From Candidatus Omnitrophota bacterium (GTDB taxonomy: Bacteria > Omnitrophota > Gorgyraeia > Zapsychrales > JANLHA01), in NCBI GenBank assembly GCA_963662715.1, contig OY759724.1, positions 2,458,662-2,522,661 of the forward strand: a stretch of DNA of 64,000 nt, in the 5' to 3' direction. Positions 1 through 64,000 of this stretch are shown piece by piece (the first letter of the stretch is position 1; the number at the start of each line of letters is the position of its first letter). The translations under genes were made by a program, and so were the position numbers. Under the pieces are notes generated by a model. That model was not told the DNA's origin, did no database searches, and saw only the letters and a program-made list of their open reading frames with translations.

Positions 1-291
1 AGATTCGAGATATACCGGTATGGAGAGCTGCTGGGAGCTGTTCGGTTTACGCCTTTTGAAATAGAAAGGGAAAAGCAGAAGAAGATCCATAGCCTGCGAG
101 CCAGGGTCGAAAAGGAACTCAATCCTCCTGAAGAAGAATCCGACCAGTCAGAGGGGACTCCTGCGCCGTCCCCATCCACAGATATGACCACAGGAGCTAC
201 GCCGCATACGAAAGATGCCTCTGCGGCGCCGGCCGGGAATCCCGTCCCCCCAACGGGGCAGAACCCGGCTGTGCCTGTGCTCCCGGAATGA
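1..291 (+). CDS. 3' end of an unknown protein (Pro/Ala/Thr-rich C-terminal tail); the 5' part lies outside the window
   Basis: Frame 1 is open from base 1 to TGA at 289-291. No start codon in the window. Composition is coding-like. Confidence 0.3.
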   Translation, partial: RFEIYRYGELLGAVRFTPFEIEREKQKKIHSLRARVEKELNPPEEESDQSEGTPAPSPSTDMTTGATPHTKDASAAPAGNPVPPTGQNPAVPVLPE

Positions 292-341
292 AGAAGCTCT
301 TCTCATCCGCGGCCTGTTAAATTTTATAAAATGGATGTCCC

Positions 342-1439
342 TTATTGCGGAAAGCGCTTCCGTACAGGCGTCTTTTTAAAATCTGAGCGTTTTAATTCAA
401 CATCATGATTAGGATTATAAGAATCGCTGTCCGTATAGAGAATGTCTCCCGACTCATTGACCCAGCGGTTTCTCCACTGGTTTGAACCCACCTCGACTTC
501 ATTGGTATAAGGGTTAACGTATTCCTCCTGATCCGTCAACGTGAGGAACATGTCATTATGAATTTCTGCGTTCGTCTTCTGCTGATGGGACACGATATCT
601 TGTTCGATACGTTGAATCTCTCTCTGGGTGTCCAGGACAATTTGACCGCGCTTGATCTGTCCTTGCAGTTCTCCCGCCAGCCAGCGGGAATCGATCTTTA
701 CGGATTTTTGAATGATACCGAAGACAGCTTCCCATTTTTCAAACACATCTTTCGGCGCCCGGATGAAAAATGTTTCCTTGTTGCCCCACATGCCGGCACC
801 GAGCTGGCCCCAGTTTTCTATGACCCCCACCATTTTTTCTTCAAATTCCGTATTGTTTTCAGAGTAATTTATTATGGCCATGGCGGCGTCGTACTGAAAG
901 CCCAGCTGCGGGAAGAACTGCCGGACGCGTTCCTGGTAGTTCTGCGCTACTTTATTGAGATTTTTCTTTTTTTTGAAGTCGATGTTTTGAGCCTGCGGAT
1001 GGGCGTAGGGGAAGGCTATCTGAGTCAGGAAATCGGCAGCGGACATTAAAGGATAGACCGTCATCCCGTTGTAATTGCTCCCGGGAGGAAACATGCCCAT
1101 TTGTCCGGCGGGTGAGTATCTGGCGTCAAAATACAGCATATCAGGAAGCCAGCGAATCATGACCGACCCCTCTTTGTCTTTTTTTACGCTGAAGTCCAGT
1201 TTGGCGGCGATAGACTGGGCCGGGCCGCCTTGCGATAAAGGGTCAACCCGGACAATCCCGCCTTCAATCTGCCACCCTTGCGGAATGAGGATGGAAAACG
1301 CTTTTTCTCTGGGTTCATAAACGCGGGTGAAAATCATAACATCTTCGCGAGCGGTCTTCAGGGCTGTCTCAGGAGGCTGAGAGCAGGACAGGGATGTTCC
1401 CAACAGAACTAAAAGTAAAAAAACAGAAAAGCTTTTCAT
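342..1439 (-). CDS. secreted protein of unknown function with an N-terminal signal peptide
   Basis: 365-aa ORF. N-terminus MKSFSVFLLLVLLGTSLSC is a hydrophobic signal peptide. AGGAGG sits upstream of the ATG at 1439. Confidence 0.6.
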   Translation of the reverse strand: MKSFSVFLLLVLLGTSLSCSQPPETALKTAREDVMIFTRVYEPREKAFSILIPQGWQIEGGIVRVDPLSQGGPAQSIAAKLDFSVKKDKEGSVMIRWLPDMLYFDARYSPAGQMGMFPPGSNYNGMTVYPLMSAADFLTQIAFPYAHPQAQNIDFKKKKNLNKVAQNYQERVRQFFPQLGFQYDAAMAIINYSENNTEFEEKMVGVIENWGQLGAGMWGNKETFFIRAPKDVFEKWEAVFGIIQKSVKIDSRWLAGELQGQIKRGQIVLDTQREIQRIEQDIVSHQQKTNAEIHNDMFLTLTDQEEYVNPYTNEVEVGSNQWRNRWVNESGDILYTDSDSYNPNHDVELKRSDFKKTPVRKRFPQ

Positions 1440-1585
1440 ATGACCTCCTTGTTATGATAAAAATAATAAATATTGTAACGAATGAGATTTGTTTCGTCTA
1501 TATTGAAATTATGACTTTTGGTGTGGTGAGCGGCCTTTGTCCGGAGCATGAAACATTTTTAAGACTGTTGAAAGAGGAGGGGAAT

Positions 1586-1948
1586 ATGTTGTTGAAGATT
1601 CTCGGATGGTTTTGGATCACCGGAGGGATTCTGTTTTTGTGGAAACCGGAATGGTTGCGAAATCGATTGAAAAAGAAAAGCGTCAAAACAGTCCGCAGAT
1701 TTTTATTCAGCCTGATTTTATGTGTGAGTGTCCTTTTGATCAAGGGGGCCTGGGGCGTTCCCGGGATTCTGGCGAAAATCATTCTTGTCCTGGGAATGAT
1801 CGGTATCATGAAAGCTTTTTATCTTTTAAAGGCGAAAACCGCTTCGGTCATTATTGACTGGTTTGTCAATCAGCCGGCGGTTTTTTTCAGGATAGCCGCC
1901 GCCGTTCATCTCATAATCGGTGTTGTTCTCTTACAGGTCCGTGCCTGA
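1586..1948 (+). CDS. small integral membrane protein (start chosen at the RBS-supported ATG)
   Basis: ORF track gives 1394..1948, but that start overlaps the divergent gene. GAGGAGG lies 6 nt before the ATG at 1586. Three hydrophobic helices are predicted. Confidence 0.45.
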   Translation: MLLKILGWFWITGGILFLWKPEWLRNRLKKKSVKTVRRFLFSLILCVSVLLIKGAWGVPGILAKIILVLGMIGIMKAFYLLKAKTASVIIDWFVNQPAVFFRIAAAVHLIIGVVLLQVRA

Positions 1949-2623
1949 AACAGTCCGTTGATGAGCCCGCTTGCCCTCCGGACAAGTTGCCTGTGATTTG
2001 TCGGGACAGGACGCGGAGAAAATCTTTGCGATGACAAACGAGATCAGCAGAGAATAAATGAGCGGAGCTGTTGCTAAAATGAGGATGATTTTTCGTCCGG
2101 TTAATACGGGCGCAGGGATAATCAACGCGAGGAGAATAACCACGGTGATCATGAAATTTTGCGCGGTTCGGCTGTAGGTGTTGATCACTTGGATGATGGA
2201 GGGGATGCGATATTTATCGGCATAGAATTCTCCGATCTGATAAAGGGTTTTCTTCCTGATAACATCACCCTCAAAATCAGAGGACAGGAGGGTTAAGGAC
2301 AGCTCCTGTACGAGTTTTTTCTCCCTGAAATGATTCCTGGCCCCAAGGCAGAGGCAGGGGATGATCCCCAGGAGGATGAGTTTCTGCAAATAAACATAAG
2401 TCAGTAACAGGAACAGGATAATCAGGATGAAAATGGTCTTCTGTTGCCGGCAGATCCCGGTGAATTCTTTGAAAAGCTGTTTTGTCCTTTCATCCCGTAT
2501 AAGCCGTGATTTTATGGCGGGACACAGCAGCAAAGATGAAAACCAGTGACGGACTTGTCGGTCGTTATCGATAGTGCTTGCGATAGCTTCCGTGCTGGTT
2601 ATATTGTCATAAGAGGGGATCAT
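1931..2623 (-). CDS. multi-pass membrane protein, SpoIIM/DUF95-like
   Basis: 230 aa with four or five hydrophobic segments. Resemblance to the SpoIIM/DUF95 family is by eye only. Confidence 0.35.
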   Translation of the reverse strand: MIPSYDNITSTEAIASTIDNDRQVRHWFSSLLLCPAIKSRLIRDERTKQLFKEFTGICRQQKTIFILIILFLLLTYVYLQKLILLGIIPCLCLGARNHFREKKLVQELSLTLLSSDFEGDVIRKKTLYQIGEFYADKYRIPSIIQVINTYSRTAQNFMITVVILLALIIPAPVLTGRKIILILATAPLIYSLLISFVIAKIFSASCPDKSQATCPEGKRAHQRTVSGTDL

Positions 2624-2722
2624 GGATTTTTACGGTTATGGCGTGAATGTATGTTTTATTATTCCACATTTTATATCAATTGTTTCGGTGGAACAAGATT
2701 TTTAACTTCGGTTTGATCTGGA

Positions 2723-4291
2723 GTGCCGGTGATGTCTCAAAAAAATACGGCCGAGGCCTGTTATAATCTGATCAGCATTTTTGTTTTAAGCCTGGTGTTT
2801 TTATATTCTTTCATCAGGGCGGCTGTCGTCCCGGTTTTTCATGATGAAGCTTATACTTATTTTGTCTATGTCAAGGCCCCTCTCAGCGTTGTGATGTCTG
2901 AACTGGGCAACAATCATATCCTGAATTCCCTCTTGATAAAGATGACGGTCGGCATGTTCGGTCTCAATGAATTGAGTCTCCGGCTTCCGGCTCTTTTCGG
3001 GCATGTCCTGTATCTTGTCGGTGTTTACAGGATTTCCAGACTTTTTTTGCGGAGATTCGATCTTGTCGTTGGAACTATCCTGCTGACATTTAATCCCTTT
3101 GTCCTGGAATTGTTCTCTGCGGCCCGGGGGTATGCCTTGGCTTTAGGGTTTTTTATGCAGGCGTGTTATTATTTTCTGCGAAGCCGCGAGGATTTCACCC
3201 CGAGGAATGTTACCCTGACAGCCTGGCTTTTGGGATTAGCCGTATTTTCTCACTTGACCTTTCTTTATCTTTACGTGGCGGCCATGATCATTTTGTCCGG
3301 CGAAATTTTCAGCCGCGGGAATTCATCTTGTCCTGGACAAAACGGAAAACCTCTTTACCGGAAGAATCAATATTTGTCCTATCCTTTCAAGATGAGCCTT
3401 TTGCTGATCTGCCTTTTCACCGGCCCTGTTATCCATCATCTGAAGACAGCCGGATTTTATCATGGAGGGACTCAGGGATTCTGGGCGGATACGGTCAGCA
3501 GTCTGGTTGTAGCCACTCTGTACGGACAGAGGGAATGGCCGCAGTCCTGGCTAAGGGTTGTCATGCTCGGGATCGCCGGGCTCATCAGTTCCTCCGCATT
3601 GTTTTTGCTGCGTGAACGCCTGAAGAGAAAACGGTTGTCGGCGGAGGGCCGGGCTCTTTATGGGTGGCTGTCCCTGCTGATCCTGACGTCGCTTATCATA
3701 ACTCTGGCCCGTGCAATCTTCGGGATTAAGTATGTCTACGGCAGAACGGCTGTTTTTTATATCCCGCTTTTCGGCCTTTTCGTTTTGTGTTTTTGGAAGT
3801 ATTCGGCCGGCTTCTCTGGAAAAAAGTTCAGAATCTTTCCGGGTATGTTTTTATACCTCCTGGCGGTCCTTCTGGCCGCAAATTTAATCGCTTCCATGAA
3901 TATCCGGCATTTTACGATCTGTTCATATGATATAAAAAGCAAAGATGTCATTTCCGCCCTTAAAAAAATGCATCAAAAGCAACGTTTGTCTGATAACCCT
4001 GTCCGGCTCGGAACGCATTTCCTGTTTGTCCCCAGTTTGCATTTTTACAGGGAAAAAAACGGCCTGACTTGGCTGCGGATTATTGACTTGGCCGATCCGG
4101 ACTTCCCGCCCTGCCATTATTTTTACCTCCTGCCCCCGGAGCATGACCTTGTCCGCCAGCATAAATTGGGGAATGATTTTAAAAAAATCCCCCAATCTCA
4201 GCTTACAGTTATTCAGAGGTATCCTTCGGTCGGGACTTTTTTGGCCTCGGGATCTGTATCAGTCCTCCGGCAGGAGAAGGCTCCGGATTAG
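2723..4291 (+). CDS. GT-C fold membrane glycosyltransferase (ArnT/PMT-like, GT39/GT83-type)
   Basis: 522 aa and polytopic. A DE-containing first loop (VFHDEAYTYF) follows TM1, with many TM helices after it. This is typical of the ArnT/PMT family. Possible GTG start at 2723 or ATG at 2732. Confidence 0.55.
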   Translation: MPVMSQKNTAEACYNLISIFVLSLVFLYSFIRAAVVPVFHDEAYTYFVYVKAPLSVVMSELGNNHILNSLLIKMTVGMFGLNELSLRLPALFGHVLYLVGVYRISRLFLRRFDLVVGTILLTFNPFVLELFSAARGYALALGFFMQACYYFLRSREDFTPRNVTLTAWLLGLAVFSHLTFLYLYVAAMIILSGEIFSRGNSSCPGQNGKPLYRKNQYLSYPFKMSLLLICLFTGPVIHHLKTAGFYHGGTQGFWADTVSSLVVATLYGQREWPQSWLRVVMLGIAGLISSSALFLLRERLKRKRLSAEGRALYGWLSLLILTSLIITLARAIFGIKYVYGRTAVFYIPLFGLFVLCFWKYSAGFSGKKFRIFPGMFLYLLAVLLAANLIASMNIRHFTICSYDIKSKDVISALKKMHQKQRLSDNPVRLGTHFLFVPSLHFYREKNGLTWLRIIDLADPDFPPCHYFYLLPPEHDLVRQHKLGNDFKKIPQSQLTVIQRYPSVGTFLASGSVSVLRQEKAPD

Positions 4292-4965
4292 AAGTGGTAG
4301 GTGACGCCGATCGCTATAACAGGATAAAATTTGAACCCGCTGATATCATCCTGCAGGTCGTCTTCTTCCTTTTTAATATCTGCTGTAAAAGAGGCATCAC
4401 TGGCCAAGAGTCCGTCCGCGGTTAGATCGACTTCAGGAGAGCCTTGATAGATAACGCCCAGATCAAACGTGAGACACCAGTCTCCGTTGTCTCCAAAAGG
4501 ATTTCCATAGCCGATGCCTATGTAAGGGGCGATATCATTGAACCCAATATTCCCTTTTAGCGTGCCGACTTGATTGGCCGTGTATGTTGTATCTCCTATG
4601 GTGTAATCCGTTGAACTTTTGGCCGAAGAGTTGATTTCATTCTCATTGATCATAAACCCGGCAGATAAACGAAAATTATTCGAGAACGGGAACCAGTCCG
4701 CCAGGGCAGAGAATGTGAGCAGCTTTAATTCAAAGTCATATTCAACGTCACTTTCCGTTCCATCATAGTCGAATTCAAACAGGTTGAACCCTACCCGCGT
4801 ATTAAAGTTATCAACAATCTTGACGGCTCCTTCCAACCCTCCTCCGAGTGTCCCGGCTTTTGCTCCAATGGCGATTCTTGACCCATAATCTCCTTCGGCA
4901 AAGGAAAAGGATGGGAGCAAGAGGAGGCCTAGGATGAGGATTGTTATCGTCCAGCCTTTTTTCAT
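4288..4965 (-). CDS. small outer-membrane beta-barrel protein
   Basis: The track ORF is trimmed to the ATG at 4965, which has AGGAG upstream. Signal peptide MKKGWTITILILGLLLLPSFSFA. Alternating amphipathic beta strands. C-terminal ...VTYHF ends in an aromatic residue, as OMPs do. Confidence 0.55.
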   Translation of the reverse strand: MKKGWTITILILGLLLLPSFSFAEGDYGSRIAIGAKAGTLGGGLEGAVKIVDNFNTRVGFNLFEFDYDGTESDVEYDFELKLLTFSALADWFPFSNNFRLSAGFMINENEINSSAKSSTDYTIGDTTYTANQVGTLKGNIGFNDIAPYIGIGYGNPFGDNGDWCLTFDLGVIYQGSPEVDLTADGLLASDASFTADIKKEEDDLQDDISGFKFYPVIAIGVTYHF

Positions 4966-5278
4966 TTCTGACTCCTTTCTTAAAATGTGGCTTAGGGGCT
5001 TTCGTGTCTTAGTGGCAGGACGCTGGCGCGGTGTGGGATGGGTGAGCCAAAAGACAGGGATTACAAACGTATATTTTAAAATTTTTAACCGGTGAACAGC
5101 GGCCATATTATAACATAACTTATTTTTGAAGAAAAAAAATAATTCCGACATGTCCCGGGATAAGACAGAGTTGAAATTTTTCTTTGATAAATTTTATCCG
5201 GCACGTTATGATATTAATATCTGCCGCATTTTTGGCCGTAAGAATTCATGTTCATAAGCCGGAAAAAGGATTTCTGTT

Positions 5279-5695
5279 ATGAAAAACGTCCTGTTATGTT
5301 GTCTTCTCGCCGTGATCTTGGGGTGCGGCCAGCCGTCTTCTCCCGAATCACCCGCGTCATCAGCGGCTCCGGAGAGGTCTGCGGCTTATTTGAGCGAAGC
5401 GCTGTATCTGCTGGCCGGGAAATATTCGATTAATATCGATACGTTAATGCGTTTATTAAATGACTACAGCTCGTATACCGGTCGGGAAGATATCGCCAAC
5501 GATGTGAAGCTCGTTTCCATGGCCCGGGCAGAAGGAGAACTTTTAAAAGACGAGATTGATCAGGTGCTTGATATTGAAGAGGCCCTGCGTCTTTTAAGCC
5601 AGAAATATAATGTTTCCCAATCCGTTCTGGCGAGTTTAATTATTGATTATAAGCTGCTTTCTGGCAGGTGTCCTGCTGAGGCCCGTTCTCCCTGA
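5279..5695 (+). CDS. small lipoprotein of unknown function
   Basis: N-terminal MKNVLLCCLLAVILGCG contains a lipobox (ILGC). Confidence 0.45.
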   Translation: MKNVLLCCLLAVILGCGQPSSPESPASSAAPERSAAYLSEALYLLAGKYSINIDTLMRLLNDYSSYTGREDIANDVKLVSMARAEGELLKDEIDQVLDIEEALRLLSQKYNVSQSVLASLIIDYKLLSGRCPAEARSP

Positions 5696-5779
5696 AGGCT
5701 GCCTGCATTATGATTCCCGGATGACCGGTTAACAGGCACGCAGAATCGTAAGCAATCACCATGACAAATTCCGTGATTC

Positions 5780-6772
5780 ATGAAGACTAAACTGATCCGC
5801 ATCATTGTATTTTTGCATGTCCTGACTTTGAGTCCCTTTGCCGCAGCGCAACAGGAAGAGGATTCTATTTATGAAATCTTGAAACAGCAGAACGCAAGAT
5901 TCCACCGTTCCGGGTACGACTTCTCTGTCATCAAGGCCACCGAAGGGAAGCGGCGGCTTCGCCTTCGGGCGGTGAATGATAAGACTTATGCCCCTGTTGC
6001 CGACTTTGCGGTTACTTTCTTGCAAGGGGAAGAGGAGGAATATACTTTTAATAATGAGGTGGTTGTCTCTTGTCCGGGAGGCGGAATTTGTGAACTGGAC
6101 TCTTTGTTCCCCAGACCGTACACATTCCATATTGCGGCGGCGGGTTTTGAATTAAAAGAAATAGTGGTCGATGTCTCAAACCCCGGGGATGATGTTGTCA
6201 CGGTCCCTTTGGCCGCGGCATCCGGGAGGATTCAGGGACGTGTGCTCGATGAAGAGAGTCAGCAGCCCTTGGAAGGCGTTGTTATCCGGCTCTTGGATGA
6301 TGACGTGTCTGTCAAGACCGGACGTACGAATGACAGGGGTTTTTTTGCATTAACGGGCTTAAGGGTGTTTCCCGAAGAAAAGACGTATGTGCTTGTTTAT
6401 GACAGCCCGGACCATTTCATCAAAGAAATCCCTTTTTCTTTTTACAAGCATAACGGGGATATGCAGGATGTCCTGCTCGATTTTGCCCCTTCCGTAGACG
6501 GCCAGCTTACGGATGCCGATGCCCGGCCTCTGGCCGGCGAGCAGATTTTCCTCCTTTCAAAGCAGTTTTATGAGCAGTGGCATGATACCCTTTTGTGGGG
6601 GAAATACTGTGCTTCAAGTTTCTGCCTAACCAATCAAATGGGCCATTTTAGATTTGAGAAATTACAGCCGGGGACATATGTCCTTGTGTACGGCGGCCAC
6701 GAAAGGGATATCTCGGAATTGGAGATCGGGGGGCATGACCGGATAAGTGTTGAGCTTAAAAGAACGGATTAA
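5780..6772 (+). CDS. secreted protein with carboxypeptidase-regulatory-like (CarboxypepD_reg) domains
   Basis: Signal peptide present. Motifs GRIQGRVLDEESQQPLEGVVIRLLDDD...TNDRGFFALTGL match the CarboxypepD_reg beta-sandwich. Confidence 0.5.
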   Translation: MKTKLIRIIVFLHVLTLSPFAAAQQEEDSIYEILKQQNARFHRSGYDFSVIKATEGKRRLRLRAVNDKTYAPVADFAVTFLQGEEEEYTFNNEVVVSCPGGGICELDSLFPRPYTFHIAAAGFELKEIVVDVSNPGDDVVTVPLAAASGRIQGRVLDEESQQPLEGVVIRLLDDDVSVKTGRTNDRGFFALTGLRVFPEEKTYVLVYDSPDHFIKEIPFSFYKHNGDMQDVLLDFAPSVDGQLTDADARPLAGEQIFLLSKQFYEQWHDTLLWGKYCASSFCLTNQMGHFRFEKLQPGTYVLVYGGHERDISELEIGGHDRISVELKRTD

Positions 6773-6913
6773 TACCGTGCTTTTCGTCCTTGTCTTCCCG
6801 GTTTAAGTTTCTGCAAAAATAACGTTTGTCATGCAGGCGAAGATGGGTATAATAAATATTCCGCAGGAAGACGATTTGGTTCAGTGATATCTTAAATAAC
6901 ATGAGGAGGAAAA

Positions 6914-7015
6914 ATGGGAAAAGGTGATCGTAGAACGAAAAGAGGGAAGATCGTAAGAGGTACGCACGGGAAGACGCGGTCAAGGAAAAAAGAAAGAAAG
7001 AAGAACTTGGGCTAA
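6914..7015 (+). CDS. ribosomal protein bTHX (Thx/S31 family), 33 aa
   Basis: Encodes MGKGDRRTKRGKIVRGTHGKTRSRKKERKKNLG. Thermus Thx is [30 protein letters not shown] RBS lies 5 nt upstream. Not in the ORF track because it is under 60 aa. Confidence 0.7.
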   Translation: MGKGDRRTKRGKIVRGTHGKTRSRKKERKKNLG

Positions 7016-7467
7016 AGGATTCCAGCCCGTTTTGTTCCAGCAGAGGCAATGCCTGGAACATTTGACGGGGCGTTTAAGAATGGCTCAAACAAAAATTTTA
7101 TGATAACCATTTCTTCCCGGAGGAACGCCCTCCCCAGCCCTTTGTCCTGCCGGAATTCCAGGATTCAACCTCACAGATACTATTTGATTTTAATGGGGGA
7201 AGACCATATCCTGTCTGATATGAGTTCATAAGAGAACTAAATAATCTTAATCCTTACTTTGAATATATCGAAAAAGGAATATAATAGTACTGGATTTAAG
7301 CTTGCGGCCGGTAAAATATAGGGGCTGACGGTCCCGGGAATGTTTTTTTGTCGCGTTGGCGCATCCGTGTTTTTCAAAGATTGAGCGGGGTTCCTCCGGA
7401 ATATCTGTTTTCCAGCATTGTCCAGGAGGGGTTCTGAAATTTTTCGTGAATCGTTGGAAGATCATTT

Positions 7468-8322
7468 ATGCCACAAAAAGGTCTTAAGAAAGCTGTCAAA
7501 GGTGCGGTTAAGGATTTAACCGAGTTTGTTTTCTTTACCTTGGGACTGGCTCTTTTCCTGTTTATATTTCATAAGCTTATCGGCAGCCGTTTATTCACTT
7601 TTTTGCTGCAATATGCCAGCATTGAAGACGATGCCGTGGCTAAATTTATGCTGTTCATTTACACCGTAAGCAGCTCTGTCCTGATCTTGCTGTTTTATTG
7701 GATGGCCTGGGAGTCTGCCCCCGGACAGAAGTTATATCACAATTATATCAGCAAGCTTATTGTGAAAGACTATTATAAGGAGCAGAAGCGGCTGAATCTT
7801 GACGGGGTCCTCGGGAGTTTGTCCAAGATAGAACGACGGTCTTTAGACGCCGATGAAGACCAGAAGGATGCCGTTCTGGACGGCATGCATGATTCCGAAT
7901 TCAGGATATTTTTTACGGCAGAGGATTTAATACCCCCTGACAGAAGAACGGACGGGCTGCATGTTATCACTTATGAAAACGGAAATCCCAAGCTGGAAGT
8001 GACGTATCAAACCGGAAAGCTGACCGGTGTTTATCGCACGTATTATCAGGACGGGACCCTCCATCAGGAAAAATCTTATAAAGACGGGAAGCTGAACGGA
8101 CTCTATAAAGCGTTTGATGAGAATGGTGTCCCTTATTTTGAAATTGAATATGCGGACGACCATCAGCACGGGGCAGACAAGATTTATAATAAATATGGCT
8201 TTTTGGTGTTTTGCGATACTTATGATCGCGGTGTGCGGGTGAACAGGAAGACGTATGATGAACGAGGGAAAGTTGTTTTTAGCCAGAATTTTGATAATCC
8301 GCAGGTTAAGCCCGATAAATAA
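7468..8322 (+). CDS. membrane-anchored MORN-repeat protein (YwqK-like)
   Basis: N-terminal TM helices. C-terminal tandem repeats of the form YxxGxLxGxYxxYYxxG (for example KLTGVYRTYYQDGTL and KLNGLYKAFDENGV). Confidence 0.6.
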   Translation: MPQKGLKKAVKGAVKDLTEFVFFTLGLALFLFIFHKLIGSRLFTFLLQYASIEDDAVAKFMLFIYTVSSSVLILLFYWMAWESAPGQKLYHNYISKLIVKDYYKEQKRLNLDGVLGSLSKIERRSLDADEDQKDAVLDGMHDSEFRIFFTAEDLIPPDRRTDGLHVITYENGNPKLEVTYQTGKLTGVYRTYYQDGTLHQEKSYKDGKLNGLYKAFDENGVPYFEIEYADDHQHGADKIYNKYGFLVFCDTYDRGVRVNRKTYDERGKVVFSQNFDNPQVKPDK

Positions 8323-8497
8323 TCCAGGCTTTCAGGTAACGGATTGAAAAATATTCCCCATAACAATTCTGCTTATTTGTATTTGTTTTTCCTGTCCCGT
8401 GTTGTCTCAAAAAACGAGGGATGCTGCTGTGGAATTGCAGGGATGGCGGATGACCGGAATATGTCATGATATTTGCGATACAAGAACAGGAGTTGCC

Positions 8498-9571
8498 ATG
8501 GAAATAGGGATCGTCGGATTGCCCAATGTCGGGAAATCAACGCTTTTTAACGCATTAACCGGGGCCGGGGCTTCGGCGGAAAATTTTCCTTTTACGACCA
8601 TTGAACCTAACGTGGGGATTGTGCCTCTTCCTGATCCGCGGCTGAAAATTTTGGCGGAAAAGGAGTCAAGTCAGAAAGTAACGCCGGCGGGAATACGTTT
8701 TGTCGATATTGCCGGTTTGGTTCAGGGGGCGAGCCGGGGGGAAGGGCTGGGGAATAAATTTTTGTCGCATATCCGCGCTGTTGATGCCGTTGCCCATGTC
8801 GTCCGTTGTTTTCGTGATGACAATGTCGTTAATGTCCTGGAGGAACTTGATCCCCTGCAGGCTGCTGAAATTATCGAAACAGAACTTCTGCTTGCGGATC
8901 TGCAGCAGGCCCAGAATGCGCTGGAAAAGGTTCGAAAACCGGCGCAGTCGGGAGATAAAGACGCCAGGGCGAAGTTTGAAGTCTTGGAAGGGGTCCTGCA
9001 AGGCCTGAATAACGGGCAAGCTCTCCGGAGGCAGAACGTCGAGTCTCCTCTTGTTGATGAGTTCCAGTTCCTGACCGCGAAGCCGGTTTTATATGTTGCT
9101 AATGTGGATGAAGAAGGGGCGGGGGAAAATGTCCCGCTCAGTTTAAAGGAGCGCGCCGACCGGGAAAAGGCCGGGGCCGTATCCTTATGCGCAAAACTGG
9201 AAGCGGAGATTATGGAGTTCCCGGAAGAGGAAAGAAGCGTTTATTATGAATCGGCGGGGATGACCTCCTCGGGCCTCGTTCGTCTGGCCCAGGCCGGAAA
9301 AGACCTGCTGGATTTGGTGTGTTTTTTTACGGTCAACCCCAAAGAGGCGCGCGCCTGGTTTGTCCCGAAAGGGACAAAGGCCCCGCAGGCTGCGGGGAAG
9401 ATCCACACAGACATGGAGAGGGGTTTTATCCGGGCTGAGGTGTACAAGTTTGATGATTTGCAGAAATGTGGCTCTCATGCGGCCGTCAAGGAAAAAGGTC
9501 TTGTTTCTGTGGAAGGCAAAGATTATGAGATCCGGGAAGGGGATGTTGTCTATTTTCGTTTTAACGTTTGA
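8498..9571 (+). CDS. ychF: ribosome-binding ATPase YchF (Obg-like GTPase family)
   Basis: MEIGIVGLPNVGKSTLFNALT G1 motif, a TGS-like C-terminus and a length of about 358 aa. AGGAG precedes the ATG at 8498. Confidence 0.9.
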   Translation: MEIGIVGLPNVGKSTLFNALTGAGASAENFPFTTIEPNVGIVPLPDPRLKILAEKESSQKVTPAGIRFVDIAGLVQGASRGEGLGNKFLSHIRAVDAVAHVVRCFRDDNVVNVLEELDPLQAAEIIETELLLADLQQAQNALEKVRKPAQSGDKDARAKFEVLEGVLQGLNNGQALRRQNVESPLVDEFQFLTAKPVLYVANVDEEGAGENVPLSLKERADREKAGAVSLCAKLEAEIMEFPEEERSVYYESAGMTSSGLVRLAQAGKDLLDLVCFFTVNPKEARAWFVPKGTKAPQAAGKIHTDMERGFIRAEVYKFDDLQKCGSHAAVKEKGLVSVEGKDYEIREGDVVYFRFNV

Positions 9572-9607
9572 GCATGTGTTAAGATGTGAAACGGGATGGC
9601 TTGATCT

Positions 9608-11068
9608 ATGGCTTTTAACTCAATTCAGTTTCTTGTCTTTTTCCCCATAGTCGTTATTTTGTATTTTTCTGTCCCCGGGAAATTCCGCTGGTGCTGGCTT
9701 TTGGCCGCCAGCTATTTTTTTTACATGTCCTGGCGGCCCGAGTATCTCCTGCTGATCATCGCATCGACTCTTGTTGATTATTTTTGCGGGATGGCCATAA
9801 GCCGCAGTCAGAAGTTGTCCCGGCGAAAACTGTTTTTGCTGGTCAGTCTCGGCGTTAACTTGGGGTTGCTGTTCGCTTTTAAGTATTTCAATTTTTTCAA
9901 CGGGGTCCTGAAAGAGCTCTTCCTCCGCCTGAATTGGCCCTACCGTATCGCTGATTTCGATGTGCTCCTCCCGGTCGGGATTTCCTTCTACACGTTTCAG
10001 ACGCTCAGTTACACGATTGAGGTGTATCAACGGAAGAAGAAGCCGGAAACACACTTGGGTTTTTTTGCTTTATATGTCGCCTTTTTCCCGCAGTTGGTCG
10101 CCGGTCCGATTGAGCGGGCGCAAAATCTTCTGCCGCAGTTAAAGCGAAACTATGCGTTTGAATATGCCCGGGTCACGAACGGTTTAAGGCTGATGCTTTG
10201 GGGGATGTTTAAAAAGGTCGTTATTGCCGACAGGCTGGCGATCGTTGTCAACCGCGTCTATGATCAGCCCGCAGACTATCACGGCTGGGGTCTTTGTGCC
10301 GCGACAATATTTTTTGCTTTTCAAATATACTGTGATTTCTCCGGATATTCGGATATCGCCATCGGCGCGGCGCGGGTCATGGGCATTCACCTGATGAAAA
10401 ATTTTGACCGGCCTTATTTGGCCTCCTCCATCCGGGAATTCTGGGGCCGGTGGCATATTTCCCTGTCGACATGGTTTCGGGATTATGTCTATATCCCCTT
10501 GGGGGGCAACCACTGCCGCCGCAGCCGCTGGCAATGGAATATTTTAACGACTTTTGTTCTAAGCGGACTCTGGCACGGGGCGAACTGGACATTTATTGTT
10601 TGGGGGGGGTTGCATGGTTTTTATTACCTGTTTTCCCGCTGGACAGCGGATGCCCGTTTAAAATTAGTGAAAAAGTTTTCCCTGGACCGGCATCCTTTTC
10701 TCCTGCATTTTTTCAGGGTTGTTTTGACCTTTTCCCTGGTCTGTTTCTCTTGGATATTTTTCCGGGCCAATTCGCTTTATGATGCCTTTTACATCGTCTC
10801 TCATCTCGGGGCCGGGCTTGATCGGCCCTTGATATTTCACGCCGGGCAGACCGGCTACATCGGCCTGCCGTTGCCGGATTTTATATTCTCGTGTTTTTTG
10901 ATTTTGTTCCTCCTGGCTGTCCAGGTGATGCAAGGTTTCGGCCCCGTGCAGCACCGTTTGACTCAGCAGACCGTTTGGCTGAGGTGGGCCGTTTATGTTT
11001 CTTTGGCGTTAATGATTATGAATTTGGGTATAAGCGAAGAGATCCCCTTTATTTATTTTCAGTTTTAA
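9608..11068 (+). CDS. MBOAT family membrane-bound O-acyltransferase (AlgI/DltB-like)
   Basis: 486 aa and polytopic. Conserved WHISLSTWFRDYVYIPLGGN motif with the catalytic His. Confidence 0.85.
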   Translation: MAFNSIQFLVFFPIVVILYFSVPGKFRWCWLLAASYFFYMSWRPEYLLLIIASTLVDYFCGMAISRSQKLSRRKLFLLVSLGVNLGLLFAFKYFNFFNGVLKELFLRLNWPYRIADFDVLLPVGISFYTFQTLSYTIEVYQRKKKPETHLGFFALYVAFFPQLVAGPIERAQNLLPQLKRNYAFEYARVTNGLRLMLWGMFKKVVIADRLAIVVNRVYDQPADYHGWGLCAATIFFAFQIYCDFSGYSDIAIGAARVMGIHLMKNFDRPYLASSIREFWGRWHISLSTWFRDYVYIPLGGNHCRRSRWQWNILTTFVLSGLWHGANWTFIVWGGLHGFYYLFSRWTADARLKLVKKFSLDRHPFLLHFFRVVLTFSLVCFSWIFFRANSLYDAFYIVSHLGAGLDRPLIFHAGQTGYIGLPLPDFIFSCFLILFLLAVQVMQGFGPVQHRLTQQTVWLRWAVYVSLALMIMNLGISEEIPFIYFQF

Positions 11069-11231
11069 ATCATTTTGTTGAAATGTCCTTCGGGGGGTAG
11101 TCAAAATAGGGGATCGGCCGCGTTTACAAACAGGATGATATATATTTAAATTATCTATTGTATTGTGTGCCTGCGGCTGATAAACTGAATCGTAATGGCT
11201 TCATAGCAAATATGAAAAGGTTTTATAAGGA

Positions 11232-11939
11232 ATGGATTTAAAACTATTGTTTCCCAATATTATCACGGCAGGAAATATGTTCTGTGGATTGGCTGCGATC
11301 AATTTAGGCTTTTCCGGCCGTCCGTTGTTGGGCGGGTATCTCATATTTTTAGGAATGACACTGGATTTTTTCGACGGCCGGGTAGCTCGTCTCACGAATT
11401 CTGCCAGCCGGTTCGGCGCTTACCTTGATTCCCTGACAGATATCGTTACCTTCGGGGTCGCTCCGGTCATTTTGGTTTTTGTCACGTGTCCGGCGAAATA
11501 CCGGTTCCTGATTTCTGTCTTTTTGTCCATTTATACCGTCTGCGGTGTTTACCGCCTGATCCGCTTTACCCGTAATGTGCATGTCAAGAAAGGGGAGATG
11601 TTTACCGGCATGCCTATCCCGGCCGCTGCCGGCGTTCTTATGAGTTATTTGCTGTTGGTCCTGCATTCCCACATGTCGTATTCTTGTGTCTGGATGGGGT
11701 TCTTTTTGTTAGCCAATTCCGTGTTAATGGTGAGCCGGTTGCCTTATTTCCATTTCGCCAAATTGCTTTACATCGTTCCGATTGTTTCGAAAATAACGGC
11801 TGTGATATGCATGATCCTTTTTATCACGTTTGGCTATTATTATGCCATCTTTTTTGTGCTTTTCGCGCTTTACGCTGTTTTCGGAATTCAATGGCCTGTC
11901 AGACAGGTGATTTTCGGAAAACTGCTCCCCAACAGATAA
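11232..11939 (+). CDS. pssA: CDP-alcohol phosphatidyltransferase (phosphatidylserine synthase-like)
   Basis: Carries the DFFDGRVAR-x8-G-x3-D-x3-D signature (LDFFDGRVARLTNSASRFGAYLDSLTD) plus multiple TM helices. Confidence 0.7.
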   Translation: MDLKLLFPNIITAGNMFCGLAAINLGFSGRPLLGGYLIFLGMTLDFFDGRVARLTNSASRFGAYLDSLTDIVTFGVAPVILVFVTCPAKYRFLISVFLSIYTVCGVYRLIRFTRNVHVKKGEMFTGMPIPAAAGVLMSYLLLVLHSHMSYSCVWMGFFLLANSVLMVSRLPYFHFAKLLYIVPIVSKITAVICMILFITFGYYYAIFFVLFALYAVFGIQWPVRQVIFGKLLPNR

Positions 11940-11984
11940 TCCCGGCCTTTTTTATCATATCCTCAATACAAAGAATATTGTTCT

Positions 11985-12491
11985 CTAACTGAATTCTACG
12001 GGCTTGATTTCTGCTATCCTGACATGTCCTTTCGTGCATTGCAGAATGGCGGAAAAATAGATGTTTTGAAAGTTGGCATATTTCAGGCAGGCCTCAAAAG
12101 ATGCCGTTAGCAGGTGTCCGAAGAAACTGTCGGCAACTTCTTTGGTGATGTTGTATTCTCCTTCATGGATTGTATAGGCTAACGGTGTGTTTTGGGTGGG
12201 GTGCAGAGCAGGAATCGGCGTAAATGAGAGCCGGACAGTTTTTTTGAATTGATAATCAAGGGTCACAGGGAGGTCCTCGATCACAATGTCTTTGGCGGTG
12301 CAGGATCCTTCATTTATCAGGACCATCAGTTGTTGGGCCGGGTCAATAGAGAAGGTCAAAACAGGAACTTTATTACGGTCTTTTTCAAGCCTTAGCGCCT
12401 GCTTCAACTGGGCGATACGGATCCGGCTGGATATCAACATCCCGCCCACCAGAAGGGCTAATATCATCTGAACTAACAGTGAAATGCTCAA
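11985..12491 (-). CDS. hypothetical protein with an N-terminal TM anchor
   Basis: 168-aa ORF. Hydrophobic N-terminus. No recognisable domain. Confidence 0.4.
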   Translation of the reverse strand: MSISLLVQMILALLVGGMLISSRIRIAQLKQALRLEKDRNKVPVLTFSIDPAQQLMVLINEGSCTAKDIVIEDLPVTLDYQFKKTVRLSFTPIPALHPTQNTPLAYTIHEGEYNITKEVADSFFGHLLTASFEACLKYANFQNIYFSAILQCTKGHVRIAEIKPVEFS

Positions 12492-12525
12492 AAGGCCCGG
12501 TCCCTTATAAATAAAAATTTATTCA

Positions 12526-13260
12526 TTAAAAGAGATATTTCAAAGCTGTGATAAAGCGCGTATCCGTTTTCTTTTTATCCCCAGCCGGATCGGAATTGTA
12601 GTCAACAATAAATTTAACCGAGAGATCCAATCCTTCACTAATCGGATTCGTGAAGGCGGTTTCCGATTTGAGCCGGAAACTGCTGTCTGCGAGAGAAGGG
12701 ATGAGAGAGAAATCTTCAGAGGCAAAAGCCTTTTCTAGAATTTGTTTTTTTAGAAAAGTATGGGCGATGAACACCATTTCTTCGTCGCCCTTAAGTCCGG
12801 CCGTGCGGTATTCGGTTGTTTCATAACCCAGAGACCCTTCCAGCATGGCCTTCCAGTCTTCTTCCTTGGAAAACCAGTATCCCAAACCGACGGCAGGCGT
12901 AATGCGGTAATCGACGTCCGCGAAATAATCATGCATTATTTCCAGCTGGTAGGAATTAAACCAGACTTTGGCTTCTCCGAAGTCATAATGATAACGGGTC
13001 AGACTTGTCCATTTCTGCGTATCCATCTTGTCGTTGGTTTCCGAATAATAAATATCAATGGCTGAGGAAAATTCCGCATCGGTCAAAAGATATTTGACAG
13101 CCCCGTTAATATTAAATTGGGCGTTGTCGGTATTGCCGTTAGACTGATTATATCCGAGGGAAATTTCTTTTTTCCATTCATTGGCAGAAGCATTCAGGCA
13201 GAAGGCGAATGTCATAAGCGTGAGTGTTGCGGTTATGAATATTATGCGTTTTTGTCTCAT
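12526..13260 (-). CDS. putative outer-membrane beta-barrel protein (DUF481/YdiY-like)
   Basis: Signal peptide MRQKRIIFITATLTLMTFAFCLNASA. Tyr/Asn/Asp-rich beta-strand pattern. C-terminal KYLF. Confidence 0.45.
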   Translation of the reverse strand: MRQKRIIFITATLTLMTFAFCLNASANEWKKEISLGYNQSNGNTDNAQFNINGAVKYLLTDAEFSSAIDIYYSETNDKMDTQKWTSLTRYHYDFGEAKVWFNSYQLEIMHDYFADVDYRITPAVGLGYWFSKEEDWKAMLEGSLGYETTEYRTAGLKGDEEMVFIAHTFLKKQILEKAFASEDFSLIPSLADSSFRLKSETAFTNPISEGLDLSVKFIVDYNSDPAGDKKKTDTRFITALKYLF

Positions 13261-13560
13261 GGCGACCCCCTTTAACTTTTGAGATTTATAAACGTGAGTG
13301 AATTATATGAAGGGGCGGGTCAAATGTCAAGTGCAAAAGTCCCCCCGGCGCCATCACGCCCGGGAGGGGTTGTTGCGCTGTGTGTTTTTGTTTTTTGCCC
13401 CCGGCAATTTTTTGGGAGAGCGGTTGTCGAATTGTCAATTTCGATGTACAATACCCTTTAAATCCGTTTGAGATGAAACGCGCTTATCCGCAGAGGAGTT
13501 CTCGTCTTTCATCAGCGGGTTGAGATGACCATTAATTATCCGGTTAGGAGGAGGGATGTC

Positions 13561-14109
13561 ATGATATGCCCTGATTGTCAGAGTAAATTGGAAGAAGTGG
13601 ATTACCGGGGGATGCGGATACATGACTGTCCGCAGTGCCGGGGAAGATGGTTGGCCCGGGACGAGCTCATTAAAGCCAAAGATATGACCGATGACGATCT
13701 CCGCTGGCTGGACTTTGATCCTTTCGGCAAAGAGGCCGAGCGTTATCATGTCTCTCCCGAACGGAAGAGTTGTCCGCAATGTGCGGTGGATATGGACGCC
13801 CTGACATATGCGGAATCCGGCGTCGTGATTGACCGCTGTCTGAACTGTCAAGGCGTCTGGGTTCACCACGGGGAGTTTGAGAAAATCATCCAGTATTTGG
13901 AAAACCTTATCAGCAGTAAAAGCGGAGGGGAATATGCCCGGGATTCTTTAGCCCAATTCATTCAGATCGCCATGGGCAAAGAAGACGTTGTCTCGGAAAT
14001 AAAAGATTTTCTTGTCGTTTTAAAACTGTCAGAGTTGCGCTGGGGGATTGAACACCCCCATATCGCTGACACCATTAAGAGAATTCACGAATATCTTCCT
14101 TTTCTTTGA
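13561..14109 (+). CDS. double zinc-ribbon protein (two zf-TFIIB-like CPxCx...CxxCxGxW...EL modules)
   Basis: MICPDCQSK...CPQCRGRWLARDEL and CPQCAVDM...CLNCQGVWVHHGEFEKI. AGGAGGAGGG RBS precedes the ATG at 13561. Confidence 0.6.
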   Translation: MICPDCQSKLEEVDYRGMRIHDCPQCRGRWLARDELIKAKDMTDDDLRWLDFDPFGKEAERYHVSPERKSCPQCAVDMDALTYAESGVVIDRCLNCQGVWVHHGEFEKIIQYLENLISSKSGGEYARDSLAQFIQIAMGKEDVVSEIKDFLVVLKLSELRWGIEHPHIADTIKRIHEYLPFL

Positions 14110-14141
14110 TCTGCAAGTATTGATCAAAAAATCTTCACGGG

Positions 14142-14999
14142 TTGTTTATGAACCATGCCGTATTATTAATATCTTGTCCGGACCAGAAAGGCATTACAGC
14201 CACAGTTTCAAACTTTATCTTTCAGCATAACGGAAATATCGTTCATGCCGACCAGCATATCGATGAACAGACGAACACATTCTTTATGCGCATCGAATGG
14301 TCGCTTGATCAATTTGATATTGAGCCTGCTCAGATCAGCGCTGTTTTTCAGGAGACCGTGGACAGGTTCCGTATGCAGTGCGACCTGAGCTTCACTCGGG
14401 TGCGCCCCCGGATGGCTGTTTTTGTCTCCAGGCATCTGCACTGCCTGCAGGATGTTTTATTGCGCCAGAAAGCCGGACAGTTCCGTTGTGATATCCCGCT
14501 GATTATCAGTAATCATCCTGATGCCGCGGATTTAGCGGAGCAGTTTCAGATTGATTTTTATGAGCTTCCTGTTTCTCCGGACAATAAGGCCGAACAGGAA
14601 CAAAGACAGCTGCAATATCTCCGGTCGGCCCGGGTTGATTTTGTTTTTTTGGCCCGCTATCATCAGATTTTAACCAAAGAGTTCATTGCCCAGTTCCCGC
14701 AGAAGATTATCAACATTCATCATTCCTTTCTGCCGGCTTTTGCGGGTAAGAATCCTTATGCGCAGGCCTATAAGAAAGGCGTGAAAATTATCGGGGCCAC
14801 GAGCCATTATGTCACAGAGGCTCTGGATGAAGGTCCGATTATTGAACAGGATACTGTTCGCGTCAGCCACCGGGATGCCTTGGAAGACTTGATTCGGAAG
14901 GGGGAAGATCTTGAGAAAGTCGTTTCGGCAAGAGCGATCCGTTTGTTCCTGGAGAAGAGAATTCTCTGTTACGGCAACAAAACAGTGGTTTTTGATTAG
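14142..14999 (+). CDS. purU: formyltetrahydrofolate deformylase
   Basis: N-terminal ACT domain (AVLLISCPDQKGITATVSNFI) followed by a formyltransferase domain (HHSFLPAFAG, ATSHYVTE...DEGPIIEQ). Confidence 0.85.
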   Translation: MFMNHAVLLISCPDQKGITATVSNFIFQHNGNIVHADQHIDEQTNTFFMRIEWSLDQFDIEPAQISAVFQETVDRFRMQCDLSFTRVRPRMAVFVSRHLHCLQDVLLRQKAGQFRCDIPLIISNHPDAADLAEQFQIDFYELPVSPDNKAEQEQRQLQYLRSARVDFVFLARYHQILTKEFIAQFPQKIINIHHSFLPAFAGKNPYAQAYKKGVKIIGATSHYVTEALDEGPIIEQDTVRVSHRDALEDLIRKGEDLEKVVSARAIRLFLEKRILCYGNKTVVFD

Positions 15000-15023
15000 C
15001 CAGAATGAAAATACGGGGGACGT

Positions 15024-15521
15024 ATGAAAAAAATTCTTGTTGTTGATGACGAAGTTGATTTATGTGAACTTGTTCAGAGAAGTCTGCAGAAAACCGGGGA
15101 ATATACCGTTGAAACAGTTTCCCAGCCGGAAGAAGTTATATCCAGGTGTCTTGACTTCAAGCCTGACCTGATTTTGCTTGATATCGTGATGCCCAGATTG
15201 AAAGGCACGGATCTGATAAAAACCTTGCGGACGAACCCGGAACTGTCCAAGATCCGTATCATTGTTACCAGCGGTTTGGGGGAAATGGTCTATTCCAAAA
15301 AGAAAGATCAATGGAAGTGGCAGCCCAACCGTGAACTTATTGCCGAACGGGGGGATATTGTTCAAGAAAAGAATTCTGAACGTGCCGCGGCTGCTTATGG
15401 TGTCGATGATTATCTGGCCAAGCCCTTTAAGCCGGCAACACTTTTGCAGGTCGTTCAAGACGTATTTTTTAAAGATAAACCTCAGGAGGAAGAAGAGAAA
15501 GATGATGATATTGTTTTTTAG
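15024..15521 (+). CDS. CheY-like response regulator (receiver domain only)
   Basis: MKKILVVDDEVDLCELV...DLILLDIVMPRLKGTDL, with a conserved Asp pocket and the phospho-accepting Asp. Confidence 0.8.
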   Translation: MKKILVVDDEVDLCELVQRSLQKTGEYTVETVSQPEEVISRCLDFKPDLILLDIVMPRLKGTDLIKTLRTNPELSKIRIIVTSGLGEMVYSKKKDQWKWQPNRELIAERGDIVQEKNSERAAAAYGVDDYLAKPFKPATLLQVVQDVFFKDKPQEEEEKDDDIVF

Positions 15522-15557
15522 CTGGAGGAGATAATAACCCAGACACACAAAATTAGC

Positions 15558-16097
15558 ATGGGGAAAGGGGATGTCATGCAAGAAAATTCAGGAGAAGAGC
15601 GAAGGCGGTCGCCGCGTTATGAAACGGATGTCAAAATTCAGTTTTATGTTAATTTTAATCTGAAGACCGTTGTCGAATATCGCATTAAAGAAGAGGGTGC
15701 TGAGGACTTTTCGGAAGAAAAATATACCGGAATCACGAAGAACGTTAGCGTGGAGGGACTTTGTCTCTCCTCTCGTATTAATTTAAATAAAGGCGATGCT
15801 TTATATATGGAAGTGTTTGTCCCTCAGTCGAAAGCGCCGATCATCATGGAAGGTCGCGTGCAGTGGTGCCGGGCTGCTGAAGGGGACCAAAAAGAGGAGG
15901 GGATTGAGGATTTTTATGATGCAGGAATCAAGGTGGTTTCTGTTAATGGCGAATTTGTTGAGCAGACAATCTTTTTTGATGAAGTTCATAAAATGTTATG
16001 GAGCAGTGTCCTTGAAACCGTATTCAGCAGCTTTAAAGAACTAAGTAAGGTTAGACTTGAACGCTTGCGCTCTGTATCCCAGCAGTCTAATCTTTAG
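15558..16097 (+). CDS. PilZ domain protein (c-di-GMP receptor candidate)
   Basis: RRRSPRYE (RxxxR) and KNVSVEGLCL (D/NxSxGG) motifs at PilZ spacing. Confidence 0.55.
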   Translation: MGKGDVMQENSGEERRRSPRYETDVKIQFYVNFNLKTVVEYRIKEEGAEDFSEEKYTGITKNVSVEGLCLSSRINLNKGDALYMEVFVPQSKAPIIMEGRVQWCRAAEGDQKEEGIEDFYDAGIKVVSVNGEFVEQTIFFDEVHKMLWSSVLETVFSSFKELSKVRLERLRSVSQQSNL

Positions 16098-16328
16098 GTC
16101 TGCCTTCCAGCGGCCTTCAGGGCCGTTAAATGATTTTTATTGCCGTATTCTTTTTTATTAATATTTATTTGTAATACAGAATTCCTTTTTGAGACATATT
16201 GCTAGCCTTTAGTTCCCGGAAAGTAATGAGTAAGGAAAAATGTGGTATTTTCCGGCTTTTATGCTATTCTATTAACTTGTGTTTGATAATTTGCGGAAAG
16301 TTTTCTTAGTATTTTTATTGAAATAAGA

Positions 16329-16417
16329 GGAGAGGTGGCCGAGTGGTTTAAGGCGCACGCCTGGAGAGCGTGTGGCGGCCGAAAGGTTGCTCGAGAGTTC
16401 GAATCTCTCCCTCTCCG
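16329..16417 (+). tRNA. tRNA-Ser (anticodon GGA), long variable arm
   Basis: GGAGAGG/CCTCTCC acceptor stem. Anticodon loop CTGGAGA. Variable arm GGCGGCCGAAAGGTTGCTC. T-arm GAGAGTTCGAATCTCTC. Confidence 0.85.
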
Positions 16418-16478
16418 CTGAATTTGTTTTTGTCTGTAGCAGTTTGTGTTTTTTTTATGCTTCTGTGTTGCAGGAGAG

Positions 16479-17099
16479 ATGAGAACTCCAGGGGGTAAGG
16501 GGGAAGAATTCCCCCTTGCTTTTGGGGTGACAGAGACGAGCGTAAGCGAGGATATTTTTATGGATGTTTACGAATTATGGGCGAAAGCTTTAAAACATAC
16601 CGAAGTCATACGTCCGCGAGTCCAGTATTTGTCGACTTTTGAAGATACAACTGTTCCCTATATCCTGCTTTCGAGGTCCAGTATCAATTTCGGCGACACG
16701 GTCGCCAGGACAGGCGAAGTCATTGTCCAGAGGCCTTCCTTAATCCTGCCGCCGAACAATCCCCAATTCAGTGGTTTTGACTTTGACGAACATCTTCGTT
16801 CCCAAGAAAGCGGGCTTGTTAATTTCTTGCTGATCAGAGGTATTCAAGTGCCTTCCTTGAGTTATAACAATAAAACTTCTGCTTTGGATATTTATGAAGG
16901 CGATTTAAACAAGGCGGTCTCGCATTATGCGGATCAGTTGCAGCGAAGAGAGAACGTCCATGCCGGATTGATCACCGGCCCGGAGGAATGCTGGCAGTTT
17001 TCGGTCCTGATTTATGTTTGTTCTCAAGTCGCCAGAAATTCCGCCCGGGATATTCAAAAACTTCTGGAGGAATATAAGAAGAACAATAAAAAAGATTAG
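16479..17099 (+). CDS. hypothetical protein
   Basis: ORF with AGGAGAG RBS before the ATG at 16479. No recognisable motifs. Confidence 0.4.
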   Translation: MRTPGGKGEEFPLAFGVTETSVSEDIFMDVYELWAKALKHTEVIRPRVQYLSTFEDTTVPYILLSRSSINFGDTVARTGEVIVQRPSLILPPNNPQFSGFDFDEHLRSQESGLVNFLLIRGIQVPSLSYNNKTSALDIYEGDLNKAVSHYADQLQRRENVHAGLITGPEECWQFSVLIYVCSQVARNSARDIQKLLEEYKKNNKKD

Positions 17100-17109
17100 A
17101 GGTGAGAGG

Positions 17110-19758
17110 ATGAAAAGGTTGGTCCTTATATTGCTGAGTTGCCTTTTTATTTGCCCTGCTGGTGTTGCCCGTGCAGCAGAGCCTGTCCCCGGAGAAGATA
17201 AAATTCATATTTATACTGAAAAACATGTTTTGCCGAACGGATTAACGGTGCTTTTAACGGAAATGCCTGCCAGCCATTCGGTATCTCTGTACGCGTTAGT
17301 TAAAACGGGGTCAGCCCTGGAAGGGGCCTTTGTCGGGGCGGGGATGACGCATTTCATCGAGCACATGCTTTTTAAAGGCACGGATAAACGTCAGGTCGGG
17401 GACATTTCCGGGGAGATCCAGGCTTTGGGCGGTGGCATCAATGCTTCGACGAGTTTTGATTATACGGTTTATACTGTGACCGTCCCTGCCGACGGTTTCG
17501 ACAAGGCTCTGGATATCCTGTCCGACATGCTCTGTCATGCTAAGTTCGACCCGGAGGAAGTCGAAAAAGAACGGGAAGTCATCGTGAAGGAGATGCGTCT
17601 CCGGGATGACCATCCGGGTTATTATCTCGGGAACAAATTGTTTGAAACAGTTTACGTCCGGCATCCTTATCGTCTGCCGATTATCGGGTATGAGGATGTC
17701 TTCCGTAAAATAACCCGGGACGATCTTTGGGGGTATTATCATGATTTTTACACGCCTAACAATATGATTTTCTCCGTAGCGGGAAATATTGATGCTAAAG
17801 CGGCCTTGCAGAAAATACAGATGACCTTCAAAGGGGTTCATCGGGGCCGGTATTTGCAGCGGTCGGTCCCGCAGGACCCGGAGCAGATGACGCCCCGGAG
17901 ATATGAGGAGGAATATCCCTCCCCGCTGACGCGCATGTCCATTGCCTATACAGGCGTTGATTTCCTTCATGAGGACATGCCGGCTCTCGATGTCCTGTCC
18001 ATGATTCTCGGGCAGGGAGAAAGTTCCCGTCTTTACAGGGTCATATTCCAGGAGAAGAAACTGGTCCGGTCCATATCCTCCTGGAACTACACGCCGATTG
18101 ACCGGGGCATGTTTTCCATCGACAGCACTTTGGATTATGAGAATGTTGAAAAAACAATAACAGCTGTCGAGGAACAGGTTGATGTTATCACCCGGGAAGG
18201 CGTCGATAAAGAGGAATTAGAAAAGACCAAGAGGCAGGTGCTGAGCAGTACAATTCGCGAGTATCAGAAGTCGGGGGCCGTCGCTTTCAGGACGGCTGCG
18301 GAAGAATATATGACGGCAGACCCTGAGTTTTCAAAGAAATATATCGAGATGATAAAACGTGTGACAAATGAAGATATCGTAAAGGTCGCCCGGAAATATC
18401 TCCGGCCGGAAAAACAGTCGGTCGTGATCATCAAACCGGAAAGTGCCAGGGAGGAGAAACCCGCGGCAGCCGGACAAAGCCAAGTCGGAGAGATCAGAAA
18501 AGAGGTCTTCCCTAACGGCTGTACGGTTCTTTTGCGCGAAAATCATAATTTCCCTTTAGTCACTCTTATGGTTTCCATGAAAGGCGGGACGCGGTTTGAG
18601 AGCGAGGCTTTAAACGGTCTTTCGGAATTAACAGCCAGGGCGTGGGTTAAAGGGACAACATCCCGATCCGCTGATGAAATTGCGAAGCAGGTGGAGTCTT
18701 TGGGAGCTTCTTTCGGCTCTTTTTCCGGGAGGAACAGTCTGGGAATGAAGATGTCTCTTTTATCCGAGGATTTGGATTTCGGGTTAGACCTGCTGCAGGA
18801 GGCGGTCCGTCATCCGTCTTTTGAAGAAGAGACCATCAAGAAGGAAAAAGAAAAACTGGCAACGGCTATTCTGTCGCGGGACGACAATATCTCGAGCCTT
18901 GCCATGAAAGCTTTGCAGCAGGATTTATTTGAGACCCCGGGATTTCGATTCCTGTCCTTGGGGACATTGGAATCTGTCGAAAACATTACCCGGAAGGATG
19001 TTTTAAATTTTTATAAGCGTGTCTGTGTCCCGGAGAATATGGTCGTTTCGGTTTATGGGGATATCGATGCGGAGAGTGTCCTTAAAGACCTAAAGAAATA
19101 TTTCGCTTCGATGCCGGAGAAAGCCTGGGAGGATGTCGTCCATGAAGAGAAGCCGGTAACCCAGCAGAAAGAGAAGACGATTTATGTGGACAAGGAGCAG
19201 GCGATGGTTGTGATCGGTTTTCACGGCACGAATTTCTCCAGCGAAGACCGCTACGGCCTGCAGGTTCTGGCCGGAATTCTCGGGTCTTCTTTCAGCGGCA
19301 GGATCTTTAATCAGATCAGAGAAGAATTGGGGCAGGCTTATACTCTGGGCGGAAGGTTCATCCCCGGCTTGGATACGGGCATGCTCTATTTCGGTGTGCA
19401 GACCGGACCGGATCAGGCGGAAGTGGTTAAAGAGAAACTGATCGAGATCATTAAAGAAATCCAGGAGGAAGAGATCCCGCTGAAAGAGCTGACTGACATG
19501 AAATTTTATATTAAGGGAACTTTCCTGATGGGGATGGAGACCGACGGCGAAGTTATTTTTGCAACATCCCTGGATGAACTTTATAAGTTGGGGTATGATA
19601 ACTACAAAGGCTTTGACCAGGCTATTGACGGGGTGCAGCCGGAATATTTAAGGGAACTGGCGCGGGAATATCTTGATCTGGACAAAGCCGTTATTGTTAC
19701 AGCTTTGCCTAAAGGGCGTCCGGACGAGGAGCTCCTTCCCACGGACAGCCTGTTTTAA
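17110..19758 (+). CDS. tandem M16-family zinc metallopeptidase (insulinase/PqqL-like), secreted
   Basis: Signal peptide MKRLVLILLSCLFICPAGVARA. Inverted zinc motif HFIEHMLFKGT (HxxEH). Two M16 halves (about 880 aa). Confidence 0.85.
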   Translation: MKRLVLILLSCLFICPAGVARAAEPVPGEDKIHIYTEKHVLPNGLTVLLTEMPASHSVSLYALVKTGSALEGAFVGAGMTHFIEHMLFKGTDKRQVGDISGEIQALGGGINASTSFDYTVYTVTVPADGFDKALDILSDMLCHAKFDPEEVEKEREVIVKEMRLRDDHPGYYLGNKLFETVYVRHPYRLPIIGYEDVFRKITRDDLWGYYHDFYTPNNMIFSVAGNIDAKAALQKIQMTFKGVHRGRYLQRSVPQDPEQMTPRRYEEEYPSPLTRMSIAYTGVDFLHEDMPALDVLSMILGQGESSRLYRVIFQEKKLVRSISSWNYTPIDRGMFSIDSTLDYENVEKTITAVEEQVDVITREGVDKEELEKTKRQVLSSTIREYQKSGAVAFRTAAEEYMTADPEFSKKYIEMIKRVTNEDIVKVARKYLRPEKQSVVIIKPESAREEKPAAAGQSQVGEIRKEVFPNGCTVLLRENHNFPLVTLMVSMKGGTRFESEALNGLSELTARAWVKGTTSRSADEIAKQVESLGASFGSFSGRNSLGMKMSLLSEDLDFGLDLLQEAVRHPSFEEETIKKEKEKLATAILSRDDNISSLAMKALQQDLFETPGFRFLSLGTLESVENITRKDVLNFYKRVCVPENMVVSVYGDIDAESVLKDLKKYFASMPEKAWEDVVHEEKPVTQQKEKTIYVDKEQAMVVIGFHGTNFSSEDRYGLQVLAGILGSSFSGRIFNQIREELGQAYTLGGRFIPGLDTGMLYFGVQTGPDQAEVVKEKLIEIIKEIQEEEIPLKELTDMKFYIKGTFLMGMETDGEVIFATSLDELYKLGYDNYKGFDQAIDGVQPEYLRELAREYLDLDKAVIVTALPKGRPDEELLPTDSLF

Positions 19759-19871
19759 GAAGGTGCGTGGTTTTTCTTGGCCAGATATGTATTTACAGGG
19801 CCGTAATTTAATGGTAAATTTATTTAGTTTTTTATTCGTATAAGTCTTCATAGATTACACGGGGAAAAATT

Positions 19872-21233
19872 ATGGAACCAAAAGATAAAATGCAGGTGGA
19901 ATCGCTTCTTCTTGATTATTTGATAGGCAAGCTGCGCGTGATGCAGGATCATGCTGAAAAATTGAGATTTATTAAAGCAGGATTACATGAGATTTTCAGG
20001 AATGATACGGCGGGGAAGTTTAAGCGGGTTAAAGAGGAATTGGGGGTTGATGAGGTTTTGGAAGCCTTCATTAATCAGTTCCTGTCCTATAGCGAGATTC
20101 ATGAATTCTTGGGAGACATGAACTGTGAAGATATCATTATTAATGCCCTGAACCCGATTTACATCCATCACGGCGCCAAGGGTTTGATCCCCACGGGTAA
20201 GCAGTTTAAGACGTTGGAGGACCTGAACCTTTTTATCAGAAAGTTAATTGTCTTCTCGGGACGGAGAACCTTCGAGCCGATTATGAATATTGAGCTGCCG
20301 AACCTGGAAGGACGGGTGAATATCATCAAGTCGCCTTTCGGCCCGCAATTGACGATTACAAAAGCGAAATCCACGCCGTTAAGCATTCTGGAGCTTATTG
20401 ATACCGGGGCCATGAATTACGAAGTCGCTGCGCAGCTCTGGCTGTATTTGGAGGGGATGTCCATCCGTCCTGCGAATATGATCATTGCCGGCGGGCCTGG
20501 GGTCGGGAAGACAACGCTATTAAATTCTTTGTTCAGTTTTTATCCTGCCCGGGACAGGTTGGTTGTTATGGAAGACACTCTGGAGCTTAGCAGTGAATTT
20601 GAAGACAGCTGTTCCCGGCTGGAGTGCTGTGAGGATTTTGATTTGGCCGATCTGGTCAAAAACAGTCTGCGTATGCGTCCGGAACGTATTATCGTCGGAG
20701 AGGTGCGCGGGGCTGAGGCCCGGGATATGATGACGGCCGCCAATGTCGGGAAATATTGTATAGGGACGATTCATGCTTTAACTTCACGCGAGGCCATCAT
20801 CCGCTTGCAAAACGAACCGATGAATATCCCGGAAGACCTGATCCGTCTTATGGATGTCTTTATCGTCTTAAAGCGTTATCATGTCGAAGGGAAACTTTTC
20901 CGGGTCGTTGATGAGGTGAGCGAAACGAGCGGGATGGAACAGGAAAAAGTGTTATTGTCGCATATTTACAAGTATGACTATGAAACAGGTGAACTGAAAA
21001 CCATGGCCACGAGTACTGTTTTTCGGGACCGTTTGGCCAAAGGGGCCGGGCTGGCGCCCAAAGACATTCTTCTGGAGGTCCAGCTGCGGGCTTTCCTGCT
21101 TCAGCAGTTGGCGGAACGCGGTCACAAAACAATCCGTGAAGTGACGTCATTCTGCCGGGCTTATAATGAACGGCCTGACGCCGCGGTTGCGAACCTTGGC
21201 TTCGACCGGGCCCAGCTGCTCGGGAGAAAATAA
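19872..21233 (+). CDS. CpaF/TadA/FlaI-type secretion ATPase (type II/IV secretion NTPase superfamily)
   Basis: Walker A AGGPGVGKTT. Family motif RIIVGEVRGAEA. 453 aa. Confidence 0.8.
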   Translation: MEPKDKMQVESLLLDYLIGKLRVMQDHAEKLRFIKAGLHEIFRNDTAGKFKRVKEELGVDEVLEAFINQFLSYSEIHEFLGDMNCEDIIINALNPIYIHHGAKGLIPTGKQFKTLEDLNLFIRKLIVFSGRRTFEPIMNIELPNLEGRVNIIKSPFGPQLTITKAKSTPLSILELIDTGAMNYEVAAQLWLYLEGMSIRPANMIIAGGPGVGKTTLLNSLFSFYPARDRLVVMEDTLELSSEFEDSCSRLECCEDFDLADLVKNSLRMRPERIIVGEVRGAEARDMMTAANVGKYCIGTIHALTSREAIIRLQNEPMNIPEDLIRLMDVFIVLKRYHVEGKLFRVVDEVSETSGMEQEKVLLSHIYKYDYETGELKTMATSTVFRDRLAKGAGLAPKDILLEVQLRAFLLQQLAERGHKTIREVTSFCRAYNERPDAAVANLGFDRAQLLGRK

Positions 21234-21252
21234 ATTTTAAATAGATTTTTCT

Positions 21253-21326
21253 GCGCCTCTGGCTCAATTGGATAGAGCACTTGCCTACGGAGCAAGGGGT
21301 TGGAGGTTCGAGTCCTCCGAGGCGCG
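21253..21326 (+). tRNA. tRNA-Arg (anticodon ACG)
   Basis: GCGCCTC/GAGGCGC acceptor. Anticodon loop CTACGGA. T-arm GGAGGTTCGAGTCCTCC. Confidence 0.85.
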
Positions 21327-21337
21327 CTTTAAACCAT

Positions 21338-22924
21338 ATGAAGGCTAATGCCATAACTCCAAAGCAGCCTCGTAGAAGGCTCCGGTCTCAGGAACACCCG
21401 ATCAATCCTTTTTTATCCCAGTTGGATTTCCCCTTGTTTCATAAAATTATCAATAACGTCGGTGATGAACTGATGCTGATTGATAAAAGCGGACGTATCA
21501 TTTTTGTGAATAATGCGACCATCCAAGGTTTGGGCTGCCGGAAAGAGGATCTGCTGCAAAAGAAGATTACGGATTTCTTCAAGAAAAAGATCAGCGTCAA
21601 AGAGTGGCAGCGCACCCATTTCCGTGAACTGAAAGCCAGCAAACAGCCGATGACTTACCAAGTTGACCGCACGACGGAGAGAGGCGACCATGAAACCATC
21701 TCGGTGACGGCTGTTTACACAACGTTCAACGGGCAGGAATGCGTGCTGTCTATTGCCAGGAATATCACCCGGCTCGTTTTGCTGGAGTCCGAGTTAAAGG
21801 AGGCCGTGGATTTCTATAACCTGTTAAGCGAAGGAGCGGGGGATCCTATTCTTATTTTTAATATGGACGGCTGTATTACTTACGCTAACGCTGTGGCCGG
21901 GAAATTTCTGGAAACGCCTATCCGCAAATTAGTTGGAAAACATTTTCAGGATATCGTTCATCCGGATTCGCGACAGGATATGGAGACGGCTTTTACGCGA
22001 AGCAGGAAATCTCCCGGACAATTCTGCATTGAAATAAAGACACTTAACCGGAAGAAACATGAAGTGCCTTTTGAAGTGACCTTTTCAAGCGTCGTGCATA
22101 ACGGGCAGATCGTGGCTATTCATACCATCGCGAGGGACCTCCGGCCGAGAAAAGAGCTTGAACAGCTGATGATAGACTCGGAGAAGATGAAGGGCATTCA
22201 ATATTTCCTGACCGGCACGGCCATGGAATTGAAGAATCCTCTTTTCGGTGTTTTAAAAAAGTGTGAATCTCTGAAAAAAAAATATAGAGACCGTGATTTT
22301 GAATATATCGGATTCCGGGAATTTTCGGAACTCCTGTCGACTTTAGACAGCATTCATCAGCAGATCAAATATTGTGTAGACACGACTGAACGGCTGGTCA
22401 ACCTCAGCCGTAAAAAAGTGCATATGCGGAAAACCGGCTGTTATGCCAATGCCGTTATCAAGGACCTCTTGAGCTTGCGGGAAGATCATCTGCAGTTGAA
22501 GAAAGTCAACTATGAGTTGCATTTAAAGAAGGGGCTGCCGATGGTGGTCATAGGGGCTATTGACTTCCACCAGATCCTGACGAATGTCATCAATAATGCT
22601 GTGGAATCCATGCCCGGGGGAGGACGTATCAATATTAAATCATCGTATCATCCCAAAACGGATCAGGTCCTCATCGAAGTCCGGGACAACGGTGTCGGTA
22701 TTTCCAAAGAGCTTTTGAATCATATTTATGAGCCATTTTTTACCACCAAGCAACGGGGTGTGAATAAGAATTCCGGGCTGGGGTTGACAATCGTTTATTC
22801 TCTCATCAAAGCATGTCACGGGACGATGACTGTCATCAGTAATCTTAGAAAAGGGACAACGGTGAAAATGCTTTTCCCTGCCAAGAAACCCGCATCTTTT
22901 TCAAGGTCCAAGATCCGACAGTAA
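21338..22924 (+). CDS. PAS-domain sensor histidine kinase
   Basis: Two PAS-like segments, for example LIDKSGRIIFVNNATIQGLG. C-terminal HATPase_c G-boxes (RDNGVGI, GLGLTIVYSLI). The track start at 21281 lies inside tRNA-Arg, so the start is moved to the ATG at 21338. Confidence 0.75.
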   Translation: MKANAITPKQPRRRLRSQEHPINPFLSQLDFPLFHKIINNVGDELMLIDKSGRIIFVNNATIQGLGCRKEDLLQKKITDFFKKKISVKEWQRTHFRELKASKQPMTYQVDRTTERGDHETISVTAVYTTFNGQECVLSIARNITRLVLLESELKEAVDFYNLLSEGAGDPILIFNMDGCITYANAVAGKFLETPIRKLVGKHFQDIVHPDSRQDMETAFTRSRKSPGQFCIEIKTLNRKKHEVPFEVTFSSVVHNGQIVAIHTIARDLRPRKELEQLMIDSEKMKGIQYFLTGTAMELKNPLFGVLKKCESLKKKYRDRDFEYIGFREFSELLSTLDSIHQQIKYCVDTTERLVNLSRKKVHMRKTGCYANAVIKDLLSLREDHLQLKKVNYELHLKKGLPMVVIGAIDFHQILTNVINNAVESMPGGGRINIKSSYHPKTDQVLIEVRDNGVGISKELLNHIYEPFFTTKQRGVNKNSGLGLTIVYSLIKACHGTMTVISNLRKGTTVKMLFPAKKPASFSRSKIRQ

Positions 22925-22928
22925 TATT

Positions 22929-23402
22929 ATGACAACAGATTATGACGCCATGTATATGAGGGAGGCCATTAAACAGGCCCAGATGGCTTTTGAGCGGGAT
23001 GAAGTTCCGGTGGGGGCTGTCATGACTTATGACAATAACATTATCGCCAAAGCGCATAATCAAGTTGAACTGTTAAAAGATCCGACCGCGCATGCCGAGA
23101 TTTTAGCTATCACACAAGCTGCGAATTCCCTCAAAAGCAAGTGGTTGCTGGATTGTACGTTGTACGTCACTTTGGAGCCCTGTCCTATGTGTGCCGGAGC
23201 GCTTGTGCTTGCGAGGATAAAAACGGTTATCTTTGGGGCGGCGGACCCTAAATCCGGGGCCTGCGGGTCTGTTATGGATGTTGCGGATCATATGGCCCTG
23301 AACCATCGGATCGAGGTGAAGTCCGGTCTCCTGTCTGATGAGTGCGGAGTATTGTTAAGTCAGTTTTTTCAGCTTAAAAGACGGCAGACTAAAGAAAAAT
23401 AA
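22929..23402 (+). CDS. tadA: tRNA-specific adenosine deaminase
   Basis: HAEILAI and PCPMCAGAL zinc-binding CDA motifs. 157 aa. Confidence 0.9.
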   Translation: MTTDYDAMYMREAIKQAQMAFERDEVPVGAVMTYDNNIIAKAHNQVELLKDPTAHAEILAITQAANSLKSKWLLDCTLYVTLEPCPMCAGALVLARIKTVIFGAADPKSGACGSVMDVADHMALNHRIEVKSGLLSDECGVLLSQFFQLKRRQTKEK

Positions 23403-23484
23403 TTCTTGATTAATTGCGGTCCATGATTTACTCTATGCTTTAAGATTAATATGGCATGTATTGAGGATTTTTTTTGCATTTTGG

Positions 23485-23704
23485 GGAAATCGGCACATTC
23501 TGGAATACCGTTCTTTGTAGCTGAACTGTCCCGTAACTTTATCAAACAAATCTTGGAGAGATGCCAGAGTGGTTGGCCGATTGGGCTGGAAAGTTGGGTT
23601 GGATAGCTTTTAAGGAAATCGGCACATTCTGGAATACCGTTCTTTGTTGTTGAGCTGTACCGTGATTTTATCAAATCAATCTTGGAGAGATGCCAGAGTG
23701 GTTG
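23485..23704 (+). repeat. imperfect tandem duplication (two ~91-bp copies at 23485-23575 and 23614-23704, ~90% identical)
   Basis: Both copies hold the tRNA-Ser upstream region plus its first 21 nt. GAAATCGGCACATTCTGGAATACCGTTCTTTG...TCTTGGAGAGATGCCAGAGTGGTTG occurs twice, 129 bp apart. Confidence 0.8.
23555..23575 (+). pseudogene. 5' fragment of tRNA-Ser (acceptor and D-arm only), followed by unrelated sequence
   Basis: GGAGAGATGCCAGAGTGGTTG is identical to the first 21 nt of tRNA-Ser(GCT) at 23684. It then diverges to GCCGATTGGGCTGGAAAG... Confidence 0.6.
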
Positions 23705-23772
23705 AATGGAGCTGCCTGCTAAGCAGTTGACTTGGGTGACCGGGTCCTCGGGTTCGAATCCCGATCTCTCCG
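23684..23772 (+). tRNA. tRNA-Ser (anticodon GCT), long variable arm
   Basis: GGAGAGA/TCTCTCC acceptor. Anticodon loop CTGCTAA. Variable arm. T-arm TCGGGTTCGAATCCCGA. Confidence 0.85.
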
Positions 23773-23964
23773 TTTATTTGTGTCTTTTCCCGCCAGAAAC
23801 TATATCCTGTCTTTTGTCTCCTAAAGAATTGCGCCATTTGCCCATTATTTTTTCTGAGTTTTTACTTTTAAAGAAATAGATAATACGTCATAATATTTTA
23901 TCTTTATGATTTCATCATGCAATTTCCGTCTTTTTCAATAATTTGTTTGGGAAGGAGATAGCCA

Positions 23965-24906
23965 ATGCATATCCCGAAAAATTTGCCGGTCTCGCTTTGT
24001 TTGGCGGTTATCCTGGTGCTGACTTCTGGGCGTTGTGCCGGTGCTCTTGATTTTGAACACGTCATGTCTTTCGGCTCAGAAGGGGTTGCCCCCGGCCAGT
24101 TTAAGTATGTTGAGGATTTTGCTCTTGACAGCAAAGGGCGGCTTTTAGTCACAGACGCCGCGCATGCCTTTGTCCAGGTTTTTGATAAAACGAGCGGGGA
24201 ATACATCACCCGTTTCGGCGGAAAAGGATATAATGACGAGAACCTGGAAAAGCCTGAAGGCATTTCTGTCGCCCCTGACGGCCGGATTTTTGTCGCGGAT
24301 TATATAACCGGGGAGGTTGAAATTTATGATGCAGATTATCAATGGTTAGATACTTTCAGTGAATACGGATCCGAAGAAGGCCAGAATATCAAATCAGAAT
24401 TCACCGATATCTATAACGGTCTTTATTATCTTCCCGAAGCGGGAAACCACCGGATTTCCGTCTTTGACCTGCAGGGCAATTTTCAGTTCCTTTTCGGAGG
24501 GCACGGGACGGAACCCGGCAAGATGAACAATCCTGAGGCCGCAAAATTGAATAGTCAGGGCATGCTTTATGAATCGGATCTTATGAATGACAGGATTCAG
24601 ATTTTTACGCCGGAAGGCAAGTTCGTTAAAGTTTTTGGGACATCCGGAAGGGAGGCTGGACAGTTGAAATCCCCGGTCGGAATTGGTATTGATAAGGACG
24701 ATAATGTTTATGTCGGGGAGATCGGCAATAACCGCGTTCAGGTTTTTGACAAGGACGGGAACCATATCACGATGTGGGGAGAGGAAGGCTCCGGGACCGG
24801 GCAGTTCGGCAATATCCACGGGGTTTTTGTGGATAAAGCAACCGGGTGGGTTTATATTGCTGATACGGCGAATCACAGGGTTCAGGTTTACAAGCCGGTG
24901 CAATAG
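23965..24906 (+). CDS. secreted NHL-repeat beta-propeller protein
   Basis: Signal peptide present. About six NHL repeats (GQFKYVEDFALDSKGRLLVTD, GISVAPDGRIFVADYITGEVEIYD and similar). Confidence 0.7.
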   Translation: MHIPKNLPVSLCLAVILVLTSGRCAGALDFEHVMSFGSEGVAPGQFKYVEDFALDSKGRLLVTDAAHAFVQVFDKTSGEYITRFGGKGYNDENLEKPEGISVAPDGRIFVADYITGEVEIYDADYQWLDTFSEYGSEEGQNIKSEFTDIYNGLYYLPEAGNHRISVFDLQGNFQFLFGGHGTEPGKMNNPEAAKLNSQGMLYESDLMNDRIQIFTPEGKFVKVFGTSGREAGQLKSPVGIGIDKDDNVYVGEIGNNRVQVFDKDGNHITMWGEEGSGTGQFGNIHGVFVDKATGWVYIADTANHRVQVYKPVQ

Positions 24907-24954
24907 TTACGGCCTTCTTTAAAAAATGAAATTAAAAGGAGCAGACTAAGGCTT

Positions 24955-26943
24955 ATGACTTTTCTGAAGAGATTAAAAATTTCTCAGAAATTGATCCTGA
25001 TCATTTCTCTTCTGATTGTTATTTCCCTGTTTATCGGCCTGAGCGCTATCTTTTCCCTCGAAATTATCAAGCGGCAAACTTCCCTGTATTCCCGTAATTC
25101 GCAGGCTTACAATTTAAGCGTCATTGTTGCCAATCATATACAGGAGGGGCAGCTGGCCGTCTCGGAGTTGACCGAAACCAAAGATCATCAGCATATCCTT
25201 GAGACTGAGAAAAAACTGCGCGACCTTTTCGATAAGTCGGTTTTAAACTTGAAATCCCTGAGCAAAGATAAATTCGGTTCAAGATCGGAACAAAAGAACC
25301 TTCTCAACGAGAATGAAGAATTTTTTAGTTCTGCTTTAGAACTTGTCTCTCTTTGCCAGAACCGTTTGGATAAAGAAGGACAACTTATAAGAATAAAGCA
25401 TAAGTGTAAAAGAATTCTAAGACAGTTAAATGAAAAAATTAATGAATTGAAGGTTAAGGTTGAGGTTGAAACGGACGCCCTGGAGGAGGCTTCCAAAGTG
25501 GCATTGATCAGAGAACCTCCGCGTCCGCAGGAATTGCAGGGATATCTCTCGGAGATCATTACCGTACATTATCCTGTTTACAAGCAGTTGTCGGGCATTC
25601 AGGGCCTGCTTAAAGATTTTGAAATAATGCTTGATGAGTATTTGCTGTTCTCGGCCTTTGACACGAGGACCCAGGATGAGGAAAGAATCGTTCAACGCTT
25701 GGAGCACGCCGTACAGCTCACTCAAAGGCCCGGCTTAATGTTGAACGACACGGACTTGAACACGATGAAGGATATCGAAGGAGGGATCGGGGACGTTATA
25801 GAAATTTTGTCTGGAGAAAGCGGGCTTTTTGCCGCATACAGGTCTGCCGGGGAAATAAAAGGCCTTTTGGATAGCAAATTGCATGAGGTTTACGACTTTA
25901 ATAAAGTGGTCTTGGCAGACTTAAACAACTTGTCAAGACTGCTGTCGCAGACCAACCTTGATGCCAAAGATAACTCTGATAAAGCCATGTCCCGTTCAAG
26001 AACTGTTATCCTGTCGTTGCTAATGACGGGTATATGCGTGGGGCTGGTTTCGGGCCTGTTTTTAATTAAGGAAATAGGCCGGTTTTTACTGTGCTCATTT
26101 CGGATCAAAGACGTGGCCAAAGAACATGATTTAACTCAGCGTTTGCCGATGACCGGATCTTATGAAGTCAAAGAATTTGTCGAGGCCTTGAATCTGTTCA
26201 TCGAAAACATAGAAAGTATTATCCGGCAGATCGAACATTCTTCCAGCCAGCTTTCAACCCTTGCGCAGGCTGTTGCCGCAAGCAGCCGCAGCATTGCCGA
26301 CGGGGCCGAACAGCAGGTCAGCAGTTTTGAAGAGATGGCCTCTTCCATTCAGCTGAATGCCGACAGCGCCAAAGTGGTCGATCACCTGTCCCATGAGTTA
26401 AACCAGGACGCCCGTGAGATAAGTTTTACGATGAAAGAGACTTTCGATTTTATTAATTTTGTTAATAAGAATTTTAATAAGATCGCCCAAACGGTAAACT
26501 TGATCAGGGAGATCTCGGATCAGACGAATTTACTGGCCCTGAATGCCGCCATCGAAGCAGCAAGAGCCGGTGAGGCCGGGAAAGGATTCAATGTCGTCGC
26601 CGATGAAATCCGGCTGCTTTCTGAGAAAAGCGCTGATTTTACCGAAGAGATAGAAGCGTTAACGCAGGGCAGTATCAAAGAGATTGCCGATGGTGTTTTG
26701 GTTTCCCAAAAGGCGGAAGAAACGCTTAAAAAAATCATTTTGAAAATAGATAAAATCACCCAGCAGATCCAGTCGGTTGCTCAAGCCAGCCAGGAGCAGG
26801 CCGCTTCTATGGAAGAAAATTACGGTATTGCCATGTCCAATGCCTCGAAATGCCAGGAGCTTAATTCCTCCATGGATGAACTGACGGTTCAGTCCTCGCA
26901 GCTGCATAATTTGATTGAAAAATTTAAGATCAGCAAAGATTAG
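24955..26943 (+). CDS. methyl-accepting chemotaxis protein
   Basis: N-terminal TM. Ligand-binding region. Second TM. Highly conserved MCP signalling domain ([34 protein letters not shown]). Confidence 0.85.
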
Positions 26944-27109
26944 ATATCCTTGACATTCTTGTGCCGCAAGAAAGACCCCGGGGGCATGCTTCTCCCCGGG
27001 GTGGGTTGTGTCTCATGCCCCGGGAAGCCTGCCGTAAAGGAGAGGAGAAAGTGTTTGAAGAGTTGTGTATATAATGATATGGTATTTAAAATATGAATAA
27101 AGGTCGGAA

Positions 27110-28975
27110 ATGTATTCGGTGGTGAGTCGTATTATCCCTCTTATCCTTTTTGTTTGTGTTTTCTGGGTTTTTCTGCCTTCCCTGAGCCATGATTTTGTCA
27201 ACTGGGACGACCCGGAGCATGTTTTAGAGAATCCCCGTATCCGTCAGCTTGACTTTAAGCACTTGTATGAAATCTTTTCGTCTACAACTGTCAATACATA
27301 TATTCCCTTGACGATCCTTTCGTTTGCCTTGGAATATCATTTTTTCGGTGACAATCCTTTTATTTATCATTTTACAAATATTATCCTGCACGCCTTTGTT
27401 ACGGTTTCCGTCTGCTATTTGTTTCTTCTGATGGGGGCCGGGCCCCTGGCGGCTCTGGTGGCGGCCCTTGTCTTTGGGGTGCATCCTATGCATGTGGAAT
27501 CCGTGACCTGGATTACAGAACGCAAGGATGTGCTGTATGCCTCGTTCTATGTCCTGTCTTTGATCGGATATCTCCGGTATCTGCAGACAGGCCGTTTTCA
27601 ATATTTCCTGCTGACTTTGCTGCTCGGACTGCTGAGCTTGCTGGCTAAACCCATGGCTTTGAGCCTGCCGTTGATCTTATGTGTTTTTGACTGGTGGCAG
27701 GGCCGCAGTCTGTCCGTAAGATCTGCAGGGGAAAAAGTTTGTCTTGCTCTTATTTATCTGCCCGTTCTCTGGAAGACATTCGCCGCTCAGCTGCGCATCC
27801 CTGAGGCGAATTTTATCGAAGGATCGGCTATTTGGCTGTATACGCTGACTTTTTATATTAAAAAATTTTTCTTCCCGTTTTTTTTGACCCCGATTTATCC
27901 GGTTCCGGAACCTGTTTCGTTCCGGACTTTTGAATATGGTTTGGCCGCGGTATTTTTTGCCGGTCTTTTATGGCTGATCATAAAAAGGCGATATAACCGG
28001 TGGCTTGTTTTTGCCGTATCATATTATTTCCTGTCCGTCTTTTTTCTCCTGAAAAATGACATGGTTGTCAAATGTATCGTGACGGACCGGTTTATGTATT
28101 TACCCAGTCTGGGATTCTGTCTGTTGACAGGTTTGGCCGTCAAAAAAATCAGCCGGCAGACGACGCCTCAGGGCCGGTATGTTCTTGCGGCTTGCGTCGT
28201 GCTCCTGCTGGCCGTTTTGACGGTTAAAAACAGGAATCAGCAGAAAATATGGGCTTCAAGCCTTTCTCTGTGGAATTATGTTATCGAACATAATTCCCGT
28301 TCAGCTGTGGCTTTTAATAACCGGGGAGCGCTGCTCGGGCAGAGAAAAGAATTCAAAAAAGCTCTTCAGGACCTGAATAAGGCGGTTGCTCTCCGTCCTA
28401 CATATAGAGAAGCTTATAATAACCGCGCCATTGTTTATTTTCGCCTGGGTGCCTGGAACCGCTCTCTTCAGGATTACAATACGGCGATCCGGCTAAGCCC
28501 GGATTACATAGAAGCCTATCATAACCGCGGCGTGCTTCTTTTGAAAAAAGAGCAGTTCGTTCCGGCTCTTGAGGACCTGAACCGGGTTCTGCACATGGAT
28601 GCCGGTTATTATAAAGGGTATAACAGCCGGGGTTTGATTTATGACCAGCAGGGCCGGGGGGCGCTGGCTTTGAATGATTTTACCCAGGCGATAGCGTTGA
28701 ACCCTCAGTATGCCGAGGCGTATTATAACAGAGGGAATACCCTCATTAAGAGCTCTTTATTCCTTGAGGCTCTTCAGGATTTTGATCGGGCGCTGTCGAT
28801 CAATCCCGGTTTCGCACAGGCTTATTTAAATAAATCCGTTGCTTTTTTTGCCTTGGATTATTATCCTTTGGCTTTAGACAATGCTTTAAAGGCCCGGCAG
28901 CACGGGTACCCGGTTAATCAGAGCTATATGGACTATCTCGTGTCCTTGGCGGGAGGCGCCGGTGACTCGGATTAA
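27110..28975 (+). CDS. TMTC-like transmembrane TPR protein (DUF1736/GT39-like N-domain plus C-terminal TPR repeats)
   Basis: N-terminal polytopic region has the FVNWDDPEHV and HPMHVESVTWITERKDVLY motifs typical of DUF1736/TMTC. About eight TPRs follow (AYNNRAIVYFRLGAW...). Confidence 0.7.
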   Translation: MYSVVSRIIPLILFVCVFWVFLPSLSHDFVNWDDPEHVLENPRIRQLDFKHLYEIFSSTTVNTYIPLTILSFALEYHFFGDNPFIYHFTNIILHAFVTVSVCYLFLLMGAGPLAALVAALVFGVHPMHVESVTWITERKDVLYASFYVLSLIGYLRYLQTGRFQYFLLTLLLGLLSLLAKPMALSLPLILCVFDWWQGRSLSVRSAGEKVCLALIYLPVLWKTFAAQLRIPEANFIEGSAIWLYTLTFYIKKFFFPFFLTPIYPVPEPVSFRTFEYGLAAVFFAGLLWLIIKRRYNRWLVFAVSYYFLSVFFLLKNDMVVKCIVTDRFMYLPSLGFCLLTGLAVKKISRQTTPQGRYVLAACVVLLLAVLTVKNRNQQKIWASSLSLWNYVIEHNSRSAVAFNNRGALLGQRKEFKKALQDLNKAVALRPTYREAYNNRAIVYFRLGAWNRSLQDYNTAIRLSPDYIEAYHNRGVLLLKKEQFVPALEDLNRVLHMDAGYYKGYNSRGLIYDQQGRGALALNDFTQAIALNPQYAEAYYNRGNTLIKSSLFLEALQDFDRALSINPGFAQAYLNKSVAFFALDYYPLALDNALKARQHGYPVNQSYMDYLVSLAGGAGDSD

Positions 28976-29103
28976 AGGTTGACTTTTTTGGGTTTTAATT
29001 TATGCGTGTCTGGGTGTGGGCATATTTGTCTTATTGACAGTATCTATAATTCCTCTTAAAGTATTACTAATAGTTTTAAGAAACGTACCAGATTATCTAA
29101 GTT

Positions 29104-30330
29104 ATGAAAATACTTACATTTATTTTTGTTATTGTTATCTGCCTGGCCGGGGCGTATTTTTATTTTTCAGAAACCCCGCAGGTCTCCTGGGCCCAATTGA
29201 TCCCGGATTTTTCTGTTAACAAACCGGATATTCATTCAGACCCGGCTAAACCGGTGAAAGACGGCCTGGAAACAAAGCATTATCCTTCCGGCCGGGTCAA
29301 GTCTGAAGTCAGATACCGCAACGGCATGAAACACGGGCCGTTTAGGATTTACTACGACCAGGAAGGCGCGGTAAAAATGGAAGGGGAGTACCTGAACGAC
29401 CTGATAGAAGGGGAATTGAAGGAATATTATGGAAATAAACAGTTAAGTTCTCTTGTGAACTACAAAGCCGGGCAGGCTTGCGGAGATTATAAAGTCTATA
29501 ATGAACAGGGGGATATTGTCAGAAGCGGAGAGTATCAGGACGGTAAGAAGCAGGGAGTTTTTAAGGAATACTTCTCCGATGGTACCGTAAAAATGGAAGT
29601 GCCGTATAAATATAATCAGCGGGAAGGCGAGGTTCTGGAATTTTATGAAAACGGTCAGCTGAAATTGTCGACAAAATACGTTAATGATCAGCTTGACGGG
29701 ATCAGCCGGGAGTTCCATGAGAACGGTGTCGTGAAATCGTTTAAGAATTATGAACAGGGCAAGCAGAACGGGGCCGAGAAAAGTTATGATGCCCGGGGAC
29801 AGGTTGTGGCTTTGTGGCATTATAAGGACGGTCTGCGGGACGGTATCGGCCGGGAGTTTTACTCTGACGGAACCTGGAAAGCCACCATGAAATATGAAAA
29901 GGGCCAGCTGGCGGGAGTTGTCAAAGAATATTATCCTACCGGGATATTGAAAAAGAAGTCCTTTTATCTTAACGGGCAGCGCAGCGGATGGGTGGAGACC
30001 TATTTTAGAGACGGCAGTATTTCTGCCAGAGCCCATTATAAATATGATCTTATTGACGGCCAGGTAAAGCTTTATTATCCCAAAACAGAGCAGGTGAGGC
30101 TGGAGACGACTTTTGCGGAAGATGTCCTTTCCGGAAAAAGCCGTGAATATTACGAAGACGGGACATTAAAGCGGGAAACGGATTATAAAAACAACATAAA
30201 AGAAGGTCTGGAAATAGAGTATTACCTCGATGGGAAAAAGGCAGAGGAAAAAGTTTTTCGTAATGATGAGATCGTTGAGATCCGGCGTTTTAATAAAAGA
30301 GGTGAAATTATTTTTGAGGAAAAGAAGTAA
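29104..30330 (+). CDS. membrane-anchored MORN-repeat protein (YwqK-like), about 14 repeats
   Basis: N-terminal TM. Regular 23-residue repeats of the type GxxKxYYxNGQLxxxxxYKNG. Confidence 0.65.
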   Translation: MKILTFIFVIVICLAGAYFYFSETPQVSWAQLIPDFSVNKPDIHSDPAKPVKDGLETKHYPSGRVKSEVRYRNGMKHGPFRIYYDQEGAVKMEGEYLNDLIEGELKEYYGNKQLSSLVNYKAGQACGDYKVYNEQGDIVRSGEYQDGKKQGVFKEYFSDGTVKMEVPYKYNQREGEVLEFYENGQLKLSTKYVNDQLDGISREFHENGVVKSFKNYEQGKQNGAEKSYDARGQVVALWHYKDGLRDGIGREFYSDGTWKATMKYEKGQLAGVVKEYYPTGILKKKSFYLNGQRSGWVETYFRDGSISARAHYKYDLIDGQVKLYYPKTEQVRLETTFAEDVLSGKSREYYEDGTLKRETDYKNNIKEGLEIEYYLDGKKAEEKVFRNDEIVEIRRFNKRGEIIFEEKK

Positions 30331-30628
30331 TTATATTTATCTTATAATATTTAATAATCACGCGGGTTTTCTGGCCTGAACAGGGCCGAGAGGAATGTTT
30401 GCCCCGGGCTTTGCAGGAAGCAAGCGTGATTTTGTCATAAATTTATTAAAATAAATTACTTGTGGATTAATGGCTGTTTTTTTCATCCTCTTCTGCCTTT
30501 TTTGTATATGGCTGATGGGATGTATATCCGGTGGCAATGCTTGACAATATTATTAAAATGTTTGCATTTTCCGCTGTTTATGTTGTATACTTAATCCATA
30601 TTGTAACAAGAAAGGGACGTACGAATCA

Positions 30629-31918
30629 ATGAGTAGCTCGCAATCCGTAGTAATTTACCGAAACATTCCGGTTATTACTTTATTTACATTTATCTTTCTG
30701 GGGGGCCACCCTGCTGGGGTCCAGGCCGAATCTGTGGATCCTGCTGCCAAACAGGCTCTGATCGAGCAAGAATTAAACTGCATTTCTGACGCTAAAAAAT
30801 CCAGCAAAAATTTTGACTGGCAGGATGTCTGCTATGTTGGGGACGCTAAGAAATCTTCTGACCGGCGTTTAACAGAAGAGGATGTTGATTATTCCGGCCG
30901 TGTTGATGAAGAGGAATATCCGCTGCTTCAAAACAGGACAAGCACTAAGGAAAATGAGTTTGTGCTTTTCGGCCTGATTGAAAAGAATGCGGATTACGGT
31001 CCGGACTCTTATAAGGGGCGGTACAGTCTTCTGCCTAACGAAAATTCCAAATTTTTCTCCGGCGGCAGCCTGAATGCGAATTACGGCCTCCGGCAGGATG
31101 ACTTGGTGTGGAATATCGGCTTGGAAGGCGGCCCGAACATCCTTTCCGAACTGACCTGGGATGATGTCGAAAGCCTTCAGATGAAAGGCCGGGGGGATTT
31201 GATTTTTTATGATCATTTTATCCTGGACGGAATGTTTGCCTATGGCGATGTGTATGACGGCACGAACCAGGACTCTGATTATCTGGGGGATTTTCGCACT
31301 TATGAGTTCTCCCGTTCCAGAAATGACAGCAACGGGGACGATGTCCTGGATTATTCTATCGGCGCAGGCTACCGCCTTTATTTTGATCTTCCGCCCAAAG
31401 ACTTTTTCTTTAAGAAGGTTCAGTTGACTTTCCTGGGCGGGTATTCGTATCATGAACAAAACTTTAAAATGACGAATGGATATCAGGTCATTCCGGCAAC
31501 AGGGTCTTTCTCCGGGTTGAACAGCACGTATCAGACCGAATGGGACAGCACCTGGCTGGGTGTGGATTTGAAGACCATCCGGGAAGATTTTACGGCCTTT
31601 TTGCGGTTTGAGTATCATTGGGCGGATTATTACGGGTATGGGAACTGGAATTTAAGAACAGACTTTGCCCACCCGAAGAGTTTTGAGCATTTTGCCGACG
31701 CCTACGGCCGTGTATTGAGCTTGGGCGGCAGCTATGCTATTCACGAGAATCTAGCCTTAAATTTGACGTTTGAATTTCAGGATTGGAGTACGGAGGCGGG
31801 TATTGACCGGACGAATTTTGCGGACGGGACGACCAGCGATGTTATTTTTAATACAGCGGACTGGGAATCATTCGCAACTATGATTGGGATAACCTATTAT
31901 TTCCCGAATAGGAAGTAA
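30629..31918 (+). CDS. secreted putative outer-membrane beta-barrel protein (paralog 1)
   Basis: Signal peptide. N-terminal motif ELNCISDAKK...W.DVCY. C-terminal half has alternating aromatic beta-strand patterning and ends ...ITYYFPNRK. Confidence 0.45.
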   Translation: MSSSQSVVIYRNIPVITLFTFIFLGGHPAGVQAESVDPAAKQALIEQELNCISDAKKSSKNFDWQDVCYVGDAKKSSDRRLTEEDVDYSGRVDEEEYPLLQNRTSTKENEFVLFGLIEKNADYGPDSYKGRYSLLPNENSKFFSGGSLNANYGLRQDDLVWNIGLEGGPNILSELTWDDVESLQMKGRGDLIFYDHFILDGMFAYGDVYDGTNQDSDYLGDFRTYEFSRSRNDSNGDDVLDYSIGAGYRLYFDLPPKDFFFKKVQLTFLGGYSYHEQNFKMTNGYQVIPATGSFSGLNSTYQTEWDSTWLGVDLKTIREDFTAFLRFEYHWADYYGYGNWNLRTDFAHPKSFEHFADAYGRVLSLGGSYAIHENLALNLTFEFQDWSTEAGIDRTNFADGTTSDVIFNTADWESFATMIGITYYFPNRK

Positions 31919-31988
31919 GCCTCACCTCAAGGTGTGGTGTATAGAAAGAAGCCGTTTCATCAATTCTGTGGACAAGGATGAGTTGATT

Positions 31989-33272
31989 ATGAAGAGTGTA
32001 TTTCGAAAAATATTTGTTTTTTCCTTTTTGAATCTTATCTTAATCGGGTTAACCTCTCCGGCTGTTTATGCCGAAAGCCGGCAGGCCGTCCGGGATAAAA
32101 TGATTGATAAAGAGCTTTCCTGTATTTCGCAGGCCAAGAACCAGGGGCGCTTTACCTGGAGCGATGTCTGTTATCTGGATAATCAATCTGAGGAAAAGAC
32201 CCGGAAAAGCGTTAATGTCATTATGGATGAGAACGGCTTGGTGACCGTGGGCAAAGAAGTTCAGCCGGATGTCGAGGAACAGGGGTCTTCGGAGGCAGAT
32301 GTCCCGAAAGAGGAACCGAAATCCGGGAAAAAGAAGAAAGGAAAGCCAAAGCCGGAGGTTGCCCAGGATTTGGAAGAAGAGACATTTGCTTATGAAGGAT
32401 TAGGCCTGGATTCCGATGCTTCTGTCGGGGAAAGATCTTATTACGGACGTGACGGCAAAAAACTCAATTTTGAGTTCGGATCGGAAAATCTCTATTATAA
32501 GTTTAAATCAGATGACAATATCATAAAGAGAACAGGATCATTATTCGGTGTTTTTGGGACGTTGACATACCGGTTCGGTCCGCAAGAAGATTTGGCCAAA
32601 GATAACAGCATCACAATGCTGAAACTGGACGGGCATCTGGCGCAGGATGTGGATGTCTTCATGTTCGACGGCCGGGGGCTGGCCGGTTATGACCTGTTGT
32701 TCAGAACCAAGGCCCGTCTGACTCCGTATATTGGTATAGGCTTCCGTTATTGGCGGGATAAGGATGGCGGGATGACCAAGGTGATCGATGATATTTATAG
32801 CCGCTGGTTTTATACAGACGGGGCGACATACGTTAAGGAAGAATTTAAGTATATTTATCTCCCGATCGGTTTCGAGTTCCACCAGCCGTTGGCTCATAAA
32901 TGGGCTGTTCAGTTGACGTGTGAGTATGACATTTTTCTGCAGGGCCGGGTGACAAGACATTATTCTGAGCTTGGACCATTAATTATCAGCGCTACGGACG
33001 GGTCCGGGCATATCCCGAATGACATGGAGTTTACTCAGGATAAAGGATACGGCTGGAGAATCGCGGTTAAATTTTTGAGAGCGGCTGAAAAAGTGGATCT
33101 TTATTTTGAACCGTTTATCCGTTTCTGGAGAACAGAAGATTCTGATATTGAGCAATTTAAGACCGATAACGAGACGAGTTGGTATTATGCCGCAACGGGT
33201 GAGCCGGTTATTGATTGGATAAGCGGTAATAAAATCACCGAGTACGGCTTCAAAGCCGGTGTCCTTTTTTAA
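31989..33272 (+). CDS. secreted putative outer-membrane beta-barrel protein (paralog 2, with a Lys/Glu-rich insert)
   Basis: Signal peptide MKSVFRKIFVFSFLNLILIGLTSPAVYA. Shares the N-terminal ELSCISQAK...W.DVCY motif with the upstream gene. Confidence 0.45.
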   Translation: MKSVFRKIFVFSFLNLILIGLTSPAVYAESRQAVRDKMIDKELSCISQAKNQGRFTWSDVCYLDNQSEEKTRKSVNVIMDENGLVTVGKEVQPDVEEQGSSEADVPKEEPKSGKKKKGKPKPEVAQDLEEETFAYEGLGLDSDASVGERSYYGRDGKKLNFEFGSENLYYKFKSDDNIIKRTGSLFGVFGTLTYRFGPQEDLAKDNSITMLKLDGHLAQDVDVFMFDGRGLAGYDLLFRTKARLTPYIGIGFRYWRDKDGGMTKVIDDIYSRWFYTDGATYVKEEFKYIYLPIGFEFHQPLAHKWAVQLTCEYDIFLQGRVTRHYSELGPLIISATDGSGHIPNDMEFTQDKGYGWRIAVKFLRAAEKVDLYFEPFIRFWRTEDSDIEQFKTDNETSWYYAATGEPVIDWISGNKITEYGFKAGVLF

Positions 33273-33314
33273 GATGTAAGAAACCCGTATATTCCTTATC
33301 TCGTCATGCTATAA

Positions 33315-33350
33315 GAACCCCGTTGCCGCCTGCAGCGGGGTTCTTTATAT
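33315..33350 (+). terminator. candidate rho-independent terminator
   Basis: GAACCCCG...CGGGGTTC 8-bp stem followed by TTTATAT. Confidence 0.4.
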
Positions 33351-33662
33351 AAGAAGGGGCTGAATCCAGCTGCACGCTTCATGGCCGTGGCGTTTGTGTT
33401 TTAACGGCGAAAATTTTTAAAAAATCCTGTCGTATAACAGGCTGATAATTTATAATAAAACACCCATTAAGAATTTTTTCCGGCAGCATGTGCCGGCGGT
33501 TGTAAAAGTTAAATGTTCTTGTTGAAATAATCATGTTGTAACAAGTTTTTGTGAGCTTATGTTGAGACAAGATTTATCTTCTTTCATACCATCTCCTCAG
33601 ACGGAAAGCCTTTCCGTTCATCGATATCATTCTTTAATCCTTTTAAATAATTTTAAAGCCCT

Positions 33663-35876
33663 ATGATAGATCAATACGTAGATAAAATCTCTAAGGAATT
33701 AAATATTATCCCGAAAAAAGTCGGGGCAACCATTGATTTGCTGGACGGAGGATCGACCGTCCCGTTCATTGCCCGTTACCGGAAAGAGGTTACCGGCAGC
33801 CTGGACGAAGCGCAGATTAAGAATATCCGGGACCGGCTGCATCAGTTGAGGGAACTGGATAAAAGGCGCGCGGCTATTTTGGCTTCTCTCGAGGAGCGGG
33901 ATAAACTGACCGATGAACTCAAGGCCAAGATTCTCGCCGCTGAAACACTAGCGGTTTTGGAAGATATTTACCTCCCTTACCGGCCGAAACGCCGCACCAG
34001 GGCCACGGTCGCCAAAGAAAAAGGCCTGGAGCCGCTGGCGGAAATTATTTTCAAACAGGAGATCAAGGAGATTGAAAGAGAGGCGGCCAAGTATATCAAT
34101 GAGGAAATGAAAGTGACGTCCGCAGAGGATGCTCTGGCCGGGGCCAGGGATATCATCGCGGAATGGATCAATGAAGACGGCGATGCCCGGGCCAAGATGC
34201 GGGAGCTTTATTTTGAGAAAGGGGAATTCCGTTCAAGAGTGATTAAGAAAAGAGAGAGCGAGGCCTCGAATTACAAGGATTACTTTGACTGGCAGGAGCC
34301 GGTGAAAACCTGCCCGTCGCACCGGGTTCTCGCTGTCCGGAGGGCCGAGAAAGAACAGTTTGTCACCCTGAGGATTGTGGTTCCGGAAGAGGAAGCGGTT
34401 CATATCCTTGTCCATCAATTCATTAAAGGGGACGGGCCGGCCTCCGAGCAGGTGCGGTTGGCCATTCAGGACGGATTCAAGCGCTTATTGTCGCTCTCCA
34501 TGGAGACGGAAGTCCGCGTTGAGACGAAAGAACGGGCGGATAAAGATGCCATCACGGTTTTTGCGGACAATCTGCGTCAGCTGCTGATGGACCCTCCGTT
34601 AGGGCACCGCAATGTCATGGCCGTCGATCCGGCTTACAGAACAGGCTGCAAGATCGCCTGCCTTAACCATGAAGGAAGACTGGTGCAGAAAGAAACGATC
34701 TTTCCTTTAGGCAGCGAACTGCAGCAGCAGGAAAGCGTGACAACTATTAAAGATTTATGCGATATGCATCATATTGAATTTATCGCCATAGGAAACGGGA
34801 CCGCCTGCCGTGAAACCGAGGATTTTATCCGCAGTCTCGATTTGCCCGATGATATTCAGATCCTTATCGTCTCCGAAGCGGGTGCGTCCATCTATTCGGC
34901 TTCGGACCTGGCCAGAAAAGAATTCCCTGACCTGGACGTTACGATCCGCGGCGCGATTTCCATCGGGCGCCGTCTCATGGACCCTTTGGCGGAGCTTGTG
35001 AAGATTGACCCGAAAAGTATCGGTGTCGGACAATATCAGCATGACGTCGATCAGACCATGCTGAAACAGAGCCTCGATGACGTTGTTATCAGCTGCGTGA
35101 ACCAGGTGGGGGTCGAGCTGAACAGCGCCAGTAAACAGTTATTAACCTACGTCTCGGGCTTGGGGCCGGTGCGCGCCAAAGCGATTATTGAATACCGGGA
35201 GAAACACGGCCTTTTTAAAAGCCGGGAACAGTTATACGAAGTGCCGCGGCTCGGCCCGAAAGCTATAGAGCAGGCGGCGGGATTTTTAAGGATACGGGAC
35301 GGGATCAATCCTCTGGACTCCAGCGCCGTTCATCCGGAAAGTTATTCTGTCGTTGATGCCATGGCCCGTGATCTGGGCGTCCGTGTGCAGGAAATTATGC
35401 GCAGCGAGGAACTCCGGCAGCGTATTCAGCTGGAGAAATATGTCTCGGATATCATCGGGATGCCGACTTTGGAAGATATTTATGAAGAATTGGCGAAGCC
35501 GGGACGGGACCCGCGCAGGCAGTTTGAAATCATCCGGTTTAAGGAAGGGGTGCAGAAACCGGAGGATTTGACCCCGGGCATGAAGCTCCCCGGGGTGGTG
35601 ACGAACATAACGCATTTCGGCGTGTTCGTCGATATCGGCGTGCATTTAGACGGTCTCGTGCACGTCAGCCAGCTGTCGGATAAATATATCAAGGACCCGC
35701 GCGATTTTGTGACGCTTCATCAGCATGTCGAGGTGACCGTTATGCAGGTTGATCTGGACCGGAAACGGATCGCTTTGACCATGAAAGCCAACCCCGACAT
35801 CTATTTCGGCCAGCCGAAGAAGAAAGCTGAGAAAGCCAAGGACAAAACAAAAGCCAAGGCTAAAGCGGGAAAATAA
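33663..35876 (+). CDS. tex: transcription accessory protein Tex (YqgF/RuvC-like, HhH and S1 domains)
   Basis: N-terminal MIDQYVDKISKELNI...VPFIARYRKEVTG. C-terminal S1 domain. Lys-rich tail. 737 aa. Confidence 0.9.
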   Translation: MIDQYVDKISKELNIIPKKVGATIDLLDGGSTVPFIARYRKEVTGSLDEAQIKNIRDRLHQLRELDKRRAAILASLEERDKLTDELKAKILAAETLAVLEDIYLPYRPKRRTRATVAKEKGLEPLAEIIFKQEIKEIEREAAKYINEEMKVTSAEDALAGARDIIAEWINEDGDARAKMRELYFEKGEFRSRVIKKRESEASNYKDYFDWQEPVKTCPSHRVLAVRRAEKEQFVTLRIVVPEEEAVHILVHQFIKGDGPASEQVRLAIQDGFKRLLSLSMETEVRVETKERADKDAITVFADNLRQLLMDPPLGHRNVMAVDPAYRTGCKIACLNHEGRLVQKETIFPLGSELQQQESVTTIKDLCDMHHIEFIAIGNGTACRETEDFIRSLDLPDDIQILIVSEAGASIYSASDLARKEFPDLDVTIRGAISIGRRLMDPLAELVKIDPKSIGVGQYQHDVDQTMLKQSLDDVVISCVNQVGVELNSASKQLLTYVSGLGPVRAKAIIEYREKHGLFKSREQLYEVPRLGPKAIEQAAGFLRIRDGINPLDSSAVHPESYSVVDAMARDLGVRVQEIMRSEELRQRIQLEKYVSDIIGMPTLEDIYEELAKPGRDPRRQFEIIRFKEGVQKPEDLTPGMKLPGVVTNITHFGVFVDIGVHLDGLVHVSQLSDKYIKDPRDFVTLHQHVEVTVMQVDLDRKRIALTMKANPDIYFGQPKKKAEKAKDKTKAKAKAGK

Positions 35877-35896
35877 ATCAACCCCTTTGTCAAACA

Positions 35897-35935
35897 GGCC
35901 GGCCGAGAGGGAGGACTTTCGGCCGGCTTTAATTT
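35897..35935 (+). terminator. rho-independent terminator after tex
   Basis: GCCGGCCGA...TCGGCCGGC stem followed by a TTTAATTTTT run. Confidence 0.55.
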
Positions 35936-36024
35936 TTGCGAAGCCGTTTTAGTGTTATATTTCATTGACAACCTCCCGAATCATCATTAGCATAATGGCA
36001 GTGATATTGATGTGAATCATTGCC

Positions 36025-37044
36025 ATGAAAAGAAAATCTCTTATATTCCGTTTTTTTATCTTTACGGTTCTGCTCTGCGGACTCCTTGGCCTGACCCTGC
36101 CGCTTTTTGCCCAGAGTATCGCCATCTCCCAGCCTTTTTCTTCTGCGTCATCCGCGCCCATTGTGAACAAAGACGCGGCCCGCGCCAGTTCGATCTTTTC
36201 CGCAAGACTGCTGCAGTTAAAAGTGATCGAAACACTGTTGTTGATCATGATCGCTTATGTGATCCTTATCTCTCTCGTCGGTATTATTAATAAGCGGATC
36301 CGGGATATCCGCGCCCGGCACATCGCCCGCAAGAACACGATTTACATTATCCATTTTTTGCTTCTTATCAGCATCGTTATTATCTGGCTGCAGAATATCA
36401 ACTACATTACGATCATTCTGGGGTTTGCCAGTGCGGGGATTGCCTTGGCCCTGCAGGAAGTGATTCTTTGTGTGGCTGGCTGGGTTTTCATTATCAGCCG
36501 TCGGCCTTTCGAGACAGGGGACCGGGTGGAAATCAACGGCATCCGCGGGGACGTCATTGATATCCGCATCATGCAGACATCTTTATTAGAGGTCGGCAAC
36601 TGGGTGGAGGCTGATCAAAGCACCGGCCGGATCGTGAACATTCCCAACAGCAGCGTTTTTAAGACGGCGAATTTCAACTATAACCGCGGTTTCGAATTTA
36701 TATGGAACGAAATTCCGATCCTGGTGACTTTTGAAAGCGATTGGAAACGGGCCCGGGATATTATGATGACCCATGCCAAGAAACTGGTTGAAGGGTCTAC
36801 AAACGAAGTGCAGCGCAAGATTGAAATCATGAAGAACCGGTACATGATCTATTACGGGAAACTGACGCCGATTGTTTATGTGACCATCCAGGACAGCGGA
36901 GTCCTTTTGACGTTGCGTTACCTCACCGAAGCCAAGAGACGCCGGTCGACTCAAGATCAATTGAGCCAGGCTATTTTGGAGGATTTTGCCCTGGATCCCA
37001 GTGTGAATTTTGCCTATCCGACATACCGGATTGTTAAGACATAA
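36025..37044 (+). CDS. MscS-family mechanosensitive channel
   Basis: TM helices, then the conserved beta-domain (GDRVEINGIRGDVIDIRIMQTSL...IVNIPNS). Confidence 0.8.
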   Translation: MKRKSLIFRFFIFTVLLCGLLGLTLPLFAQSIAISQPFSSASSAPIVNKDAARASSIFSARLLQLKVIETLLLIMIAYVILISLVGIINKRIRDIRARHIARKNTIYIIHFLLLISIVIIWLQNINYITIILGFASAGIALALQEVILCVAGWVFIISRRPFETGDRVEINGIRGDVIDIRIMQTSLLEVGNWVEADQSTGRIVNIPNSSVFKTANFNYNRGFEFIWNEIPILVTFESDWKRARDIMMTHAKKLVEGSTNEVQRKIEIMKNRYMIYYGKLTPIVYVTIQDSGVLLTLRYLTEAKRRRSTQDQLSQAILEDFALDPSVNFAYPTYRIVKT

Positions 37045-37106
37045 AGATTGTTTTTAAAGTCCTGGATATCCTCTCCCGTGACCTTGTTGTAAGGTGAATA
37101 AAAGCG

Positions 37107-38024
37107 ATGTTTTTAAAACCCAAGATAGCCATATCCGGATCGACCGGTCTGATCGGCAGTGCCGTGACCGAACATCTCAGTACGAAGCCGTATCAGCTTA
37201 TCCGGCTTATCAGACCTTCGACGAGAATCCAAATCAAAGGGGAGAACATCCTTGTCTGGGACCCGGAAAAAGAAGCGGTGGATCCTTCCCGGCTGGAGAA
37301 TCTGTTTGCTTTTATTCATCTCACCGGGGAAAACATTTCCCGGAGCCGCTGGACAGCCGAGGTTAAGCAGAGAATCCGGGCCAGCCGGGTGCGTTCGACC
37401 CGTTTCCTGGTTGACACTTTGCTGAAACTTGATTCTCCTCCGGAGGTGGTGTTAAGCGCTTCAGCCATCGGTTATTACAGCGGGTCTCAGTTCGGAAAAA
37501 TCGATGAGACCACGGCCAAAGGTTCGGGATTCCTTTCTGATGTCTGTTTCGAATGGGAACAGGCGCTGCAGCCCTTGACGGAACGGGGTGTCCGGGTGAT
37601 CATCATGCGTTTTGGGGTTGTTTTAAGCGGCCAGGGAGGCGCCCTTGCAAAAATGCTGCCGATTTTTCGATTAGGCCTGGGCGGGCCGTTGGGCAAAGGA
37701 GAGCAGATGATGAGCTGGATCACCCGGGAGGAAATCCCGTTTATCGTCGAACATTTCCTTCGGCAGCCGCAGTGCCGCGGGCCCTTTAATATTGTGGCCC
37801 CGCAGCCGGTCAGCAACATGCTGATGACACGGACACTTTCCCGGATCTTGAGCCGGCCGGCCGTTCTTCCCATCCCGCTTTTTCTTATAAAAAAGACATT
37901 CGGAGAAATGGGCGAAGAATTATTGTTGAACAACCTGGAAGTTTATCCCAAACGCCTCGTGGAAAGCGGGTATACGTACCGGTTCCCCGACCTCAGCTCC
38001 GCCTTAAAGGCTGCTTTGAAATAA
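37107..38024 (+). CDS. YfcH-like NAD-dependent epimerase (SDR family, TIGR01777/DUF1731 type)
   Basis: N-terminal AISGSTGLIGSAV Rossmann motif. About 300 aa. C-terminal DUF1731-like region. Confidence 0.7.
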   Translation: MFLKPKIAISGSTGLIGSAVTEHLSTKPYQLIRLIRPSTRIQIKGENILVWDPEKEAVDPSRLENLFAFIHLTGENISRSRWTAEVKQRIRASRVRSTRFLVDTLLKLDSPPEVVLSASAIGYYSGSQFGKIDETTAKGSGFLSDVCFEWEQALQPLTERGVRVIIMRFGVVLSGQGGALAKMLPIFRLGLGGPLGKGEQMMSWITREEIPFIVEHFLRQPQCRGPFNIVAPQPVSNMLMTRTLSRILSRPAVLPIPLFLIKKTFGEMGEELLLNNLEVYPKRLVESGYTYRFPDLSSALKAALK

Positions 38025-38195
38025 AGAACGCCCGGGCAGATGCCCGCCGGGATTTAGACGGAAATGATTTCCGATTTCAGGGTTTTATGCTAAAATATGT
38101 CATCCTGACGGAAGCCTTCCTCCTCCCCGAAGAAGGGGGCTCTTAAGATAATAAAATTCATAAAGAATCATGACAGCCGTTATAAAATATATCTC

Positions 38196-39875
38196 ATGTC
38201 TTATCTTGTTTTAGCCAGAAAATACCGCCCGAATACTTTTGACGAAGTTATAGGCCAGGGACATATCACGGAGCTTTTGAAGCAGGCTATTTCTGCCGGC
38301 CGGCTGGCCCATGCCTTTTTATTCTGCGGCCCGCGGGGGATAGGAAAAACCTCCTGCGCCCGGATCCTCGCCAAATCCTTGAACTGTTCAAAAGGCCCGA
38401 CGGCAACCCCCTGCGGGACGTGTCCCGCCTGCACGGAAATTACCTCGGGCAGCAGTTTTGATGTCCTGGAAATAGACGGCGCTTCAAACCGGGGGATTGA
38501 TGAGATCCGCACCCTGCGGGAAAACGTCAAATTTGCCCCCAGCTACGGACAGTTTAAGATATACATCGTTGACGAAGTCCATATGTTGACGACCGAAGCC
38601 TTTAATGCTTTGTTGAAGACCCTGGAAGAACCGCCCGGCCATGTAAAATTTATTTTTGCCACGACAGACCCTAACAAAGTCCCCAGCACCATTATTTCCC
38701 GCTGCCAGCGCTATGATTTTAAACGCATCGCTCTTAAAGAAAGCGTAGAGGCCCTGCAGAAGATCTGCCGGAAAGAGAAGCTGCAGGTTGACCAGCAGGC
38801 TCTTTATGCCATAGCCAAGGCTGCGCAGGGAAGTTTCCGCGACGCTTTAAGTATTTTAGATCAGGTGAGCGCGTTAAGCAGCCGGGGCATTACGGACGAG
38901 GATGTTTATGCCATGCTGGGGCTGGTGGAGGTGGATTTGCTTTTTGAACTGACGGATGCTTTGGCAAAAAAGGATTGTGTCGCGGCTTTAAAGGTTTTTG
39001 ACAGTATTGTGGAGAAGGGGAAAGACATCAAGCAGTTAACCAAGGATTTGGTGGAACATTTCCGTAACCTCATGGTCATCAAAATAGGCGGAAAATCTTT
39101 AGGGAAGCTTGTCGATTATCCGGTCGCTATTAAGGAAAAATATCTGGCGCAGTCCCAAATGTTTTCTTTAAATGAAATTCTGGACGCTATTGACATCTTT
39201 ATCAAGGCTCAGGATATGGCCCGTGTCACGGAAACCTTGCGGACACCGCTGGAAATCGCTTTTGCCAGATTGTCCTGTGAAAATGATTTGCCGCGGGGGC
39301 AGGACATCGTTGTGAACGCTCAAAAGCCGGGCAAGAAAGATTCGGTCAGAAAAACCGTTAAAAAGCATAGCCCTGCTGCTTTGAAAGAAGCTCCGCCGCC
39401 TTCCCGCAGCCCGGAAAAGGACGCAGAAGCTGATTTGATTCCGCCGGCCGTGGAGGAAGATGACGACCCCGAGGACTCTCACGAGCCTCTTGTTCAGGAG
39501 AAAGATATCGCCCCGGTAGCTTTGGACCTGGAAAAGATCAGGCAGTCCTGGGATGCGCTCACGTACGGTGTTTCCCGGAAGAGGATGTCCCTGGCCACAT
39601 ATCTTCAGGAAGGGGCGCCGGTGGATTTAAAAGGAAATAAACTGACGATCGGTTTCGCCCCGGACCATTTATTTCATAAAGAAACACTGGAACAGCAGGA
39701 CAATCGTCAGGTGGTCGAACAGATTTTTAACGAGAAGCTGCGAACAAAGATTATTATCGAGTATGTTATGGTCGACCAGCTGGATAGCGATCATACGGTG
39801 CTGGACGAACCGCTTATTCAGACAGCGTTGGAAAAATTCCAGGGTAAAGTTGTCAGCAAATGGCATAATGATTAG
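38196..39875 (+). CDS. dnaX: DNA polymerase III subunit gamma/tau
   Basis: ARKYRPNTFDEVIGQ, Walker A GPRGIGKTS, a zinc module CxxC...CxxC and the SRC motif. Confidence 0.9.
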   Translation: MSYLVLARKYRPNTFDEVIGQGHITELLKQAISAGRLAHAFLFCGPRGIGKTSCARILAKSLNCSKGPTATPCGTCPACTEITSGSSFDVLEIDGASNRGIDEIRTLRENVKFAPSYGQFKIYIVDEVHMLTTEAFNALLKTLEEPPGHVKFIFATTDPNKVPSTIISRCQRYDFKRIALKESVEALQKICRKEKLQVDQQALYAIAKAAQGSFRDALSILDQVSALSSRGITDEDVYAMLGLVEVDLLFELTDALAKKDCVAALKVFDSIVEKGKDIKQLTKDLVEHFRNLMVIKIGGKSLGKLVDYPVAIKEKYLAQSQMFSLNEILDAIDIFIKAQDMARVTETLRTPLEIAFARLSCENDLPRGQDIVVNAQKPGKKDSVRKTVKKHSPAALKEAPPPSRSPEKDAEADLIPPAVEEDDDPEDSHEPLVQEKDIAPVALDLEKIRQSWDALTYGVSRKRMSLATYLQEGAPVDLKGNKLTIGFAPDHLFHKETLEQQDNRQVVEQIFNEKLRTKIIIEYVMVDQLDSDHTVLDEPLIQTALEKFQGKVVSKWHND

Positions 39876-39908
39876 TGTAAAACAGGATTCCGATTTTTTA
39901 TATAAGAC

Positions 39909-40508
39909 ATGGCGTATCCCCGTTTAGTCGAAAATTTGATTGAACAGTTCAGCAAATTTCCCGGAGTGGGCCGGCGAAGTGCCGAGCGCATGGTTTTCTG
40001 GGTGCTGAACCATTCCCGGGAAGAATCGGCGACCATAGCCGAAGGCATTATGCGGCTGAAAGACGGCCTGCGTTTGTGTGAACAGTGCAACAATTTAAGC
40101 GAGACCGAGGTCTGCCCGGTCTGCCGTGATGAGAGAAGGGACCGGTCGGTGATCTGTGTGGTCGAGGATCATAAACATCTGATTTCGATTGAACGGACCG
40201 GAATTTATAAGGGGCTTTACCATGTGCTGCTCGGGGCCATTTCTCCGGCGGAAGGCCGGGGGCCGGAAGACGTTAACGTGCAGGTTTTAAAGGATAAAGT
40301 TCTTGCGATGAACGTTCAGGAAGTGGTTATCGCCACGGATCCGGATACGGAAGGGGAGATGACCGCTATTCACATTACAAACGAACTGCGTCCCACCGGC
40401 GTGAAAGTGACGAGGATCGGCCTGGGTATCCCTGTGGGGAGTTCGGTCGAATACGCGGACATGTCGACTTTGACCATGTCTCTCACGGCCCGGAGAGAGA
40501 TCCAGTAA
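39909..40508 (+). CDS. recR: recombination protein RecR
   Basis: HhH (PGVGRRSAERMVFW). C4 zinc finger (CEQCNNLSETEVCPVC). Toprim domain. 199 aa. Confidence 0.9.
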   Translation: MAYPRLVENLIEQFSKFPGVGRRSAERMVFWVLNHSREESATIAEGIMRLKDGLRLCEQCNNLSETEVCPVCRDERRDRSVICVVEDHKHLISIERTGIYKGLYHVLLGAISPAEGRGPEDVNVQVLKDKVLAMNVQEVVIATDPDTEGEMTAIHITNELRPTGVKVTRIGLGIPVGSSVEYADMSTLTMSLTARREIQ

Positions 40509-40652
40509 CTCTTCGGAGATATTCTGAACTTGATATTGACTTTTTGCGAAATTCGGATATAATTTGGGATATTTCCCTGCAGGATAAAAGGGATCAAACA
40601 GAAAAGACCAGGGCCGGGCGCCCTGAAAAATAGATTTAAAGTTAAGATTTAT

Positions 40653-40728
40653 TCCCCTGTAGCTCAGCTGGTAGAGCGGTTGGCTGTTAACCAATAGGTC
40701 CGAGGTTCGAGTCCTCGCGGGGGAGCCA
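40653..40728 (+). tRNA. tRNA-Asn (anticodon GTT), CCA encoded
   Basis: TCCCCTG/CGGGGGA acceptor. D-arm AGCTCAGCTGGTAGAGC. Anticodon loop CTGTTAA. T-arm CGAGGTTCGAGTCCTCG. 3' end GCCA. Confidence 0.85.
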
Positions 40729-40945
40729 TTTACTAACTTGCAGCGTACCAAATTAAGTTATTATGCCGCAGTTAGTTACAAAAAGGCCATCCCGATAATT
40801 TTTTTAGAAACAATCGGATGGCCTTTTTTGATTGGGGGAGAATAGCTATAGTGCATCAAATATGCAAAAAAATTGATAATTTCATCCATTACGATACAGA
40901 CACACAATATTCTTGACAACATGTAGCTAATAAGCTACACTCTAA

Positions 40946-41279
40946 ATGATGAAAGAAAAGCGAATTCTTGTTTATAGAACACCTGCCGGCACAGAACCGT
41001 TTCTTGATTGGTTGTTCTCTTTGCGTGATAAAACGAGTCGTCATCGTATAGAGTCCCGTATTGACCGAATAAGGCAGGGAAACTATGGGGATCATAAGCG
41101 TTTCAAGGGGATCATCGAAATCCGTTTGCATTTTGGAAAGGGATATCGTCTTTATTGTGCTTAAGACGGTGACACCATTGTGATCCTTCTTCAGGGGGGG
41201 AGATAAAAGCACACAGAAAAATGATATTGACAAGGCCCTGAAATATTGGAGGAATTATCATGAACAAAACAAAACTTAG
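40946..41279 (+). pseudogene. HigB/RelE-type addiction-module killer protein (TIGR02683-like), disrupted
   Basis: N-terminal 72 aa match the family (GNYGDHKRFKGIIEIRLHFGKGYRLY). In-frame TAA at 41162-41164. The remainder (DGDTIVILLQGGDKSTQ...YW) continues only after a +1 shift in the G7 run at 41194-41200. Confidence 0.65.
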
Positions 41280-41565
41280 AACATTCGAAGACGCTCAGGT
41301 CGAGCATTACAAGAAGCATCCTAAGGAACTCAAGGGTTACCTAAAAGTCGCTCTCGAAGAGTATCAACAGGATGGAGATGAAAAGGCGTTTCTCTCTGCG
41401 TTGTCTGTTGCGGCAAAAGTCCATGGGGGTTTTAGTAAGTTGGCTGAAGAGACCGGCCTCAACCGTGAAAATTTGTACCGCGCATTATCAAAACACTCGG
41501 ATCCGCGTTTCTCTACGGTAATGCAGGTTTTAGCAAATTTAGGATTTTCATTGAAAATTGCATAA
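41260..41565 (+). CDS. HTH antitoxin of the addiction-module antidote family (HigA-like, TIGR02684-type)
   Basis: 101 aa. HTH region GFSKLAEETGLNRENLYRALS. Its start is overlapped by the restored toxin frame, the usual TA operon layout. Confidence 0.7.
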   Translation: MNKTKLRTFEDAQVEHYKKHPKELKGYLKVALEEYQQDGDEKAFLSALSVAAKVHGGFSKLAEETGLNRENLYRALSKHSDPRFSTVMQVLANLGFSLKIA

Positions 41566-41571
41566 AGCTTT

Positions 41572-41907
41572 TCATGGCCTTAATGTTCGCTCCGTAATCA
41601 TTCGTTCTTTTCCAAATTTCAGGATTTCCGTTTGCCGTTCCTTCGGCAGTTTGAGGAGGGCAAGATATTGATTCACTCGCACTCGGGAGACACCCAGCTT
41701 GGGCGCCAACTGGCTTTGTGTCAGACCTTCGGTTTGCATCATCTTCAGGTATTCCCGCGCCCGCTCAATTGGATTTACGTAGGATTTCCGGACGCTCTCT
41801 TTTCGCAGTTCCCGCTGGGTAACAACCTTCCGTTGGGGCAGGGAAGCGGGCTTTTCCCCGAATCCCAGTGCGTGTCGTTTGTCGCGCCATATGTAATAAT
41901 AGGGCAC
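41572..41907 (-). CDS. ParB-like fragment (central HTH region only)
   Basis: VNPIERAREYLKMMQTEGLTQSQLAPKLGVSRVRVNQYLALLKLPKERQ closely parallels the ParB LNPIEEA...GLTQEE.A...GKSRS.V.N.LRLL.LP.E.Q block. N-terminal and C-terminal ParB domains are absent. Confidence 0.55.
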   Translation of the reverse strand: MPYYYIWRDKRHALGFGEKPASLPQRKVVTQRELRKESVRKSYVNPIERAREYLKMMQTEGLTQSQLAPKLGVSRVRVNQYLALLKLPKERQTEILKFGKERMITERTLRP

Positions 41908-42349
41908 CGTTTCAGTTATGACATTTGAAAAAGTTTGCTGAGTGTTACGAGTGGGGAGCTTATTCTGGGACGGCTGTAACCAATTCTTTGAGTTGGATGC
42001 AGCTGTTTTTAATTTGAGGGATTCAAAAATTCAAGGGATTATTCTATAAATTTTAGCAATTTAATAATAATTGACATTATTTTTAATTTGCTATATAAAT
42101 AATCGCTACTTCAAAAATGTTGAAATGGGGATGACAAATTTGAAGGATTCTTTATGTAAAAAATCAAACCTTCGTGAAAAATAATTCGCGGAGGTTTTTT
42201 GTTTTTCAAAATAATTGAGTTTATTAAGCTTAATTACCTATCATTTTCCGTGAGGTCCTTATGAGTAGAAACAAAATTATTTTTTTAAATTATATTTATT
42301 TTTGTAAATAGGTCTATTTGTATGATGCAATGTAAAGGAATTTCCAGAG

Positions 42350-43756
42350 ATGGGCTTTATAATTTATTTAAAAAAGATATTCAGTAATAAAACGATAGCG
42401 AAGTCTACTTTTGAACATAAGAAGGCAGGTACGAATGCATCTAAAAAAATTGTCAATAAGACCACTCCGCTTCATAAAGCTGCTAACGACGGTTATCGTA
42501 CGCGGATTACACAGCTTATTAAGGCAGGAGCGAATGTTAACGCATTAGACGAGAAGGGGCGAACGCCTTTAGATCTTGCAATACAAAATTATCGTAAAAG
42601 GGCGATAAAGAAATTAAAAGAAGCTGGAGCAAAAGAAGGCATCGAGTTATTCAAGAAAAAAAATGACAAGTCCAAACTTCCCCCTAAAACATCGGTTCAA
42701 AATCAGCTTGGAGCATCAGGTCAAAATTTGCCCACTGAATCTAAAAAATCCGAGATGCAATATTTTGAAGTTGGTAGAAATAATTCAGATGAGGGTGGTT
42801 ATTGTTCGGATGACGCGTGCCCTTGTCATCCGGAGACTCCCATTCCAGTGGGACAAGGGTATCTTTACATTGATCCTGAATTAGTTGCATTTCGTCGCAA
42901 TTATCCGTCAGAAGCATCTGCCAATCAAGAGATGTTGCGCCGTGTTGAGGATTTACGACGCAATAATCCGATTTATAAAAACGCACGGATGACTTGTTCA
43001 ATCAAACCTGTGCTTGTCTGTGAGCAAGGAGCCAGACTGCGTAAGCTTAATTTAAAAATAGCCGCAGATGATGCACGGCATTGGTGGAAAACCGGGAAGG
43101 TTCCATTACGGCCCACACCTCTTGCTGATGGCAGTGTGCCTGATGTCGGTTCAGACACATACTTTAGACCGGATAAGTTTGCCGGGATAATAAATATGTC
43201 TATTTTAAGCCATACAGTTAGCTCAGACCACGTTCCGGTGGGCAGTACGTCTGTGATTTATAAAACGACTAAAGAGCATCTTAATCGTATCAGATCTGAC
43301 ATGCCGGAAATAAGTATGCAGACGATTTTTAACGAAATTGAACAGTGTGTGCTTGATAATGCCTCAGCGATTGAGGCGATGGTCCAAAAAACCATATCAG
43401 ATGGTGAGCTTCATACAAAGGTGCTGGGGGGAGGGAACACGTCAATGTTCTTGATCGTGTCCTCTTTGCCGAAAAGAATGCACGAATCTGCTGCTTTTTT
43501 TGCCGCTAAGTATCCCCCGGGTTTTGGAGGTTATTTAAACTTTTGGCTCAACTCAGAAGTGATCTGGAAGATGAAGGGTTTAGGCCATTCTGTCATGGCC
43601 CATCTTCTTGTTTATAACGATTGTGCCGTTAGTGTAGGGGTCATCCCTCTAGATCACAAAAATTTAGACACCTGCCCACGGGGCGTGCTTCCGGAGGACT
43701 CTCTTACCAAAGAAGATCGACGACTAATGGGATTAGATAAAGTTAGGATAATATAA
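42350..43756 (+). CDS. ankyrin-repeat protein with a ~330-aa C-terminal domain of unknown function
   Basis: N-terminal ANK repeats (TPLHKAANDGYRTRITQLIKAGANVNALDEKGRTPLDLAIQN). The C-terminal region (CSDDACPCHPE..., HLLVYNDCAV) has no recognisable family. Confidence 0.6.
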   Translation: MGFIIYLKKIFSNKTIAKSTFEHKKAGTNASKKIVNKTTPLHKAANDGYRTRITQLIKAGANVNALDEKGRTPLDLAIQNYRKRAIKKLKEAGAKEGIELFKKKNDKSKLPPKTSVQNQLGASGQNLPTESKKSEMQYFEVGRNNSDEGGYCSDDACPCHPETPIPVGQGYLYIDPELVAFRRNYPSEASANQEMLRRVEDLRRNNPIYKNARMTCSIKPVLVCEQGARLRKLNLKIAADDARHWWKTGKVPLRPTPLADGSVPDVGSDTYFRPDKFAGIINMSILSHTVSSDHVPVGSTSVIYKTTKEHLNRIRSDMPEISMQTIFNEIEQCVLDNASAIEAMVQKTISDGELHTKVLGGGNTSMFLIVSSLPKRMHESAAFFAAKYPPGFGGYLNFWLNSEVIWKMKGLGHSVMAHLLVYNDCAVSVGVIPLDHKNLDTCPRGVLPEDSLTKEDRRLMGLDKVRII

Positions 43757-44605
43757 TGTCAAATCTGCAACATGATTTATATCTATTACAATCAAATGCT
43801 GCAAGAAGCAACTTATCTCAAGTTAAGCATATTGTATTAAGCGGAATAAATATAAATTTTCAAGCGAGAAGTTCCGTATTATGAATTAGGAGCAGATTTT
43901 TTTGATAAACGCTAGAGAGATAGAGTCGTCAAGAAATACATTAACAGACTAGCAGCGTTGAGGTGCGGTGTGACGGTAAAGCAATTGGCGTAAAAATTTT
44001 TGAAAAGCTCTTTAATTTAATTGATGAATATAGGAAGCATGTTGATTTTTACTGGTGGTTACGGCTCCGACCATGAAACTGACCGGGCCGGTTCTAAGCA
44101 TAAAGGAATGTTGCCAAGAGCACGCAGGTGAAATCTTTACCTCTAACCGGATACCTATTTACATTTATCAAGGAATATTGATCAGGACGGATGTAGCAGG
44201 GTATTTCTGCCTTGAATATCCGTGGAGAAGAAGAATTTGTAAGGACACTTGTCAGAACTGCCGGCGATCGATATCAAAGTTCTGTCGTCAAGGCAAAGCG
44301 TGATCTTCAGCTAAGAAAAGAAAAATATAATAAGTACAGGTTCAGGGCGGTCATCTTGTTTGTCCTAGCCGCGGGTTCTCTGATTGTCACACTTTTCAAG
44401 CTGAGATTTGTTGGGTTATCTTCCCGAAGAGAAAAAGACCGTCCAGTGTCAATAGACCGTACTGTTTCTATTTTGGGCGCTGGCCACAATTAAAAGAAGG
44501 AGAGAATGAGGTGTGATTCAGGGAGTTTCAAACAACACGAAACCTTACGGGCAATAAGTCAAAACAGGAGGCTGGGATCATTCAGATTGAAAGGAGTATG
44601 CCCAT

Positions 44606-44989
44606 ATGAAAGTATGTGATATCTGTAACAGCAGTAGCCATCGTGGTACAATCGTGAAAGCACAAGACATGGGCAACGCAGCCCGGCAGGGTTTCGATCC
44701 GTACACTAGTGGACGTCTCTCCGCGGATAATACTGCGCTCAATACAACGGTGAGTAAAATACTAAAGGAGCAGGGTATGTCTGAGGCACAGATACGTTCT
44801 TATATTGCCAATATGCCTAAGCCTGCTTCACCTGAACACTGGAAGCAATCGGCGATTAGTGGGAGCTTGTCCCAGTCTGATTGGTACATCTGTGATATAT
44901 GCATGGTTAAATTGAAGCCTTTCTTAGGAGACAATGCAAATGAGCATAAAGCGCCAGCTTTACGAAAATGGTGGCAATTTTGGCGCTGA
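44606..44989 (+). CDS. hypothetical small protein with two CxxC pairs (zinc-ribbon-like)
   Basis: CDIC near the N-terminus and CDIC near the C-terminus. AGGAG RBS upstream. Confidence 0.4.
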   Translation: MKVCDICNSSSHRGTIVKAQDMGNAARQGFDPYTSGRLSADNTALNTTVSKILKEQGMSEAQIRSYIANMPKPASPEHWKQSAISGSLSQSDWYICDICMVKLKPFLGDNANEHKAPALRKWWQFWR

Positions 44990-44992
44990 TAA

Positions 44993-45292
44993 ATGACTAG
45001 AAGAGTGTCTGTGAAGAATATGGGTATTTATAAGCATACAGATTACAGCACGGAAGTGGAGAGGGCCATATTTGCACCTCGATTTTGTGAATATTGCGGC
45101 AAAGAATATTTAATCAAAGAAAGGTTGAAAACCCGAGGTGAAAGCAGAAGTTATGATCGAAAATATTCCAGCAGTCATGCTGGGGAAGCTTATATGAATG
45201 CCATGCAGGAAATGTATAAGTTCGCTAGGGATATGAAAATGAACTTGCGTCAGGTTTTAGTGGGTAAAGAAAAAATATTTCATAATAATTAA
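44993..45292 (+). CDS. hypothetical protein
   Basis: ORF lies immediately after the previous stop. One CEYC pair. Confidence 0.35.
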   Translation: MTRRVSVKNMGIYKHTDYSTEVERAIFAPRFCEYCGKEYLIKERLKTRGESRSYDRKYSSSHAGEAYMNAMQEMYKFARDMKMNLRQVLVGKEKIFHNN

Positions 45293-45412
45293 CGACAGTT
45301 TGTCGCGTACGTGCAAAATTTGTTTTGGGCATGTCATGATTTTTGCGTGGCTTCAACTGAGATTGATTAGTATTTTATGTCATGTCCATTGTGATTTTCC
45401 TTAAGGCTTCTT

Positions 45413-46493
45413 GTGAAAAAGGCTAAAATTAATACTTTCCGAATATCTGCATTTATTTCGATTGCATCTATTTTTTTTGCTGGGTGCGTATCTGTATCCA
45501 AGATTCATCAAGCAATTAGCGCTGATAACGCGGCAGAAGTCCGAAGAATTATTACTGATGATGAGAACGCTGTTAATGCAATTGATCAGCAAGGGAATAC
45601 TCCTTTGCATGTGGCATCGGTACGTGGTGATTCGGAAATAGTTGAGTTGCTTATCAAGAAGGGAGCCCTTATTGATGCTGTTAATACGGCTGGCCGTACT
45701 CCTTTGATGGCTGCCATTCTTTCAGGTAAGACATCTGTAGCCAACGTTCTAGTTGCAAAGGGAGCAAACGTAAATGCCAGAGATCGTCAAGGATGGACTC
45801 CGGTTCTTTTGGCAGCACAGGAAGGCACATATGAACTTTTAAAAATGCTTGTTGATGCCGGAGGAAATGTTTTTAATAAGAATAATGAGATGGTGACAGC
45901 TCTTCATGTCGCCAGCTTAAAAGGGAATGAGGAATTTGTCCATTTTTTTTATAGGAAAAGAAGTTAATGTCGATAGTGTCACGTTGCAAGGGCTTACTCC
46001 ATTACATTTTGCAGTTATGAATGATCATATTTCTGTTGCTGAAATATTAATAGAAAAAGGAGCAACACCAAAATTTGCTGCATCCAATGTTTATATCACA
46101 ATCAAGACCCATTTAATTTTTGCCGAATATTATAGGAAGTATTGGGATTGCGACAAGGCCGTTCATCATCTTTCTACGGCCATTAAATATCATGATGAAC
46201 ACAATGATTCTCAGAACATCGTGAAGTCTTTAACTGAGCTGAGGTTATGGAGATTGCAATGTTTAGCGCCTATTCTTTTTCCAATTGCTTACCTAGATGG
46301 ATGCATGTCTGGGCATATCCCTCAATTGGAGAATCAATGGGAGACAGAAATCCGGAATATTGAGGCTGAACAGCTGAAACTCGTAGATAGTATTGAAGAA
46401 ACTAGAAATAAACTTTTTTGTTATGAGCAATCAGATAAACGAAACGAGATTGAAGAATGTATGGGAGAGATAGATAATCCTCTCTTTCCTTAG
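45413..46493 (+). pseudogene. ankyrin-repeat lipoprotein gene interrupted by a frameshift in a T8 run (45943-45950)
   Basis: ORFs 45413..45967 and 45927..46493 together encode continuous ANK repeats (...GNEEFVHFF / IGKEVNVDSVTLQGLTPLHFAV...) if one T is removed. N-terminal lipoprotein signal FFAGC. Confidence 0.6.
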
Positions 46494-46679
46494 AACTAAC
46501 GTATTTCGTTAAAGTTAAAATAAATTAGTTTTTGTAAGGGGAGACGGTATCTGGTGTTTTTTGATTTAAGATTTTTAGACATGAGGGAAAGGGGATACAA
46601 AATGAATTTAAGCGAATTCAGACTCAGGGATATCATAATAAATGTGGAATCCTGTACGTTTTAAAATGAGGAGGTTGAA

Positions 46680-47012
46680 ATGATTGTATGGACTGGGAAA
46701 GGATTTGTGGTTTTTATATTCATTATGTTAGCCGTAATATGCTCGGAATATGTCTCAGAATTTTTGACAGGGGACGAACAGTTTTATGACCAAAATCCAT
46801 GGGTTCTTATGGTTGGAATGATGGTGGCTGCAGTGTGTATCTATGTATTTCATCGTTTCTACCTTCTTCGCGAAAAGTCAAAGATCGTCATAGATAAAGA
46901 AACTGGCGAGGAGCTTGATCTAAAAGAATCGCATTCGCTTTTTTTTATGCCCGTTAAGTGGTGGCCACTAATTATGATCTTTTTGGGATTCATCTGGTCA
47001 AGGTCACCGTAA
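46680..47012 (+). CDS. small membrane protein (three TM helices)
   Basis: Hydrophobic 110-aa ORF. GGAGG RBS. Confidence 0.4.
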   Translation: MIVWTGKGFVVFIFIMLAVICSEYVSEFLTGDEQFYDQNPWVLMVGMMVAAVCIYVFHRFYLLREKSKIVIDKETGEELDLKESHSLFFMPVKWWPLIMIFLGFIWSRSP

Positions 47013-47127
47013 TGCAGAAGACATTATCTTTATCCTTAAAATGAGATATAAAGAGGTAATCCTTATTCAAATTATAGGACAAGTATAAGATATGTATCTG
47101 CGAATACTTAGAGTAAAGGAGGCCTAT

Positions 47128-47766
47128 ATGAGGGAAAAAAGAGTGCTAGGAATTGTTTTTATTTTGGCAGTTAATTTAATGAGTAGCGGTTGCGGATTAT
47201 TGCCTAGAGCAAAATTAACACTAACTCCAGAACCAAATTCCATAGTTGTCGATTATTCAAAGAAATGCGGAAGAGTACAGGTCAATAAACCTGATCTAAG
47301 TCAAATGACTGAGTTTGATAGGAAAATGATATATGGATTTGCCAATGAATTAGAGAATAGCGGACTCTGTGAAGAAGTATTTTATCACACACTACCAGAA
47401 GGCCCGGTTGATCTGGCCCTTGATCTCAGCTTTGAAGCAACGCCTCACTTGTTTTGGGATGAAGAGAATGCTACAAATGAAGAATGGAAACAAATGAATA
47501 AACAAGTTCTTCCCAAGACTTTATTATTAACTTTGTCTTTAGGTATGATTCCTGCGCCTTATAATGAGGATTACTATTTAAAAGGCAAAGCTGTTATTTA
47601 TAAGAATAATAAAGAAAAAGGAGTAGTTGATGGTCAGTTCCATGCCCATTGGCACGGTACTGCAATGGGGATCATTGCTATTGAAGAAGAAACGAAAGAA
47701 GAATTCAAAAAGGTTTTATATAAACAATTAATTACAGGAATTACCGATTATTGTGAAAGTAAATGA
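47128..47766 (+). CDS. lipoprotein of unknown function
   Basis: MREKRVLGIVFILAVNLMSSGCG lipobox. AAGGAGG RBS precedes the ATG at 47128. Confidence 0.5.
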   Translation: MREKRVLGIVFILAVNLMSSGCGLLPRAKLTLTPEPNSIVVDYSKKCGRVQVNKPDLSQMTEFDRKMIYGFANELENSGLCEEVFYHTLPEGPVDLALDLSFEATPHLFWDEENATNEEWKQMNKQVLPKTLLLTLSLGMIPAPYNEDYYLKGKAVIYKNNKEKGVVDGQFHAHWHGTAMGIIAIEEETKEEFKKVLYKQLITGITDYCESK

Positions 47767-48212
47767 AAATATATGGTTTGCAGAAGAGAGGGTCGCCGGA
47801 TATGATTAATTCAACAAAAAGTCAGTTCATCTGTTTGTTTTTTTGTTTGTTTTTTCTTGGGTGCGGTTCGGTTCACAGTCAGTATATTTATGATGATTCT
47901 TACAAGGAGAATAGTCCGGTTAAGAGTGAGAAATGCTATGATGCGGCAGTGTTGTTGAATATTGATATGGAAAAGACTAAATACATATGTCGCAGATTTT
48001 TAATGGAGAAAGGCATTACTATTACTGCGGATACCGATATTTCTATAGAGGCTAGTCAAAAAAATGGACATATTGCAATTCAGTATGAAAAGGTTACAAA
48101 AGATTTAACATTTGTGACTGTGGGAACCGAGAAACAGGACTTTTGGGGTGGATTCTTGGATTCATGTGAAATCGTTGACGCTATTATAGAAAAGGCCAAT
48201 GGCTTAGAATGA
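47763..48212 (+). CDS. lipoprotein of unknown function
   Basis: FICLFFCLFFLGCGS lipobox. Start is ambiguous (47763 or 47802). Confidence 0.5.
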   Translation: MKIYGLQKRGSPDMINSTKSQFICLFFCLFFLGCGSVHSQYIYDDSYKENSPVKSEKCYDAAVLLNIDMEKTKYICRRFLMEKGITITADTDISIEASQKNGHIAIQYEKVTKDLTFVTVGTEKQDFWGGFLDSCEIVDAIIEKANGLE

Positions 48213-48445
48213 TCTAGAGTTAGTATCAGGAGTATTTCCTACATTATGCCTGTGGCGGCGTCTTAGTTCCCCAGGATGGGACACAAAGAATAGTTATTAA
48301 ACTTGACTATTCCCTGGCATCTTGTCACAAGGTAATTGATTAGTCTTCAATTCGTCCCGCCCAGGGGAGGTTTGTCCTATCTTGTACAATTGCTGAAGAA
48401 CTGATCGAAAAACTTACTTGGGAAAACAGCAAAACAGCTAATACC

Positions 48446-48874
48446 TTGCAGGGGTATTTGAACTATTTGTCCTACTATCCTGCAGGAAAATTTTCTCAGG
48501 AGGCACAAGCCCAGGTGAGCAAGCTTTCCAAGGAGGTCCTTGGCAAACGAACGTGCGTGTTGACTTCGGAACCGCAGCCGTTTCTAGAGTTTTATATGAT
48601 CGGGAATCCTTATGAGTCTGGGTTTGCGAATACAAAGATGGTGTCCAAAGGAGAGGTCAAGGACAGGGAACCACCTGAAGGTTTTATTTATGCCCTAGTC
48701 CGATGGGAAATTGAATCTAATAAAAATTTCAGTTTTAATAATTATGACCAAAACTTATATTTGGGAAAGGAGGAGCTGACGCGATATCTCCGGCCAATCG
48801 GCCTCCCTTCTAATATGAAGAATGGGCAGGAGGATACGATGTGGTGCGCTTTAAACAGCATTATCTCCATATAA
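48446..48874 (+). CDS. hypothetical protein, possibly 5'-truncated
   Basis: The only start is a TTG at 48446. The in-frame open region extends upstream to 48344 with no ATG or GTG. Confidence 0.3.
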   Translation: MQGYLNYLSYYPAGKFSQEAQAQVSKLSKEVLGKRTCVLTSEPQPFLEFYMIGNPYESGFANTKMVSKGEVKDREPPEGFIYALVRWEIESNKNFSFNNYDQNLYLGKEELTRYLRPIGLPSNMKNGQEDTMWCALNSIISI

Positions 48875-49285
48875 GTGTCAAAGTTAATGCCGGAGAACTA
48901 TTGATCTACGAGAGTTTATACGAGGTCCCGAAAGACGAAGTCAATCAATGCGAACTTGGTTTCTTGGGGAATAGTTTTGCCCTGAAAGAATTAATAAGAA
49001 ATAATGATGGTAAGTAAAAACAAAAACTTTGGCTACCTTATACCCATTTGTATAATAGGTTAAGAATATTATAAAGTGACAAATGATGGAATTTTTATGA
49101 ATTTATTGAATATTCAGCACTAGAGTTGTAATAACTGAATGCAAATTAAAATTTAAGAATAAAAACGTTTTCTTATCTTGGCCGAGAAGGTATTCGTTTT
49201 ATAACTGATTGTAATTATTAGAGATGTATACAAGCAAATAATGAATTGCGTGTTTATTGTAGGTGACAAAATGAAAGGAGAAGAC

Positions 49286-50311
49286 ATGTTTATTACTCAT
49301 TGCAGGAGGGCAAGCCGCTGCAAGTCAGTCGGAAAATTATTGGTCCTTGTGATGGTCTTGTTTTTGTCTGGATGTACGACATTGTATGAAGTTAAACCGA
49401 ATTTAGTTGCGAACTTCAAGCAATCGATCATTCCTAATGAGGATCAAACTCTAGTATATTTCATTCGAGGAAGTGCTTTTTCTGGTGGTGGCCGCAAGAT
49501 ATGGTTGGGGTGGAATGACCGAGCTATGGCGAGTTTGGCCTCGGGTACACATGCGTCTTTTTTGATGGATGCTGGCATTAATACAATTAATATCGTGGAA
49601 ACCAAAATGCCGCTTCTTTTTCATAAGTTGGATAATCGAGGAGGAGAAACAATATTCCTTTCGTATGAATATAAAAATGTCAAGATCGTAGAACTTGAAA
49701 GAGATCTTGGAATTTCAATGGTTATGCAAACGAAGGAAATACCAATCATTGAGCCACCGCGGAAAAATGATGGATATCCTTTGGATTTGCTTAACCCTGG
49801 ATTAGTTGATTTGTATTTGATGAAAACGACCGACAGGCAAAAAGAACCCAACGAAAATAAAGCGATAATAACTTTTATAAGACCCATAAAATATGCAGAG
49901 GGGGTAGCATTTGGAATTTGGGATGAGAATAGTTTTCTCGGGAGTTTAAAAGAACAGACCTATTTCCAGATCGCTGTTGATCCGGGTAAGCACACGTTTT
50001 TAGGTAAAGCTGAGCAGTGGTCAGTATTACAGGCAGAAGTCGAGGCCGGTAAGAAATACTACATCGAAGTTAAGGCTAAACTGGGAATGACAGTTGTGCG
50101 TATGCAATTATTGCCTTTAAAAGCCAAGATGTCTGGGGAAATGAAGAAATGGATGAATACTTCTCAGCTATTGACGTTAGATAAAAACGCCATCAACGAT
50201 GATGTGCAAGAGCGCCTGGATAAAGCATTGCCTTTAATACGATCAATTTTAGAGAAAGTAGCAAAAGGGGAACTGAAACCCAGATTTTTAAAGGTGTCAG
50301 ATGGAATATAA
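49286..50311 (+). CDS. lipoprotein with two internally repeated halves (DUF2846-like)
   Basis: LVLVMVLFLSGCTT lipobox. Repeated pattern FIRGSAFSGGGRKIWLGWND... and FIRPIKYAEGVAFGIWDE... Confidence 0.5.
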   Translation: MFITHCRRASRCKSVGKLLVLVMVLFLSGCTTLYEVKPNLVANFKQSIIPNEDQTLVYFIRGSAFSGGGRKIWLGWNDRAMASLASGTHASFLMDAGINTINIVETKMPLLFHKLDNRGGETIFLSYEYKNVKIVELERDLGISMVMQTKEIPIIEPPRKNDGYPLDLLNPGLVDLYLMKTTDRQKEPNENKAIITFIRPIKYAEGVAFGIWDENSFLGSLKEQTYFQIAVDPGKHTFLGKAEQWSVLQAEVEAGKKYYIEVKAKLGMTVVRMQLLPLKAKMSGEMKKWMNTSQLLTLDKNAINDDVQERLDKALPLIRSILEKVAKGELKPRFLKVSDGI

Positions 50312-50618
50312 GTTAGGTTTTCGTGTTTCTGTTCCCAAGATGTTTTCGATTAAATCAATCACAGCTTGAAGTTGTTGGGAAAAATATGCCTGTTTAACGT
50401 GATTGAAAGAAAGGAAAGCAAAGATGACACTTGCTAGAGAAGGGAAGGAATATAAAATTCATATCAACAAAATAAAATCTCAATTGGGGATCATGAGATA
50501 TAATAATCTTAATGGGACATAGTTTTTTTTGATCCAAATACTACGGAGAAGAAATGAACAATCACGTTTTTAAGAAAAACATATTAGATCGTATAGTGAA
50601 TTCTTAGAAGGAGGTTAT

Positions 50619-51839
50619 ATGTGGGAATGTCCTGATTGCAACACTACTAATTGGGATTCTGATTCAAAATGTCATCAATGTGGTTGCGACCTTTCTAATA
50701 AAGAAAAGTTAGCTAAAGTTTCTTCTCAGAAGATTAAAAGTCCTAGAGCGGATAAGCGTTCAAATTGGAAATATGCATTAGTCCATTTACTTTTAACCCC
50801 AGCGCTTTTTGTCTTAAGCATATTAATACTTAGTTTTCTTAGGGTTCCTGATGATGCATCTGTCTATTATTGTCTCTTGATTATCGGAGGCTATCCGATT
50901 GCGAAGCTTATCGGCTTTAATCCTATGTACATAGCCCTGCCGATATTTTGGCTCTATAGATATTCAGGCATGTATATATCATTTAAGGGAATGGCCTATA
51001 TTGTGTTCGTGCCTTCTTATGTATCAGTTCAAGTCCATACTCTGCTGTTGCTCATTCCAGATATGTATAAAAATTGCGTTTCTTGGCTCAAAGCTATAAA
51101 ATGGCCGCTTCGCATCCTAACTGTTCTCTCTACTATCGTCATTATTTTAGGTGCCATTTCCTGGATGACAAACTGGTTCCGCCAGGGATCTTTCGATTAT
51201 TATGCGAGTTCGTCTGGAGAGGACCGCATAAGATACGCTATCGCATACAAGCGGCTTGATTTGCTGAAGAAAAGTATTAGGCACGGCATGGAGTTGGAGG
51301 ACTATCTGATGTGGAAAGCCGGTTATCAGGAGAAAAACGAGAAAATTCTTGAATTTTTGATCAACAGCGGCCTGTCAGTGAATGCGGTAACCGGTTCAGG
51401 AGAAACAGCCCTTCATTCGGCAGCAGAAAGTGGAGAGGTAGAAAATATTCGGTTTCTAATAAGCCATGGTGCTGATCCTAACATTAGAGATGACGCAGGT
51501 CAGACGCCACTTCATCAAATAGTTCTTTCGGATTATATTCCAGATGAAAAGGTTGCTGAGATAATACAAATCCTAGTTGACGGTGGAGCAGATGTCAATG
51601 CTGTTACGAAACCGAACATTCATTCGGCTTACAAAAATTGGAGTGGAGGAGATATGCCTCTTCATTATGCGGTTAAGCAAAGAAAAAATTTTAAGAAAGA
51701 GCCCTATCCTCCAAAAGTTCGATCCGTTGCTACTCTTCTAGAACTGGGTGCTGACGTAAATGCCAAAAACAGCGATGGTCGTACGCCATTGGAGATTGCT
51801 ACTAATGAGGAAATTAAGAAAATTCTTTTGGAACATTAA
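50619..51839 (+). CDS. zinc-ribbon / multi-TM / ankyrin-repeat protein
   Basis: N-terminal CPDC...CHQCGC. Four or five TM helices. C-terminal ANK repeats (GETALHSAAESGEVENIRFLISHGADPNIRDDAGQTPLHQIV). Confidence 0.6.
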   Translation: MWECPDCNTTNWDSDSKCHQCGCDLSNKEKLAKVSSQKIKSPRADKRSNWKYALVHLLLTPALFVLSILILSFLRVPDDASVYYCLLIIGGYPIAKLIGFNPMYIALPIFWLYRYSGMYISFKGMAYIVFVPSYVSVQVHTLLLLIPDMYKNCVSWLKAIKWPLRILTVLSTIVIILGAISWMTNWFRQGSFDYYASSSGEDRIRYAIAYKRLDLLKKSIRHGMELEDYLMWKAGYQEKNEKILEFLINSGLSVNAVTGSGETALHSAAESGEVENIRFLISHGADPNIRDDAGQTPLHQIVLSDYIPDEKVAEIIQILVDGGADVNAVTKPNIHSAYKNWSGGDMPLHYAVKQRKNFKKEPYPPKVRSVATLLELGADVNAKNSDGRTPLEIATNEEIKKILLEH

Positions 51840-52228
51840 GGATTCATAGGATAAAAATATTAGAAGCATAAAAAATTAGGAAGAGATATTAATATGAAGC
51901 ATCATCTATTAGCAGATAAATGGATCTTGTTCAATAACGCGGGTGCAAAGCCAGAGATTATTGCTAAAAAACAGAATGAGCATATAGATGTGCTTGATTC
52001 TGATTTATTTGCTAAAATTATGAAGGAATCAGGAGCTGAAATATGAAGAAACGGATGTCGATATTAGATAAAGCGGAAATTGCCATGAAAAAGGCCGTTG
52101 AAAGAGTCATAGCAGAACATAAACGGTCTGGCAGACCTTTAGAGGTATGGAAAGACGGCAGAGTGAAAAAAATCATTGTTAAATAAAAAAGATTCTACGT
52201 CTATCCAGTTGCAAAATTCATTTACTAG

Positions 52229-52458
52229 GGGGAGCCATATAAAAAGGGACGCCTTTTAGGCGTCCCTTTTTATATGCTTGCTCTGCGTAACGAGATACCC
52301 AGAGAGCGAAGCGAGCGGTTCTGACCGAGCCCGCCAACATGCGAAGCGTTCAAGAGGGCGAGGAAATGGTGGCGAGTTGGAACGAGCCACCAGAGTCCTC
52401 GCGACCGAGCATGGCGAGGGAGTGCCAACAGTCAGAGGACTGTGGCCGGGGGAGTTAT
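52229..52458 (+). repeat. GC-rich direct repeat, copy A (~230 bp), begins with a bidirectional hairpin
   Basis: About 99% identical to 54526..54754 (two substitutions and one indel seen by eye). Starts GGGGAGCCATATAAAAAGGGACGCCTTTTAGGCGTCCCTTTTT. Confidence 0.75.
52241..52271. terminator. bidirectional intrinsic-terminator-like hairpin (A-run, GGGACGCC/GGCGTCCC stem, T-run)
   Basis: AAAAAGGGACGCCTTTTAGGCGTCCCTTTTT. An identical copy lies at 54538..54568. Confidence 0.5.
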
Positions 52459-52467
52459 ATAACATAA

Positions 52468-52501
52468 CCCGTTGTGAACAAGTTGTTTGCAACGGGTTTT
52501 T
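52468..52501 (+). terminator. rho-independent terminator at the end of repeat copy A
   Basis: CCCGTTG...CAACGGG stem followed by T8. Confidence 0.5.
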
Positions 52502-52510
52502 TTTGCTTGT

Positions 52511-52539
52511 TTGACGATTTTAAGGGTATGTGATAGACT
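52511..52539 (+). promoter_or_regulatory. sigma70-like promoter for the leu leader (TTGACG, 17-nt spacer, TAGACT)
   Basis: -35 at 52511-52516 and -10 at 52534-52539, about 25 nt upstream of the leader ORF. Confidence 0.4.
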
Positions 52540-52563
52540 TATACCACTATGCAAGATTATTCA

Positions 52564-52614
52564 ATGAAGTTAAACAACCTACTTCTCGGACTACTCCTAT
52601 CTTTATTGAGATAG
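52564..52614 (+). CDS. leucine-rich leader peptide MKLNNLLLGLLLSLLR (attenuation leader)
   Basis: 16 codons, 8 of them Leu. Lies between the promoter and a terminator hairpin directly upstream of leuA. Confidence 0.6.
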   Translation: MKLNNLLLGLLLSLLR

Positions 52615-52671
52615 GCCGTGAGAAGAGGTGTGTTTATTCATTGAATAAAAAATAAATAATTAAAAAATGAA

Positions 52672-52708
52672 GCCACCGCTTCTTAATGAGGCAGGTGGCC
52701 TTTTTTTT
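52672..52708 (+). terminator. attenuator terminator upstream of leuA
   Basis: GCCACC...GGTGGC stem followed by T8. An alternative pairing with downstream GTCGACCACCT is possible, which would act as an anti-terminator. Confidence 0.5.
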
Positions 52709-52767
52709 GAATAGTCGACCACCTTAATCTTTAGGAAGTAGTGGTGTCAAAAGAAAGGTGGTGTATT

Positions 52768-54438
52768 ATGAAAAAAGTTGAAATGCCATTCAAGCGTTAT
52801 CGCCCATATCCGCAAGTAAATCTTTTTGACCGCGAATGGCCAAATAAGACAATCGTAAAAGCTCCGATTTGGTGCAGTATTGACCTGAGGGATGGTAATC
52901 AGGCTTTGAGCAACCCAATGAATGTTGATGAAAAAATAATAATGTTTGAGCTTCTTGTAGAAATCGGATTTAAGGAAATTGAAGTTGGTTTTCCTTCTGC
53001 GTCTGATGTTGAATATCAGTTTATCAGGAGACTTATCGAAGAAGAACGAATACCTGATGATGTTACGATTCAAGTGCTGACACAAGCCCGTGAACATTTA
53101 ATAAGAAGAACTTTTGATTCCGTGCGGGACGCCCAAAAAGCAATCATTCACTTATATAATTCCACTTCAACAGTGCAAAGGGAAATTGTCTTTAGAAAAA
53201 ATAAAGAGGAAATAAAAAGTATTGCCATAAACGGAACAAAGTTAATAAAGGAATTAACTGATGCAGAAAAGAATGATGGCATACGCTTTGAGTACACACC
53301 TGAAAGTTTCCCAGGGACAGAGTTGGATTATGCCTTGGAAGTTTGCTCTGCGGTAATGGATGTGTGGGGTCCATCACCTGACAATAAAATAATCATAAAT
53401 TTGCCAACAACTGTTGAGATGTCAACGCCCAATATTTACGCTGACCGCATTGAATGGTTCTCTCGTCATATTAATAAAAGAGAATCAGTTATTATCAGCG
53501 TACATACTCATAACGACAGAGGAACAGGTGTGGCTTCTGCCGAATTAGCTGTTATGGCAGGAGCTGAGCGTGTCGAAGGAGCTTTATTCGGCAATGGGGA
53601 GAGAAGTGGCAATATGGATATTGTCACAATGGCTTTAAACCTTTTTAGCCAAGGGGTAAATCCTGAGCTTGATTTCTCGGACATCAATAGAATTGCGGAT
53701 ATTTACAAAAAATGTACAAGAATGGATATTCATCCTCGACATCCCTATGTAGGAGAGTTGGTCTATACTGCTTTCTCTGGGTCACATCAAGATGCAATTA
53801 ACAAAGGAATGAAAAAACAACGAGAAAATGAAAGCAATATTTGGGATGTGCCATATCTTCCCATTGACCCCAAGGATGTTGGTCGGACTTATGAGGCCAT
53901 TATCCGTATAAATAGTCAATCTGGGAAAGGCGGTGTTGCTTTTGTTTTAGAGAACGATTGGGATTTTAAGATACCCAAAGAGATGCAACCTGAATTTGCT
54001 CAGGTTATACAGCGGATGACAGAGAGTGTTAATAGCGAGTTATCATCGCAAGAAATAAAGAATTGTTTTGAAAAGGAATATATAAAAAGGACAGGACAAT
54101 TTCAATTAAAATCTTGTGCCATTCATTCTGAAAATGAAAACTCTAAAGAAACTATTGTCTGTGCTTTAATAAAAAATGAGCAACAAGAAATAACAATTCG
54201 TTCAAAAGGAAATGGTCCTGTTGATGCTTTTGTTTGCGGCACCAAGAGACATTTCAACATTATTTTCGATGTGGCATATTATTCTGAACATTCCCTTTCG
54301 CAAGGAGCCGATGCAGAAGCTGTTGCTTACATCGGGATAAAAACTGGCGAAAGCAAAATTGTCTTTGGAGTTGGGATTGATGCAAATATTAGCATAGCTT
54401 CAATTAAAGCGATTGTGAGTGCTATAAATCGTATGTAA
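52768..54438 (+). CDS. leuA: 2-isopropylmalate synthase (long LeuA form with a C-terminal regulatory domain)
   Basis: DLRDGNQ, HTHNDRGTGVA and LFGNGERSGN catalytic motifs. About 556 aa. AT-rich relative to its flanks. Start set at the ATG at 52768 (RBS AAAGGTGG). Confidence 0.85.
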   Translation: MKKVEMPFKRYRPYPQVNLFDREWPNKTIVKAPIWCSIDLRDGNQALSNPMNVDEKIIMFELLVEIGFKEIEVGFPSASDVEYQFIRRLIEEERIPDDVTIQVLTQAREHLIRRTFDSVRDAQKAIIHLYNSTSTVQREIVFRKNKEEIKSIAINGTKLIKELTDAEKNDGIRFEYTPESFPGTELDYALEVCSAVMDVWGPSPDNKIIINLPTTVEMSTPNIYADRIEWFSRHINKRESVIISVHTHNDRGTGVASAELAVMAGAERVEGALFGNGERSGNMDIVTMALNLFSQGVNPELDFSDINRIADIYKKCTRMDIHPRHPYVGELVYTAFSGSHQDAINKGMKKQRENESNIWDVPYLPIDPKDVGRTYEAIIRINSQSGKGGVAFVLENDWDFKIPKEMQPEFAQVIQRMTESVNSELSSQEIKNCFEKEYIKRTGQFQLKSCAIHSENENSKETIVCALIKNEQQEITIRSKGNGPVDAFVCGTKRHFNIIFDVAYYSEHSLSQGADAEAVAYIGIKTGESKIVFGVGIDANISIASIKAIVSAINRM

Positions 54439-54525
54439 CCGCAAAGTCATTGGATAATTTTCTGACTTTGTCTGAGAGACAGTAAGCCCTAAACTCCTCC
54501 AAAAAGTTGCGAAACGCGTCCTCTT

Positions 54526-54754
54526 GGGGAGCCATATAAAAAGGGACGCCTTTTAGGCGTCCCTTTTTATATGCTTGCTCTGTGTAACGAGATACCCAGA
54601 GAGCGAAGCGAGCGGTTCTGCCCGAGCCCGCCAACATGCGAAGCGTTCAAGAGGGCGAGGAAATGGTGGCGAGTTGGAACGAGCCACCAGAGTCCTCGCG
54701 ACCGAGCATGGCGAGGGAGTGCCAACAGTCAGAGGACTGTGGCCGGGGGAGTTA
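54526..54754 (+). repeat. GC-rich direct repeat, copy B
   Basis: Near-identical to 52229..52458. Offset 2297 bp. Confidence 0.75.
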
Positions 54755-54809
54755 ATATCCTAAGCCGTTGTGAGATAATGTCTTGAACATTCAAATATGT
54801 GCGATTTGA

Positions 54810-55592
54810 CTAAACGTCAGGTTTCCAAAATCTCACCACTGAAGCCTGGCAGAAGAAATCGAGCTGTTCCATAAAAAGAAATTTGGAATTAAGAAACCAA
54901 AGTGGCATTAAGATAGGTAAGGTCATGATACGGATTTTTCCGGAATGTTTCTTCACAAAGGTCCGCAGTTTTTTCCGCTTCGGGTAAGCATTGCCATTTT
55001 CGTCATATAGTTTCGGCGTGAAAAGTGAAATATTAAAATGAGGGAAGCAAATATCTGCTTTAAACCCATATTTCTTTCCAAATAAAGCAAGCCCGGTCGG
55101 AGTGGGGTTGTTGATATGCCCGGGAGCTATGCTTTCTACAAAATCATATTTACAAGTCGAAGATACCCAGAAAAGTCCGTTAGGTTTAAGGACACGGAAA
55201 GCTTCACTGAAGATATTTTTATTGATATTTTGAGGAACATGCTCATAAACATTATGGCACATAATGAAATCAATGGATGTGTCTTCAATAGGAAGGGGGT
55301 CTTTGAGGTTATGCACACGGCTGTCAATCCCGAGGTTTGCTTTTGACCATTCAACGGCACTCTTTGCCCCTTCCAAAGCAATAACATGCAGGCCGTTTTC
55401 CTGGCAGCATTTCGTGAAGAACCCTTCCCCGGCGCCCAGGTCAAGTCCAGATGCGGAATGTCCGACGTATTTGATGACTTTCTCGACAAGGGCTTGATAT
55501 GTTTTCCAGCGGTCAGTAGACCAGCCTTTTATCCTCTGTTCATAATGATCGTCATTTACAATGCCGTCTGCCTGGGCATGGTTGGTTTGCAT
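54810..55592 (-). CDS. class I SAM-dependent methyltransferase
   Basis: LDLGAGEGFF motif I, then motif II/III spacing (IDFIMCHNVYEHV, LKPNGLFWVSS). Confidence 0.7.
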   Translation of the reverse strand: MQTNHAQADGIVNDDHYEQRIKGWSTDRWKTYQALVEKVIKYVGHSASGLDLGAGEGFFTKCCQENGLHVIALEGAKSAVEWSKANLGIDSRVHNLKDPLPIEDTSIDFIMCHNVYEHVPQNINKNIFSEAFRVLKPNGLFWVSSTCKYDFVESIAPGHINNPTPTGLALFGKKYGFKADICFPHFNISLFTPKLYDENGNAYPKRKKLRTFVKKHSGKIRIMTLPILMPLWFLNSKFLFMEQLDFFCQASVVRFWKPDV

Positions 55593-55883
55593 GTTTAATC
55601 CTGATGTATAAATGCGGGAATTTATTTAGAATATTTTAGCATGCGTAATAAAGGAATTGTATGTGAATATATTTTTTGTTGGATTTGTTTAAGAAGGTTA
55701 GTATAAGATGAGAATAAAACAAGGCGAATTAGACTGAATTAATATTTAAGTGTTTTTATTTTGATTCCTTGTAGAGAATTTTGATAACTAAATTAAATCT
55801 GATAAGATAGTAATTGTGATTTTTTGTGGTATGATGGTTCCATATCCTTATATAATTTTAACAATTGATACATGTGAGGGAAC

Positions 55884-56399
55884 ATGAAAATAATAGATTT
55901 AGGATGTGGTCGGAGTAAAGTCCCCGGGACGATTGGAATTGATATGGACCCGGAATCTGATGCAGATATCATTCTCGATATTGATAAGGAGCCTATACCT
56001 TTAGAAGATAATTCTGTTGATAAAGTAAGATCATCCCAATTCTTTGAGCATTTGGAAGATCCTTTCCGTGTCTTGAGAGAAATATATCGGATTTTAAGGC
56101 CAGGTGGTGAAATTTTTATAGAAGTTCCTCATTACACATCACACATCGCACATGGTTTTGGTCATAGGCAGTATTACTCTCATAAAGAACTCGTACGTAT
56201 GCTAACATACGAAATTAGCTGTGAGATTGTAAAAGCGGAAATTACTTTTTATAAATCTTTTAGAATGGCAGGGATTCATTATCTTGCCAATAAGTTTCCT
56301 ACAAATTATGAGCGTTTCTGGGCATATATTCTTCCGGCGGAAAATATAAAGATAACCGGTAGAGTTAAAAAAGATGTGCGAGCAGAGAAAGGTAAATGA
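55884..56399 (+). CDS. class I SAM-dependent methyltransferase (Methyltransf_11-like)
   Basis: IIDLGCGRSK motif I. FFEHLEDPFRVLREIYRILRPGG. Confidence 0.7.
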   Translation: MKIIDLGCGRSKVPGTIGIDMDPESDADIILDIDKEPIPLEDNSVDKVRSSQFFEHLEDPFRVLREIYRILRPGGEIFIEVPHYTSHIAHGFGHRQYYSHKELVRMLTYEISCEIVKAEITFYKSFRMAGIHYLANKFPTNYERFWAYILPAENIKITGRVKKDVRAEKGK

Positions 56400-56448
56400 A
56401 GATTTTGCTAGAAAAATAAGTGTGCAGAAGAAAGGAAGAAAGAAGAAA

Positions 56449-56490
56449 GTGCCAGTCCCCTCAAAGGGACAGGTCGAATGAATTGAAAAA
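56449..56490 (+). repeat. short GC-rich motif GCCAGTCCCC(T/C)CAAAGGGACAGG(T/G)CGAA(T/C)GAATTGA (same motif at 62745-62790)
   Basis: Two near-identical 40-bp copies, plus a related one at 59192-59225. Each lies just downstream of a stop codon. Confidence 0.45.
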
Positions 56491-56632
56491 TAATTAGAAG
56501 GACAGTAGACGTTTTAGATATAGAATTGTGATATAGATATTCCACTATTCCTCCCCCAGTTGCAAAATTCATCCACCAGGGGGAGCCATTTAGAAATATC
56601 CAGCGCACCATTTTGCGACTGGTTAACAATCT

Positions 56633-56672
56633 GCCCTCTTTGAACTTCTTGTTCGAAGAGGGCAATTTTATT
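56633..56672 (+). terminator. rho-independent terminator
   Basis: 13-bp stem GCCCTCTTTGAAC/GTTCGAAGAGGGC (one mismatch), loop TTCTT, then AATTTTATTAT. Confidence 0.5.
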
Positions 56673-56724
56673 ATCGCGAAAAAACCACGGCCATGAGGCC
56701 GTGGATGAAGTGTAATGACCCTAG

Positions 56725-57516
56725 TTAAGCAAGGATTTTTTTGTGTAGATCGAGTTCTTTGTTAATCCATCTTTTGTAAAACTCTTCAGGCGTAGCGAAG
56801 AATAATGCCTGATGAGGGAAATCGGTGTTGTAATCGTTGATCCAACGCTTGAAGTCATCTTGAAGATCAAATGGGTTGTCCCATTCATTGATCCAAATGA
56901 AATCTTCTTTGATTCTGCGGATGACGCGTTCGGTGTCAGCATTGCCTTTGGGGTTGGACCAGGTTGAGAAGATCTGCTTGATGCCGGCCAGTGAACAATT
57001 AAGCCTGAAGCGCCCGCTGGTGGGCTGACAGCCATTGTCCGAGATCAGGTGCAGGTCATGATTCAGTGTGTCTTTGATGCCGTTTGGGAATCGGTTGTTG
57101 ATGGCCATTTCCAGGGCATCCAGCCAGTCATCAGTCTTTGACTGGATGTTGAGGCTATAGCCGATAATTTCTTTGGTATACCAGTCTAGGACGATGGTCA
57201 GATAGAACCAGCCCCAGGTCGCCAGTTTGATTTTTGTCATATCGATACCCCAGAATTGATTGGGGTGAGAAGCTCGTGGTTTCCGGCGGAGGTTGCCACG
57301 CTTGGCCTTCAAGCGATCGTTGGGTTGAACCGTTAATTGATTTTCTTGCATGAGGCGTTGGACACAATTTTTGCCAATTTTGTAATGTTTACGGTTGTTT
57401 AAATAGGCCCAGACTGAACGGTATCCCCAGAGGGGATGTTGCTTTTTAATTTGTCGGATTTTGACTAAATGTTTTTGGTCTTGTTCGATACGCTTTAGAG
57501 AACGGCGTCTTTTCAT
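56725..57516 (-). CDS. IS3-family transposase OrfB (DDE integrase core)
   Basis: WGIDMTKI...LDWYTKEIIGYSL and ...DNGCQPTS contain the DDE residues. Confidence 0.8.
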   Translation of the reverse strand: MKRRRSLKRIEQDQKHLVKIRQIKKQHPLWGYRSVWAYLNNRKHYKIGKNCVQRLMQENQLTVQPNDRLKAKRGNLRRKPRASHPNQFWGIDMTKIKLATWGWFYLTIVLDWYTKEIIGYSLNIQSKTDDWLDALEMAINNRFPNGIKDTLNHDLHLISDNGCQPTSGRFRLNCSLAGIKQIFSTWSNPKGNADTERVIRRIKEDFIWINEWDNPFDLQDDFKRWINDYNTDFPHQALFFATPEEFYKRWINKELDLHKKILA

Positions 57517-57818
57517 AACTCGTACTCGTTTTTTTTTAGTTCAACGGTCAAGTCGCCGATGATGCGTTTGAGTTTGGCGTTTTCTTTTTCAAGACGTTGC
57601 TCTTTCTGGGACTGTTGTTTGATGTCAAAGGCCATATGGCATTCTTTGAGGAACTGGTCGCGCCATTTGTAATATTGGGTTTGGCCAATTTGGTATTTGT
57701 TACAAAGTTTACTGATGTCGATTTTCCCGCTGAGGCCTTCAAGCACGATTTGGGTCTTTTGTTGGCTGGTCCATTGGCGTTTTTTCATGGGAATTGGGCT
57801 CCTTTCCTTGGAACTCAA
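57513..57818 (-). CDS. IS3-family transposase OrfA (HTH)
   Basis: 101 aa. KLCNKYQIGQTQYYKWRDQFLK HTH. Leucine-zipper tail. Confidence 0.75.
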   Translation of the reverse strand: MSSKERSPIPMKKRQWTSQQKTQIVLEGLSGKIDISKLCNKYQIGQTQYYKWRDQFLKECHMAFDIKQQSQKEQRLEKENAKLKRIIGDLTVELKKNEYEL

Positions 57819-57903
57819 TTCTACACCATTTGTTTAAATTTGTTAACTAGGGTCACTATAGAAGCGTTTCCGAGGTCTTGGTTGCGTATGATACAATGGG
57901 TGC

Positions 57904-58332
57904 ATGAGATATTTGAAGCAAGGACACACAGTTTACTATGCCAGATACCATATTGTCATTTGTACAAGATATAGGCGAAAGATATTGCGATGGGGTTCGG
58001 CGGAGTATGTCAAAAGATGCGTTTTGGGAGTGATGAGACGGTATCCTGAGATCATCATTGAAAAAGTAAATACAGATTTAGATCATATGCATCTTTTGGC
58101 ATCAATTCCGCCGAAGATGGCTGTAAGTCATGCAGTAAATCTGATTAAGAGTAACACAGCAAAGCTGATGAGGCGGCGATATAAGTTTTTAGACAAGATG
58201 TATGTGAAAAAGGCAGGGATATGGTCAGCAGGGTATTTTGTGTCAACGGTTGGAGCCGACGAAGAATCGATAAAGCGATACATCGAATATCAAGGCCGGG
58301 AAGACCGAGGACAAACGCAGATAGAATTTTAG
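57904..58332 (+). CDS. tnpA: IS200/IS605-family Y1 (HUH) transposase TnpA
   Basis: 142 aa. YHIVICTRYRRKIL. HUH motif DHMHLL. Catalytic Tyr in SAGYFVSTVG. Confidence 0.85.
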   Translation: MRYLKQGHTVYYARYHIVICTRYRRKILRWGSAEYVKRCVLGVMRRYPEIIIEKVNTDLDHMHLLASIPPKMAVSHAVNLIKSNTAKLMRRRYKFLDKMYVKKAGIWSAGYFVSTVGADEESIKRYIEYQGREDRGQTQIEF

Positions 58333-58534
58333 CTGCGTTTGCACAGTCAAAATAGTTAAGAAACCACGGCCGTGAGGCCGTGGAGTTTCATTTAACGGGA
58401 AAGATATAAATATTGAGGTAGTACATAAAACTATAAATAGCAAAATATTATGATAAAACGACACGGCGCTGTACTTAGCTTCCTCGTATGTTATATTAAA
58501 ATAAAGAGCGGCGTAATATGAGTACGGGAGTATT

Positions 58535-59134
58535 ATGAATAAAGAGTTTGTCATCCTATTGGTCATTTTCATTTTTAGTGTAAATATACAGAATTTTTAT
58601 AATTTGTATAAATTAAGCAGATCTGAAAGCGCGATAATTAAAAGCACGCCGTATCAGAAATATCATGTTATACAAGATAAAGTTCCTTATATGGACACGG
58701 AATTAACTTTATTGGCCGAGTTCCGCTTAGACGCGATGGTCATTAGTAAAAAACGATATGTGTCGGATCTGACAGCAAAATATGCGCCTTTTGATTTGCT
58801 TTTAGGATGGGGCCCGATGTCTGATCCTGATATTTTGAAACATATCCATATTAAGCAAGGAGGAAGAAGAGGGACCATTCGCTATAAATCGTCTTCACCC
58901 GTCCCGCATTTTTATGTGCAAAATTTTTTCTCAAATGTTCATGCCATTCCTGCGGATCGTGCCATATTAGAAATTATTTCAGTACTTCAGCCCGGAAATG
59001 TTATCCATTTGGAAGGTTATCTGGTCCATCAGCAAGGCAAAAACTGGAGCTGGAAAAGCTCGCTGAGTCGTTCGGACTCAGGGTATCGTTCCTGTGAGAT
59101 TTTTTATATAAAAAAAATAGACGCTGTAGAATAA
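58535..59134 (+). CDS. hypothetical protein with an N-terminal TM anchor
   Basis: 199-aa ORF. No recognisable domain. Confidence 0.4.
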   Translation: MNKEFVILLVIFIFSVNIQNFYNLYKLSRSESAIIKSTPYQKYHVIQDKVPYMDTELTLLAEFRLDAMVISKKRYVSDLTAKYAPFDLLLGWGPMSDPDILKHIHIKQGGRRGTIRYKSSSPVPHFYVQNFFSNVHAIPADRAILEIISVLQPGNVIHLEGYLVHQQGKNWSWKSSLSRSDSGYRSCEIFYIKKIDAVE

Positions 59135-59184
59135 GTAAATAAAGTAGGTGCCAAATTAGGTCACAGGGTGCTGGCAGAAAGGAA

Positions 59185-59350
59185 GGGGCCAGTCCCCAAA
59201 AGAGTGGAGGGGCCGAAGTTCTGCCCGAACCCGCCAACACGCGAAGCATTCAAACGGGCGAGGAAAAGGTGGCGAGCGACCGAGGACGAAATGTCCGAGG
59301 AAGTGCCGAAATCTCCGCGTTTCGGCCCAGAGCGAACAACCAGAGTCCTC
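59185..59350 (+). repeat. diverged copy C of the GC-rich repeat family
   Basis: Shares the core GTTCTGCCCGAACCCGCCAACACGCGAAGCATTCAAACGGGCGAGGAAAAGGTGGCGAG with copies A and B. Preceded by the GGCCAGTCCCCAAAAG motif. Confidence 0.5.
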
Positions 59351-59460
59351 ATTTTGAAAAATATATTCGCAAACTTTAGTAAACCTGTAATGATTTAAAT
59401 AATTTACTTTGTAATTATTTTAGAGTATTATATTTTTATCCTAAATTAATAAAATATTCC

Positions 59461-61206
59461 ATGGTCTTTCAATGGGAGGAGCGATCTGTCTTTCCTTTGA
59501 GCCGTTTCATCCTGAGTAAATGTGCGAACATGAACTGTGTCATTTTCCAACCCCACGTTAGTGCATCCCGCTGGTTTAATAAAATCGTGATTCTTGTCAT
59601 ATCTTTCTGCCTCGGTGGCTGTGCAAGCTTTCCCTTGCATACAGCGATCCGTCAGCAGGACCGAAACCGGGCTAAAGAGTTAATCAACCGGAAAAGAGGG
59701 CTTAATGACTTCAACGAGCAAGGGCTTTTGCCGATTCATTTGGCGGCAAAAGCAGATGAGGTCGAATTGGTCAAGGTCATGCTGAACGCTGGTGTAGACA
59801 TTGACGCGCGCGCTAATGATCTGGCAAAAAACGTAACCCCCTTATTTGAAGCGACGGCGGCCGGGCATACACGGATGATAGAGTTCCTGCTCAAAAATGG
59901 GGCCATTCCTGACCTGGCAACAAGCGATGGCTTGACACCAGTCATGCGTGCCGCACAAGACGGTAATATCAGTGCCCTCCAGGTTCTCTGCAGAAATAAG
60001 GCCGATCTTGATCTGCAGTTACCCAATGGGTATACGTCATTGATGCTTGCCATACAGCACCGGCATTCACGGTGTATCCAAGAGCTTCTTGAAAACGGCG
60101 CTGATCCTGACATTTTGAATGCTGACGGCAGATCAGCTTTGTGGCTTAGTATAAAAGAAGATGAAAGTGATGTTGTTGAAATGTTGGCAAAGAACAAAGT
60201 GGATATAAACAGTATTAATAGTGGGATGGTCCCGCTTATACAGGCGTTTTCAGATGGAAACATAAAAATAGTAGAAACATTGATCAGGCTCGGGGCGGAT
60301 GTCAATGTGCAAAGCAGTGAAGGGTGGACTCCACTGGGATGGGCGGCGCTGAATGGAAAACCACGCTTGGTTGAATTATTGCTGCAACACGGCGCAGACA
60401 TCGATGGCGCGGATATTTCCGGTCAAACTCCGCTGTATCTGGCGGCAATACAGAATAATGCCGAAGTGGTTCTTATCTTGGTCGAAAACGGAGCGGACAT
60501 TAAGGCAAAGACGGATGAAAATACGACGGTTTTACACGCAGCTGCTCTGGGGGAACATCCGGATATGATTGATTTCTTTTTGAGGCTAGGACTACGCCCT
60601 CAAGTGGTTACTGGCGGGGCTGAAGATGCCTATGCAACGGCTTTGGCATATAAGCGTTATGGGCAATTAAATCTGAAAAATGGTGATACTGCCGGGGGCA
60701 GGGAAGCGTATGAAACGGCAGCTGAACAATTTTCACTCGCGGCCGGGAAGTATTCCGAACTGATTCAGGAGTATGCCCAAAAAATTCAATCAAAAAAGAT
60801 GAAAGAATTTTTGGCAAAAACGGCCCTTGTTCTGGCCCAGGGGGTTGTCTATGCAGCTCAGTCGTACCAGGCTGCAAGCAATTACAAAAGTTATTCTGAG
60901 GTAGCCGCTTTAAAACAGGCATCGTCAAACGGATCTGGCGTATCCGGATATTATAGTGCCTTAAATGCCTACCGGGAGGCCTATGTCCCGGTGTCCCATA
61001 CGACGGGAGGTTTCCCATCTACCATTAAGTCAGGGACCGGCGATATAAGACTGTTCACTGCTGCAAAAAACAGGTGCAACCTGCGGGCCGTAACAAGTGC
61101 CGGCTATGCACAAGAATGTTTAAGGGCCACGGAATGCTTTGCCGGAAACGATATGGCAACAGAAATTCTGGAGTGTATTCAACACGCGGAAAGAAAAAAT
61201 CTTTGA
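59461..61206 (+). CDS. large ankyrin-repeat lipoprotein (about 10 ANK repeats plus a C-terminal helical domain)
   Basis: Lipobox ISFCLGGCAS. Repeats such as GLLPIHLAAKADEVELVKVMLNAGVDIDAR. The start could be the ATG at 59530. Confidence 0.7.
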   Translation: MVFQWEERSVFPLSRFILSKCANMNCVIFQPHVSASRWFNKIVILVISFCLGGCASFPLHTAIRQQDRNRAKELINRKRGLNDFNEQGLLPIHLAAKADEVELVKVMLNAGVDIDARANDLAKNVTPLFEATAAGHTRMIEFLLKNGAIPDLATSDGLTPVMRAAQDGNISALQVLCRNKADLDLQLPNGYTSLMLAIQHRHSRCIQELLENGADPDILNADGRSALWLSIKEDESDVVEMLAKNKVDINSINSGMVPLIQAFSDGNIKIVETLIRLGADVNVQSSEGWTPLGWAALNGKPRLVELLLQHGADIDGADISGQTPLYLAAIQNNAEVVLILVENGADIKAKTDENTTVLHAAALGEHPDMIDFFLRLGLRPQVVTGGAEDAYATALAYKRYGQLNLKNGDTAGGREAYETAAEQFSLAAGKYSELIQEYAQKIQSKKMKEFLAKTALVLAQGVVYAAQSYQAASNYKSYSEVAALKQASSNGSGVSGYYSALNAYREAYVPVSHTTGGFPSTIKSGTGDIRLFTAAKNRCNLRAVTSAGYAQECLRATECFAGNDMATEILECIQHAERKNL

Positions 61207-61220
61207 AAGGGGGGAGTAAA

Positions 61221-62120
61221 ATGAATTTTTCGCATCTGCGAAACGCTCTTGTGGTTTTGGGGGTGATTTTATTGAGCGGGTGTGCCGGTGCTTTGCACAC
61301 GGCTGCCAAGCAAAATGACGTGCCCCGGGCTAAAATGTTAATCGAGAGCGGCGTTCAGGTTGACTGCCGGGCAAAGTGGAAAAATGAAACTCCTTTACAA
61401 ATGGCGGCGGAAGCGGGGAATACAGAGGTAGTGAAATTCCTGATAGATGCTGGAGCTGACGTAAATGCGGGAGGATACAATAATTTTACCGTCTTGCACA
61501 GTGCCATTACCAGCGGAAACGAAGATGTCGTCCGTCTGCTCCTAGAAAATGGCGCCAATGTCAACGCGGTTACCGATGAGGAGTATGCTCCGATTCATCA
61601 TGCGGCCTATCATGGCAATGCAAACATTATACGCTTGTTGATCAATTATGGTGCTGATCTTACACTGAAAGACAGGTGGATTAATAATATGACCCCTTAT
61701 GAACTGGCATCTGTCAGGAACCATGATAGCGTCGTTCTTAATCTTTTAAGGATTGAAGATCAGAAGGCTTCTGCTGCATCTGCCGGGATGGATGTCAACC
61801 CAGAGTCTATAGCCTCAGAGATGTCTGAGAAAAAATATGCGGTGGATGAACGCCGTCCGTATGTCGTTCTTGCGGCTGAAAGGGGACAGTACAAAGTTTT
61901 GCAGGGGCTTATTGAAAATGGCGTCGATGTGAATACAGTCTTACCCGACGGCTCTACCGCTTTGATGCTTGCGGCGAAGAGAGGTCATGATGATATCGTG
62001 AAATTGCTCCTGCGACATGGCGCTGATGTCAACGTTGAGCGTAATGATGGAGAGAATGCCATGTCTCTGGCGGCAAGTGAGGAGATTCGAGAAATCTTAA
62101 GAAGTTTTGGTGCTCAATAA
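61221..62120 (+). CDS. ankyrin-repeat lipoprotein
   Basis: MNFSHLRNALVVLGVILLSGCAG lipobox. Eight or more ANK repeats. GGGGGAG RBS. Confidence 0.7.
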   Translation: MNFSHLRNALVVLGVILLSGCAGALHTAAKQNDVPRAKMLIESGVQVDCRAKWKNETPLQMAAEAGNTEVVKFLIDAGADVNAGGYNNFTVLHSAITSGNEDVVRLLLENGANVNAVTDEEYAPIHHAAYHGNANIIRLLINYGADLTLKDRWINNMTPYELASVRNHDSVVLNLLRIEDQKASAASAGMDVNPESIASEMSEKKYAVDERRPYVVLAAERGQYKVLQGLIENGVDVNTVLPDGSTALMLAAKRGHDDIVKLLLRHGADVNVERNDGENAMSLAASEEIREILRSFGAQ

Positions 62121-62238
62121 CCTTAAAGAGTTTTGGCGTATTGGGGATCAATAAATACGCAGAGAAAGCACACATGTATTTCCAATCGTCACTTTTAATC
62201 CCCAGCATGGGCGTGCGGGTATTTACCAAGGAGAGATT

Positions 62239-62724
62239 ATGAAAAGGATGAGGAATTTTTGTTTAATTGCCGTAACTGTCATATGTGCTGGTTGTGCATC
62301 AGCCCAGGTTTGGATGAGCCCCCTGATCAGCGCACCAGCAAGGATGTCTTATTCGATTGAAATGTTTGAAGATGCCAACGACAGAAAGGACAACGCTATC
62401 TTTCCGGATGCAGCAGAAATAGTTACTAATGCTTTTGAGACGTCACTCTTAACGCATGGTTATCGCGTCATAAAGGAAGGAGAAGCAGACGCGATCATAA
62501 GCGGAAAAGTGTTGTCTTACCACCGCGGACGTTTATTCGGCCCTGGGCCAAACACTACGGTCGGATTTGAAGTGAATGCAAGAGATGCTGAAACAGGTGA
62601 GATGCTATGGAAAGCTTCACATTCAATTACAACTGAGTTTGACATTACTTATGACCCAAAACTTCTTGCGGATACGGTCTCTAACGAACTTGTGAAAAAA
62701 TTGAGCAACTGGGCAAAAGAGTGA
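62239..62724 (+). CDS. lipoprotein of unknown function
   Basis: MKRMRNFCLIAVTVICAGCAS lipobox. Confidence 0.5.
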   Translation: MKRMRNFCLIAVTVICAGCASAQVWMSPLISAPARMSYSIEMFEDANDRKDNAIFPDAAEIVTNAFETSLLTHGYRVIKEGEADAIISGKVLSYHRGRLFGPGPNTTVGFEVNARDAETGEMLWKASHSITTEFDITYDPKLLADTVSNELVKKLSNWAKE

Positions 62725-62813
62725 AAATGAAGGGGCGAAATGAAGGGGCCAGTCCCCCAAAAGGGACAGGGCGAACGAATTGAGAAATAGATAGAAAGAC
62801 AGCTACTTATTTC

Positions 62814-62841
62814 TTGACTTAATCTGGGAAGCATGTACAAT
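62814..62841 (+). promoter_or_regulatory. sigma70-like promoter of cspA (TTGACT, 16-nt spacer, TACAAT) with a ~100-nt 5' UTR
   Basis: Consensus-like hexamers. A long leader is typical of cold-shock genes. Confidence 0.5.
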
Positions 62842-62947
62842 AACCCATGAGTAAATAAGCAAAAAGAAATTAATTGCCGAAAATTTTTTTTGGTTTTTTT
62901 CATTCTGTCATTGTTTACTCAAGTTTGATTGAAAGGAGGGTAAATTA

Positions 62948-63151
62948 ATGGCAACAGGTAAAGTTAAGTGGTTCAATGATCAAAAGGGTTTTGGTTTCAT
63001 AACTCCTGATGATGGAAGCGAAGATTGTTTTGTCCATCATAGTGAAATTCAAGGTGACGGTTTCAAGTCCTTAAGTGAAGGACAAGCCGTTGAATTCCAG
63101 GCTGGACAAGGCCCTAAAGGTCCTCAAGCAACCAAAGTCGTAAAGGTGTAA
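62948..63151 (+). CDS. cspA: cold-shock protein (CspA family)
   Basis: [35 protein letters not shown] shows the RNP1 and RNP2 motifs. 67 aa. Confidence 0.9.
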
Positions 63152-63764
63152 TTCCCCCGTTTTTTCAAGGCCCGACACATTGTGTCGGGCCTTGTTTGTC
63201 TAGTGCTGCCTCATCAAGTTTTGCCCCCGCTAACTAAAATCATCGGTGTCCGTTATGATGTTTATCCTTTCCTGTGAGGTTGCTGCGAAGAAAGTAGCCT
63301 CCCGAGTATACTGTTATAATGGCAAAATAAAGCAGGCAGTTTATCTTTGTTATAGGCAATCCCAAGAAAATTCTTGTTCTCTCATTAATCTCCCTTTTCT
63401 AAAAAAAGAGGAACCATTCACCACGGTCAATTCATCCAGGAAAAGACGTCGGTTCAGGATAATAAATATTGTGTTTATAGGCTTAATAAGCTATACTTGA
63501 CACAGCTATTTAAATAGATAATTCCCGCCAACCTCAGATCTCTCGAGTTTCTTTCTTGATGTCTACCAGAATGAACTCCTATTTATCTATCTTGAATATT
63601 ACAAATTACCCGCATAATTTTAAAAAATTTGTGCGTAAAAGCGCCTGGAAGAATGATTTATTTGTTAATCCCGTTGCGCCGGATAGCATAATAAATTATT
63701 TTGTCCTCCTTTTTAAAAAGAGTGCAAAAATTTGATTCAGATGAATCACTTAAGGAGGTGGGGC

Positions 63765-64000
63765 ATGTCTAGAGGAAAAGTCAGGGATTATGATGCCGGG
63801 CAGGGATATGGAATTATTGTTGATTCTTCCACGGGGCAGGAGCTTACAGCGTATTCAAATTATATAAATTTAAAGAAAGGAGAGATTTTAAAAGAAGGAC
63901 AGGAAGTAGAATATGAAATAGAACATAAACGCAGTGAAAATTGGGCCGTTAATGTAAAAGTCTTGCATGATTTCAATGAGGACGACGATTTAACCAGCAT
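63765..64000 (+). CDS. cold-shock-domain protein, divergent, runs off the window end
   Basis: MSRGKVRDYDAGQGYGIIVDSSTGQELTAYSNY. GGAGG RBS. No stop within the window. Confidence 0.55.
   Translation, partial: MSRGKVRDYDAGQGYGIIVDSSTGQELTAYSNYINLKKGEILKEGQEVEYEIEHKRSENWAVNVKVLHDFNEDDDLTS

What the first reader, a model, noticed from the sequence alone, without database searches (positions are those of the whole stretch)
40729..62800. AT-richer accessory region beginning exactly at the 3' end of tRNA-Asn: ankyrin-rich island with plasmid/ICE relics
Right after tRNA-Asn(GTT) the character changes to lower GC, IS elements, a decayed TA pair, a ParB fragment and the leuA cassette. There are five ankyrin-repeat proteins within about 20 kb (42350, 45413, 50619, 59461 and 61221). 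Three are lipoproteins, one is fused to an unknown 330-aa domain, and one combines a zinc ribbon with TM helices. There are also many small lipoproteins. tRNA-Asn is a classic integration hotspot. The 11-mer GGGGGAGCCAT at the tRNA 3' end (40719-40729) recurs at 52228-52238 and 56579-56589. The B-copy site at 54526 has only four Gs before AGCCAT and so lacks the 11-mer. The 52205 and 56556 copies are embedded in a ~34-bp repeat CCAGTTGCAAAATTCATnnACnAGGGGGAGCCAT. These could be att-core scars of serially integrated elements. No integrase is present in the window, so the islands would be old or immobilised.
Basis: partly seen in the sequence, partly recalled or inferred. Interest (0 to 1): 0.6.

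Follow-up and report, generated by a model that had tools for sequence, protein, structure and literature searches.

The report
Serine-recombinase island array at tRNA-Asn
Right after a tRNA-Asn gene, this Omnitrophota genome carries about 18.5 kb of foreign, AT-richer DNA made of several mobile pieces inserted one after another. The pieces belong to a family that apparently uses a large serine recombinase to target the tRNA's 3' end, which is unusual, and here both recombinase copies are reduced to relics, so the island is stuck.

Summary
tRNA-Asn(GTT) ends at 40728. GC falls from 0.47 to 0.39-0.42. Synteny with the three closest genomes stops at 40729-40732. The 11-mer occurs 3 times against 0.06 expected.

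The repeats are att junctions of an element family common in Omnitrophota. Each junction is a conserved 23-nt "P arm" followed by the tRNA's last 10-11 nt. The window has three: 52205, 54503 and 56556. The same motif lies downstream of tRNA-Asn in 6 related genomes and occurs in 49 metagenome contigs.

Read on the minus strand, the core and P arm encode the C-terminal tail of a large serine recombinase (LSR). A circular 6.6-kb relative carries the intact P-core-LSR junction. At least 60 of 120 LSR homologues end in antisense tRNA sequence.

The window keeps two LSR relics. One is 8 codons at 40729-40755. The other is the ORF 56408-56669, cut by an IS200 that itself holds an IS3.

The junctions delimit segments of 11.5, 2.3 (leuA), 2.05 (two methyltransferases) and at least 2.6 kb. 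The 229-nt repeat is a copy of the native tRNA flank.

Corrections: the att-delimited, AT-rich island ends near 59.2 kb, and the last two ankyrin genes have core-like GC. An integrase is present as relics. Intact relatives also carry a tyrosine recombinase, so the LSR assignment is an inference.

The parts
40653..40728 (+). tRNA-Asn(GTT), the integration target. Its last 10 nt plus one, GGGGGAGCCAT (40719-40729), form the common core.
   Evidence: ARAGORN and Rfam. Nucleotide synteny with L001-L003 ends at 40729-40732.
40729..40755 (-). Junction 1, attL type: remnant of the element arm P'. The minus strand reads GTLQVSKWLP, the last codons of an LSR before the core.
   Evidence: 77% identity to 56572-56610 (D8). 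Translation, compared with GALDISKWLP at junction 4.
40946..41565 (+). Toxin-antitoxin cassette: an HI1419-type toxin pseudogene with a stop at 41162-41164, and an HI1420-type antitoxin at 41260-41565.
   Evidence: Pfam PF21716. Sequence. The antitoxin is 77% identical to the one in a 767-bp tRNA-Asn-to-P-arm cassette in L057.
41572..41907 (-). ParB-HTH fragment of 111 aa.
   Evidence: PF17762, E = 4e-12.
42350..43756 (+). Protein with an ankyrin N-terminus, a ~125-aa shared module (residues 136-268) and an orphan C-terminus.
   Evidence: Pfam. Homologues fused to TPR, WD40 or TerB domains at 43-55% identity.
45413..46493 (+). Ankyrin lipoprotein split into two overlapping frames (45413-45967 and 45927-46493).
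   Evidence: Pfam ankyrin hits in both ORFs. Lipobox FFAGC.
46680..50311 (+). Run of small membrane proteins and lipoproteins, ending with a DUF2846 lipoprotein at 49241-50311.
50619..51839 (+). Protein with a zinc ribbon, transmembrane helices and ankyrin repeats.
51894..52186 (+). Relic of a zeta-toxin-like cassette: the last 50 codons of the toxin and a 47-aa partner (52043-52186). It forms the right end of segment 1.
   Evidence: 56% and 66% identity to the L022 cassette that lies between tRNA-Asn and a P arm.
52205..52238 (+). Junction 2, attR type: P arm plus core.
   Evidence: Weight matrix score 41 bits.
52229..52457 (+). R1, a copy of the native flank downstream of tRNA-Asn: a terminator hairpin at 52236-52276 and a ~190-nt GC-rich multi-hairpin element ending in GGGGGAGTTA.
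   Evidence: Homologous to the sequence directly after tRNA-Asn in L022 and L015. 13 of 50 predicted pairs show compensatory changes.
52741..54438 (+). leuA (2-isopropylmalate synthase), the cargo of the 2.3-kb segment 2.
   Evidence: Pfam HMGL-like, IPMS_D2 and LeuA_dimer.
54503..54535 (+). Junction 3: variant P arm plus core with one G fewer.
   Evidence: Weight matrix score 14.4 bits against a shuffle maximum of 10.4. Alignment.
54526..54754 (+). R2, 99% identical to R1.
   Evidence: D1; covariance model 202 bits.
54810..56399 (.). Two class-I SAM methyltransferases, 54810-55592 (-) and 55884-56399 (+), the cargo of segment 3.
56556..56589 (+). Junction 4, attP type: P arm plus core, followed directly by the LSR-side arm.
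   Evidence: Weight matrix score 47 bits.
56408..56669 (-). Relic of the 3' end of a large serine recombinase gene. The open frame runs through the core (WLP) and the P arm (LVDEFCNW...).
   Evidence: tblastn: 33 aa, 67% identity to L007 LSR residues 340-372, E = 6e-9. Translation.
56679..58390 (+). IS200 (end hairpins at 56685-56704 and 58364-58384; tnpA 57904-58332) that truncates the LSR. It is itself interrupted by an IS3-family element at about 56706-57865 (orfA/orfB on the minus strand).
   Evidence: Pfam. Repeats D10 and I1/I2.
58535..59134 (+). ORF of 199 aa with no family assignment.
59177..59350 (+). R3, a decayed and interrupted copy of R. It is the probable distal limit of the AT-rich island.
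   Evidence: 88-90% identity over 59 nt and 86% over 21 nt. GC returns to 0.469 after it.
59461..62724 (+). Two ankyrin lipoproteins (59461-61206 and 61221-62120) and a small lipoprotein (62239-62724). GC is core-like, so island membership is not shown.

Best explanation
The stretch from 40729 to about 59.2 kb is a composite genomic island. It was built by repeated site-specific integration at the 3' end of tRNA-Asn(GTT) by members of one element family.

The family's attP lies inside the 3' end of its own large serine recombinase (LSR) gene. On the minus strand, the LSR reading frame runs through the 10-11-nt core, which reads W-L-P and is the antisense of GGGGAGCCA. It then continues into the P arm, which encodes a tail of about 25 aa.

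Crossover within the core joins the element to the tRNA. The tRNA stays intact. The LSR tail is replaced by antisense tRNA codons (WLPREDSNLG...). The orphaned P arm plus core is left at the far end of the element. Repeating this, with or without a resident LSR, stacks units that are each closed by a P arm plus core.

In this window the junctions at 52238, 54535 and 56589 bound four units:
- 11.5 kb carrying ankyrin proteins, lipoproteins and toxin-antitoxin relics;
- 2.3 kb carrying leuA;
- 2.05 kb carrying two methyltransferases;
- an LSR-bearing unit whose recombinase was destroyed by IS200 and IS3.

The 229-nt repeat R is the tRNA's native downstream flank. It was duplicated when the leuA unit went in.

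Shown: the junctions, the homology of their arms, the LSR relics, the circular relative, and the tRNA-antisense tails across the family. Inferred: that the LSR, and not the co-resident tyrosine recombinase of intact relatives, is the catalyst; the order of events; and any role of the cargo in contact with a host or prey.
For: Boundary.
- Synteny with L001-L003 ends at 40729-40732.
- The regions downstream of recR and tRNA-Asn in 30 relatives share nothing except LSR genes.

Junctions.
- There are three P-arm sites, all on the + strand and all inside the island.
- The same P arm plus core lies downstream of tRNA-Asn, on the same strand, in L008, L014, L015, L018 and L022.
- It occurs in 49 metagenome contigs. 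Nine of these also show the tRNA, always upstream on the same strand, 0.6-8.3 kb away.
- Two of the contigs carry two P arms each.

Link to the LSR.
- The LSR gene abuts and overlaps tRNA-Asn in L007, L008, L018 and L095, and tRNA-Asp in L096.
- The P-core-LSR configuration is seen in the window, in L073 and in L097. L097 has an exact 30-nt terminal overlap, so it is a 6,619-bp circle or tandem.
- Of 120 LSR homologues with at least 52% identity, 60 end in a T-loop-antisense motif (xDSNx), 30 stop at or just after the W that is the antisense of CCA, and 5 carry the P-arm tail.
- The frame through orphan P arms stays open, with stops clustered at codons 27-31 in 23 of 51 sequences.

Native flank.
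- R follows tRNA-Asn directly in L022 and L015.

Cassette homology.
- The toxin-antitoxin modules at both ends of segment 1 match cassettes in L057 and L022.
Against: - No intact LSR is in the window and no activity was tested.
- Intact relatives (L008, L095-L099) also encode a tyrosine recombasine-type enzyme (a tyrosine recombinase) with an HTH protein. That class of enzyme classically targets tRNA genes, and a 10-11-bp identity block is more typical of it than of LSRs.
- Stacked units need recombination at attL- or attR-like sites. Canonical LSRs avoid this.
- The relatives are different species (about 76% nucleotide identity), so 'absent in relatives' is weaker than a within-species comparison.
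- The distal end of the island is not defined by a clean junction.
- The leuA unit could have entered by homologous recombination through R.
Confidence: 0.7

Rival explanations
1. The island was built by serial integration at tRNA-Asn as described, but the catalyst is the tyrosine recombinase that intact relatives carry with an HTH protein. The LSR would then have another role, such as resolution or inversion.
For: A Phage_integrase gene with an HTH_3 gene lies in L008, L095, L096, L097 and L098/L099. tRNA attB sites are typical of tyrosine integrases: 16 of 23 Int-Y sites overlap a tRNA or the tmRNA in M. abscessus (PMC10654092), and 31 tRNA sites were found for tyrosine prophages in Paracoccus (PMC6536676). 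The 10-11-bp shared core also fits.
Against: attP lies inside the LSR gene's 3' end, 2 kb from the tyrosine gene in the L097 circle. At least 60 of 120 LSR homologues end in tRNA antisense. The window keeps LSR relics at two junctions and no trace of a tyrosine recombinase. One serine-recombinase phage integrating in tRNA-Met is on record (PMC6536676).
Confidence: 0.15
2. There was no serial site-specific integration in this genome. A single old variable region was later reshaped by duplication and homologous recombination between copies of R and of the P arm, by insertion-sequence activity and by deletions.
For: R1 and R2 are 99% identical over 229 nt, enough for homologous recombination. IS3 and IS200 are present. 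The relatives are too distant to date events.
Against: Identity drops from 99% to about 60% exactly at the core, at the left edge of R1 and R2. The junction arms match independent cassettes in other genomes. Two separate LSR relics sit exactly at cores.
Confidence: 0.1
3. The P-arm, core and R modules are functional RNA or terminator units, for example tRNA-like 3' elements or processing sites placed between operons, and are not recombination scars.
For: R has conserved hairpins with compensatory changes and folds better than shuffles, with z-scores of -2.7 and -3.6. Hairpins follow most cores.
Against: The P arm is contiguous with the LSR reading frame and varies at synonymous positions such as GAG/GAA and GAC/GAT. 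R is found in only three genomes, whereas the P arm is widespread. Rfam gives no match.
Confidence: 0.05

Closest known systems
SCC / ECC cassette chromosomes of staphylococci and enterococci (Ccr large serine recombinases; PMC6222049)
   Same: A large serine recombinase inserts elements at the 3' end of a conserved housekeeping gene and leaves that gene intact. Short direct repeats bound each unit. Composite tandem arrays include units that lack a recombinase. Cargo is highly variable.
   Different: The target here is a tRNA gene and not rlmH. There is one LSR and not a CcrA/CcrB pair. attP lies inside the LSR's own coding end, so integration swaps its C-terminal tail. Orthology to Ccr was not tested. 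The host phylum is Omnitrophota.
Classical tRNA-linked genomic islands and prophages with tyrosine integrases
   Same: Insertion at the tRNA's 3' end with the tRNA restored, a partial tRNA copy at the far end, a lower GC content, toxin-antitoxin modules and insertion sequences, and tandem occupancy of one tRNA.
   Different: The recombinase relics at the junctions are of the serine type. The repeated arm upstream of the core is the recombinase's own C-terminal coding sequence and not simply a displaced tRNA end.
ICE/CIME accretion (cis-mobilisable elements flanked by att sites but lacking recombination genes, as described for Streptococcus thermophilus; cited from my own knowledge)
   Same: Units without a recombinase, bounded by att sites, are stacked beside a recombinase-bearing element at one chromosomal site.
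   Different: Those systems use tyrosine integrases and conjugation modules. No conjugation genes are seen here.
Paracoccus phage vB_PamS_Pami6 (a serine recombinase phage with a tRNA-Met integration site; PMC6536676)
   Same: It is a precedent for a serine recombinase using a tRNA gene as attB.
   Different: It is a single phage, and no overlap of attP with the recombinase gene and no cassette arrays are reported in the passages read.
Integrons
   Same: An ordered array of small, mostly promoter-less units, each closed by a conserved recombination site next to a fixed primary site.
   Different: There is no IntI tyrosine recombinase, no attC hairpin sites and no attI. The primary site is a tRNA 3' end.

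Membership tests
tRNA-linked genomic island | Insertion at the 3' end of an intact tRNA gene | tested here: met
   The tRNA is intact (69 bits in Rfam). Synteny ends at 40729-40732.
tRNA-linked genomic island | Direct repeats of the tRNA 3' end bounding the insert(s) | tested here: met
   Three exact 11-mers and one variant, against 0.06 expected.
tRNA-linked genomic island | Composition differs from the core genome | tested here: met
   GC is 0.39-0.42 against 0.47, below every 2.3-kb window of the core, but only up to about 59.2 kb.
tRNA-linked genomic island | Absent at the same site in related genomes | tested here: met
   No island protein is found downstream of tRNA-Asn in 30 relatives. 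The relatives are other species, so this is weaker than a within-species comparison.
tRNA-linked genomic island | Integrase gene next to an att site | tested here: inconclusive
   Only relics remain: 33 homologous residues in an 85-codon frame at 56408-56669, and 8 codons at 40729-40755.
Large-serine-recombinase integrative element | A gene with Resolvase, Recombinase and zinc-ribbon domains inside the element | tested here: not met
   Not met in the window, where the catalytic domains are gone. It is met in relatives L008, L095-L098 and, apart from the N-terminus that runs off the contig, in L007.
Large-serine-recombinase integrative element | Recombinase gene adjacent to attP, or to attL after integration | tested here: met
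   The LSR frame crosses the core in the window, L007, L008, L018, L073, L095, L096 and L097.
Large-serine-recombinase integrative element | Strand exchange at a central 2-bp crossover, with direction controlled by a directionality factor | not testable with these tools
   This needs recombination assays.
SCC-type composite cassette array | Ccr-family recombinases and an rlmH 3'-end target | tested here: not met
   The target is tRNA-Asn. Ccr orthology was not examined.
SCC-type composite cassette array | Tandem units bounded by the same short repeat, some lacking a recombinase | tested here: met
   Window segments 1-4. Arrays also occur in L018, L050, L079 and L099.
ICE or plasmid relic | Conjugation (T4SS, relaxase) or replication genes | tested here: not met
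   Pfam scans of 30 ORFs between 40.9 and 63.5 kb found none, only a toxin-antitoxin pair and a ParB-HTH fragment.
Integron | IntI tyrosine recombinase, attI and attC sites | tested here: not met
   The window has no tyrosine recombinase. The junctions are linear P-arm plus core motifs.

The most novel reading that the evidence does not exclude
A widespread LSR family, seen in Omnitrophota and in contigs labelled Planctomycetota and Zixibacteria, has its attP inside its own 3' coding end and targets tRNA 3' ends.

Integration would then swap the enzyme's C-terminal ~25 residues for antisense tRNA codons. That swap could act as a built-in switch between the integration-competent and integrated forms.

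The inserted arm also carries a hairpin like the tRNA's native terminator. The occupied site would therefore still resemble a free attB and accept further units. The result would be an integron-like cassette platform at a tRNA gene. The array in this window would be a fossil of such a platform.
Probability: 0.3. Interest if true: 0.75.

Novelty: new variant of a known kind. Interest (0 to 1): 0.6.

Why it matters
tRNA-linked islands are textbook, but they are almost always attributed to tyrosine integrases. The evidence here points instead to a large family of serine recombinases whose genes end inside tRNA genes and whose attP is part of their own reading frame.

If confirmed, this would add a new class of tRNA-specific serine integrases. 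These enzymes are in demand as genome-engineering tools because of their short sites and one-way reactions. It would also offer a simple sequence signature for finding their att sites in metagenomes: a W-L-P / xDSNx tail, or the P arm.

It would further explain how Omnitrophota, a phylum without cultured model strains, acquire accessory genes such as ankyrin lipoproteins, defence systems and toxin-antitoxin modules at one hotspot.

Tried and rejected
- Exact-protein look-ups of four window proteins, including the identical database entry P0001 on a 3.36-Mb contig, returned no contig. The region beyond 64 kb could not be read and the organism could not be named.
- Scans of viral contigs for the P arm, for R and for the LSR found nothing.
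- I first counted L002's LSR as abutting a P arm. It belongs to a different subfamily (24% identity) and lies beyond a native-type hairpin like L020's flank. I dropped it as evidence.
- A 13-nt dyad around junction 4 (CCAGTTGCAAAAT / ATTTTGCGACTGG, centred on 56588/9) looked like serine-integrase half-sites. It is not reproduced at L073, L077 or L018, so I give it no weight.
- A possible fifth junction at about 59146-59176 (19 of 34 matches to the P arm) is not supported by the weight matrix.
- Rfam gave no family for R or for the junctions. A covariance model of R found it only in the window, L015 and L022, with a weak hit in L064.
- No downstream core gene shared among the relatives could be found, so the island's right end could not be fixed by synteny.
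- The literature searches found one serine-recombinase phage at tRNA-Met and no description of this family.
Full report
OBSERVATION. ARAGORN and Rfam place tRNA-Asn(GTT) at 40653-40728. The 11-mer GGGGGAGCCAT, which is the acceptor 3' strand, the discriminator base, CCA and one further base, occurs at 40719, 52228 and 56579. That is 3 matches against 0.06 expected by chance. The site at 54525 has one G fewer. GC is 0.470 upstream of the tRNA and 0.39-0.42 from 40729 to 59176. This is lower than any 2.3-kb window of the upstream 40 kb. GC returns to 0.469 in 59177-62800.

Pfam confirms the gene list. Ankyrin proteins start at 42350, 45413 (continued out of frame in 45927), 50619, 59461 and 61221. 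The list also includes leuA, two SAM methyltransferases, an IS3-family orfA/orfB pair, an IS200 tnpA, an HI1420-type antitoxin beside a toxin gene with an in-frame stop, and a 111-aa ParB-HTH fragment. Three of the ankyrin proteins have lipobox-like N-termini. Ankyrin motifs occur 14 times between 42.5 and 62 kb. They do not occur in the first 40 kb or in 430 kb of relatives' loci.

ORGANISM AND SYNTENY. A scan of one genome per species with the window's RecR returned 30 Omnitrophota metagenome-assembled genomes. Some records carry the label 'Planctomycetales'. The three closest, L001-L003, have 83-85% RecR identity and about 76% nucleotide identity. They align with the window from 29.1 kb up to 40729-40732 and then stop.

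No island protein has a homologue downstream of recR and tRNA-Asn in any relative, apart from IS3 fragments and a cold-shock protein. The downstream regions of the 30 relatives share nothing with one another except large serine recombinase (LSR) genes. Several contigs break within a few hundred bases after the tRNA. The caveat is that these relatives are other species.

WHAT THE REPEATS ARE. The three non-tRNA copies share a 23-nt arm upstream of the core. I call this the P arm; its consensus is CCAGTTGCRAAAYTCGTCCACnn. A weight matrix built from homologous sites elsewhere finds only these three sites in 64 kb, all on the + strand. Their scores are 47, 41 and 14 bits, against a shuffle maximum of 10.4.

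The same arm plus core lies downstream of tRNA-Asn, on the same strand, in several relatives. The distances are 9.3 kb in L008, 1.5 kb in L014, 3.5 kb in L015, 5.7 kb in L018 (which also has a variant copy) and 1.0 kb in L022. A pattern scan of metagenome contigs found 49 contigs with the arm. Nine of them show the tRNA-Asn 3' half. In every case the tRNA is upstream and in the same orientation, 0.6-8.3 kb away. Two contigs carry two arms each. The units between the tRNA and the arm hold toxin-antitoxin pairs, lipoproteins, glycosyltransferases and similar genes.

LINK TO A SERINE RECOMBINASE. In L007, L008 and L018 an LSR gene on the opposite strand abuts tRNA-Asn. Its reading frame runs into the tRNA, giving ...WLPRE(D/G)SNLG.... 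The window's minus strand at 56571-56669 encodes 33 residues that are 67% identical to the C-terminus of L007's LSR (E = 6e-9). That frame continues through the core (W-L-P) and the P arm (LVDEFCNW...) to a stop at 56408. The tRNA-proximal junction keeps eight such codons, GTLQVSKWLP, at 40729-40755.

The same P-core-LSR arrangement occurs in L073 and in L097. L097 is a 6,649-nt contig with an exact 30-nt terminal overlap. It is therefore a 6,619-bp circle or a tandem repeat. I read this as the excised form with an intact attP.

A search with L008's LSR found 1,330 relatives. Among the best 120, 60 end in a T-loop-antisense motif (xDSNx), most of them after W-L-P. Thirty stop at or just after the W that is the antisense of CCA. 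Five carry the P-arm tail. Two of these were checked in their genomic context. One overlaps tRNA-Asn (L095) and one overlaps tRNA-Asp (L096). In orphan P arms the frame stays open, and stops cluster at codons 27-31 in 23 of 51 sequences. Many positions of the arm were fixed by my search pattern, so invariance there carries no information.

ANATOMY OF THE WINDOW.
- Junction 1 (40719-40755) is of attL type: tRNA, core and an LSR-arm remnant.
- Segment 1 (to 52238, 11.5 kb) begins with a toxin-antitoxin pair whose antitoxin is 77% identical to that of a 767-bp cassette in L057. It ends with the relic of a zeta-toxin-like pair that matches the L022 cassette. In between lie the ParB fragment, three ankyrin genes and a run of lipoproteins.
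- Junction 2 (52205-52238) is of attR type: P arm and core, followed by R.
- R is the 229-nt repeat. Its copies at 52229-52457 and 54526-54754 are 99% identical. It is homologous to the sequence that follows tRNA-Asn directly in L022 and L015, so it is the tRNA's native flank.
- Segment 2 (2.3 kb) carries leuA and ends at junction 3 (54503-54535), followed by the second R.
- Segment 3 (2.05 kb) carries two methyltransferases and ends at junction 4 (56556-56589), which is of attP type.
- Segment 4 starts with the LSR relic. The relic is cut at 56679 by an IS200 with end hairpins at 56685-56704 and 58364-58384. That IS200 is itself split by an IS3-family element with inverted repeats at 56713-56728 and 57843-57858.
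- A decayed, interrupted R copy lies at 59177-59350. After it, GC is core-like.

Identity between the two R copies falls from 99% to about 60% exactly at the core. This is the pattern expected of site-specific exchange.

MECHANISM. I propose that attP spans the 3' end of the LSR gene. Crossover occurs inside the 10-11-nt block shared with the tRNA end. Most of that block is needed only to rebuild the tRNA. Integration truncates and re-tails the LSR, and the orphan tail (the P arm) marks the far end of each unit. Stacked units then resemble SCC/ECC composite islands, in which Ccr serine recombinases act at the 3' end of rlmH (PMC6222049).

The shown steps are the junction structure, the arm homologies, the LSR relics, the circular relative and the family-wide tRNA-antisense tails. 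Three things are inferred: catalysis by the LSR, the order of insertions, and how units without a recombinase move.

The main caution is that intact relatives also carry a tyrosine recombinase with an HTH gene, alongside defence cargo. tRNA sites are typical of that enzyme class (PMC10654092; PMC6536676). One serine-recombinase phage with a tRNA-Met site is on record (PMC6536676). The combination seen here is therefore rare but not unprecedented.

CARGO. The ankyrin proteins, including the lipoproteins and the zinc-ribbon transmembrane form, are protein-binding modules predicted to sit at the cell envelope. A role in contact with a host or prey is plausible, given the host-dependent lifestyles proposed for Omnitrophota. 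That link comes from my own knowledge and was not tested here. In the 468-aa protein, only residues 136-268 have relatives. These are a ~125-aa module fused elsewhere to TPR, WD40 or TerB domains.

VERDICT. It needs three corrections: integrase relics are present and are of the serine type, the demonstrable island ends near 59.2 kb, and there is no evidence for an ICE or plasmid origin. The system is a new variant of a known kind.

Noticed in passing
L008 10847-11071; L015 11451-11720; L022 5769-6076: In these relatives tRNA-Asn(GTT) is interrupted in the anticodon loop by a group I intron (Rfam RF00028, 58-73 bits). ARAGORN missed these tRNAs. By the 3'-half pattern, several more relatives (L006, L009, L017, L020, L023, L025, L028, L033) also have tRNA-Asn genes that ARAGORN missed.
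   Followed up: partly
window 52277-52457 and 54574-54754; L022 6160-6352; L015 11806-12000: R is a ~190-nt GC-rich element just after the tRNA-Asn terminator. It has 4-5 hairpins, and 13 of 50 predicted pairs are kept by changes on both sides across only three genomes. G-U pairs favour the + strand. Its ends resemble the tRNA-Asn acceptor stem and it closes with GGGGGAGTTA. There is no Rfam match. It is a candidate new small RNA, but the sample is too small to be sure.
   Followed up: partly
L097 (whole, 6,649 nt); also L008, L095, L096, L098/L099: The intact elements share one layout: tyrosine recombinase, HTH_3 protein, variable defence cargo (DNA methylase with ResIII, or EcoRI-type methylase with GmrSD/HNH), and then the LSR at the tRNA end. 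Carrying two recombinases of different classes in a 6.6-kb circle is unexplained.
   Followed up: partly
L096 10001-11530: An LSR with 59% identity to L008's overlaps tRNA-Asp(GTC) and not tRNA-Asn. The family has therefore switched tRNA targets.
   Followed up: no
L099 5100-6966 (and L098): Two methyltransferase genes sit between two P arms directly beside an attP-configured LSR. This is the same layout as window segment 3 (54536-56589), although the proteins are not detectably homologous.
   Followed up: partly
window 56440-56505, 59177-59201, 62737-62802: A further short repeat family (GGGGCCAGTCCCC...AAAGGGACAGG..., 84-92% identity) follows the 3' ends of genes at 56399 and 62724 and opens R3. 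Its nature is unknown.
   Followed up: no
window 45413-46493: The ankyrin lipoprotein gene is split into two overlapping frames (45413-45967 and 45927-46493). This is probably a frameshift pseudogene or a sequencing error.
   Followed up: no
window 42755-43153 (residues 136-268 of the 468-aa protein): A ~125-aa Cys-containing module of unknown function is shared at 43-55% identity with proteins that carry TPR, WD40 or TerB domains. Residues 270-468 have no relatives in 5.8 billion sequences.
   Followed up: partly
window 35865-38195: The MscS-like and NAD-epimerase genes (36025-38024) are missing between the syntenic blocks in L001-L003. They are present upstream of dnaX in more distant relatives, so the L001-L003 lineage has probably lost them.
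   Followed up: partly
L021 8070-10030: A 1.86-kb insert (HTH protein and a HigB/HigA-like pair) is flanked by repeats of more than 100 nt. Each repeat comprises a near-perfect tRNA-Asn 3' copy and its terminator, with no P arm. This is a different kind of insertion at the same hotspot.
   Followed up: partly
L022 5530-5730; window 59276-59305: Two tandem ~103-nt repeats lie upstream of L022's tRNA-Asn. They share an exact 30-nt motif (ACCGAGGACGAAATGTCCGAGGAAGTG...) with the insertion inside the window's R3.
   Followed up: no
window 62948-63151 and 63766-64000: Two cold-shock-domain genes lie close together at the end of the window. A csp gene also follows recR directly in L011, on the opposite strand.
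   Followed up: no

Follow-up and report, generated by a model that had tools for sequence, protein, structure and literature searches.

A solitary leuA gene, preceded by a leader of its own and bracketed by two near-identical direct repeats, raises the question of whether it forms a cassette devoted to unusual chemistry or an ordinary leucine gene that reached its present site with a mobile element. The locus lies in a 64,000-nt stretch of DNA from a Candidatus Omnitrophota bacterium, hereafter the window. The best explanation, to which we assign a probability of roughly 0.6, is that a foreign leuA gene controlled by an attenuator was captured in an island at tRNA-Asn, the repeats being copies of an end element of this island, designated X.

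Function and context of the leuA product

The leuA gene (positions 52768-54438, + strand) is an intact open reading frame extending from an ATG codon at 52768 to a stop codon ending at 54438. The 556-residue product, a long-form 2-isopropylmalate synthase (IPMS), is 100% identical to a database protein of the same length (P0001). A previous reading of the window, based on the sequence only, had described leuA as full-length and unaccompanied by other leu genes, within an AT-rich region close to tRNA-Asn. This description holds, as leu and ilv genes were detected neither among the 30 largest ORFs of the 1-40 kb region nor among the 40-62 kb ORFs scanned with Pfam or NCBIfam, and the DNA is AT-rich from 41 kb on, with tRNA-Asn at 40653-40728. 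The same reading took the stand-alone position of leuA as a sign of something unusual and proposed citramalate- or homocitrate-type chemistry. The first of these suggestions is not supported, since members of this clade generally carry leuA on its own and under the control of a leader. Profile scores do not support the second. The whole protein scored 760.8 bits with the NCBIfam model TIGR00970 (leuA_yeast), above the equivalog cut-off of 697.4, and 874.7 with PRK03739 (cut-off of 455). Scores were far under the cut-offs for the NifV model TIGR02660 (103.4 versus 462.9), the CimA model TIGR00977 (81.9 versus 450), and the Leptospira CimA model (34.9 versus 950).

The Pfam domains of LeuA are, in order, HMGL-like (PF00682, residues 33-311), IPMS_D2 (PF22615, residues 330-395), and LeuA_dimer (PF08502, residues 424-555), reproducing the layout of a TIM barrel, a post-catalytic subdomain, and a C-terminal allosteric and dimerisation domain. 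LeuA resembles the Mycobacterium tuberculosis IPMS (PDB 1SR9) from end to end (E = 1e-177), sharing the three domains and retaining DLRDGNQ, HTHNDRG, and SGSHQD. By reference to 1SR9, we take the residues of DLRDGNQ, HxHNDRG, and SGSHQD to be catalytic motifs in LeuA. 1SR9 has an N-terminal extension and, within its regulatory domain, a repeat insertion, both of which are missing from the window protein (644 versus 556 residues).

The location of leuA within an accessory island and the lack of leuBCD in the window would fit a specialised paralogue (citramalate, homocitrate, or methylthioalkylmalate synthase type) feeding a non-canonical pathway. This possibility is highly improbable in view of the profile scores. 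In addition, LeuA has kept the leucine-binding regulatory domain as well as a leucine-specific attenuator, and its 74-85% identical orthologues are the stand-alone leuA of their own genomes, in ordinary chromosomal contexts.

The probable leucine attenuator

The promoter predicted by the sequence-only reading was located at 52511-52539 (+ strand; TTGACG, a 17-nt spacer, and (TG)TAGACT), and its -35 box is kept in relatives. Leader ORF MQDYSMKLNNLLLGLLLSLLR (52549-52614, + strand), comprising 21 codons, of which nine specify Leu, starts at a conserved in-frame ATG codon at 52549. This position is merely 9 nt past the -10 box and the leader ORF may therefore be translated without a 5' UTR. A shorter form, MKLNNLLLGLLLSLLR, starts at the ATG codon at 52564 (52564-52614) and comprises 16 codons. 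This Leu-rich ORF had been recognised previously and is real, although it contains nine Leu codons rather than eight.

Folding and comparison with relatives delimited an attenuator RNA at 52557-52708 (+ strand), the leader region having a folding energy of -61 kcal/mol (z = -9.3). The 1:2 hairpin (52557-52648) spans the Leu codons. Region 2 (52619-52630) alternatively pairs with region 3 (52673-52685), forming an antiterminator. The terminator consists of a stem at 52672-52699 (11 bp, -18.8 kcal/mol) followed by T8, as previously noticed. The 1:2 hairpin, the 2:3 antiterminator duplex, and the terminator were all present in 12 of 12 Omnitrophota relatives. Across the 12 sequences, the terminator was 99.2% paired with three compensatory pairs, the 1:2 hairpin was 86.5% paired with 11 compensatory pairs, and the antiterminator was 90.9% paired, compared to 43-74% when the register was slid. 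The energy of the 2:3 duplex ranged from -12.6 to -18.2 kcal/mol. Among 141 related loci, 113 had an ORF containing a run of Leu codons ahead of the leuA homologue, versus 9 of 144 for the downstream control, indicating that the leader ORF is conserved. These three mutually exclusive helices, conserved with compensatory changes, bear out the proposal of a classic ribosome-mediated leucine attenuator made in the sequence-only reading.

According to this model, scarcity of Leu-tRNA would stall the ribosome on the nine Leu codons, allowing region 2 to pair with region 3 and preventing formation of the terminator. Abundant leucine would favour the 1:2 hairpin and the 3:4 terminator, and transcription would end. 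The minimum-free-energy fold retained the terminator when the Leu codons were masked, and antitermination must therefore be kinetic. We infer Leu-responsive switching at the leuA leader from the conserved structure. The combined assignment of the enzyme as a canonical IPMS and of its leader as an attenuator is very probably correct.

At the gathering score, Rfam matches in the window were limited to tRNAs, with no match to RF00512 (Leu_leader) or to any other curated leader. Extending the search to E ≤ 10 only revealed chance-level scores for Thr_leader (13.7 bits) and Phe_leader (15.5 bits) versus a threshold of 55. The window leader nonetheless resembles the leader of the enterobacterial leu operon (RF00512) by its short ORF containing consecutive Leu codons, its intrinsic terminator, and its exclusive 1:2, 2:3, and 3:4 helices. 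Leader ORFs containing Leu codons have been reported upstream of stand-alone leuA in Actinobacteria, and leucine leaders have been predicted comparatively in Proteobacteria (PMC1262725). As in Actinobacteria, the window leader governs a solitary long-form leuA. However, the actinobacterial LEU element is described as a pseudoknot sequestering the Shine-Dalgarno sequence (PMC1262725), whereas the window leader ends with a classical terminator. The window leader also differs from known leucine leaders by its peptide (xxYSMKLNSLLLGLLLSLLR) and its sequence, which are specific to an Omnitrophota clade. A related leader with a Leu run is also present in Chlorobiaceae. These observations document that solitary long-form leuA genes in Omnitrophota have a conserved Leu leader and terminator, which fall outside every Rfam family.

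The direct repeats and the island at tRNA-Asn

A repeat search identified copies X1 (52229-52457) and X2 (54526-54754), both on the + strand, on either side of leuA. The copies are 99% identical over 229 nt, with mismatches at 52285 (C/T) and 52324 (A/C) and a longest unbroken identity of 117 nt; shuffled sequence yielded no comparable pair (0 matches). X has a GC content of 58%, and each copy opens with a perfect 19-bp hairpin between A5 and T5. The near-identical GC-rich repeats of about 230 bp and the bidirectional terminator-like hairpin at the start of each were thus correctly perceived in the sequence-only reading. X1 comprises, in order, the core GGGGGAG (52228-52234), CCAT, the 19-bp bidirectional terminator hairpin (52236-52276), a GC-rich body, and a second core (52448-52454). 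The core of X1 is preceded by an arm, CCAGTTGCAAAATTCATTTACTAG (52205-52227, + strand), with related arms at 54505-54525, at 56556-56578, and in a syntenic relative (L174). A third copy of the X body, X3 (59218-59350, + strand), is diverged and rearranged, with 90% identity over 59 nt.

Artefactual duplication of X during assembly, through a mis-joined or wrongly resolved repeat, is the least probable origin of the repeats. If the assembly was based on long reads, the two mismatches could be sequencing errors. However, X3 has the X2 base at one of the two positions at which X1 and X2 differ, and the four flanks are all distinct and make sense as junctions. The flanks also have independent homologues, in metagenomic contig L002 and in L173 for the edges of the leuA segment, in L174 for the trailer, and at 56556-56589 for the left arm.

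The tRNA-Asn gene (anticodon GTT; 40653-40728, + strand), identified by ARAGORN and Rfam, is the integration target of an island. L174 carries the empty site in a syntenic context comprising Tex, MscS, yfcH, dnaX, recR, and tRNA-Asn, although this relative is distant (73% identity for DnaX). The tRNA-Asn genes of the window and of L174 are 100% identical up to GGGGGAG and the sequences then diverge. In L174, the tRNA is followed by TTAATATCTTAAGCCGTTGTGAG..., which corresponds to the sequence found after X2 in the window, where tRNA-Asn is followed by island DNA. The left core (attL) is formed by the last 7 nt of tRNA-Asn, GGGGGAG (40719-40725). The terminal core of X2 (54745-54751) is the right junction (attR), and is followed by a remnant of the native tRNA-Asn trailer, TTAATATCCTAAGCCGTTGTGAGATAAT... 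(54752-54790, + strand), which shares 88% identity over 33 nt with the DNA following tRNA-Asn in L174. Comparison with this empty site, together with the GC and GC3 profiles, defined a 14-kb low-GC composite insertion (40726-54744). Both breakpoints are located at (C)GGGGGAG, a repeat of only 7-8 nt, which is found at 40719 and 54745 and additionally at internal boundaries (52228, 52448, and 54526). Of the 11 GGGGGAG sites of the window, eight are + strand sites in the 40.7-56.6 kb interval.

The GC content of the island is about 38-41% versus 47%, and the GC3 of its genes is 31-40% versus 53-63% for core genes. Pfam domains of its ORFs include toxin-antitoxin, ParB-HTH, ankyrin, and DUF2846 domains; integrase, excisionase, and recombinase genes were absent from the ORFs scanned between 40.7 and 56.6 kb. 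The insertion occupies a tRNA 3' end that is empty in a relative, its distal boundary repeats the tRNA end, and its composition is deviant, a combination shared with tRNA-gene islands. With no integrase, the island belongs at best to the decayed, cis-mobilizable class (PMC5704250). The 229-nt repeats are best read as two copies of the GC-rich end element X of this tRNA-Asn-integrated island, rather than as a hint of unusual chemistry.

The ICESt1/CIME tandems (PMC5704250) and the ssrA islands of Dehalococcoides (PMC3146451) are likewise inserted at the 3' end of small-RNA genes, copies of which recur at distal and internal boundaries. They share with the window an atypical composition, tandem units, units devoid of integrase, and captured neighbouring genes. 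The window differs by its very short core (7-8 nt), by its conspicuous repeat, formed by a 229-nt GC-rich arm element and not by a tRNA end, by the lack of an integrase in the 23 kb examined, and by its cargo, a biosynthetic housekeeping gene equipped with an attenuator.

Probable foreign origin and proposed capture of leuA

The leuA block (52448-54532, 2.08 kb) is about 80-82% identical to low-GC metagenomic contigs (L002-L004), in coding as well as non-coding parts, which range from 78 to 82% for L002. Identity to these contigs drops to background right at the repeat edges, on both sides, and homology to L173 has its left boundary at 52450. The 5' edge of the block is a donor-type tRNA-Asn trailer (52455-52508, + strand) containing a terminator hairpin (52466-52498) followed by T8. 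This trailer, also found by a terminator scan, is kept in L002 and L173 and is 81% identical over 43 nt to the tRNA-Asn trailer of L174. The 3' edge, AGTTGCGAAACGCGTCCTCTTGGGGAG (54505-54531, + strand), is conserved in the alignment with L002, which has the arm and the core at this edge but not X. Its final 14 nt, GTCCTCTTGGGGAG, are similar to the 3' end of tRNA-Asn, GTCCTCGCGGGGGAG, and may therefore constitute a pseudo-att site. The GC3 of leuA is 30.9%, in contrast to 53-63% for core genes (ychF, purU, dnaX, recR, and others), whereas in relatives the GC3 of leuA fits the genome to which it belongs. Foreign origin of leuA combined with insertion at tRNA-Asn is accordingly highly probable.

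A leuA standing alone is usual in this clade, and of 121 related loci, 50 carry tRNA-Asn at a distance of 85-2731 nt upstream of their leuA homologue, with both on the same strand in 44. This shows that the linkage between tRNA-Asn and leuA is old and that the variable spacing reflects an insertion hotspot. In the window, X2 adjoins the native tRNA-Asn trailer and X1 adjoins the second, donor-type trailer, which leads into leuA. Because of the latter arrangement, leuA looks like donor chromosome captured beside tRNA-Asn. The cassette proposed in the sequence-only reading was accurate as regards a recombination-delimited unit, since identity ends at the repeat edges. Its other part, a simple recent duplication, is not compatible with copies adjoining both the core and a tRNA-Asn trailer.

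In the route that we propose, the composite island would have integrated site-specifically into the 3' end of tRNA-Asn at the 7-nt core GGGGGAG, generating the X2-core-trailer junction in this genome. The X1-core-trailer-leuA arrangement would be a junction of the same kind, brought along from a previous low-GC host whose leuA was directly downstream of tRNA-Asn. The gene, its promoter, and its attenuator would have been taken up as a piece of flanking chromosome bounded by two att-type sites, of which the second is the tRNA-like GTCCTCTTGGGGAG just 3' of leuA, by tandem accretion or by excision at an outer site, as in CIME/ICE tandems. Decay of integrated elements to att-flanked forms lacking an integrase, tandem accretion, and gene capture have all been documented (PMC5704250; PMC3146451). 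Acting as bidirectional terminators, the X1 hairpin may shield leuA from upstream transcription and the X2 hairpin may close both leuA and a convergent methyltransferase gene. This combination of capture route and role of X is tentative, its chances being somewhat below even. The duplication of X is equally well accommodated by tandem elements in the donor, by two later X insertions, and by Campbell-type integration through X. The proposed capture resembles specialised transduction and aberrant excision in that chromosome beside an attachment site is carried to a new host with the element. It differs from these in that phage genes are absent and in that capture apparently went through another tRNA-like pseudo-site, located 3' of leuA, instead of through illegitimate recombination.

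Homologous recombination offers a different origin for the repeats. A circle or fragment carrying leuA and one X could have joined a resident X by a single crossover of the Campbell type, or an [X-leuA] tandem duplication could have lost its second leuA, X being mere shared homology. This account is close to the idea put forward in the sequence-only reading. The 229-nt repeats, with 99% identity and an unbroken run of 117 nt, provide ample substrate for RecA. Moreover, the likeness of X1 and X2 extends more weakly for about 22 nt (16/19 in register, a score equalled in 2 of 2000 shuffles), the sequence following X2 resembling the 5' edge of the leuA block as expected for an X-M-X-M' product. 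The former sequence is nevertheless nearer to the native trailer of L174 (88%) than to the leuA-block edge and is therefore target flank rather than a second leuA unit. The leuA block and X both have their edges at the core of the tRNA junction, which would not be expected from homologous recombination. This process would also require a low-GC donor to carry X, with its GC content of 58%. We consider it unlikely.

Slightly less likely still, X could be a gene-less mobile element, about 220 bp long, that is inserted in trans into GGGGGAG cores with tRNA-Asn-like surroundings, two recent insertions having bracketed a leuA segment already present. The core bounds each X on both sides, the flanks of X1 and X2 are only distantly alike in spite of 99% identity between the copies, the arm and core that end the leuA block on its 3' side are present in L002 without X, and there are further copies (X3 and the homologue in L174). 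Against mobility, no recombinase is known for X, the copies are too few, and in L174 the X homologue (69.5% identity over 128 nt, 1.3 kb downstream of tRNA-Asn) is preceded by the same arm, with no evident 3' core. Since this arm and X-like body are contiguous within an ordinary chromosome, X may be an intergenic element common to the lineage, not an arm of the island. The repeat search also detected no inverted repeats between the ends of X, which contains only an internal hairpin. X was rejected as a MITE or composite transposon on this basis. MITE- and IS-flanked composite units similarly consist of two near-identical short direct elements bracketing a cargo gene, but X has neither terminal inverted repeats nor an associated transposase, and its boundaries are att-type cores.

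The capture model brings together two known entities, a leucine attenuator and a tRNA-linked island with a captured neighbouring gene. The empty site makes the locus a worked example of a complete self-regulating biosynthetic gene transferable between genomes of an uncultured phylum, with a bearing on how easily prototrophy and auxotrophy shift in these often host-dependent bacteria. X is a concrete candidate to trace in the many complete Omnitrophota genomes now available. It is conceivable, if rather improbable, that X is a gene-less integrative mini-element of about 220 bp, essentially equivalent to an attP region (core, CCA, terminator, and arm) and moved by a tRNA-Asn-specific recombinase supplied in trans. 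Were this the case, two X copies at neighbouring tRNA-like cores could mobilise the intervening chromosome, an arrangement equivalent, in the world of integrases, to a composite transposon flanked by MITEs. Because the linkage between leuA and tRNA-Asn predates the Chlorobi-Omnitrophota divergence, a housekeeping gene with its own regulation would time and again become cargo for exchange through this mechanism.

Downstream of X2, the native trailer remnant extends for merely about 40 nt and is followed by more foreign-looking DNA. A partial arm and core followed by CCATTTAGAAAT... are present at 56556-56610 (+ strand), with 88% identity to 52205-52245 and 20/25 matches in register with 40726-40750. 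This site is likely to be a junction where a further island unit starts.

The island at tRNA-Asn

The leuA gene (52768-54438, plus strand) is an intact ORF of 556 codons flanked by two direct copies of a GC-rich 229-nt element, designated X (X1, 52229-52457; X2, 54526-54754). As the sequence-only reading had reported, the two copies are 99% identical and start with a hairpin. They differ at two positions, with a longest uninterrupted identity of 117 nt, and the hairpin, a perfect 19-bp stem, is located between A5 and T5, the remainder of X being GC-rich. Comparison with a syntenic relative harboring an empty tRNA-Asn site (contig L174; Tex, MscS, yfcH, dnaX, recR, and tRNA-Asn, with 73% identity for DnaX) placed X2 in its context. 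The tRNA-Asn genes of L174 and of the window (40653-40728) are identical up to ...CCTCGCGGGGGAG. The next bases of L174, TTAATATCTTAAGCCGTTGTGAGCTAAT..., constitute a terminator hairpin. In the window, tRNA-Asn is followed by unrelated low-GC DNA, and the L174 trailer recurs as GGGGGAG-TTAATATCCTAAGCCGTTGTGAGATAAT directly after X2. The 3' end of tRNA-Asn has therefore received an insertion of 14 kb (40726-54744). As judged from these alignments, a core of 7-8 nt (GGGGGAG, the last 7 nt of tRNA-Asn) is present at both junctions of the island, and X2 is its right end.

X1 also ends in the core, and here another complete trailer of the tRNA-Asn type, with a terminator, leads to the leuA promoter. 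The trailer is of the type found in L002 and L173, two contigs carrying leuA relatives, and shares 81% identity over 43 nt with that of L174. Thus, the X1-core-trailer-leuA architecture is the same as that of the X2-core-trailer junction. No integrase was detected in the scanned ORFs of the island, which therefore now fits the decayed class. Decay of integrated elements to att-flanked units lacking an integrase, tandem accretion, and capture of adjacent genes have been documented in other bacteria (PMC5704250; PMC3146451). Site-specific excision of the whole island would generate the circular junction ...GTGGCC-GGGGGAG-CCATTTACTAAC... and the restored site tRNA-GGGGGAG-TTAATATCC; a circle containing leuA only would have the junction GTCCTCTT-GGGGAG-TTATATAAC.

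Additional features were observed at the left end. The empty site of L174 (12538-12547) does not encode the CCA of the tRNA (GGGGGAG followed by TTA). At 40719-40728 of the window, the inserted DNA provides it (GGGGGAG followed by CCA), and X1, X2, and position 56579 also read GGGGAG-CCAT. A further GGGGGAG is present at 40834-40840, right after the tRNA-Asn terminator and 108 nt downstream from the tRNA core; thus, cores bracket the initial 108 nt of the island in the same way as they bracket X. Also at this end (40946-41565), an apparently truncated HigB-like toxin ORF (72 aa) adjoins an intact HI1420-type antidote gene. Six ankyrin-repeat ORFs are clustered in the low-GC region (42350-43756, 45413-46493, 50619-51839, and 59461-62120).

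Foreign origin of the leuA block

The G+C content at third codon positions (GC3) is 30.9% for leuA, 27-45% for the other island genes, and 53-63% for core genes (ychF, pssA, purU, dnaX, recR, and others). In each relative, the GC3 of leuA fits the genome carrying it (52% in L001, a 47%-GC contig; 30% in L002, a 38%-GC contig). The block extending from 52448 to 54532 is 78-82% identical throughout to L002-L004 (left non-coding part, 80%; coding, 82%; right non-coding, 78%), and identity drops to background directly outside both ends, which coincide with the inner edges of X1 and X2. The left boundary of the homology between L173 and the window is at 52450. The 3' end of the block, GTCCTCTTGGGGAG, resembles that of tRNA-Asn (GTCCTCGCGGGGGAG) and is kept in L002. 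Composition and homology thus indicate that leuA is foreign to the host genome. The placement of the latter in the Omnitrophota is also obtained from DnaX, encoded by the core part of the window.

We propose that an X-ended island resided in the tRNA-Asn gene of an Omnitrophota genome of low GC content, with leuA as the adjacent gene. Located between the X junction and a second tRNA-like site, leuA would have travelled with the composite, which would then have integrated into the tRNA-Asn gene of the present genome. The two X copies may originate from tandem elements in the donor, from two subsequent insertions of X as a small mobile element, or from homologous integration through X. An assembly artefact is an unlikely source of the repeats, given that an independent homologue exists for each of the four flanks and that the two copies differ at two positions. 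The earlier description of a recently duplicated or recombination-delimited cassette was correct in spirit, its wording being better replaced by gene capture in a tRNA-Asn island. The locus is unsurprising to a specialist, yet it provides a clean example of such a capture. Loss or amplification of leuA through the repeats, as also suggested from the sequence, should be possible, 229 nt being long enough for RecA.

Among 121 related loci, 50 carry a tRNA-Asn(GTT) gene 85-2731 nt upstream from the leuA homologue, on the same strand in 44 cases. These linked loci (within L018-L146) are mostly from Chlorobiaceae (e.g. L018, 4697-4769; L043, 4821-4893). The association of the two genes is ancient, and the differences in spacing suggest that insertions have recurred at a hotspot. 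For flanking direct repeats around leuA of the relatives, the longest common substrings were no greater than expected from shuffled sequences. In L005, a 77%-identical relative, GGGAGCCAAA is present on both sides of leuA (991-1000 and 2979-2988), the downstream copy sharing one base with the leuA stop codon. In the related loci (1.48 Mb in total), the 8-mer GGGAGCCA is rare, with 24 occurrences. The similarity between tRNA-Asn and the region upstream in L005 did not reach significance (76/1000 shuffles); this similarity and the GGGAGCCAAA pair are no more than leads.

The X element and its relatives

A third copy of X, X3 (59218-59350), is rearranged and degenerate. A partial copy (56556-56610), 88% identical to 52205-52245, comprises the left arm, i.e. 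the short sequence located just 5' of the core at X1 (arm and core, CCAGTTGCRAAA-N12-GGGGGAG), the core, and the initial bases of X. Its right half corresponds to the DNA downstream from tRNA-Asn (40726-40750, 20/25), and this region looks like the start of a further island unit ending in X3. In L174, 1.3 kb past tRNA-Asn, there is an X-like element that has this left arm as well. These alignments indicate that X is a member of a small family including X3, the partial copy, and the L174 copy. The arm and X are contiguous within the ordinary chromosome in L174, which weakens the interpretation of X as purely the arm of an element. X was absent from the 91 leuA loci of relatives examined. Collections of genome, metagenome, and viral contigs contained no match to the X core pattern, and the viral contigs none to the arm-and-core pattern. 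X is a candidate mini-element of interest for complete Omnitrophota genomes.

Known identities were considered for X. No Rfam family matched at the gathering score or at E <= 10. Folding z-scores were -6.4 on one strand and -6.7 on the other, largely due to the hairpin, and inspection revealed no compensated helix common to X1, X3, and the L174 copy. X was also rejected as a decayed gene: its translated frames had no Pfam match, and phage and plasmid searches gave no support. A single exact 21-nt viral match, located in a Bro-N antirepressor gene and in frame with VLP-x10-GEEKVAS, was judged to be due to chance.

The hairpin of X is predicted to act as a bidirectional terminator. X1 and the trailer terminator would shield leuA from upstream transcription, and X2 would terminate transcription of leuA and of the convergent methyltransferase gene (54810-55592, minus strand).

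Other repeats are present in the vicinity. A 61-nt GC-rich repeat (GAARGKGCCAGTCCCC..AAAGGGACAGG..) is located just 3' of three plus-strand genes (56445-56505, 62742-62802, and 59177-59201); the copy at 59177 consists of the first 25 nt, fused to X3. An IS200-like element spanning 56679-58384 (tnpA, 57904-58332; matching hairpins at 56679-56705 and 58358-58384) is interrupted by an IS3-family element with terminal repeats TGACCCTAGTTAA and, on the minus strand, orfA (57513-57818) and orfB (56725-57516).

LeuA and its leucine attenuator

With the NCBIfam equivalog TIGR00970, LeuA scored 760.8 bits, above the cut-off of 697.4, as compared to 103 with the NifV model (cut-off 463) and 82 with the citramalate synthase model (cut-off 450). 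It comprises an HMGL-like barrel, a post-catalytic subdomain, and the LeuA allosteric domain, and aligns end-to-end with the isopropylmalate synthase of M. tuberculosis (1SR9; E = 1e-177) with conservation of the catalytic motifs. The closest relatives are from Candidatus Omnitrophota (85-74% identity), followed by Chlorobiaceae (ca. 62%); a scan of metagenome proteins detected no relative above 66%. No leu or ilv gene was found among the 30 largest ORFs of the 1-40 kb region or the scanned ORFs of 40-62 kb. In every close relative with a readable contig, leuA is solitary with unrelated neighbours, and stand-alone leuA is therefore the normal state in the clade. Participation in citramalate- or homocitrate-type chemistry, proposed from the isolation of the gene, is thus unsupported. 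Conservation of AAAGGTGG-N6-ATG, but not of the frame upstream from it, led to the rejection of a GTG start at 52741.

A sigma-70-like promoter (TTGACG-17-TAGACT, 52511-52539) precedes the Leu-rich ORF of 16 codons identified previously, in which we counted nine Leu codons rather than eight. An in-frame ATG located five codons upstream (52549), which would extend the ORF to 21 codons, is conserved 7-9 nt past the -10 box (window 52534-52551; equivalents in L001, L002, L005, L006, and L008). Owing to this proximity, the leader peptide may comprise 21 codons, and the mRNA from which it is translated may be nearly leaderless. The peptide xxYSMKLNSLLLGLLLSLLR is conserved among relatives with synonymous changes. 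Of 141 distinct homologous loci, 113 have a small ORF with an ATG start and a run of Leu codons within 360 nt upstream from leuA, as compared to 9 of 144 for the downstream control.

The leader region folds at -61 kcal/mol (z = -9.3 versus shuffled sequence). In the predicted structure, a long hairpin pairs the Leu codons (region 1) with region 2 and is followed by the terminator (3:4). A potential alternative partner of region 2 (52619-52630) is the 5' arm of the terminator (52673-52685). This 2:3 duplex accounts for -12.6 to -18.2 kcal/mol and the terminator for -15 to -23 kcal/mol in the window and 11 relatives. In an alignment of 12 sequences, paired cells amounted to 99.2% for the terminator (3 compensatory pairs), 86.5% for the 1:2 helix (11 pairs), and 90.9% for the antiterminator (1 pair; 43-74% if the register was slid). 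The Leu leader and the T8 hairpin being present and the three competing helices being conserved, the attenuator reading holds, and this comparative evidence identifies the region as a classical leader-peptide attenuator. The optimum fold with masked Leu codons still contains the terminator, implying that the switch has to be kinetic, as in other attenuators. No Rfam family matched the leader, and no consensus structure was found for a helix sequestering the Shine-Dalgarno sequence between the terminator and leuA. A Leu-codon leader is already known for the leu operon of Proteobacteria. In Actinobacteria, Leu-codon leaders have been described upstream from solitary leuA genes (PMC1262725).

Finally, a tRNA-Leu(CAA) gene is located on the opposite strand ca. 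30 nt downstream from leuA in two Omnitrophota relatives (L013 and L014, 6696-6781); L002 also contains a tRNA-Leu(CAA) gene, ca. 2 kb downstream from its leuA.
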